From assembly GCA_046757165.1 (NCBI GenBank), contig JBHHXT010000059.1:1-24518 (forward strand): a stretch of DNA of 24,518 nucleotides. Reading direction: 5' to 3'. The notes beneath the pieces were generated by a model that saw nothing but the letters and a program-made list of their open reading frames with translations, was not told the DNA's origin and did no database searches. The position numbers and the translations under genes were made by a program. The stretch comes from a bacterium. Its GTDB lineage: Bacteria; Zhuqueibacterota; Zhuqueibacteria; Oceanimicrobiales; Oceanimicrobiaceae. The number at the start of each line of letters is the position of its first letter. Within the stretch, counting starts at the first letter, position 1. Shown here piece by piece: positions 1 to 24,518 of the stretch.

Positions 1-183
1 TGGGCGCCAATTATTTAAAAATAAATATAAATATGATGCCCTTTCTCATAAAGATGGCCCAAAGGGTTAAGCATCGTATAAGGATGAGAATCCGAAACCA
101 CCCTGAACGAAGTGATGGTCAGGAATGAGGTGGGGAAGGCATCAAACCTTCACTTGCTTTTTACCAGCTTTTCAATGCTTTGA

Positions 184-405
184 ACTGTCTTAGGTACGGG
201 AGTGTTTGAAATAAGCCACCCGGCGATTGAGGGCTGTTGGAGAGATTGTTTCCTGTCCTTTGAATTAACCGGTGACAGACAGGAACTGTCGAAATGCCTG
301 CGGGACTTTTTCTGCCTTGACGAGGACCCCATCTAATGGGTCGAGGATGAAAAATGCTACCGCTGCCGGTTTCGTATTCTACATGAGAGTGCCGAAGATT
401 ATTGA
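184..405 (+). pseudogene. Possible remnant of the 3' end of a hypothetical gene with an in-frame stop
   Basis: Frame 184-405 reads TVLGTGVFEISHPAIEGCWRDCFLSFELTGDRQELSKCLRDFFCLDEDPI*WVEDEKCYRCRFRILHESAEDY*. It looks protein-like across TAA 334-336, but no intact start is visible and no family is assigned. Confidence 0.25.
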
Positions 406-514
406 GGCTCCACGCTTGGAAATCCAGATTAATTCCGCTTCTCAAATCCTGCGAGGGACTTTTGGTTCAAAAAATCGAGTGCTTTTCACACCACAGGCCG
501 TGTTTCCAAACTTG

Positions 515-577
515 CGAAAACGACCGGTCGGCTCAATCCGTTGATATAAAAGGGATTGCCCAACCGGTCGAGTTTCG
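515..577. repeat. Imperfect inverted repeat enclosing an IHF-consensus site
   Basis: Left arm CGAAAA-CGACCGGT-CGGCT-CAATCC pairs with right arm GGATTG-CCCA-ACCGGTCG-AGTTTCG. CAATCCGTTGATA (534-546) matches the reverse IHF consensus YAANNNNTTGATW exactly. Confidence 0.6.
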
Positions 578-925
578 GACTTCGTCCTTCGAAGCCAGAG
601 AATTAGGGGACAAACAGATAATGAAAGGTGGGAGAATGGTGAAAATGAGGTTGGATGAAGAGGGTCTCTCGTCGAATGTGCAAACCGCCTAACCCCTTTG
701 AAAATAAGGGGACACAGAAAGCTCGTCATCCCGGAGAAGACCTGCGAAGAGACGGGTTGTTCTTTTTCAAATGGTGGAGGGCTCACAGCCTTCCAGAAAT
801 TCAGTCTCCCCAGCGTCAACACATCAAAAGTCCTTTATTTACAATGCCTTGAGATCTTCCTATGGCCGTTCTCCGCGTCCCTACGCGGGAAATATTTTTC
901 TCCACATTTTCCCCAAACAGAGAAT

Positions 926-945
926 GGACGTGGGTTCGATTCCCG
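926..945 (+). other. tmRNA/tRNA T-arm-like fragment, possible att-site remnant
   Basis: GGACGTGGGTTCGATTCCCG resembles the ssrA 3' T-arm (GGACG[C/T]GGGTTCGA[T/C]TCCC). It lies about 50 bp past the end of the operon. No acceptor stem, CCA or RNA body flanks it. Confidence 0.4.
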
Positions 946-995
946 TTTGCACATCAAATGCGGTGATATCATAACCCGAGTCCCCAATTCCACGA

Positions 996-3900
996 CTACG
1001 GCATATCAACAAGTTCGGTAATTTTTTCCAGGAATTTTTTCTGCGCAGATTTAGAAAGCCCTTTAAACTTCTCGATAAACCATTCTAAAGCAAGCGATTC
1101 AAGACGCTCTTCAATACGACTAACTACCTTTGATAGTCGTATCCCATGCTCGTCCGTAAGTGTTGCCGGTGGATTTACGACTTTCGAGTGCAATCGATTA
1201 GCATCCCCAACAGACATTTTATTAATATCCAATACATTAGTCTCAATAGACTCAATCCAGGTTAAACTATCATGCTTCCGTTGTGTCGAGATATTGCCGA
1301 CAAAATTTTCGAACATCTCGTCAACCAGCCACGGCAGCGCCTCTTCTTCCCCAAAAGTAGCGTCAGCCTCTTGACGTAACTTCTCGGCTAATGATTCAAA
1401 TTCTCGCCAGGACAAGCTATTATCATGCAATTGATTATAATAGCGCTTGTATGCCTGCAGCGCTCGTTTCATGATGCGCAAATCATCGACATCTATTTCA
1501 CAGCCCTCGAATGCATTTATCAGGGACTCTATTTCCTCAATATGTACATTTAATTCTTCTTCTGTACTTATCTTAGAATTCCAGAGTCGTGAAGCGCGTT
1601 CCGTCAGACTAGCTTCAGCCTCCTGCAACTTGACTAAAAAATCCGAAAGGTTAGTACGAAGATCAGAAATTTCATTCATCTCAATACGTCGGGACATTCC
1701 CTGTAGTTTGGCAGAGAAATTTTTCCCCACATCCCTTAATCCTCGAATCTCGGCGACACGCATTAGTCGAAAGGCATCAGCATGTTGATCGAGCCAGGAA
1801 CGAATATCCCGAACTAACTGATTTGCCTCTGCAATCGTTTCCGCCTGCCGAATGACGTGTTTAGTGTGGCGTTCAAGTTCTTCCGACAGCGCAGTCAGTC
1901 CCAGTTTATTTAAATTACCACCAAGCAGACGAAGCATTTTATGCTTAAAATCTCCAACCACTTCCGGAGAGTCATTTGCAGGTCTTTGCCCTGCAAGCCA
2001 GTTTGGGAAAATCTGCACAACCATCTGGGCAGTCCGTTCGATATGAGGTTCCAACTCTTCAATCTGGTGTTTCTCCCAAAGTGGCGACTCGGCAATCATT
2101 CGCTCTTTTAAATTTAGAAGTTCTGCAGCTCCCCAACTTAGCAAGCTTACATTCTTCTTGTTTTCTCCTGTTTCAAGTTTGCTGAAGGCAGTATCTTGCT
2201 TTTCCTCCATTTTTCTAAGGGCCTTGACTGCTTCATGGGACTGGTCTTCAAGGTGGATGAAACGATAACTACATGTCGGTGGCACGGGAATACGTTCCTT
2301 AAGTTCCGAAGCCCTTCTAAGGAAAGAGAACTTGCCCATATAACTCTCTGCCTGCTCCCATTCATCCAGGAGATTCTCCCACTCTGACGATGCCTCCCCT
2401 ATAAAAGCCAACTCCACACTCTGAAGCGCGGCGATATCAAGAAACTTTCTCCTGAATACACCGTCCTGAAGCCACTGGGTAAGGGCATACTGCTGTCCAT
2501 CCCGAACTATGACAAGCTGTTCACTCCTTGGAGCCACAAAGACACCTAACAGCAATCCTGCGGAGGCGATATTTGCTCCGTAAGGGGGGAGACACAATTG
2601 CCTTAAAACTTCTCCAACGAGAAATTGTTGGTGGTCTGATTGGAGAATGTCATCCCATTTCTCGGTCACAGTTCGCGCAATTGGATGCGTTGGCCTTCTT
2701 GAAATTTTACCGGTTTTGGTAAAGACGGCCCATGAACTGTTTAGCGTTGTTAGAGCTCGATTCTTAATCTTGACCGGCTTTGAAATCACAGCATCGTAAT
2801 CAAGACTTCCCCTCAGTAAATCGATAATTAGTTCCTGACAACTGTCTGCTGCATTACCTCGAGCCGTTGAAAACCCATCAAAAGGAAATGGCAACGACCG
2901 CTTATATATCCGCTCAAACAGTTCCGTGCCGACCCGACTTAATCGATTGGCTTCGAGTTCGTCTTTTAGGGCTGTTATATATCTTCGCTGTTTGGTTAGC
3001 TCTTCTATCTGGCTTCGGACTACCTGGTGCATTTTCTCTTGGTGAGCTCCAATTAGATTGCCAAAGCGGGCACGGTCTTCCGCACTGATGGAATCTTCCA
3101 GGACCGCTAATTCCGCTAATGCTTGACCAAGTATTCCTTCCTCATCGCAAAGAAGAATGACAAGCATTGGCAGTGCGTTAACCCCAACACCAAGATCACG
3201 AATCGTCGCACGAAGAGTTTTCTTTACATCAAATGTAACAGTTTGAGGATCACGGCTCTGTTCAACATAGCAATAAATAACTGTTCCACGTGGCTCATTA
3301 ACATCAATGGCCTTCGTCCACCTATCTGCAGCGATTCTGATCTGGGGCTCAATGGTCTCTAAATTTGATGTCACTCCTTGATAGCGCCACTCTGTCGTAG
3401 TAATTGAATTTCTTTCGGCAAAATCACACTCCAAATCGCCGAGCAGATCACACCACTCTGCCGCCTTGCTGGCAAACAACTTTGCCTTGCCGCTTTCATC
3501 GTAGGTGCTCGCCACCCGCTGCCTGATGAACGAAAGAAACTGTGTGCGCGGAACCGCATCACCTAAAATATCAAACTGTTTGAAGCGCTCGTCCCACTCG
3601 AGGATATTATATTCATCTTGAAGCAGGTCGATCCCTTCACGAGTACGATAGCTTGACAAACCTGCAAACTTGGCCAATGCGTTGATTGACTCATCACGAG
3701 ATACAACCTGTAATCCCATTTTCGATGCCAAGACCACGGATCGCAGGATACGGGTAACATCTTCCGGTAAGCGTGCGCCACATCGGGCGTATACCGATGC
3801 ATAGGCGTGGGTAATTGAGCCTTGCTGACCGCTCTCCTCTGAAGAAATCAACTCTTGCTGAAGTTCGTCGGACCATAAACTCACCGGTGCTAGTACCCAT

Positions 3901-5294
3901 GTTCTCTCGCCCTCTGCCTCCAACTCCTGAGAACGCTGAAAAAAATCGCCAAGCAAGGTTAAAGCTGATCGTTCTTGCAGATGTTTCCCCGCAGCGGTCA
4001 AAGAAAAAAGAAACCATGTTGAAAGCGGTGAGAGAGGCCAACATCCTTTTCGGATAACTGTATGAAACGAATCAACATCCGTCCAAAGCCTGTAATTGCG
4101 GGACTGGGGGAACCAGCTATGCAGATCTGCGGCGATAGTCTGCGATTCCTCGTAGGCTTGTTCGTCGTTAAACCAGGAATCAAAGCCTGTTGTCTGTTGC
4201 TTCTCAATGAGATGAGCGATAAGGGTCTCTAAATTGATTGAAAGATATACCTTGCTGGCAGATTGATAGCGGGTGATGTACCGAAGGATGTCATTTTTAT
4301 ATTCTGGTGCAACTCGTTGCACGTAAGCGTTAAGCTCAAACTGAATGAATCCGACAAAGGTTGTGGTATCAGCATGTGCCTGAACCCCTTCGAATAAATC
4401 CTGGAGAACGCCGCTACCCGCAACCTGGCTCCGGACTGTGGCAAATTCGGTATAGCGACCAAATTCATCGAACAGGATGAGAGCATGCCTAAAAGGTTTG
4501 TCTGTTCCGCAATACTCACGGGACACAACATCAATCACGTCCCGTACTGATTCTCCACCCAGTGCACGAATGGGCATTCCTTGGCTGGCAAAAAATTCCT
4601 GAACTTTACCGTAAACGTGTTCATCCTGCTCTTCGAGTGCACCTAATATCGTATCAATGTCAGCCATATCAAAGCTGTCAAGCAGTTCCTCGGCCACACT
4701 TTCACCAGCCATACGAATTAGAGTTGCTGCTTGCTTGAAGCGTGGGCGTAAGTCATCAAGAGGACTGGTGTCTAAGTTCTTCGCGCGAAGCTGCAAAATG
4801 ACCTGTCGAGTGACCTCGGCCGTCAAATCGAAGTTTCGCATACCATTTAATGCAACAATGAGGCAAGGCCGACTTTCCTCTTGCAGCATAGCCTGTATTT
4901 CGGTACCAATATTTGCGTCAGCGGCTTTCATGGCAGAAATGATTGATTCGGCCGTAACACCAGATGGTTGGGAAAGAATCGTTGCCAGGGTAAGCGCCAA
5001 ATGCGATTTCCCTGTTCCATAACCAGCAATCGCTAAAGTGAAAGGTTGATCCTCAAGTCCAGAGCACCGCCGTACTATCTTACGCGCAAAGCTGGCTGTG
5101 TCCTGAAGCTGATGACCATGAGCATGCCCGATATCGTCCTGCGTCACGCCATGATATTTTGGCCCGTGGAACACAAAGGCCTCTGCGGCTTTTCGGCGTT
5201 TCTCTCCATCCGTCAGAAACCAATCAATACTGACGGCTCCATTAAAGAGTCGATCGCCTCGGAATTTTACTATGTCATGTAAGGTTAGTCGCAT
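996..5294 (-). CDS. Large P-loop ATPase, divergent SspC/BrxC-like paralogue with a long helical C-terminus (about 1432 aa)
   Basis: Walker A AGYGTGKSH and Walker B LILFDEFGRY. WPLSP and LQERSALTLL correspond to WPLHP and QNERSIFSYL of the 17513-20887 ATPase. ATG 5294 follows AAGGA at 6 nt spacing and is preferred over TTG 5300. Confidence 0.8.
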   Translation of the reverse strand: MRLTLHDIVKFRGDRLFNGAVSIDWFLTDGEKRRKAAEAFVFHGPKYHGVTQDDIGHAHGHQLQDTASFARKIVRRCSGLEDQPFTLAIAGYGTGKSHLALTLATILSQPSGVTAESIISAMKAADANIGTEIQAMLQEESRPCLIVALNGMRNFDLTAEVTRQVILQLRAKNLDTSPLDDLRPRFKQAATLIRMAGESVAEELLDSFDMADIDTILGALEEQDEHVYGKVQEFFASQGMPIRALGGESVRDVIDVVSREYCGTDKPFRHALILFDEFGRYTEFATVRSQVAGSGVLQDLFEGVQAHADTTTFVGFIQFELNAYVQRVAPEYKNDILRYITRYQSASKVYLSINLETLIAHLIEKQQTTGFDSWFNDEQAYEESQTIAADLHSWFPQSRNYRLWTDVDSFHTVIRKGCWPLSPLSTWFLFSLTAAGKHLQERSALTLLGDFFQRSQELEAEGERTWVLAPVSLWSDELQQELISSEESGQQGSITHAYASVYARCGARLPEDVTRILRSVVLASKMGLQVVSRDESINALAKFAGLSSYRTREGIDLLQDEYNILEWDERFKQFDILGDAVPRTQFLSFIRQRVASTYDESGKAKLFASKAAEWCDLLGDLECDFAERNSITTTEWRYQGVTSNLETIEPQIRIAADRWTKAIDVNEPRGTVIYCYVEQSRDPQTVTFDVKKTLRATIRDLGVGVNALPMLVILLCDEEGILGQALAELAVLEDSISAEDRARFGNLIGAHQEKMHQVVRSQIEELTKQRRYITALKDELEANRLSRVGTELFERIYKRSLPFPFDGFSTARGNAADSCQELIIDLLRGSLDYDAVISKPVKIKNRALTTLNSSWAVFTKTGKISRRPTHPIARTVTEKWDDILQSDHQQFLVGEVLRQLCLPPYGANIASAGLLLGVFVAPRSEQLVIVRDGQQYALTQWLQDGVFRRKFLDIAALQSVELAFIGEASSEWENLLDEWEQAESYMGKFSFLRRASELKERIPVPPTCSYRFIHLEDQSHEAVKALRKMEEKQDTAFSKLETGENKKNVSLLSWGAAELLNLKERMIAESPLWEKHQIEELEPHIERTAQMVVQIFPNWLAGQRPANDSPEVVGDFKHKMLRLLGGNLNKLGLTALSEELERHTKHVIRQAETIAEANQLVRDIRSWLDQHADAFRLMRVAEIRGLRDVGKNFSAKLQGMSRRIEMNEISDLRTNLSDFLVKLQEAEASLTERASRLWNSKISTEEELNVHIEEIESLINAFEGCEIDVDDLRIMKRALQAYKRYYNQLHDNSLSWREFESLAEKLRQEADATFGEEEALPWLVDEMFENFVGNISTQRKHDSLTWIESIETNVLDINKMSVGDANRLHSKVVNPPATLTDEHGIRLSKVVSRIEERLESLALEWFIEKFKGLSKSAQKKFLEKITELVDMP

Positions 5295-5304
5295 TCTCAA
5301 TCCT

Positions 5305-6144
5305 TTAGATTAAGTCTTCGTACATACGTCCCCACGTCGCGCCCGCAACGGCCCGAGGGCGCATTATCCACGGATTCATTTGCCGGTCAATCGCAAGAAC
5401 GCCTTTCCTTTCAAGTAGATCTATAGCACGGTGCGACTCGCCTATATTCCATCCCGGAATAGACTTCCATCCCGCGTTATGATCCAAGTCAGTAAGTGTT
5501 ATCTGAGTTGCTTTGGGAAAATGATCGGCAATAAGTTGCAGTATCCATGCACCGTACGCAAATCCAAATTCTTCAGCAATGGGCGCTGACTGCCTGACCA
5601 CTATGCCCGTATCCTCCGATAACACGCCGCAGGTATGAAAGGCCGCCTCATCTTCATACATTCTTACAATCGGCCCTATAATTCCTCTGCGCTTGCTGTC
5701 GTAAACAAGAGACAAATGATCTTCCAGCGCGGAACGTGAGAAACGCATTCCGAGAACCTGATTCCCGGCGAAAAAAGTTTGATACCAGGCATCGGCACCA
5801 GTCAACACCCCACAGAGATTAAGGTGAGCAATCCATTGTGTTACTCGTTCTTTGAGATGGGGGTCCTCCAAAAACACAATACGCCCAAAAGGGGTCAATT
5901 CCGGGCGTTTCACTGCTGAACGAGCATTCCCAGCCAACTGGATCAACCCCATGCCACGACAGTAATCTAAAATGGCGGGCACCTTGCCGCTGGATTTACC
6001 CGTAGGAATACCTGTAACAGCTGAAATGTCTTGATAATTACCAGTTTGACCGGAAGCGGCAAAACGCAACATGGCATTAATGTATTGACGTTCTGGAATA
6101 AATGTCCTATGGAAGTTGCGGGGAAGACGCATCGGCTTATTCAT
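5305..6144 (-). CDS. Divergent DUF4007/SspB-like winged-helix protein (279 aa)
   Basis: NFHRTF and LTPFGRIVFLEDPHLKERVTQWIAHLNL align by eye with FSGHQTF and VSSFGRKLLDEKNGWDPYLEDNASWWLLHWKL of the 20887-21783 protein. It has a similar size and the same position directly before an ATPase. RBS GAGGAG; 8-bp overlap with the upstream gene. Confidence 0.7.
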   Translation of the reverse strand: MNKPMRLPRNFHRTFIPERQYINAMLRFAASGQTGNYQDISAVTGIPTGKSSGKVPAILDYCRGMGLIQLAGNARSAVKRPELTPFGRIVFLEDPHLKERVTQWIAHLNLCGVLTGADAWYQTFFAGNQVLGMRFSRSALEDHLSLVYDSKRRGIIGPIVRMYEDEAAFHTCGVLSEDTGIVVRQSAPIAEEFGFAYGAWILQLIADHFPKATQITLTDLDHNAGWKSIPGWNIGESHRAIDLLERKGVLAIDRQMNPWIMRPRAVAGATWGRMYEDLI

Positions 6145-9100
6145 TGAAACTTCGCTCCTCTAAAGCCGTTATACGAATTTTCAAGGCTCTGGAAACAAGC
6201 CTCTCTCCGTCAGGAGAAAGGGTTTTACCTATCGAGTAGCACTCTCCCTTTGAGAGAGAAGATAGCTTTCGAACCCAATCATCCACTTTTTGCCGTGTTG
6301 CCAATGCAGCAATATCAGCAAATGCCTTCAACTCGGTATCAGCTGGTTTGAAAAAAAGCTTGTGTTCAGCCTGGAACATTCGGTCGCGTTCATCTCTTTT
6401 CATATTGCTCATGGTTTGAGTAGCAAGGATGAGCGAAAGTCCAAACTTTCTTCCTTCACGTAAATATTTCGAGAGGGGGCTACCCTCCTTATGATCCAAA
6501 TTCTGAACCTCATCGAGGACGATAACTTTCGGGTCTGTTTTTTTTCCCTTGGACTGTAGGTGGCCATATAGATCCCAAAGGATGAACTCTGTAATCAATC
6601 TACCTGAATACATATCCATCCCTGCAAGCTGGAAAATATTGCACAGCGGATCCTGTTTCAGGAAAAGGTGATCCCAGTCAAACCCTTCATTGCCAGATGA
6701 GAATGGTTGATCCAAAATAAAAGGTCGCAACTTGTTATACAGGGACTGGGCGTAGGTTTTATACCTCTTATCCTCGGCCATCGATTCGATCAGGGAAAGC
6801 ATGTGATCGAGATTCATTCCACTCTCCAACGAATCCACACCTTCCATGATCGCCCGGTGCAAAACACTGTACTGCTGATTACCAATATCGTACACTGAGT
6901 CAAACAAACCGGCGATCCGCTTGGCAATAGCATTCGAGTTCTCCCGAATAATAATCCCGCCATTGTCTGAAACCTGGGGAAGGAATGGGTTGATCGGCAA
7001 TGGTTCTTGACGGACCACATACTGTCGAGGATCCAACACTTCTTTAGCAACATCTTCCAGACGGTTGGGAAGGAATCCGTTCGTGTAATCAATGATCAGG
7101 CTATTCTGCCTAAATTTACTCATTTCGCAAAGCATGCACTGAATGGCATAGGTCTTCCCTTGGCCAGATGATCCAAAAATAAGCAGATGTCGATTTACCA
7201 GGTCGGAGTGGTCAAACTCCCAATAGACCGGCTGATCGCTACTGACGGTCTTCCCCAGCAAGATTCTGCCTAACCGATTCAAATCGCCGACCGTCTCAAC
7301 TGGCTGTTCGGGTGTAGTCTGAACATCAGTAGCCTCCACCGTACTGCCCATGCCGGCCGAAACTCGGGGTATTGTAGATTCCGGGGGGATATCATCTTTT
7401 CGATGAGAGAATGAACCTTGAGCCCCTGTATGTTCTTCAGTCACAATATCCGAAGAAGGTGTGTCAACATCTACCGCCGTTTCGATGGGAGCCTCATGGT
7501 TATCATCCTCGGCATCCTCATCCTCCCAAGGGGTATAGTCGTCATCGACTTCTGGCGGGATGATCTCCCCTTCCTCCACAACAATTTCGTCCCCTTGATC
7601 GCTGAATGCAGTCCAATCAATGTCTCCAACCTCGGGGTTGGTAATCAGACGACGGACAAAGCTGCCACCGATGGAATAAACATTTGCAGTTACAGGCGGG
7701 GAGCCTTCCGCGTTCCAATACCCTATGCGTTTAATCTCATCATTACGGTTGATCCAAAATGCAAATACCGACGCATCCCAAGAAACCTCGAAATCACCTT
7801 CGGCCAATCGTTCCAATGCAGCCAGAACATCAGGATATCGATTTTTGATTACCTCGGTCTTGCTCGCAATTAACCGGTGGAGTTGCATCCACCAGTAGCG
7901 CCTATCTGGACGCTCATCTTCAAGACTCACCCCACCGGTATCGCCCAGAAGCGGAGCAAATGCAGATGAGAGAACTTTCAACCCATTATCTATTTGGCTT
8001 TTGGCCTTGTTCACATGTTCGGACGACTGTTGCCCCAGCTTGCATTCGATGAGATGCATTTTGATATGGAGGCGATTACCTGACCCGATTTCGACCCGCA
8101 TCCACATCAGATCTGGTCTGCGCATATTCTCCGACAGATCAAACCAATGCCGATAGGCATCCAGAGAAATCAAGGATTCACATAACGGGGAATCATTGGC
8201 CTGAAGCATTTTTCTGGATAATGCATAAGCCATGAAGTCTCTGATATATTCATCGCCCACTCCGGTTGCCCGCACCAATGATAAACCAGAAAGTTCAGGA
8301 GCAATATTCAGGATGCCCTTGGCAACAGCCTCGCACTCTTCCGTACTCCATCCCGCACCGGATGCATAAAGCGATTTTATTGCAGCTTTTAAGCGATAGA
8401 GAATGTCAGCAAAAGAAAACTGTTCGGTTGAAACAGTATAGTTATCTTCTCCATGGCTACCAACCCCAGAACCAAACCCAATAATTTCCCTTTCATTGCC
8501 GCTTTCCAGCAAAGGGCTCTTTATCAGACGCTCATCCATGTTGGGGTCGATGCAAATGATCCATTCTGCCTTCTTGTGCAGACAATCGATCAGCCCACGC
8601 CATGGAGTAAAATCGCCTGCTCCGACAACAATGGTTCCTGTTTGATGTGTCCCTGACTGCAGGGAATGCAGCAGGTTTGCATGGTAAGATCCAAGAGCAA
8701 ACTGCCTATTGCTGACTACTCTCTTTCGGCGATACCTATCGGCTGGACTGCTGATGGTACAACATGCCTTTTCTAGAATCGGGAACTTGAGATTTCTGCT
8801 CGTAACATCGAAGGTATCCACCTTTTCAAAGCAGTTCACGCCCTCCCCGGCACCAATGAAATTGTAGAAAACTGCAATGTCGGCTTCGAACTGTTCATTG
8901 ATCAGCTTTTGAAACGAACTCAGCCCGTCCTTTTCAATAATCCGGTGGGCAATAGAAAACCGACAACGCCTATACAGGTCATACTTACTTTCAGTTTCAG
9001 CCGCCTCCCAGCGTTCACGCCACTGTTGAACCCACGAGGAAACGTCAGTCTCATCGTTTGATTCCGTAAAAAGCGTCACGCTAATGGCATACGGGCGATT

Positions 9101-11590
9101 CCGGTCTTGATTAAAAACATATCGCTTGTTCGGCTGTTGGGCCGTAGGCTTTTTCGCCAATATTTTCAGATAGGCATGGACAGCAGCGATCACCGGCTGA
9201 ATGTCCTTGTTCCTAAAAACGGCAACGCTTAGACCATCGCGGGCATGCGGATGCAAGTCAAAATAGTCCTGCATTAAACGTAGCAACAACTTGGACTCGC
9301 TCGTTTCCCGGAACATTTCGGTATCGCTGAGGGAATTATCATCCTCCGTGCCCTCGTTATACTGAAGGAGCAAACGTGTCGACAAAGGCGTATCCGTCGA
9401 ATCTGAGGATCCGATTCGGTGGATCAATTCTTGTCCCCTGACGTTAGCATCAAGATTATGTTGCTGGTTAAAGAGGAGTCCGGCCAATGGCGACTGTATG
9501 CTGGAAAGATCGACGTAGGCTCTCCAGATATGAGCCCTGAACGTATCCTTGCTTGGTGTCTGCCCCAGTTCCTTGTTGGCAGCATAATTGAAGCAGCGAG
9601 TGAGATAGACCACCTGGGCTTCCAGCATTTCAACCACCGAAGGATGCAGAACGGTTGCCACGCCCGATTTTTCATGGAAATCAGCATGCCATGTACTTCC
9701 AAGGTGAAGCGGTCTTGGTTCAATAATCAAGAAAGCACGGGTTAACATTCCAACCAGCGATGATTGCCCAATATCCGCCATGGAGGAAGCTTCCTCAAAA
9801 ACATCTGCGTATGCCCTCCTCAGATCTGCCCAGGCAGACTGGGACTCAAAGAGGGTCGCAAAAATACCATTGTCTGCCGCATCTCCAATGAACGTATCAT
9901 ATTTCTCGGCAAGGGTTTTCAGTTTGGAAGACAGAGGATCGTTCTCCTGTGCCCATTCCCCGCTCAATAGATTCGTCAACACTTTCCTATTGTCCCGCTC
10001 GTCTCGGATCGAATGAAGCAACACCCGTCTGATTTCTTCATCTGCGGTCGCCTGAAGCAACTCTTCATAATATGAAATATGATAAACGGGGAGTTTGTGA
10101 ATACCTGTAAGCTCCCCGATGGCGGATTCTGCTCTATGCAACAAATCGACTGAAAGCCGGTACATGTGATGTTCAGGCAACCGCCACCCAAACTTCCTGT
10201 GTAGCGGATTGAATTGCGAAGATATGACAATGGAAAACTCCAGAACTGGTTCGGCACTCTTGCTGTAACGACAATTAATCGCTGGAGACAGAAGATCGCT
10301 GCTGAATTCGATTTCGGAACCGTCCGCATTACTTAAGTTGATATGTTGGGATATGAACGGATCAATTCCCCCGATCAAACGAGTCAGATACCGACGAGCC
10401 AGCTCAGAGTTTTCCGAAATATCATCACCAGTATCAACATCATGTTTGAACAAGTCGGGTGTGATTGAAATTGTCTTGATTTTCAGCTCAGTCTCGCCCT
10501 TATGTTCAAGATAAAAATCCCGCAGAGTCATCCAAGTGGCGGTTAGTAGCACTTCAACAGGACTGCCGGATAACTTGCGGACGCTTTCCCGTTTTTCCTT
10601 CTTTTCCTGCACTTTAAACTTCAGGATTTTATCCCATATCACCACAAAATCACATTGCAGCAATCTGGCACGCTCGGTTTGGTCGTCGGTTTTAATATAT
10701 TTTTTCAGCCCTTCGACAAACTGTTCTCCGGAACCATATGAACCGCAGACATCCTCGTCATCCAATGAAACGGCAGGGTCCTCTCCCTTCCCAATGACAG
10801 CAAGGACCTTATCGATTGCTTTGATCGCCTTGTCCCGTTGGCGCGCTTCAAGAAACATCGTGTAGTTATAGAACTCGGCTGATTTGTTGATGTACAGACT
10901 GAGCTGTTTTCGTTTTTGACTTAAGGGGAAACGACCCAACAGAGGCAAACCGAATTCCTGCAGACTCCCTAGCATGATGCGAGGAATATCCGCAACGTCA
11001 GTGGCATGATTAAGATCTAATGCCTCAAGCCAGTCACTAATCTGCAAAAGATCCCCTCGACCACAAATCAAAAGAGGTTTGATGATCCTATCAAAGGTCG
11101 CAAAATCATCGCCTGTGCAATCCTGTATCCCAATATGATTCAACTTCTCGATCATCCAGCTTTTAAAGCTTTGTCGCATATCGATACGCCATACAACATC
11201 GGGCTCGCAGGTGTGAAAATCAGCCAATCCCCCCGCATCCGTAACACGGTCGGCACCGCATAGCACGATCAACGTACACTTGTCCGACCGCTCCGGCATG
11301 TTGCGATAGTAGGTCAAGTTTCCGCGCTCATCTTTCCAGCCTTTTTCCCGCACCACCCGCTGCCCCTCCAGACTCCAGGTATCCGTAAGGGTTGCCGCAA
11401 TTTTCAGTATCAGCAGCAGTCCATCATCCTTGAGACAGAAACTGGTAATAGCGTCGGCGATCGATAGCATCGTTGTTTCCGGCATTGCAGGTACCATGAA
11501 AATCATTTTCTGTCCCTGTGATACCTCGGAGCGGAACCGGTCAATCTGCGATTTTATATGGTCGCGAACGGTATGGGCGAAATAGTTCAT
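6137..11590 (-). CDS. sspH: PT-associated restriction subunit H-like (SspH/DndH-like): PD-(D/E)xK-type motif plus C-terminal HerA/FtsK-family ATPase (1817 aa)
   Basis: C-terminal HLLIFGSSGQGKT (Walker A), VIVLDEVQNL (Walker B) and REGRKFGLSLILATQ (HerA/FtsK motif). Internal RRPDLMW...LIECK. Third gene of an F-G-H-like triplet next to PT genes. RBS GGAGG; ATGA overlap. Confidence 0.75.
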   Translation of the reverse strand: MNYFAHTVRDHIKSQIDRFRSEVSQGQKMIFMVPAMPETTMLSIADAITSFCLKDDGLLLILKIAATLTDTWSLEGQRVVREKGWKDERGNLTYYRNMPERSDKCTLIVLCGADRVTDAGGLADFHTCEPDVVWRIDMRQSFKSWMIEKLNHIGIQDCTGDDFATFDRIIKPLLICGRGDLLQISDWLEALDLNHATDVADIPRIMLGSLQEFGLPLLGRFPLSQKRKQLSLYINKSAEFYNYTMFLEARQRDKAIKAIDKVLAVIGKGEDPAVSLDDEDVCGSYGSGEQFVEGLKKYIKTDDQTERARLLQCDFVVIWDKILKFKVQEKKEKRESVRKLSGSPVEVLLTATWMTLRDFYLEHKGETELKIKTISITPDLFKHDVDTGDDISENSELARRYLTRLIGGIDPFISQHINLSNADGSEIEFSSDLLSPAINCRYSKSAEPVLEFSIVISSQFNPLHRKFGWRLPEHHMYRLSVDLLHRAESAIGELTGIHKLPVYHISYYEELLQATADEEIRRVLLHSIRDERDNRKVLTNLLSGEWAQENDPLSSKLKTLAEKYDTFIGDAADNGIFATLFESQSAWADLRRAYADVFEEASSMADIGQSSLVGMLTRAFLIIEPRPLHLGSTWHADFHEKSGVATVLHPSVVEMLEAQVVYLTRCFNYAANKELGQTPSKDTFRAHIWRAYVDLSSIQSPLAGLLFNQQHNLDANVRGQELIHRIGSSDSTDTPLSTRLLLQYNEGTEDDNSLSDTEMFRETSESKLLLRLMQDYFDLHPHARDGLSVAVFRNKDIQPVIAAVHAYLKILAKKPTAQQPNKRYVFNQDRNRPYAISVTLFTESNDETDVSSWVQQWRERWEAAETESKYDLYRRCRFSIAHRIIEKDGLSSFQKLINEQFEADIAVFYNFIGAGEGVNCFEKVDTFDVTSRNLKFPILEKACCTISSPADRYRRKRVVSNRQFALGSYHANLLHSLQSGTHQTGTIVVGAGDFTPWRGLIDCLHKKAEWIICIDPNMDERLIKSPLLESGNEREIIGFGSGVGSHGEDNYTVSTEQFSFADILYRLKAAIKSLYASGAGWSTEECEAVAKGILNIAPELSGLSLVRATGVGDEYIRDFMAYALSRKMLQANDSPLCESLISLDAYRHWFDLSENMRRPDLMWMRVEIGSGNRLHIKMHLIECKLGQQSSEHVNKAKSQIDNGLKVLSSAFAPLLGDTGGVSLEDERPDRRYWWMQLHRLIASKTEVIKNRYPDVLAALERLAEGDFEVSWDASVFAFWINRNDEIKRIGYWNAEGSPPVTANVYSIGGSFVRRLITNPEVGDIDWTAFSDQGDEIVVEEGEIIPPEVDDDYTPWEDEDAEDDNHEAPIETAVDVDTPSSDIVTEEHTGAQGSFSHRKDDIPPESTIPRVSAGMGSTVEATDVQTTPEQPVETVGDLNRLGRILLGKTVSSDQPVYWEFDHSDLVNRHLLIFGSSGQGKTYAIQCMLCEMSKFRQNSLIIDYTNGFLPNRLEDVAKEVLDPRQYVVRQEPLPINPFLPQVSDNGGIIIRENSNAIAKRIAGLFDSVYDIGNQQYSVLHRAIMEGVDSLESGMNLDHMLSLIESMAEDKRYKTYAQSLYNKLRPFILDQPFSSGNEGFDWDHLFLKQDPLCNIFQLAGMDMYSGRLITEFILWDLYGHLQSKGKKTDPKVIVLDEVQNLDHKEGSPLSKYLREGRKFGLSLILATQTMSNMKRDERDRMFQAEHKLFFKPADTELKAFADIAALATRQKVDDWVRKLSSLSKGECYSIGKTLSPDGERLVSRALKIRITALEERSFNE

Positions 11591-13203
11591 TTGATATCCT
11601 CCCGAGTGTCAGCCGGGTTATGTATCAGGGCGCAGGAATCAGACAGGTGAATAAGAAATCCGGCTGCCTCAAGCATCTCCTGCAACCACTTATCGGTATC
11701 AGCCGGTAAATAAATCCCTTTTCCGTTCAGCCATTGGCTTGCCCGATCTAATCCATTGGCATCAAAGACCAAGCCATGACGCTGCTCCAGCAAGGTTTTA
11801 AACGTATCAAACGTCAGGCGGCCTCCAAGTGGAACAGTAGTCACCACAAGCAAGCGCAACAATTGTTCGTTGAGAATAAAGCGGGCTCCTGCCCCTCGTT
11901 TTGGCACCACAAAACCGATGCGTTTGGCCAATCCAACAAATAGTTTGCTGCCATAGGCTTTATCCGCCTGCTTGAGAATTTTATTGCGCCCGGTTTCATC
12001 CTCTGGAAGTTGAATGCCCGAACTACGCAAGGCCTGGAAAATTCCTTTTTCAATCTTCTTGACCGAATGCTGGGACAAACGGCGAATCACGGGACGCTTT
12101 TCCTCTGGGGCGGACACGGCAAAACGATAACCTGGCCCATCCATCCCTGTATTATTGTCTGTCACCCGCGCACTTTGCATTGCCAGCGTTCGCAACACCT
12201 GCATGGCACAGGCCGATTCCAACAGATAAATACGGTCAACCACATCAAGGTTTGTTTTCATGAGCCGAAGCAGATCAACCGCGAAAAGGTAGCCTTCCCG
12301 CCAACTGTCGGCATTGCACCAACCCGCTGCAACAAAACGGCGATCATCTTCGAGGCCATCCGTTTGTATAGGTGTATCGGGGTCAAGTCGGGAATCAACA
12401 AACTCAGCCAAATCGGTCAGGGTATCGGGACAATATCCCATCAGACCACCCAGAGTCTTTTCCAGCTCATCATGCAGCCATGCTGGGTCCTGCTCGTTTT
12501 GGCTAAGTCCAAAACCGCCTTTATCGCACCATTCGGAAATCTGCTCTTTCGATTGCCGCAGGGCATTGCAGACCTGTAAATAGAGCAACTCCCCCCCGCG
12601 GGCGAGAAACCTGTGTTTGTTCATTGTCAAATAAGTGTTTAGTGATTTCACCACATCTTGCCAAAGCTCTGGATTACTCCTTTTGGCAGCGGACTCATTC
12701 CAAATCGATTCCCCGGCCAAAAAACCGGAAGAGACCGGCAAAAAACTTTGTGCACACCAGGTACGACCGCTCCCTGCCCCTTGGAAACCGAGAAACAGGT
12801 TCTCAATGGTACGAATAATGTCTTCCTTGTCACCATCCCCGGCAATATGGATACGTTCCCGAAGTCGCGTTAATAACGCCTCGTGATGGGCACGGTGAGT
12901 CTGATGGCGCGAGTCCAGCCTGGATGCCCCGAGAAAGGAGAAAAGTTTTAGGTTCAACCGGGCCTTGGGAGCATATTCAAGCTGTTCATTGTTCCAGTCG
13001 GTAATCTGGGACGGCGAAGGCAAAGCGAGATCAAACACGCCCGACTCGCCGATCTGTTTAGGAGAAAAAACAACCAATAGAAATTCAACCAGCAATTCGC
13101 TGACTGTTTGATCCGAAACAAGCCGTCTGCCATAGAGTTGGATGGCCGGGTTTTTCATGGCCTTTGCTTCATCCGGGTTGTAGGGGAAATAGCTAAAGGA
13201 CAT
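11587..13203 (-). CDS. sspG: PT-associated restriction subunit G-like (SspG/DndG-like, 538 aa)
   Basis: Long ORF with RBS GGAGGTG, overlapping both neighbours, located between the F-like and H-like genes. C-terminal ...LEAAGFLIHLSDS is reminiscent of DndG C-termini. The assignment rests mainly on position. Confidence 0.6.
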   Translation of the reverse strand: MSFSYFPYNPDEAKAMKNPAIQLYGRRLVSDQTVSELLVEFLLVVFSPKQIGESGVFDLALPSPSQITDWNNEQLEYAPKARLNLKLFSFLGASRLDSRHQTHRAHHEALLTRLRERIHIAGDGDKEDIIRTIENLFLGFQGAGSGRTWCAQSFLPVSSGFLAGESIWNESAAKRSNPELWQDVVKSLNTYLTMNKHRFLARGGELLYLQVCNALRQSKEQISEWCDKGGFGLSQNEQDPAWLHDELEKTLGGLMGYCPDTLTDLAEFVDSRLDPDTPIQTDGLEDDRRFVAAGWCNADSWREGYLFAVDLLRLMKTNLDVVDRIYLLESACAMQVLRTLAMQSARVTDNNTGMDGPGYRFAVSAPEEKRPVIRRLSQHSVKKIEKGIFQALRSSGIQLPEDETGRNKILKQADKAYGSKLFVGLAKRIGFVVPKRGAGARFILNEQLLRLLVVTTVPLGGRLTFDTFKTLLEQRHGLVFDANGLDRASQWLNGKGIYLPADTDKWLQEMLEAAGFLIHLSDSCALIHNPADTREDIK

Positions 13204-15472
13204 CGGTCACCTCCAAACGTCCATCATTCACGGAAAAATGCTGTCTTCGGAATGTGTGGTCGGTCCTCAAACGAACCAGCATGATGCGGTCGTCGTCCGC
13301 CGGGATTGCACGCTCAAGAACCTGAGCCTTAAAGCGGTCCAGACGTTCAAGATAGGAGGCCTCCAGCACTTCGCCCAATTCACCAAAATGACGCATCATG
13401 ACATAGTCAAGAAAAGGCACCTTCAAGGGCAGGTTCACATCGTCGATTCGGTCTTTCCCGCACAAAACCAAGTCCTTGCGCTGTTCGCCCGCGGCGCTTT
13501 TGGTCACGTGAAGCTTCAGGGCTGTTGATGTACTCCAATCCACTTGCGCCAAGACGACCTGGGCGCTCTGACGCACCTCGCTTCGACGCCGGCTCAAGGT
13601 TACATAAAGCCTGCGGTCATTCTGCGTTGATCCTTCCGGCAACCGCACCCCGGTAAAATGCTCCTGCAGTACATGGTAGATCTTCCGTTCCAATGTCGTC
13701 TTTTCGTTGAACCCCAGTTGAACCTCAGTATTTTGCCAGGCCTGCCAATCCAGCAAAGTAGGTGAATTCAGATACTGACCCAGATAGTTCTTATCCTCCG
13801 ATTTGAATTTATACAGAAAAAAGAGCATGCGGCGAACCTGCTCACGCGCCTGATCAGGTGTCATATCGCCATACACCGTCTCGCGGGAACCGTGCCTGCG
13901 CAACTTTTCAAACTCTTCGTCCAATGTTTCAATTCCCAGCTTAATGGACGATCCGTAATTAAGCAGCCAGAGCCGATGCTCCCAGTGGGGAGATGGCCGT
14001 TCTCCAAAACCCTGTTTCTCAACTTCCAGCACTGCCTTCATTTCCCAAGCGGAAGCATCCGGAGCGCAACCATTGTCCCCAAAAAAACGATTAAAAAATA
14101 GATACTCCGCAACGAGGGGTCGTGGCCTTTGCTGCTGCAAGGCTTGTATATCGGCCTCCTCCAGTCCCGCGGTTACCAGGTAGGAGAGATGCTCCGTAAA
14201 CTGACGAATCGTAAGGCGAGTACCATATTCATACATCCTGCGGTAGGCGAGGAAAATACGACCCAGCACCCGGCCTTGCTCGCGCCGGAGCAAATCAACG
14301 TTGAAATAAATGGGGCAGGTTTCACTGCAATCGCACTTCCCACACACTGCCCAGCGGTCAGGGGACAGCATTTTCACGAAGATTTGCCGAGCCAGACTCA
14401 AATTATCCATACGAGCCAGATTAAATACACGAAATTCAATAGAATCCAGCGCGAGAACGGCCTCGCCACTGTCGGTGCTGATTGCATCAAGCACCTGACT
14501 CTCCAGGGAAACAGGATTCCCACCGAAATGCTCAGGGTGACGCTTAATCAGATCCAGCAAGGTTCCAGTGTTTGATACCAACAAAAACCTGCGTTCATTC
14601 CCGACAAGTTCGCTAAGCAGGGCGGAATCATCGTTTTTATCGCGCTCACTGAGGTCTTTTATGATGGATATGGAACCGACATCTTCTCGAATCCGTGGAG
14701 GGTCTTCCAGTGGCGCAATGGAAGCAAATCCGCTTAACCGTTTGTAGATCTCCAGCGCAAGGGTGGATTTACCATCTCCAGCATGACCCGTTAAAATAAC
14801 ATGGCGTCCATTTGGGGCTCTCAATTCCTCATGGATGATATCCGCCAGGGGATGAGCCACATGAATCGAGGCAAATTGGGCATTACAGGCCTGGGATTCA
14901 GCCAACGCATTTTCATTGCTTCCTCCGGAACGTTGAAGCGAATTGAGGTAGCCTACAAATTTGTTTGAACATTTAACATCTCCCGAGCTCTCATGCATTT
15001 CTTCAAATAACTTATTGTTAGGATTTGCAGCAGACAAACTGTCATCTATCGCATCAAATATGAGTGAAACAATCTCTTTCCGTTTTGTATCATTCTTCAA
15101 AGCATCAAATAAGCTATCAGATATCAAAGCATATTCCACCAACTCATCTAATGCGCCAGGGCCTCCAATTGTCTGTGTTGACCTGAGAGCTAATTCCTTC
15201 CCTTCCTTGGGCACCAACTTCCAAAATGAGGAAGTACGTAGATGGAAGAATGGCGTATGTGGCCTACAACTACTTTTAGTATTGGGCAATAACTCGGAAA
15301 GCAGATCAGAGAACATTTTTTTGAACGGTTCTCGAAAGAATATCTTTCCGGTTGAAAACTTCTGCTTCTCTAAGAGTTTAATCACAGATAACAACGCAAT
15401 CATTTTATGCGGATTGAAGGCATGCCCTCTCCAACCCAATTTGCTAATTTCCACTTTAAGGGAATCAAGCAT
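13193..15472 (-). CDS. sspF: PT-associated restriction subunit F-like (SspF/DndF-like P-loop NTPase) with N-terminal SBD-like domain (759 aa)
   Basis: Walker A VILTGHAGDGKST, then KDLSE, SNTG and the Cys cluster CGKCDCSETCPI, as in DndF-like proteins. Residues 1-150 carry PHKMIALLSV and TPFFHLRTSSFWKL, the SBD pattern. RBS GGAG; starts 3 bp after the desulfurase stop. Confidence 0.7.
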   Translation of the reverse strand: MLDSLKVEISKLGWRGHAFNPHKMIALLSVIKLLEKQKFSTGKIFFREPFKKMFSDLLSELLPNTKSSCRPHTPFFHLRTSSFWKLVPKEGKELALRSTQTIGGPGALDELVEYALISDSLFDALKNDTKRKEIVSLIFDAIDDSLSAANPNNKLFEEMHESSGDVKCSNKFVGYLNSLQRSGGSNENALAESQACNAQFASIHVAHPLADIIHEELRAPNGRHVILTGHAGDGKSTLALEIYKRLSGFASIAPLEDPPRIREDVGSISIIKDLSERDKNDDSALLSELVGNERRFLLVSNTGTLLDLIKRHPEHFGGNPVSLESQVLDAISTDSGEAVLALDSIEFRVFNLARMDNLSLARQIFVKMLSPDRWAVCGKCDCSETCPIYFNVDLLRREQGRVLGRIFLAYRRMYEYGTRLTIRQFTEHLSYLVTAGLEEADIQALQQQRPRPLVAEYLFFNRFFGDNGCAPDASAWEMKAVLEVEKQGFGERPSPHWEHRLWLLNYGSSIKLGIETLDEEFEKLRRHGSRETVYGDMTPDQAREQVRRMLFFLYKFKSEDKNYLGQYLNSPTLLDWQAWQNTEVQLGFNEKTTLERKIYHVLQEHFTGVRLPEGSTQNDRRLYVTLSRRRSEVRQSAQVVLAQVDWSTSTALKLHVTKSAAGEQRKDLVLCGKDRIDDVNLPLKVPFLDYVMMRHFGELGEVLEASYLERLDRFKAQVLERAIPADDDRIMLVRLRTDHTFRRQHFSVNDGRLEVTDVL

Positions 15473-15475
15473 AAT

Positions 15476-16639
15476 TCACTCCTGTACACACAAGTTTTTT
15501 CCGATTTCATTAAGAGACTGACTCAACAATCCAATAGCTTCTTTTATATCTTTATGAGTTGTGTCTCTCCCGATGGATATTCTTATTGTGCTTTTTGACA
15601 ATTCACTATCACATCCAATTTCTATAAGTACATGAGATGGCGTAACGCTTCCGCCTGAACAAGCTGCTCCCTTGCCAACGGACAAGACTTGTAATTTGTC
15701 GATGAGCAGATCAGCCGGAATGCTTGGGAACGCAATCGAAAACACCCCTGGTAAGCGTGGTGCACCTATTGAGTGAATAACGATCTTGGGGAAAACAGAT
15801 TCGATCTGTGCGACCAACTTTTTCTCAATCTTGGCAATTTCTGAGAAAAGCCCTTCTTGAATATATCTTTGACTTGCAGAGCATGCTTCCCCAAACCCCA
15901 CTATAGCTGGAACATTGCTCGTTCCCGGACGCAGCCCCATTTCTTGTCCACCTCCCCGGAATGGACGCGTCCATGGCCAACGCCGGGGCCCTCCGCGAAC
16001 AAACAGGGCGCCAACCCCTTTGGGGCCATACATTTTATGGGCGCTAAAGGAAGCAAAATCACAGTTGACCGACTGTACGTCAAAAGGAACCTTTCCCAGT
16101 ACCTGAGCAGCATCGGTATGGAAATAGGCTCCATTTTCATGGGCGAGATCCGCCAATTTTGCAATCGGCTGCAAGGTGCCCAACTCATTGTTGGCCGCCT
16201 GCACGGAGACCAGAAGGGTTTTCTCTGTAATCAAGTTCTGGGCGGCCTTGAGATCTGTCACACCTGTCCGGCTTACAGGCAATTTGATGACTTCAAACCC
16301 GTGCCCTTTGAGCAAACGCGAAGGCTCTAAAACAGATTTGTGCTCAATAGATGAAACTACAATCTGGTTGCGTTCGGTTCGCGGGGTCAGCAGTACCCCC
16401 AGAAACAGAAGGTTGTTGCTTTCGGTAGCTCCGGAAGTAAAGATGATTTCGGACGGATGGCAATTGATCAGGTTGCCTATCTGTTCTCTAGCCTTTTTGA
16501 TCGCAGCGGCGGCTCTGCGCCCCATGATGTGGCTGCTGGAAGGATTCCCGTATTCCTCATTCCAGTAGCGCCGCATGGCCTCCACCACCTCGGGGGCACA
16601 TGGTGTTGTCGCACTATGATCCCAATAAATCATTTTCAT
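15476..16639 (-). CDS. sspA: Cysteine desulfurase (IscS/DndA/SspA family, 387 aa)
   Basis: DHSATTP, YGNPSS, FTSGATESNN, EHKSV, HTDAAQ, the PLP-lysine motif SAHKMYGPKGVG and the catalytic Cys loop GAACSGG. Located inside a PT gene cluster. Confidence 0.93.
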   Translation of the reverse strand: MKMIYWDHSATTPCAPEVVEAMRRYWNEEYGNPSSSHIMGRRAAAAIKKAREQIGNLINCHPSEIIFTSGATESNNLLFLGVLLTPRTERNQIVVSSIEHKSVLEPSRLLKGHGFEVIKLPVSRTGVTDLKAAQNLITEKTLLVSVQAANNELGTLQPIAKLADLAHENGAYFHTDAAQVLGKVPFDVQSVNCDFASFSAHKMYGPKGVGALFVRGGPRRWPWTRPFRGGGQEMGLRPGTSNVPAIVGFGEACSASQRYIQEGLFSEIAKIEKKLVAQIESVFPKIVIHSIGAPRLPGVFSIAFPSIPADLLIDKLQVLSVGKGAACSGGSVTPSHVLIEIGCDSELSKSTIRISIGRDTTHKDIKEAIGLLSQSLNEIGKNLCVQE

Positions 16640-16645
16640 ATCTTC

Positions 16646-17491
16646 CTACAAATGACAGATGGTACAGGCCAGCTCTTCGCCATCGTCCAAGTCGCCATCC
16701 CAAATATCTTTCAGTTTCTGGTTTCCCTTGAAAGCCTTAGCTTCTCTGGATTTGCGCTTTTCATACTCTTCTTTTATTTGTGCTATCCGGTCTGGGTGCG
16801 CCAACTCATCCAGGCTCTCCCCCTGATTCCAGGTGTAGCGTTCACCTGTTGCCAGGTCAAATTTTTCATAGGATTTTGCTTTCTCAAAAAGGTCCGGATG
16901 ATTTTCCAACAGTCCCGCCCATTCGCGCTTTTGTTGAAAAAAGCAAAAGTAGCAGCCAGAACGGGAGCGCCAAGCGTAGTATTGGGGCAAACCCAATCCT
17001 GAATTCTTCAAAATCCGCATCACATCATCGTGCCGGATGTTGTCCTCTACAAAAGGCAAGACCGTCGTAACATTCGGTTTGGTAGAGATATATCCTTTCC
17101 GATGGGGTTCGTCTGCCCGGATACCAACATAGCTGATAACAGGATCATCACCGATATAGTCTTCGTAGGGTTTAAGTTTTAAATATTCAGTACACCATCT
17201 CGAGTCAGGCGAGGGTAAAAAACCTCTTTTCAACTGTAATATTTCATCAAAGCCATAGCCCGAAGAGTATTTTAGGTAATGAATTTGTTGCCCCAGATAG
17301 GCTTCAAGCTTAATTAGGTACTCATATGTTTCATCAAGTTCTTTTTCCGTATCACAGAAAACATATTCCACATTTGGTATTTTCCCACGCATATAAACAG
17401 CCAGAGCAGAGCTGTCCTTGCCGCCGGATAGCGCGATGATATGACGAACCGGTTTGTCGGTCTGATCGGTTTTCTTTTTGTTTATATCCAT
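16646..17491 (-). CDS. sspD: PAPS-reductase-family PP-loop protein (SspD/DndC-like, 281 aa)
   Basis: PP-loop IALSGGKDSS, VFCDT, RWCTEYLK, GIRADE, RSGCYFCF and C-terminal CTICHL. Lies between the SspC-like ATPase and the desulfurase. Confidence 0.88.
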   Translation of the reverse strand: MDINKKKTDQTDKPVRHIIALSGGKDSSALAVYMRGKIPNVEYVFCDTEKELDETYEYLIKLEAYLGQQIHYLKYSSGYGFDEILQLKRGFLPSPDSRWCTEYLKLKPYEDYIGDDPVISYVGIRADEPHRKGYISTKPNVTTVLPFVEDNIRHDDVMRILKNSGLGLPQYYAWRSRSGCYFCFFQQKREWAGLLENHPDLFEKAKSYEKFDLATGERYTWNQGESLDELAHPDRIAQIKEEYEKRKSREAKAFKGNQKLKDIWDGDLDDGEELACTICHL

Positions 17492-17512
17492 GACTTCCTT
17501 CCTAAACAGCCT

Positions 17513-20500
17513 CTAATCAAATTCAATTTGACCCAGCAATTCCCGCAATGCGGCTGCGAGCACGCGGGGGGAGCTTTTGCTTCCCAGCTTTTTGAGCTGG
17601 GGTTCCAGTTTTTTCCGCAATACATTTTTTTGCTTCATTTCAATAGCGGTCAACTCCGGGCCGCTATCCCCATAGTTATGCCAGGTTTGGCGGAACAGCT
17701 CGCCCATACCCTCCGCAAGGCCCTCAAAGCTCTGGATATCCATATCAGTCCACTCCTCGAAGGGGCGATTGGCAATCAGTGACAATGCGGGACGTGCATT
17801 GTCGCCATCAGCGATTCCATTGTTCACGCAATTAAGGAAGGGGGTCAGCACCTCGTGCTTAATACGCGGAGCAAGCCAGGTAGCCCTTCGCTCCAGCTCA
17901 TGCCATCCGTTCATATTTCTCGAAAGTCCACATTTCCCCAGCAATAGATTCCTGTTTTTCTGAAGGAGCTTCTGTGCATGGTTACGTAGCGTGGACAAGC
18001 TATTATTCAGATGCTCAAAGAAACAATCCATATCTTTTGTACGCTTCTCCCCCTGCATGAATGGGTCCAACCCAAAACAACGCGGAAGGTCGATAAATAG
18101 CAATTCCTCCGGAGAGGCGGCCTGCAGCAAGCAGTCCCTCATTTCCACTACAGCAGTATTCTTGATCTGTGTCGTTTTTAATGTAACGGGAGGGATGTTG
18201 TTCAATACGCGATATAAAGCTCGCACCACAGATGCTGTTTTAGCCGGTTGTTTAAAGCCTTTTGCCAGTCGTTCAACTACTGCCTTTCGTGTGCCATCCA
18301 ACCGTGCCCCCGAGACCGAAAATAGATCAGGTCGTCGTTGCAACAACTCAAGGTGAGCTGCCTGGATATCGGGAACAAAGGTGTTTTCGCGGTACAGGAA
18401 CAAATCATCCTGATAAAGCAGGTAAAAGGCCGTAAACAAAATAGGGTGAACACCATCGGGAAGGCCGTAAGGCACTTCCGCCAGTTTTCCAAACAAATCC
18501 ACTAGTTCCACCCGCTGGATCTGGTCTGAAAAAACCATTTGATCCATCAAGTCCCAGCAGAACCGCAAGTTACGATCATTGGATTTCGGTGGCGCTCGGA
18601 ATCTCCACTTTCCTGAATCAGAGTCGTAGTAGTGTATTCCTGTAGCAAGTAAAACCGATTCATAGACGCTACGCTCCGGGGGATATCCTTCAATCCCTAA
18701 GCATTCCTCCGTGCACCGGTCAAGCATTCGCTCCAGTAAACAGCGGCGGGCCGACGAAGCCGCTCCTGATATTTTTTTTCGTACAACCAATTCGTTCCGG
18801 ACATACGGACTTTTGCTGTAAATCTGATCGCAGACAGAAGAAAGCAGCCGGGCCACATCCACAGGCCTCTGAGGACGCTGATCGGCTCCATTCCAGATCC
18901 ACTGGCATGAATTACCAACAGGCGCAGATCGGGGATCAAGCAAGGTCTGTAAGAGCTGGGCAATATGCTGTTCCCCCATGACAAGCCGAAGACTCAGCTC
19001 ACGACGTGCAATTCTGTCATCCCGCAATTCTTCGGTATTCTCTTCAACCCAGCGAAGGCAGGCCACCTCCTCCACCACACCGCGCAACGCATCAATTTGC
19101 CGGGGTAATGCCACAATCAGCCGTTGCCGCCCCTTTGTCTTTTTCTTTGCTTCCGCTTCAAGCGCTTTTGAGCTTGTTTGTGGCAACAATATCAGAATGG
19201 TGCCCGCCGCATCTTCGGGACTCTCCGCGCCTTCCAGCACGTTCGCTCTCAAATTCTCCACATAGATCAGGTTGAAGTAGCGATGCACACCGGTTTTTAA
19301 GCTATGGCGCCGAGCAACAAGAGTCCGTTTGGGCAGATGATGGCACAATGCCTCCAAAGGAGAGGTACCCTCCATCTGGAGTTTCCGCCGCCCTTCGTTT
19401 ATCCGAGCCTCTATATCGACATCGCTCCCTTCCCAGACCCGATACGACCCATCCAATCGGCGATAGATCAAAACAGACTGCTGCCTCAAGATTTCAAGTT
19501 CTTGCTCAACCGTAGCAAAATTAGAAGTCGCGCAAGCAAGGGTCTGTGACGTAGCTCGCAATGGACATATTTCCGACAGCACATTCAGCAATGCAACAGA
19601 CTGAACCAACTCAAATTGAAATGGTGTGAGATGCTGCCTGCTGTTGATTATATCGTTCGCCTCCAGCAAGCGCTTTGCATGCGGCAATCGAGCTAGCCCA
19701 GCCTCGAAGTTGGCCAGCAAATAGGCGTATATGTGGTGCAGTCGAATAAAGTTATCACCCTCGCACAGGAAGTGATCAAGGTAATCTTGCAAGCCGAAAG
19801 GTTCATAACTGGTTAGGTACGAGAAGATTGACCGCTCATTCTGAGCCAACCGTCTGAACAAGTGCGGCATGGCCAACAAGACGCTGGGGTGTAGTGGCCA
19901 CGCATTACGCGCCATTTCCTTGAACTCGGAAATTTCAACCCCCAGGGGCAACGGCATTGCACCGTTTTGTATTTGGGTCACCGATTCATCTATTGCATCG
20001 GAAACAGATAGAGGAAGCGGGGCGGAAGGTTGAAGGGCGGATGCCACCATCTGCATGGTGGTTGCCGCCGACTCGCTAAACTGAATCGGCTGGAAACGCT
20101 CCTGAACCTTGTTCCATTCATTTCTAAGCGTTCGGTCAGAAAGTTCGACATAATCATCGAACATTTGGTGCAGGGTGATCAAAAAAAGCAACGGCGTTTC
20201 CGATTGCCGGTTGGCATATTCCGCCAGTTCCTGAAAAATATAGACATCCCCGCCACTCCGATCCTGAAGGGCATACTCCAATGTTTTCCCTGCTTCGTCG
20301 ACAAGAAGAAGAATACCAGCAAAACTCTGTTTCCCTGCTTCCTTCGTGAGTGCCGATAAAAACTTCAGGATGGTAGCCGTGTCCCGCCACGCATTGTCTT
20401 TAAGCGCAACCTCCATCCTCAGGCATAACTCCCGAACAGACTTCAACTGCTTCAGTTCCGACAAGGTAACGAGCATGCCTTCAAGAAGCAGCTGAGCGAC

Positions 20501-20887
20501 AGGCCGACGCCTTGCTGTTACAGGGATAGGGAGGAACCCTTCTCTCTTTCCTGGTGATTTACGAACGTTTTTCAGTTGAGACTTCAAATTTGACGGCAAC
20601 AGTTTGGCCGTCTGAGCGGCCTGCTTCGAGTCCTTACTGAGAAGCTGGCACAAGAAAACGGCAAACGCCGATTTTCCGGTGCCATATGGACCGGTCAAGG
20701 CAAATGCACGCTGTCCATTTTTTAATAGCAGCCCCTGGATTAGCCGTTCCAATGAGTTGGCTACATTAGGAGTTAAAATGTAGCCGGAAGAGTGGTTCAA
20801 ATCGTGCCAGTCGTTATGAAGGTTAATAGATCGCTGAAAACGGGGAGCAACACCGGTATAGTGTGACCTTTTCAATGCCTTTGCCAT
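17513..20887 (-). CDS. sspC: SspC-like P-loop ATPase (1124 aa)
   Basis: RFQRSINL, Walker A LTGPYGTGKS, Walker B LLLVDEAGK, ITLHQ, WNKVQERF, WPLHP and AQNERSIFSYL. TAATG coupling to the DUF4007 gene. Confidence 0.82.
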   Translation of the reverse strand: MAKALKRSHYTGVAPRFQRSINLHNDWHDLNHSSGYILTPNVANSLERLIQGLLLKNGQRAFALTGPYGTGKSAFAVFLCQLLSKDSKQAAQTAKLLPSNLKSQLKNVRKSPGKREGFLPIPVTARRRPVAQLLLEGMLVTLSELKQLKSVRELCLRMEVALKDNAWRDTATILKFLSALTKEAGKQSFAGILLLVDEAGKTLEYALQDRSGGDVYIFQELAEYANRQSETPLLFLITLHQMFDDYVELSDRTLRNEWNKVQERFQPIQFSESAATTMQMVASALQPSAPLPLSVSDAIDESVTQIQNGAMPLPLGVEISEFKEMARNAWPLHPSVLLAMPHLFRRLAQNERSIFSYLTSYEPFGLQDYLDHFLCEGDNFIRLHHIYAYLLANFEAGLARLPHAKRLLEANDIINSRQHLTPFQFELVQSVALLNVLSEICPLRATSQTLACATSNFATVEQELEILRQQSVLIYRRLDGSYRVWEGSDVDIEARINEGRRKLQMEGTSPLEALCHHLPKRTLVARRHSLKTGVHRYFNLIYVENLRANVLEGAESPEDAAGTILILLPQTSSKALEAEAKKKTKGRQRLIVALPRQIDALRGVVEEVACLRWVEENTEELRDDRIARRELSLRLVMGEQHIAQLLQTLLDPRSAPVGNSCQWIWNGADQRPQRPVDVARLLSSVCDQIYSKSPYVRNELVVRKKISGAASSARRCLLERMLDRCTEECLGIEGYPPERSVYESVLLATGIHYYDSDSGKWRFRAPPKSNDRNLRFCWDLMDQMVFSDQIQRVELVDLFGKLAEVPYGLPDGVHPILFTAFYLLYQDDLFLYRENTFVPDIQAAHLELLQRRPDLFSVSGARLDGTRKAVVERLAKGFKQPAKTASVVRALYRVLNNIPPVTLKTTQIKNTAVVEMRDCLLQAASPEELLFIDLPRCFGLDPFMQGEKRTKDMDCFFEHLNNSLSTLRNHAQKLLQKNRNLLLGKCGLSRNMNGWHELERRATWLAPRIKHEVLTPFLNCVNNGIADGDNARPALSLIANRPFEEWTDMDIQSFEGLAEGMGELFRQTWHNYGDSGPELTAIEMKQKNVLRKKLEPQLKKLGSKSSPRVLAAALRELLGQIEFD

Positions 20888-21783
20888 TAGGCACCCCCCC
20901 GACGATAATAGTCGTCCAACAGCTGATCTGCATCTTCCAAGCTAATATTACAGTGTATCTGTGCTATTCCAGCGGACTCCGTAAAGTTAAATTGAGTTCC
21001 CCACTTCGGGCTCTCATGGAGTTCCTGAACAGCCTCAACCAATGTATTTTCGTCAAGCATAAAAACCTGTCCAGGACTATACTCTTTGTACAGCACTCGC
21101 TGAATTGTCATCGCACTCTTTTTTTCTTTGCCGAGATATTCACATATTGCATAACCGATGACTTCGGGGGGCAAAGAAGTCTTTCTGCCAATTGAAAACC
21201 TGAACATCCCTCCATCGTTCATTGGTTGAATAAGATTCAGCTCTTGCAACGGGCATTCGAAAGACTCTTCCCCAGCCTTTTTCTTTTCAAAACGCCGGGT
21301 ACCGCAATAGGACCGGATATAGCAATCAACATCCCGCATGATAATGTTGTCGGACGGGGCTTTCTTCCCCGCATCGACCAAACGCAGAGCGGCCTCAGCA
21401 ACATCCCGCTTTGAAAACTCGGGTTTTCGCAGATAAGAAAAAAGTGCTGTTCCGGCAGTTTGAAAAACGGGATTAGTAACAAGCTTCCAATGCAAAAGCC
21501 ACCAAGACGCATTATCCTCTAAGTATGGATCCCAGCCGTTTTTCTCATCAAGCAGTTTCCGTCCAAAACTTGATACCGTTCTATCCTCAAGAATACCGGT
21601 CATTCCACACCAATATTTGATACTGTCGACCATGTTTTTACCAACTCCAAGATCCACAATGGCATTGCTATCAGAGAAATGTTTTTTTCCATTAATAAAT
21701 TCAAATCCCTTTTCCAACCATCCAAACCTCAAAACAAAGGTCTGGTGTCCAGAAAATTTGCATCTTTTTTTAAAGTTTTTCAT
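20887..21783 (-). CDS. sspB: DUF4007 family protein (SspB-like, 298 aa)
   Basis: Typical DUF4007 motifs FSGHQTFVLRFGWLEKG, LGVGKNMVDSIKYW, DPYLED...WLLHWKL and FECPLQELNLI. Confidence 0.88.
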   Translation of the reverse strand: MKNFKKRCKFSGHQTFVLRFGWLEKGFEFINGKKHFSDSNAIVDLGVGKNMVDSIKYWCGMTGILEDRTVSSFGRKLLDEKNGWDPYLEDNASWWLLHWKLVTNPVFQTAGTALFSYLRKPEFSKRDVAEAALRLVDAGKKAPSDNIIMRDVDCYIRSYCGTRRFEKKKAGEESFECPLQELNLIQPMNDGGMFRFSIGRKTSLPPEVIGYAICEYLGKEKKSAMTIQRVLYKEYSPGQVFMLDENTLVEAVQELHESPKWGTQFNFTESAGIAQIHCNISLEDADQLLDDYYRRGGA

Positions 21784-21986
21784 TTGTTAGTTGTCCGATT
21801 GTTCGATACACTTGCGCCACCAGCCTTCACCCACTCGTCCACCTCTGAAAGCTTGAATCGAAAAAGCCTCCCAAGGCGATGGGCCGGCAAACCCATCTTC
21901 TCTATCCAACGATATACAGAGTCTTTATTCACGTCCAGATGCGCAGCCACATCTTCGACGCCGACCCATCGTTCTTCATTTGCCAT
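21780..21986 (-). CDS. Excisionase-like helix-turn-helix DNA-binding protein (HTH_17/MerR-like, 68 aa)
   Basis: ERWVGVEDVAAHLDVNKDSVYRWIEKMGLPAHRLGRLFRFKLSEVDEWV is a typical Xis-family HTH. ATG 21986 follows GAGGA. Its stop overlaps the next start (ATGA). Confidence 0.9.
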   Translation of the reverse strand: MANEERWVGVEDVAAHLDVNKDSVYRWIEKMGLPAHRLGRLFRFKLSEVDEWVKAGGASVSNNRTTNK

Positions 21987-22041
21987 TTCGTTCCTCTTCA
22001 CCAGTTGTCGGTCAAATACCTATGAGCACCAATGAAAACAG

Positions 22042-22075
22042 ATTATAATATATATGAACTGGCCAATGCCGTCAA
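22042..22075 (-). promoter_or_regulatory. Putative sigma70 promoter of the defence operon
   Basis: Minus strand TTGACG (22075-22070), 17 bp, TATATT (22052-22047), with an overlapping perfect TATAAT (22047-22042). About 60 bp upstream of the HTH start. Confidence 0.65.
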
Positions 22076-22135
22076 GGACAAAACCAAACAACTTCTTTCT
22101 GTCGACTTGTTGGGAAAAGCAGTGACCTCGATGAG

Positions 22136-22582
22136 TTACTCTGGCCACGTCCCGTGCGGGAGAAGTCTCCGCGCCCAGTGCTTTTGGACACCAACAAACA
22201 CCCACGCCGGGATGATCTGCCCTGAGATACATACCGGAACGAGGACACGTTTGTAGAGACTTGAACCGCCAGGAAGGAATCCCTCCAAACGGTCTATGGC
22301 GGGAAGGCGGGTCTCTGGATCGTCGAAGGTGAGAAGCTCCCCGTATACGAGGCCACAGTCGCCCGCTGTGGCGTTTTCCGGTACCGGCTCAAGGATATAT
22401 GGATATGGTTGCCAAGTCCTCCAAAGCGCGCCTGTGCCTGCCTGTGCGTGTCTACACGCAAACAGGTGGCCGCGGACGACCATCTCTTTCAAGAGGATGA
22501 GACGGCGGAACCGCTTGTGGTTTTAGTAGCCTCGCTTGGATGTCGTAGAAAAAGGTTTTTTTTCTTTGGCTTGCACATTCAT
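22136..22582 (-). pseudogene. Degraded gamma-glutamylcyclotransferase (GGCT/AIG2-like) gene
   Basis: The C-terminal part has VYGELLTFDDPETRLPAIDRLEG...LYKRVLV...AWVF. In frame from ATG 22582 it reads ...FSTTSKRGY*NHKRF..., an eroded form of the family motif FVYGTLKRGxxNH, with TAA at 22525-22523. Confidence 0.75.
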
Positions 22583-22669
22583 TTCTGTTCTGACACCTAA
22601 AAGGTGGGGATTACTTCGAACAACCATTTAACATGACTTTAGCTCCTGTGCTAAAGAGCAGCCAACCCT

Positions 22670-22698
22670 TTGACATATTGGCGGCTCTTTGTTATATT
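22670..22698 (+). promoter_or_regulatory. Strong sigma70 promoter
   Basis: TTGACA (22670-22675), 17 bp, TATATT (22693-22698), with an extended -10 TG at 22690-22691. Confidence 0.75.
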
Positions 22699-22769
22699 TC
22701 GAATTGCGAATAACTCTAGCAGGGCCGTTCCTGCCTATACGGACAAGGACGGTCGAGGCGGACGCATGC

Positions 22770-22849
22770 GCGCCCGCAGATGCCTTGTGCCGCGAGGTAC
22801 AGGGACGGTCTCTGCTAGAGCCGTTCGCACATCTGCGGGCGCTTTTTTT
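22770..22849 (+). ncRNA. Structured RNA resembling C4 (P1/P7) or CI (P4) antisense RNA: three-way junction ending in a U-tract
   Basis: A perfect 13-bp closing stem (GCGCCCGCAGATG 22770-22782 / CATCTGCGGGCGC 22830-22842) encloses hairpin CCTTGTGCC-GCGA-GGTACAGGG (GNRA loop, G-U pairs) and hairpin ACGGTCTCT-GCT-AGAGCCGT. T7 follows. Segment 22800-22820 is complementary to upstream 22714-22733. Confidence 0.6.
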
Positions 22850-22889
22850 ATGCCCTGAAGATGCGAAAACCTATCTGCAGGAGGTCTTC

Positions 22890-23147
22890 ATGCGTAACAT
22901 AAGCGGCTTGCGTCATGGCAGCGAAGGTATCGGCGATTGTTTCGAGACAATTAATGATGCCAAGAGGAGGGTTATGCCTCTCCTTGTTCTCATGAGCAGT
23001 ATGGCGGAACTCAACCCCACCCTCGGCGCGGTCTTTACAAACGAGGATCTCGGGGACATCGGGATGTTCCTTAGAGATGAATTTGGCGAAGTATTCAAGG
23101 CCGTCGAAAGAATAGACGCCATTTGCAGGCGGAATTTTATCAAGTGA
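22890..23147 (+). CDS. Hypothetical protein (85 aa) downstream of the structured leader
   Basis: GGAGG at 22880-22884 precedes ATG 22890. The product MRNISGL...RRNFIK looks helical and has no recognisable motif. Confidence 0.6.
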   Translation: MRNISGLRHGSEGIGDCFETINDAKRRVMPLLVLMSSMAELNPTLGAVFTNEDLGDIGMFLRDEFGEVFKAVERIDAICRRNFIK

Positions 23148-23386
23148 AACAACGGGTAAGAAAGTGAGCCCTTCGATAGGCAAGAACTATTCTAAATCGC
23201 CTTCTAACAGCCTGCCTCTTCCTTAAAATCCACGGATAATCTGTAACTTGTGAACTCCAACGGGTGCAGAACGCCTTAAGGAGTAACTTTTGCCCTGTAT
23301 ATTGCGGGGTGGCACAATAAAATACCATGGAGCGCAGGCAGGGTAATATAAATATATAACCTTTTTTCAGTAGGCATACGAACATG

Positions 23387-23415
23387 GCCGCGGGGATTTC
23401 CTTGCGGCTTTTTTT
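23387..23415 (+). terminator. Rho-independent terminator-like hairpin
   Basis: Stem-loop GCCGCGGGG-ATTT-CCTTGCGGC followed by T7. Confidence 0.7.
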
Positions 23416-23437
23416 ATTTCAAGGGAAGGAGGAGTAG

Positions 23438-23782
23438 ATGACCGGAGAGATGTACGCCATAACGCAGGATGGTGTTTCCGACGTCGGCGAGAGATGGCCC
23501 CTTCATGCCGCGGTAGCCCGGGCAACAGGAGGGACGTTAAAGCCCTTTGACCGTTACCAGGGGCCGTACATAGTTATGGGCGAGGACGTTAGGGCCGGGA
23601 CTCCACCTTATGACGCCCCTGTTCTGCTGGTGGGGGTTAAAAGGCTCTGGATACTTGAGGACAGGTACGGCAAAGCGACGATATACCGCGAGGACACCGA
23701 TGAAACTTCTGAGCCCTTTGAGTGGGACGATGAAATAACGGCCGTGAGCCTCGCAAAGAAGATACTGGAGGAAAAAAGATGA
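23438..23782 (+). CDS. Hypothetical protein (114 aa)
   Basis: Strong RBS AAGGAGGAG before ATG 23438. The stop overlaps the next ATG (ATGA). No motif recognised. Confidence 0.75.
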   Translation: MTGEMYAITQDGVSDVGERWPLHAAVARATGGTLKPFDRYQGPYIVMGEDVRAGTPPYDAPVLLVGVKRLWILEDRYGKATIYREDTDETSEPFEWDDEITAVSLAKKILEEKR

Positions 23783-24518
23783 AGATATTGCATACAGGGG
23801 ATATTCATTTTAAAGGTGACCTTCTGGAAGAGATCGCTAAATGCACTAACCATCTCCTGAAGACGGTGAAGGAGGCCTCTCCGGATGTGGTCGTGCTTGC
23901 AGGAGACCTTTTTGATGAGAGACAGACTTATGATTCTCAGACCTTTCTGGCGGCCATGGACTTTGTTCGCAGGCTTTCCGGCCATTCACCTGTACTCATC
24001 GTAAAGGGAACGCCTTCGCACGACGGCCACACCCTTGAGTTTCTGAGAAGCGAAAGGGTGTATGTGTCTGAAAGTCCGGAACAGGTCGTTTTGACGAAAG
24101 ATAGGACATTAGAGTCCTATGCCGGAGGCCCTCTATCGAGAGCGAAGGCGCTATTTTCATGTCTTCCCTCGGTGTCCAAGGCCGGTGTGTTGTCCGTCAT
24201 GGGAGGAGACCTCAACGGTTCGAATTTCAACACCGTGGAGTTGATGAGGGACGTTCTGGCCGGCTGGGGAGAGTCCAATGCAACCATAAAAGCGTCAGGC
24301 GTCCCGGTTATCCTGGTCGGTCACTTGAGCGTAATGGGTGCTACTCTTTCGACTGGTCAACAGATGGTAGGAAGGGAAGTCGAGCTCGGAGTTGGAGACC
24401 TGAGGATGGCCAGGGCGGACCTTGTCTGCCTGGGACATATCCACAAGGCGCAGAACTGGTCGGAGGTCTTTTACTGCGGGTCTCTTACCCGCCTGAACTT
24501 CGGCGAGGAAGAGGAGAA
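23779..24518 (+). CDS. SbcD/Mre11-like calcineurin-family metallophosphoesterase (nuclease); runs off the window end
   Basis: Translated by hand because it is absent from the ORF track: MKILHTGDIH, VVVLAGDLFD, IVKGTPSHDG, ILVGH, CLGHIHKAQ, YCGSLTRLNFGE. RBS GGAGG; open to the last base. Confidence 0.88.
   Translation, partial: MKILHTGDIHFKGDLLEEIAKCTNHLLKTVKEASPDVVVLAGDLFDERQTYDSQTFLAAMDFVRRLSGHSPVLIVKGTPSHDGHTLEFLRSERVYVSESPEQVVLTKDRTLESYAGGPLSRAKALFSCLPSVSKAGVLSVMGGDLNGSNFNTVELMRDVLAGWGESNATIKASGVPVILVGHLSVMGATLSTGQQMVGREVELGVGDLRMARADLVCLGHIHKAQNWSEVFYCGSLTRLNFGEEEE

Follow-up and report, generated by a model that had tools for sequence, protein, structure and literature searches.

A predicted SspABCD-FGH-type PT defence operon with a sulfur-binding domain on F and a second DUF4007/ATPase pair

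In described SspABCD systems, sulfur is written into the DNA backbone as phosphorothioate (PT), on one strand and within a short motif, CpsCA. The SspABCD-SspFGH system of Vibrio anguillarum FF-93 resembles the locus studied here in having sspBCD beside F, G and H genes, a Walker A motif in F and an FtsK/HerA-like C-terminus in H, but its described effector consists of three genes, whereas that of our operon would comprise five (F, G, H, B2 and C2) (PMC8092258). BREX type 4, or Ssp-linked BREX, shares a PAPS reductase, DUF4007 and BrxC with our operon, and the available text of the two papers on these systems mentions sspBCD near brxCZL and not a second pair beside FGH (PMC12914056, PMC12839542). 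The plasmid locus of Thermomicrobium roseum likewise has two DUF4007/ATPase pairs, and it is with the second ATPase of such loci that C2 groups. These BREX blocks carry PglZ, BrxL and BrxB, the place of which is occupied by FGH in our operon.

The predicted operon lies on the minus strand (996..22001) of a 24,518-nucleotide stretch of bacterial DNA (contig JBHHXT010000059.1), which we refer to as the window. It has ten tightly packed ORFs in the order HTH-sspB-C-D-A-F-G-H-B2-C2, with the following features.

22047..22075, minus strand: predicted sigma-70-type promoter, TTGACG-17-TATATT (10/12 of the consensus; -35 box at the 22075 end)
21780..22001, minus strand: HTH leader, excisionase-type, MAD1-like (PF12728, E 8.8e-13)
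20887..21783, minus strand: SspB (DUF4007) of the writer, 298 aa (PF13182, E 2.3e-77; PADLOC SspB, E 5.7e-79, 263 bits)
17513..20887, minus strand: SspC of the writer, ORC/Cdc6-type ATPase, 1124 aa (PADLOC SspC, 960 bits)
16646..17491, minus strand: SspD, PAPS-reductase-like sulfur-inserting protein, 281 aa (PADLOC SspD, E 1.6e-110, 367 bits)
15476..16639, minus strand: SspA, cysteine desulfurase, accessory, 387 aa (PADLOC SspA, E 3.2e-128, 426 bits)
13193..15472, minus strand: F, sulfur-binding domain (SBD) plus SspF-type P-loop core, 759 aa (PADLOC SspF, E 4.7e-27, 93 bits, residues 170-467)
15038..15472, minus strand: SBDHga-type SBD forming the N-terminal part of F, from about residue 1 to 145 (profile A4 against 8H0L, E 1.8e-31)
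11587..13203, minus strand: G, SspG-like, 538 aa (PADLOC SspG, E 1.7e-20, 72 bits, residues 414-530)
6137..11590, minus strand: H, PD-(D/E)xK-type nuclease motif and C-terminal HerA/FtsK translocase, 1817 aa (PADLOC DndH, E 1.9e-59; SspH, E 1.6e-14, 50 bits)
5305..6144, minus strand: B2, second DUF4007 protein with an SspB/BrxA-like fold, 279 aa (AF2 pLDDT 96.7; Foldseek)
996..5300, minus strand: C2, AAA+ ATPase of the BrxC fold with a helical tail; about 1432 aa from the likely start, ATG 5294 (AF2, Foldseek)

The first-pass annotation had described ten same-strand genes, separated by gaps of 21 bp or less or overlapping, behind one predicted promoter. The junction coordinates confirmed this arrangement: there were overlaps of 4 bp at HTH/B, 1 at B/C, 11 at F/G, 4 at G/H and 8 at H/B2, and gaps of 21 bp at C/D, 6 at D/A, 3 at A/F and 4 at B2/C2. 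The last gap becomes 10 bp if C2 starts at ATG 5294; this codon is preceded, at a distance of six bases, by AAAGGA and matches the start position of C2 in relatives. The promoter was also found, as a consensus match only, because a scan of 20500-24518 identified 8 such sites versus 3.8 +/- 1.6 in shuffles; its -35 box was conserved in the relative L016. The HTH leader scored 58.7 bits against NF047737 (MAD1), under the cut-off of 80, and its relatives also head MADS-like, BREX-like and ordinary ssp loci. It is probably an autoregulator, and an accessory, generic leader. No tRNA was found in the window, and no second ssp, pglZ or brxL set was found elsewhere in the genome.

Analyses with PADLOC identified SspB, SspC, SspD and SspA strongly, SspF, SspG and SspH partially, and B2 and C2 weakly (as SspB and SspC), and the proposed SspABCD plus FGH-type locus was supported. 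A survey of gene neighbourhoods, also proposed at the outset, recovered the same gene order in dozens of loci, and this recurrence indicated that the order is beyond chance. Chance and chimeric assembly were both ruled out by L016, in which the full set of ten genes recurs in this order (71-94% identity), C2 being truncated by the end of the locus. In addition, sequencing reads of relatives in four runs covered 29-30 of 30 bins, which also argues against a chimeric assembly. Judging from these comparisons, this version of the operon is real and widely conserved, with a conserved core of eight genes to which the HTH gene, sspA and the SBD on F are accessory.

The writer is, by its profile matches, an ordinary SspABCD, with sspB, sspC and sspD predicted to be operonic and a desulfurase gene nearby. 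SspC had intact Walker A and Walker B motifs, and SspD had the SGGKDS loop and the cysteine motifs. The sspA gene was found in 27 of the 35 loci with upstream room.

The effector proteins were more distant from described ones. The Walker A motif of F, G[HN]AGDGK[ST], was present in all 25 aligned loci, and window-type G formed a separate clade in the G tree (support 100/100); by likeness to DndG in the literature, G may be a triple winged helix. The best PADLOC match of H was DndH and not SspH, PDB entry 7ES4 (DptH) was matched at E 4e-8, and the nuclease motif (P1159-D1160, E1182-C-K1184) was invariant in 25/25 loci. A profile comparison of the N-terminal 335 residues of H with one PglZ sequence gave no match (probability 0.2), and the published DndH/PglZ N-terminal likeness had no sequence-level counterpart in that single-PglZ comparison. 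Relative to nine plasmid ssp-FGH loci, F, G and H of the window shared about 22-33% identity over short stretches, and B2, C2 or an SBD was identified in none of the nine (a set that does not include the FF-93 proteins). F, G and H thus appear from their sequences to be a clade of their own, distant from the plasmid SspFGH loci.

The domain on F that had been called PT-reader-like was established by profile as an SBDHga-type SBD. Across its family, 39 of 40 members matched NF045808, under the whole-protein cut-off of that model. Four of the five sulfur-pocket residues were identical to those of Hga (H22, K23, T73, P74 and H77 in F versus H25, K26, L75, P76 and H79), and among 40 aligned SBDs the pocket had H22 in 38, K or R at 23 in 40, P74 in 40 and H77 in 33, with position 73 variable. 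A full SBD was present in 51/64 loci and was missing or broken in the other 13. Two SBD subtypes were identified, and the domain had been exchanged in the close relative L016 (25% identity in the SBD versus 88% in the F core). G1232 has an SBD as a separate protein, encoded between sspD and the BREX block, a placement which suggests a tie to the host's own mark. Characterised SBDs are parts of PT-DNA-cutting enzymes; SBDHga of Hahella ganghwensis (8H0L) is fused to its own nuclease, is little sequence-selective in its binding to PT DNA, restricts PT DNA and gave tenfold restriction of an FF75-type CpsCA cluster, whereas the SBD of the window is fused to F beside a PT writer (PMC10602919). The DndF fusions described in the available part of another report include wHTH, NERD and kinases; as the SBD is treated there as a wHTH, the SBD-F fusion may already be tabulated in its supplement (PMC10853773).

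The first-pass annotation had also claimed a second DUF4007/ATPase pair. The pair is present, with SspB and BrxC folds, but C2 is not a local duplicate of SspC and groups with BREX BrxC. The top Foldseek match of B2 was SspB (6JUF; TM 0.67, 17% identity), and B2 scored 25.8 bits against PF13182, under the cut-off of 27. The AF2 model of C2 (1150 residues, pLDDT 85.7, pTM 0.48) had BrxC structures 9ZLL and 9ZDX as its top matches (E about 1e-7), and C2 kept the motifs GYG[TS]GKSH and DE[FL]G and a presumed arginine finger. PDB sequence searches with C2 and C gave no real match, and no relatives of C2 or deep relatives of B2 were found in viral contigs. Intact motifs and a dN/dS of about 0.08-0.18 for B2 and C2 (two comparisons), under 0.2, ruled out that they are decayed remnants. 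An origin as a local sspB/C duplicate was ruled out by the low similarity (about 21% identity in a stretch of 113 residues and 33% in one of 82) and by the ATPase tree. When B2 was modelled in complex with the part of the C2 alignment from residue 460 to 975, the score was 0.58, compared with 0.61 for one unrelated control.

In the ATPase tree, which was unrooted, used LG+G4 without a mixture model, carried long-branch warnings and contained no type I BrxC, 17 C2 rows grouped with four Ssp-linked BREX BrxC rows (100/98), and all 28 writer SspC rows were on one side (99/97). An AU test rejected a grouping of C2 with SspC, chosen after a quick tree had been inspected (p 0.0066). The deep branching of the DUF4007 tree had a support of 22. 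In Ssp-linked BREX loci, the second pair occurs in the order DUF4007, brxB-like, brxC, pglZ, brxL. The B2-C2 pair appears to have been borrowed from the BREX family.

The pair was closely associated with H. B2 and C2 came after H in all 37 distinct metagenome loci with room and in seven of the eight GTDB loci found with C2, the eighth being too short, and H was ahead of B2 in 8/8 new genomes with a strong B2 match. In G365, found with the SspG model, this order was kept at about 30% identity. In the loci surveyed, which do not reach as far as the deepest B2 relatives, B2 of the window clade never occurred apart from H. Pairwise identities in 25 loci, with the caveats that pairs share loci or history and that correlations are raised by physical linkage, were correlated at 0.91 for B2 with C2; those of C2 were correlated at 0.79 with the F core, 0.74 with the N-part of H and 0.71 with G, versus 0.40 with B, 0.35 with C and 0.26 with D, and those of B2 with D at 0.19. 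These values point to an inheritance of C2 that follows FGH more closely than it does the writer. Conflicts of the B2 and C2 trees were about equally frequent with the trees of F, G and H and with those of B, C and D, which indicates that B2-C2 recombines as its own unit. In addition, the pair was retained in six loci in which the writer had been replaced (L027, L032, L057, G881, G839 and G1412; replaced C at 25-35% identity), and was broken with F, G and H open in G1277, which has two transposases in C2, and in L026. An ABC-ATPase/DUF4276 pair lies between H and B2 in L006, L007 and L016.

Further systems share parts with the operon. MADS loci have a MAD1 HTH leader and an N6-methyltransferase writer, and the operon resembles them in an HTH leader that is MAD1-like but scores below the model's cut-off, its F/G/H-like genes and, in some relatives, NERD-kinase extensions on F. 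The MADS-like locus L101 differs in having an N6-methylase and neither a PT writer nor B2/C2, with its G homologue on a separate long branch; there was no N6-methyltransferase in the operon and none like the L101 methylase in 80 loci. No DndD/DndE writer was matched among the window proteins by PADLOC. PglZ, BrxL and BrxB were not found in the window, its genome or the 80 loci by tblastn with Thermomicrobium and Pseudanabaena queries, and PglZ and BrxL had no PADLOC or Pfam match in the window. DndFGH and HerA/FtsK capture (PMC10853773) and BRC (PMC12839542), as far as the available text describes them, also have an H with nuclease and HerA, and the HerA systems described in the same two sources resemble the operon in their coupling to an ATPase of the ORC/Cdc6 type and to a multi-wHTH protein. 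The DndDE plus PbeABCD-type double scanners in the available part of PMC10853773 show that the nuclease side of a PT system can have a second scanning pair, but, according to these two partial sources, such scanners consist of an ABC ATPase with DndE, or lack F and G, unlike the window. BRC differs in having PglZ, a STAND NTPase, GNAT and TGT beside DUF4007, DUF6079 and HerA (PMC12839542, available part), and searches of the window with PADLOC, Pfam and NCBI-type profiles and tblastn matched no PglZ, GNAT or TGT. Membership of BREX type 4, MADS or BRC was ruled out, as the defining genes are missing.

Based on these data, we propose, with a probability of roughly 55%, that this PT defence operon combines an ordinary writer with an effector of five genes, within which the BREX-derived B2-C2 pair loads or licenses the FGH nuclease-translocase. 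SspA would give sulfur for insertion into one host DNA strand by SspB, SspC and SspD, the families being those identified here and the chemistry that of the literature. F-G-H would then damage unmarked DNA through the nuclease and HerA motor for which H has the motifs, as expected from SspFGH. B2 and C2 would be the BrxA-like/BrxC-like core of a BREX-type effector block, joined to FGH without BrxB, PglZ or BrxL; C2 would bind dsDNA in an ATP-dependent manner, B2 would tune this binding, and the pair may load or license FGH on the target. The SBD, an apparently exchangeable accessory, would read sulfur directly and most likely keep the effector off marked self DNA. BrxB is the bridge between BrxC and PglZ, and its absence from the operon counts against this explanation. 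The finding that in type I BREX BrxA binds BrxC and lowers its DNA binding counts in favor of it (PMC13326643). As the V. anguillarum SspFGH is functional with three genes, a loader is unnecessary in that clade (PMC8092258). In type I BREX, BrxC is required for marking and for restriction, and BREX ancestry thus leaves the side on which the pair acts unfixed (PMC13326643).

The main rival to the loader reading is that B2-C2 is a second writer arm which shares SspD/SspA and marks a second motif or the opposite strand, with its product read by the SBD. This is consistent with the SspB fold of B2, the homology of C2 to SspC, the presence of all genes in a single predicted operon, the DUF4007 and BrxC pair of PT-making BREX type 4 (PMC12914056, available part) and the need for BrxC in type I BREX methylation (PMC13326643). 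We consider it unlikely, because the lowest correlations measured for the pair were those with SspD, and because B2 and C2 were unmoved where B, C and D had been replaced. The broken pairs of G1277 and L026, although only two cases from assembled metagenomes, indicate that the pair was not essential for self-protection there, as FGH remained open. A further alternative, that B2-C2 is a brake or switch that idles FGH until infection, or a separate sensor travelling beside H without a fixed role in restriction, would account for the recombination of the pair as a unit against both other blocks and for the ABC-ATPase/DUF4276 insertion, and BrxC has been proposed to set the balance of idle and active BREX states (PMC13326643). 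It seems less probable still than a second writer: a strict brake should not be lost while FGH stays intact, as in those same two loci, and window-clade B2 did not occur apart from H in the loci examined, which do not extend to its deepest relatives.

A different question is the polarity of the SBD, which bears on that domain only and is compatible with B2-C2 as a loader. The SBD may have the polarity of a type IV enzyme, aiming the effector at foreign PT DNA of another motif while self-protection proceeds as in ordinary SspFGH. The PT-cutting context of characterised SBDs, the two subtypes, the swap in L016 and the 13 loci with a missing or broken domain all favor this. Nevertheless, we regard it as doubtful, because the closest solved relative, SBDHga, is little selective and restricts the CpsCA cluster, so that a type IV SBD would be dangerous beside its own writer, and because of the placement of the free-standing domain in G1232.

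Of the earlier suggestion of an undescribed system or subtype, the subtype stood; the operon is not a new kind of system, as a known Ssp system lies underneath. As judged from its genes, it would be a subtype of a known PT system in which every part comes from a known family. No published description of the gene order was found in the literature searched, a search to which the supplements of two key papers did not belong. With current PADLOC models the operon would be labelled SspABCD-FGH, whereas B2, C2 and the SBD would be overlooked or wrongly named. The operon bears on how FGH recognises self DNA although PT is present at only 10-15% of motifs (PMC8092258), and on the means by which BrxC shifts BREX between marking and restriction (PMC13326643). 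It also separates these parts genetically, with a removable reader domain for which the pocket is known, and with two individually deletable ATPase pairs. In addition, the comparison shows that the slot after sspBCD accepts interchangeable effector blocks.

More tentatively, the operon could be a natural BREX-Ssp-Dnd chimera in which, of two paralogous DUF4007/ORC-ATPase engines, one writes and the other licenses FGH restriction, two tasks that fall to a single BrxC in BREX. The SBD would then be the first known case of a self veto placed on an FGH effector by direct reading of sulfur. If true, this would explain how host DNA with sparse marks is spared by effectors of the FGH type, and would identify the BrxA/BrxC core as a loader that is portable between unrelated nucleases. 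The deep relatives of B2 include P0313 (Planococcus antarcticus DSM 14505).

On sequence comparison and predicted structure, the operon is a real, conserved and mobile subtype of the Ssp phosphorothioate (PT) system, with a predicted five-gene effector, a scanning pair of putative BREX origin and, as an option, a predicted sulfur reader. The minus-strand ORFs from position 22001 to 996 abut or overlap, which confirmed the ten tightly packed same-strand genes of the first-pass annotation. The GC content of the window was 43–54%, versus 54% for the whole source genome (6.1 Mb, 531 contigs). PADLOC gave high-scoring SspB, SspC, SspD and SspA assignments for the writer genes, and F, G and H matched SspF, SspG and SspH in part only, with DndH the best match to the C-terminus of H. 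For B2 and C2, the last two genes of the operon, its SspB and SspC matches were only weak. The PD...ECK nuclease motif of H was kept in 25/25 loci, and its HerA motifs were intact. Three further features lie upstream:

22075-22047, minus strand: candidate promoter, predicted, upstream of the ten-gene run
22136-22492: ORF with no Pfam match
23779-24516, opposite strand to the operon: SbcD-like metallophosphoesterase gene, truncated by the contig end

By eye, the ORF at 22136-22492 resembles the C-terminal half of gamma-glutamyl cyclotransferases. DNA related to it was deeply covered in other sequencing runs, and GGACT genes lie upstream of the operon in two loci (L034, L035). At the other end, non-coding DNA 3' of C2 (417-1100) was 78% identical to locus L002, where LexA-like, DUF2924 and serine recombinase genes come next; this continuation is likely an integrative element.

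The neighbourhood survey proposed by the first-pass annotation found the gene order recurring in metagenome loci and in other genomes. Scanning metagenomes with an alignment of G yielded 153 confirmed stretches (57–87% identity to the window); the counts that follow, from the best 80 of these, apply to the window's clade only. B2 was present in 48/48 and C2 in 47/48 of the loci that reached at least 600 bases beyond H, and the sole locus without C2 (L026) had an interrupted B2. Where 7 kb upstream of F was available (35 loci), B, C and D were matched in 34 and A in 27; D was truncated in three near-identical loci among the 34. Merging at 95% DNA identity gave 66 clusters, with B2/C2 after H in 37/37 and B, C and D upstream in 26/27. 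Searches of three genome samples (n = 401, 301 and 301) with a B2 profile yielded eight new strong matches, all with H 5' of B2. C2 followed B2 in seven, the remaining contig ending there, and the writer and F-G were visible in seven, the remaining contig beginning within H. Genome G365, recovered from 401 genomes by an SspG model, had the same order at ~30% identity. The G proteins of the window's clade formed their own branch (9 rows, support 100/100).

Structural models agreed with the assignment of B2 as a second DUF4007 protein and C2 as a second ATPase. The structure closest to the AlphaFold model of B2 (pLDDT 96.7) was SspB (TM 0.67, 17% identity), and the model of C2, covering the first 1150 residues of the query (pLDDT 85.7, pTM 0.48), matched BrxC of an Acinetobacter BREX system first and then ORC/Cdc6 proteins. 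Both Walker motifs (A and B) and the presumed arginine finger were kept in 17 C2 rows and across a 110-row alignment. Rough dN/dS against two relatives was 0.08–0.18 for B2/C2 and similar for G and H.

Among loci with readable gene context, the nearest B2/C2 relatives outside the clade lay in loci ordered sspB-C-D, DUF4007, a small brxB-like gene, a BrxC-like ATPase gene, pglZ and brxL, for example on plasmids of Thermomicrobium roseum and Pseudanabaena galeata and in genomes G1232 and G1179. Second-tier B2 matches had PglZ and BrxL in 6/6; the six include the Thermomicrobium replicon a second time and two fragmented loci. An unrooted tree of 52 hand-picked ATPase domains (including 12 of the 80 metagenome loci), built with no type I BrxC and no mixture model and carrying long-branch warnings, placed 28 writer SspC rows on one side (99/97) and grouped the 17 C2 rows with four Ssp-linked BREX BrxC rows (100/98). 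A grouping of C2 with SspC was rejected on this type I-free tree (p-AU 0.0066). B2 and 34 database relatives formed one group in the DUF4007 tree (SH-aLRT 100), which did not settle deeper relations. The cultured Planococcus antarcticus strain DSM 14505 encodes a deep B2 relative (P0313, WP_065536428.1). Two Pseudanabaena plasmids (L096:13016-31610, L107:6895-26438) share an ssp writer, a MazF pair and a Uma2 gene but differ in the effector block that fills one and the same slot: it is BREX-like on one plasmid and FGH with DUF262 and a kinase on the other. Genomes G643 (L128:1995-14999) and G885 (L130) have a BREX-like block behind an HTH leader of the same kind as the window operon's, encoding a DUF4007 fusion protein, a brxB-like product, a type IIG-like methylase, a BrxC-like ATPase and PglZ.

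To which side of the system the B2-C2 pair belongs was judged from 25 non-redundant complete loci, whose locus pairs are not independent. Pairwise identities separated B-C-D, F-G-H (N-part) and B2-C2 as three blocks. C2 correlated with the F core (0.79), the H N-part (0.74) and G (0.71); its values for B, C and D were 0.40, 0.35 and 0.26, and that for the neighbouring HerA domain was low (0.37). Supported splits in the B2 and C2 trees conflicted with both other blocks, so the link of C2 to F-G-H is a tendency and not strict co-descent. The writer was replaced and the five downstream genes kept in L027, L032, L057, G881, G839 and G1412.

We favour B2-C2 as an effector-side loader, with a probability of roughly 0.55. 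In type I BREX, BrxC binds DNA less when BrxA is bound to it, and methylation and restriction both require BrxC (PMC13326643); these facts support the B2-C2 pairing and do not fix the writer or effector side. We consider a second writer arm unlikely. A brake or a passenger seems less probable still. In G1277 and L026, B2/C2 were broken and the reading frames of F, G and H still open, which argues, from two assembled loci only, that the pair is not essential for self-protection.

The PT-reader-like domain claimed for F was borne out by aligning the N-termini of 40 F proteins, one from the window and 39 from non-redundant loci picked by motif pattern; the alignment matched one PDB sequence, SBDHga1 (8H0L, E 1.8e-31). 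The sulfur pocket of SBDHga1 comprises H25, K26, L75, P76 and H79 (PMC10602919), with counterparts H22, K23, T73, P74 and H77 in F. Of 64 metagenome loci that reached 900 bases or more 5' of the Walker A motif of F, 51 had a full sulfur-binding domain (SBD); among the remaining 13, several had deletions or stops in the SBD with the F core still open. Locus L016 keeps the F core (88% identity to the window) but differs in the SBD (25%), so the SBD is exchangeable. In some relatives F also carries NERD and kinase domains (e.g., L012), and F is longer in G881, G839 and G827. A free-standing 156-aa SBD in G1232 (L120:9344-9814) is flanked by sspD and the DUF4007-brxB-brxC-pglZ-brxL block, the slot that SBD-F occupies in the window. 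In L031 (7288-10011) an IS4/5 transposase gene lies immediately 5' of an F without SBD, with no writer in the 8 kb upstream. In L044 (6269-8329), L072 and L074, sspD ends prematurely, at about residue 99, F has lost its 5' part, and HNH and HIT genes lie between; writer loss coincides with F damage, and G, H, B2 and C2 remain open.

As a control, we examined 10 of 23 plasmid records matched by the F core. Unlike the window operon, the nine ssp-FGH loci (9/9) and the one MADS-like locus (1/1) had no B2, C2 or SBD; the latter is L101. Neither an sspBCD-FGH locus with a second DUF4007/BrxC pair nor an SBD-F fusion is described in the available text of PMC8092258, PMC10853773, PMC12839542, PMC12914056, PMC10602919 and PMC13326643; the supplements of PMC10853773 and PMC12839542 may list such neighbourhoods, and most subscription papers fell outside the search. 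Near precedents are HerA capture systems that combine an ORC/Cdc6 ATPase with a multi-wHTH gene (PMC10853773, PMC12839542), wHTH fusions on DndF and tandem scanning pairs in Dnd/Pbe loci (PMC10853773), and sspBCD close to brxCZL (PMC12839542, PMC12914056). The suggestion of an undescribed system or subtype thus holds, within this literature, for a subtype with conserved additions, the operon itself belonging to the known Ssp PT system.

Within the window's phylum, C2 was found in 1/167 genomes, the window's own. Near-identical operon copies occur in records whose titles name gammaproteobacterial and Syntrophobacterales genomes, which indicates that the operon is mobile cargo. In L004 (1-1266), identity to the window is 54% for the HerA part of H and ~90% for B2 and C2; this mismatch and HerA's poor correlation with all other parts suggest that the HerA domain may be swapped. 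In three loci (L006:7315-9140, L007:4649-6444, L016:16472-18255) an insertion with genes for an AAA_21 ATPase and a DUF4276 protein separates H from B2, the ATPase being weakly similar to that of L101. A gene annotated as [quoted passage not shown] lies 3' of C2 in G365 (L103:6052-8307) and nearby in G1013 (L119:9334-10671), and also flanks several plasmid ssp-FGH loci. Genes for WYL-domain regulators were seen upstream of sspB in L043 (785-1753), L047 (242-1258) and L061 (346-1185).

Follow-up and report, generated by a model that had tools for sequence, protein, structure and literature searches.

B2 and C2, the two genes that follow H at the end of the operon described here, likely belong to a distinct restriction module, F-G-H-B2-C2, as its fourth and fifth genes; the module is paired with an ordinary, exchangeable sspABCD set. 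In the window, by which we mean the whole stretch of 24,518 nucleotides that was analysed, PADLOC places sspA, sspB, sspC and sspD in one operon together with homologues of F, G and H (Table 1). A sequence-only reading had located reading frames of 279 aa and about 1432 aa behind H, and both were confirmed at those positions on the minus strand.

Table 1. Putative genes of the operon, with the evidence on which each assignment is based
Gene	Assignment	Positions	Strand	Basis
C2	BrxC/SspC-type ORC/Cdc6-clade AAA+ ATPase, 1432 aa	996..5294	-	profiles, motifs, trees
B2	divergent DUF4007/SspB fold (BrxA-like triple HTH/wHTH), 279 aa	5305..6144	-	profiles, fold, tree
H	SspH/DndH-type, 1817 aa	6137..11590	-	profiles, motifs
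G	SspG-like, 538 aa, member of the B2-C2-carrying clade	11587..13203	-	profile, tree
F	SspF-like P-loop protein, 759 aa	13193..15472	-	profiles
SspA	cysteine desulfurase, 387 aa	15476..16639	-	profiles
SspD	PAPS-reductase family, 281 aa	16646..17491	-	profiles
SspC (C1)	ATPase, 1124 aa	17513..20887	-	PADLOC E 4e-289
SspB (B1)	DUF4007, 298 aa	20887..21783	-	profiles

The start codon of B2 overlaps the end of H. C2 may start at a TTG at 5300 (1434 aa) or an ATG at 5294 (1432 aa), and its close homologues are mostly 1426-1434 aa long. H carries a PD..ECK nuclease motif (RRPDL at 1157, IECKLG at 1181) together with a motor of the HerA type (Walker A at 1473, Walker B at 1691) that differs from the canonical SspH motor; the PD and ECK motifs and both Walker motifs are intact in 22/22 aligned H proteins. 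The N-terminal ~100-150 aa of F resemble the sulfur-binding domain (SBD) of PT-dependent endonucleases, with a score far under the cut-off (NF045808, E 2e-5). Promoter and terminator counts were no higher than in shuffled sequence, and a tRNA search found none.

B2 is a member of the SspB/DUF4007 superfamily, and modelling predicts the triple HTH/wHTH fold of SspB over its full length. The AlphaFold model aligns with SspB (6JUF) over 268 residues (Z 18.4, rmsd 4.1), BrxA being the runner-up structure (Z 8.8), and Foldseek matched the model to SspB at E 3.5e-7. The PADLOC SspB profile matches B2 at E 3e-5; its score for Pfam PF13182, 25.8, lies below the gathering cut-off of 27, and a DUF4007 match (E<=0.001) was found in 89 of 101 members of the B2 family. 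The motifs FHRTF (11-15) and DPHL..W..H (94-107) are present; SspB reads GHQTF, so the motif common to the two proteins is HxTF. Acidic positions frequent in SspB (..RDV.., ..ELGL) are replaced in B2. In a quick tree, B2 and its relative B2x (see below) split from the B1 set of 29 rows (SH 96), which would place B2 outside the clade of SspB proper, the modification nickase. No fused form of B2 was present among 7,406 candidates of 525-2000 aa, which is weak evidence.

By its sequence, C2 is assigned to the BrxC/SspC family of ORC-Cdc6 AAA+ ATPases with its motifs intact. These are Walker A (GYGTGKS, 93-99), a Walker B with DE (FDEFG, 277-281), the Arg of the QGRF-equivalent motif, WPLxP (WPLSP, 421-425) and ERS (QERS, 442-445), and the Walker motifs are invariant in 32/32 aligned homologues. 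C2 matches the PADLOC SspC profile (E 1e-9) and, in a profile comparison, SspC over 725 columns (E 3.5e-13); its Atlas neighbours are DUF6079/BrxC at 0.97-0.99. Pfam and NCBIfam gave no match for C2, no solved structure matched its profile, and sequence profiles gave no family match in C2 for an inactive REase insert between AAA+ and wHTH. The alignment with SspC ends near residue 934, beyond which lies a different tail of ~500 aa with a D/E/K/R content of 31%, versus 25% over the remaining protein. Its composition, and an Atlas lead below 0.9 to helical domains of BrxC, suggest that this tail may be helical, and the charged tail is common to the BREX-linked second ATPase (C2x). The sequence-only reading had described an ATPase about 300 aa longer with a charged helical tail; the charged tail stands, whereas the 300-aa extension is instead a different ~500-aa tail past residue ~934. 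Its observation that the pair repeats the motif order of SspB/SspC also holds, with HxTF in place of FHxTF, and profiles and structure carry the homology beyond chance.

Recent duplication of sspBC can be ruled out as the origin of the pair. Pairwise BLAST of B2 and C2 to the SspB and SspC of the operon reached only E 2e-4, the 20 largest direct-repeat families listed included no long DNA repeat that links the two pairs, and an AU test rejected placing C2 in the local C1 clade (p 2.7e-6). The same view had been taken from the sequence, and structure, profiles and trees bear it out: in phylogenies of the B-like and C-like proteins (LG+G4), B2 groups away from SspB and C2 away from SspC.

We compared the pair with C2x and B2x, the second BrxC-type ATPase and second DUF4007 protein of islands that combine sspBCD with BrxB/PglZ/BrxL. 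C2 joins four C2x with support of 98/97, and the C2-C2x profile match is full length (1297 columns, E 1.6e-46). Two of the six C2x fall outside the C2 clade and the root of the tree is unsettled; one of these (G718) lies in a B2x-C2x-PglZ-BrxL block on a different contig from sspCD, the other (L193) in a similar block after a PglX-like methyltransferase. The one BrxC4 sampled had no supported grouping with C2 (56/83). These comparisons point to the second pair of the islands as the nearest kin of B2-C2, and on computational grounds B2-C2 derive from the lineage serving BrxB-PglZ-BrxL in ‘sspBCDB-brxCZL’ islands (examples NC_011961 and NZ_CP112879). In such islands, which are named in a single sentence of Yuan et al. 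2026 (PMC12914056), sspBCD likewise comes before a second DUF4007 gene and another BrxC-type ATPase, but their effector is BrxB/F-PglZ-BrxL and a small gene sits between B2x and C2x, whereas F-G-H takes the effector's place here. PglZ, BrxL and BrxB/F are absent from the window, and a tblastn search of the window's genome with the PglZ, BrxL and small protein of one such locus (L109) gave no match at E 1e-4.

Gene order ties the pair to the restriction genes. Homologues of the two proteins number 849 and 658, and the C2 set forms 68 clusters at 95% identity and 22 at 70%. B2 is immediately ahead of C2 in 85/85 informative loci (84 by ORF call and L047 by tblastn) and H is ahead of B2 in 81/82; in three loci, two genes are inserted between H and B2. 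In a reverse search with the G profile against 1,094 genomes, B2 followed H in 8/8 non-seed strong matches, versus 0/16 informative weak matches, which are canonical sspFGH loci. The G tree separates 15 sequences with B2-C2 from 14 without by a single change (SH 100). The C2 profile had no match in five canonical sspFGH genomes, in a search without a positive control; C2 also had no match in 50,697 phage records or in 166 other genomes of the window's phylum, and G had none in plasmids. The C-terminal half of a distant C2 was found at a contig end in G534 and is uninformative.

Sequence divergence follows the same division. Across 13 complete loci, Mantel correlations of B2/C2 with F, G and H (rho) were 0.66-0.85 (p<=0.007), versus -0.02 to 0.11 with B1, C1 and D; the change comes between D and F, though F lies 8 kb away from C2. 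This correlation leans on deep splits. Taken with gene order, it indicates, at the level of computation, that B2-C2 are confined to one FGH clade and track FGH and not BCD.

These data bear on the first proposal of the sequence-only reading, a further specificity module that would make use of SspA/SspD in writing a second PT motif, which we now regard as very unlikely. The fold and motifs are those of SspB/SspC, and according to the accessible text of PMC12914056, BrxC and BrxP are enough for PT in BREX-4. In BREX-1, BrxC is required for both methylation and defence (PMC11842806); the family is thus able to take part in writing. Since sspBCD is also found in all 13 complete loci, its presence alone cannot tell writing from restriction. 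Against this proposal, B2/C2 do not co-vary with SspD (rho 0.01-0.11) despite a C1-D value of 0.87, and they are more conserved than B1/C1 across the same 13 loci (0.54/0.48 vs 0.39/0.33). Where sspBCD sits elsewhere, downstream of C2 (L087, L089), FGH-B2-C2 is unbroken and the pair stays behind H. No B2-C2 was seen in examined sspBCD loci that have neither this FGH clade nor PglZ/BrxL. SspC/BrxC from foreign species gave no complementation of PT synthesis in B. salyersiae (PMC12914056, accessible text), a result that speaks against a PAPS reductase being readily shared between divergent lineages. The alternative proposal, a modification-derived module recruited to the restriction side, fares better: recruitment fits, but the source is a BREX-like BrxA/BrxC restriction-side lineage and not the neighbouring modification genes, and a nicking role for B2 has no support.

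Selection maintains the pair. The dN/dS of B2/C2 is 0.07-0.17, with C2 at 0.07-0.16, similar to G and H, and both genes are under purifying selection. A decaying hitch-hiker from an ancestral BREX-like island would account for the broken copies of B2 or C2 in G430 and G880, but this low dN/dS, the invariant Walker motifs and the hundreds of homologues make it extremely unlikely.

In a dereplicated set of 36 loci from metagenomes and genomes, B2 co-varies tightly with C2 (rho 0.81) and G with H (0.92), but H-C2 (just 0.46) and G-B2 (0.32) are loose, with clearly discordant pairs such as H at 76% and C2 at 52% identity, so the pair is swapped as a cassette. Such reassortment relative to FGH, together with the inserts tolerated between H and B2, would suit a semi-independent sensor or backup outside the core restriction reaction, responding for instance to phage replication intermediates and boosting or triggering H. 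Canonical SspFGH, moreover, defends and damages unmodified DNA without such a pair (PMC8092258). We nevertheless consider a sensor unlikely, as B2 was never missing from an intact locus of the FGH clade (0/8 non-seed genomes) and Pfam, NCBIfam and PADLOC show neither a nuclease nor a toxin domain in the pair itself.

The locus resembles SspABCD-SspFGH (Wang et al. 2021, PMC8092258) in having sspA-D and F, G and H homologues in one operon and in the nuclease motif and translocase of H, but has two additional conserved genes, giving a five-gene block in place of a three-gene restriction cassette. Its F, G and H, which share about 21-27% identity with canonical SspFGH, form a clade of their own and score weakly in PADLOC, whereas canonical loci reach E<1e-200. 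The H motor aligns with that of canonical SspH over 63 columns only, its best score being to DndH, and F of this clade often has an SBD-like or NERD-kinase N-terminus, unlike canonical SspF. BREX type 4 (BrxP-BrxC-PglZ-BrxL) shares DUF4007 and BrxC components and PT modification, but its modification relies on a single DUF4007, often fused to the PAPS reductase, and a single BrxC, and it has no FGH. As far as the accessible descriptions go, the BREX-related capture (BRC) system (Rakesh 2026, PMC12839542) and the Orc/Cdc6-HerA capture systems (Rakesh 2024, PMC10853773) also bring together an ATPase of the Orc/Cdc6 clade, a triple-wHTH protein and HerA/FtsK. The former differs in PglZ, an active STAND NTPase, GNAT/TGT and a stand-alone HerA; PglZ, STAND NTPase and GNAT/TGT are absent from the nine ORFs of the operon. 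In the latter, the ATPase contains an inactive REase insert. Those descriptions contain no FGH and sspABCD with a second B/C pair, and the F-G-H-B2-C2 module was not found in the literature searched, two relevant supplements aside.

In the preferred F-G-H-B2-C2 reading, SspA/D with B1/C1 would write single-strand PT, C2, with B2 as the adaptor that binds DNA, would oligomerise on DNA, and through ATP and its long tail C2 would load, position or license H, the HerA-type translocase-nuclease, which would then cut PT-lacking DNA. Candidate readers of the mark are the SBD-like domain of F, G, or B2. By analogy with BrxC, proposed as the BREX scaffold, and with ORC loading MCM, C2/B2 probably load or aim the cutter; authors of the BRC and capture systems propose, in the accessible text, a role for the ATPase in localising the restriction apparatus (PMC12839542, PMC10853773). 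The idea that a PglZ-like or BrxB-like N-terminus lets H dock on C2 found no support: profile comparison of the H N-terminus with the PglZ N-terminus and BrxB gave no homology (probability <1%, small alignments).

The pair could also act in the opposite sense, as a brake or proofreader that binds self (PT-marked or replicating) DNA, keeps this FGH clade inactive and protects the host. SspFGH is toxic when unrestrained (PMC8092258), and the strict tie to one FGH clade and purifying selection are equally compatible with an essential restraint. A strict antitoxin is hard to reconcile, however, with the full-length G and H frames of G430 and G880 (in G430, sspC is broken too), and the sister pair accompanies another effector, PglZ/BrxL; a brake is therefore quite unlikely.

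A broader version of the preferred reading is tentative and rather doubtful. It holds that there are two dedicated, anciently diverged wHTH/AAA+ machines, SspB/C as writer and B2/C2 as reader-loader, the latter a portable BREX-derived engine that scans PT density and loads whichever effector is attached, PglZ/BrxL or the HerA-nuclease FGH. If true, the modification and restriction roles of BrxC would lie in two genes, separately testable, and a mechanism would be at hand for self/non-self discrimination with only 10-15% of sites modified. The two jobs apparently being split over two B/C pairs here, each could be deleted alone, whereas BREX-1 has one BrxC for both. The locus thus bears on self/non-self discrimination by FGH-type and BREX systems and on BrxA/BrxC in restriction versus modification, and ties Ssp, BREX and FGH into one modular family, in which the DNA-binding/ATPase pair was conserved while the effector was swapped. 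B2/C2 and this FGH clade are weak in, or missed by, standard profile tools, so that a family with hundreds of members in several phyla is easily overlooked.

The last five genes of the window's operon form a real, conserved variant of the Ssp restriction module, apparently undescribed so far. Nine minus-strand genes follow one another in the order sspB (B1), sspC (C1), sspD, sspA, F, G, H, B2, C2, with short gaps or overlaps throughout, and the 3' end of H overlaps the start codon of B2. F, G and H resemble sspF, sspG and sspH; B2 encodes 279 aa and C2 1432 aa. The genome holds one copy of the system, and neither PglZ nor BrxL was matched in it.

B2 and C2 had been read as divergent relatives of SspB and SspC, and not as a recent duplication; both claims held. 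The AlphaFold model of B2 (pLDDT 79) and the crystal structure of SspB can be superposed across 268 residues (Z 18.4, rmsd 4.1), with BrxA far lower (Z 8.8). The C2 profile aligns with that of SspC over residues 80-934 (E 3.5e-13), and C2 retains Walker A/B, WPLxP, ERS and the arginine of the QGRF-equivalent motif, a putative arginine finger. Pairwise, B2 matches B1, and C2 matches C1, no better than E 2e-4, and a constraint grouping C2 with the local C1 clade was rejected (p 2.7e-6). The B2 and C2 families comprise 849 and 658 clusters, respectively. Against five relatives, dN/dS for both genes is 0.07-0.17, similar to G and H; it is extremely improbable that the pair is a relic.

We collected 88 loci by C2 (8 from genomes and 80 from metagenomes, the latter the best of 419), which reduce to 68 clusters at 95% C2 identity and 22 at 70%, and so are not independent. 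B2 directly precedes C2 in all 85 with upstream room (84 as ORFs; in L047 as a 77-aa fragment found by tblastn), and H lies upstream of B2 in 81 of the 82 with further room, the sole exception, L050, having a transposase there. In L087 and L089, sspBCD(A) lies downstream of C2 with the F-G-H-B2-C2 order unbroken; the rearrangement in L065 reflects either an inversion or mis-assembly. C2 is 86-97% identical in records whose titles give Gammaproteobacteria, Syntrophobacterales, Ca. Desulfolinea and an archaeon (L001, L002, L004, L008), yet none of 166 further genomes from the window's phylum has it, consistent with either recent horizontal transfer or, for some records, a binning error.

In the reverse direction, a G profile was searched in 401, 301, 201 and 191 genomes from four phyla, each set containing one seed genome. 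Matches split into a strong (at least 433 bits) and a weak group (at most 130 bits). B2 follows H in all eight non-seed strong matches (G430, G442, G465, G484, G630, G880, G909, G1015), although B2 of G430 is fragmented at a contig end, with no C2 found, C2 of G880 is split by insertions, and H of G630 spans two contigs. The pair follows H in none of the 16 weak matches showing that DNA (18 in total; G736 and G821 end too early). In the genomes searched, the proposed co-occurrence check ties the pair to one FGH clade. Two weak matches checked in PADLOC strongly matched the SspF/G/H models. A whole-genome B2-profile search of 12 weak-match genomes (phylum of G170) found no FGH-type B2; G807 carries a BREX-type copy elsewhere in its genome. 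On the G tree a single change (SH 100; long-branch warning) separates 15 rows with the pair from 14 without: one evolutionary event, not 29.

The suggestion that B2-C2 writes a second phosphorothioate (PT) motif, sharing SspA and SspD, fared poorly. Where all eight genes are present (13 loci, some of the genes partial), the B2 and C2 identity matrices are correlated with those of F, G and H (Spearman 0.66-0.85, Mantel p 0.001-0.007) but not with B1, C1 and D (-0.02 to 0.11), while C1 follows B1 (0.86) and D (0.87). This pattern was unchanged with two near relatives of the window left out, and the C1 proteins of these loci are dispersed across the SspC tree. We consider a second writer improbable and, since all complete loci keep sspBCD, a modification role no more than unlikely. 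Among 36 dereplicated loci (of 48), B2-C2 (0.81) and G-H (0.92) correlate strongly but H-C2 (0.46) and G-B2 (0.32) weakly, which speaks against a tight complex; the pair is therefore kept behind H yet swapped as a unit.

A plasmid search matched C2 in three records only and B2 in one. Two of these records carry a pair of DUF4007/ATPase pairs, arranged as sspB-sspC-sspD-DUF4007-small gene-ATPase-pglZ-brxL-desulfurase, and the match falls in the later one; the remaining record has a broken version of the latter half. When 301 genomes were searched with a broad B2 profile, six further second copies turned up (B2x, beside the ATPase C2x), one of which is identical to a plasmid record; in G718 the B2x block and sspCD lie on separate contigs. 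Such islands are named 'sspBCDB-brxCZL' in PMC12914056, whose accessible text leaves the second pair without interpretation. C2 and C2x profiles align over their full length, including the tail (1297 columns, E 1.6e-46). The phylogenies proposed in the sequence-only reading placed the pair with these copies and apart from SspB/SspC: C2 joins four of six C2x (98/97), separate from 14 SspC (98/92), in a careful tree from which 22 of 54 rows were thinned beforehand for speed, and in which the C2x of G718 and L193, BrxC4 and the root have no settled placement; in a quick tree (14 rows thinned) B2 falls among B2x, away from B1 (SH 96). B2-C2 thus appears to be a BREX-derived DNA-binding/ATPase pair with its effector swapped, no direction being implied. 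The L193 block looks similar, probably with methylation in place of PT.

Given these folds, motifs, linkage and descent, B2-C2 probably loads, positions or licenses H. SspABCD would write single-strand PT, as the available text of PMC8092258 describes; C2 would assemble on DNA with B2 by likeness to BrxC, which forms oligomers and for which an ORC-like role as scaffold or loader is proposed in the portions available of PMC11842806 and PMC12839542; and C2-B2 would then position or license the HerA-nuclease H. An accessory sensor is an unlikely role for the pair, and a brake is slightly less likely. All 22 H sequences compared retain intact PD..ECK and Walker motifs. H of this clade aligns with canonical SspH in the N-terminal and nuclease parts, and over 63 columns only in the ATPase; judged from these alignments, its motor is different. 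The N-terminus of F, weakly like a PT-binding domain in the window and in five of six other long F proteins scanned (L065, L096, L104, L170, L172), is a candidate PT reader.

The system shares parts with SspABCD-SspFGH, and a like working is predicted, but it falls outside that three-gene definition; it differs from BREX-4 and BRC in lacking PglZ, BrxL, STAND and TGT. Orc/Cdc6, triple-wHTH and HerA neighbourhoods are described in general terms in the accessible part of PMC10853773. The literature searched contained no account of an FGH set accompanied by another SspB/SspC-like pair; outside it lay subscription papers and the supplements of PMC10853773 and PMC12839542, which may list such neighbourhoods.

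Positions of features in the window and in homologous loci
Feature	Location	Strand	Remarks
F N-terminal segment resembling sulfur-binding domain of PT-dependent endonucleases	window 15472-~15050	-	NF045808, E 2e-5
Short ORFs upstream of sspB	window 22136-22492; 22689-23147; 23438-23782	-; +; +	Pfam scan of two of the three: no match
Imperfect inverted repeat, 27 nt, upstream of sspB	window 22705-22731 / 22803-22829		
Neighbouring calcineurin-like metallophosphoesterase	window 23779-24516	+	Open at window end
AAA_21 ATPase and DUF4276 gene pair between H and B2	L005:7324-9146; L006:4649-6441; L011:7283-9063		Domains from scans of L005, L011
F fused to NERD nuclease and tandem protein-kinase domains	L097:8875-13446; L102:7824-11927; L106:7814-12322		Same clade
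Rearranged locus	L065:1-14459		H C-terminus, B2 and truncated C2 on strand opposite rest of H, G, F, D, C1
PglX-like methyltransferase, B2x-like gene, small gene, C2x-like ATPase, 795-aa gene, BrxL	L193:1733-14380		AP024153
Third, distant SspC/BrxC-like ATPase, 1197 aa	L099 (G171:C99) 403-3993		Behind 134-aa gene; genome G171 also carries nine-gene system

Short F proteins without the N-terminal extension occur in L054, L055, L083 and L087, and a stand-alone 156-aa version of the segment lies before B2x in L133.
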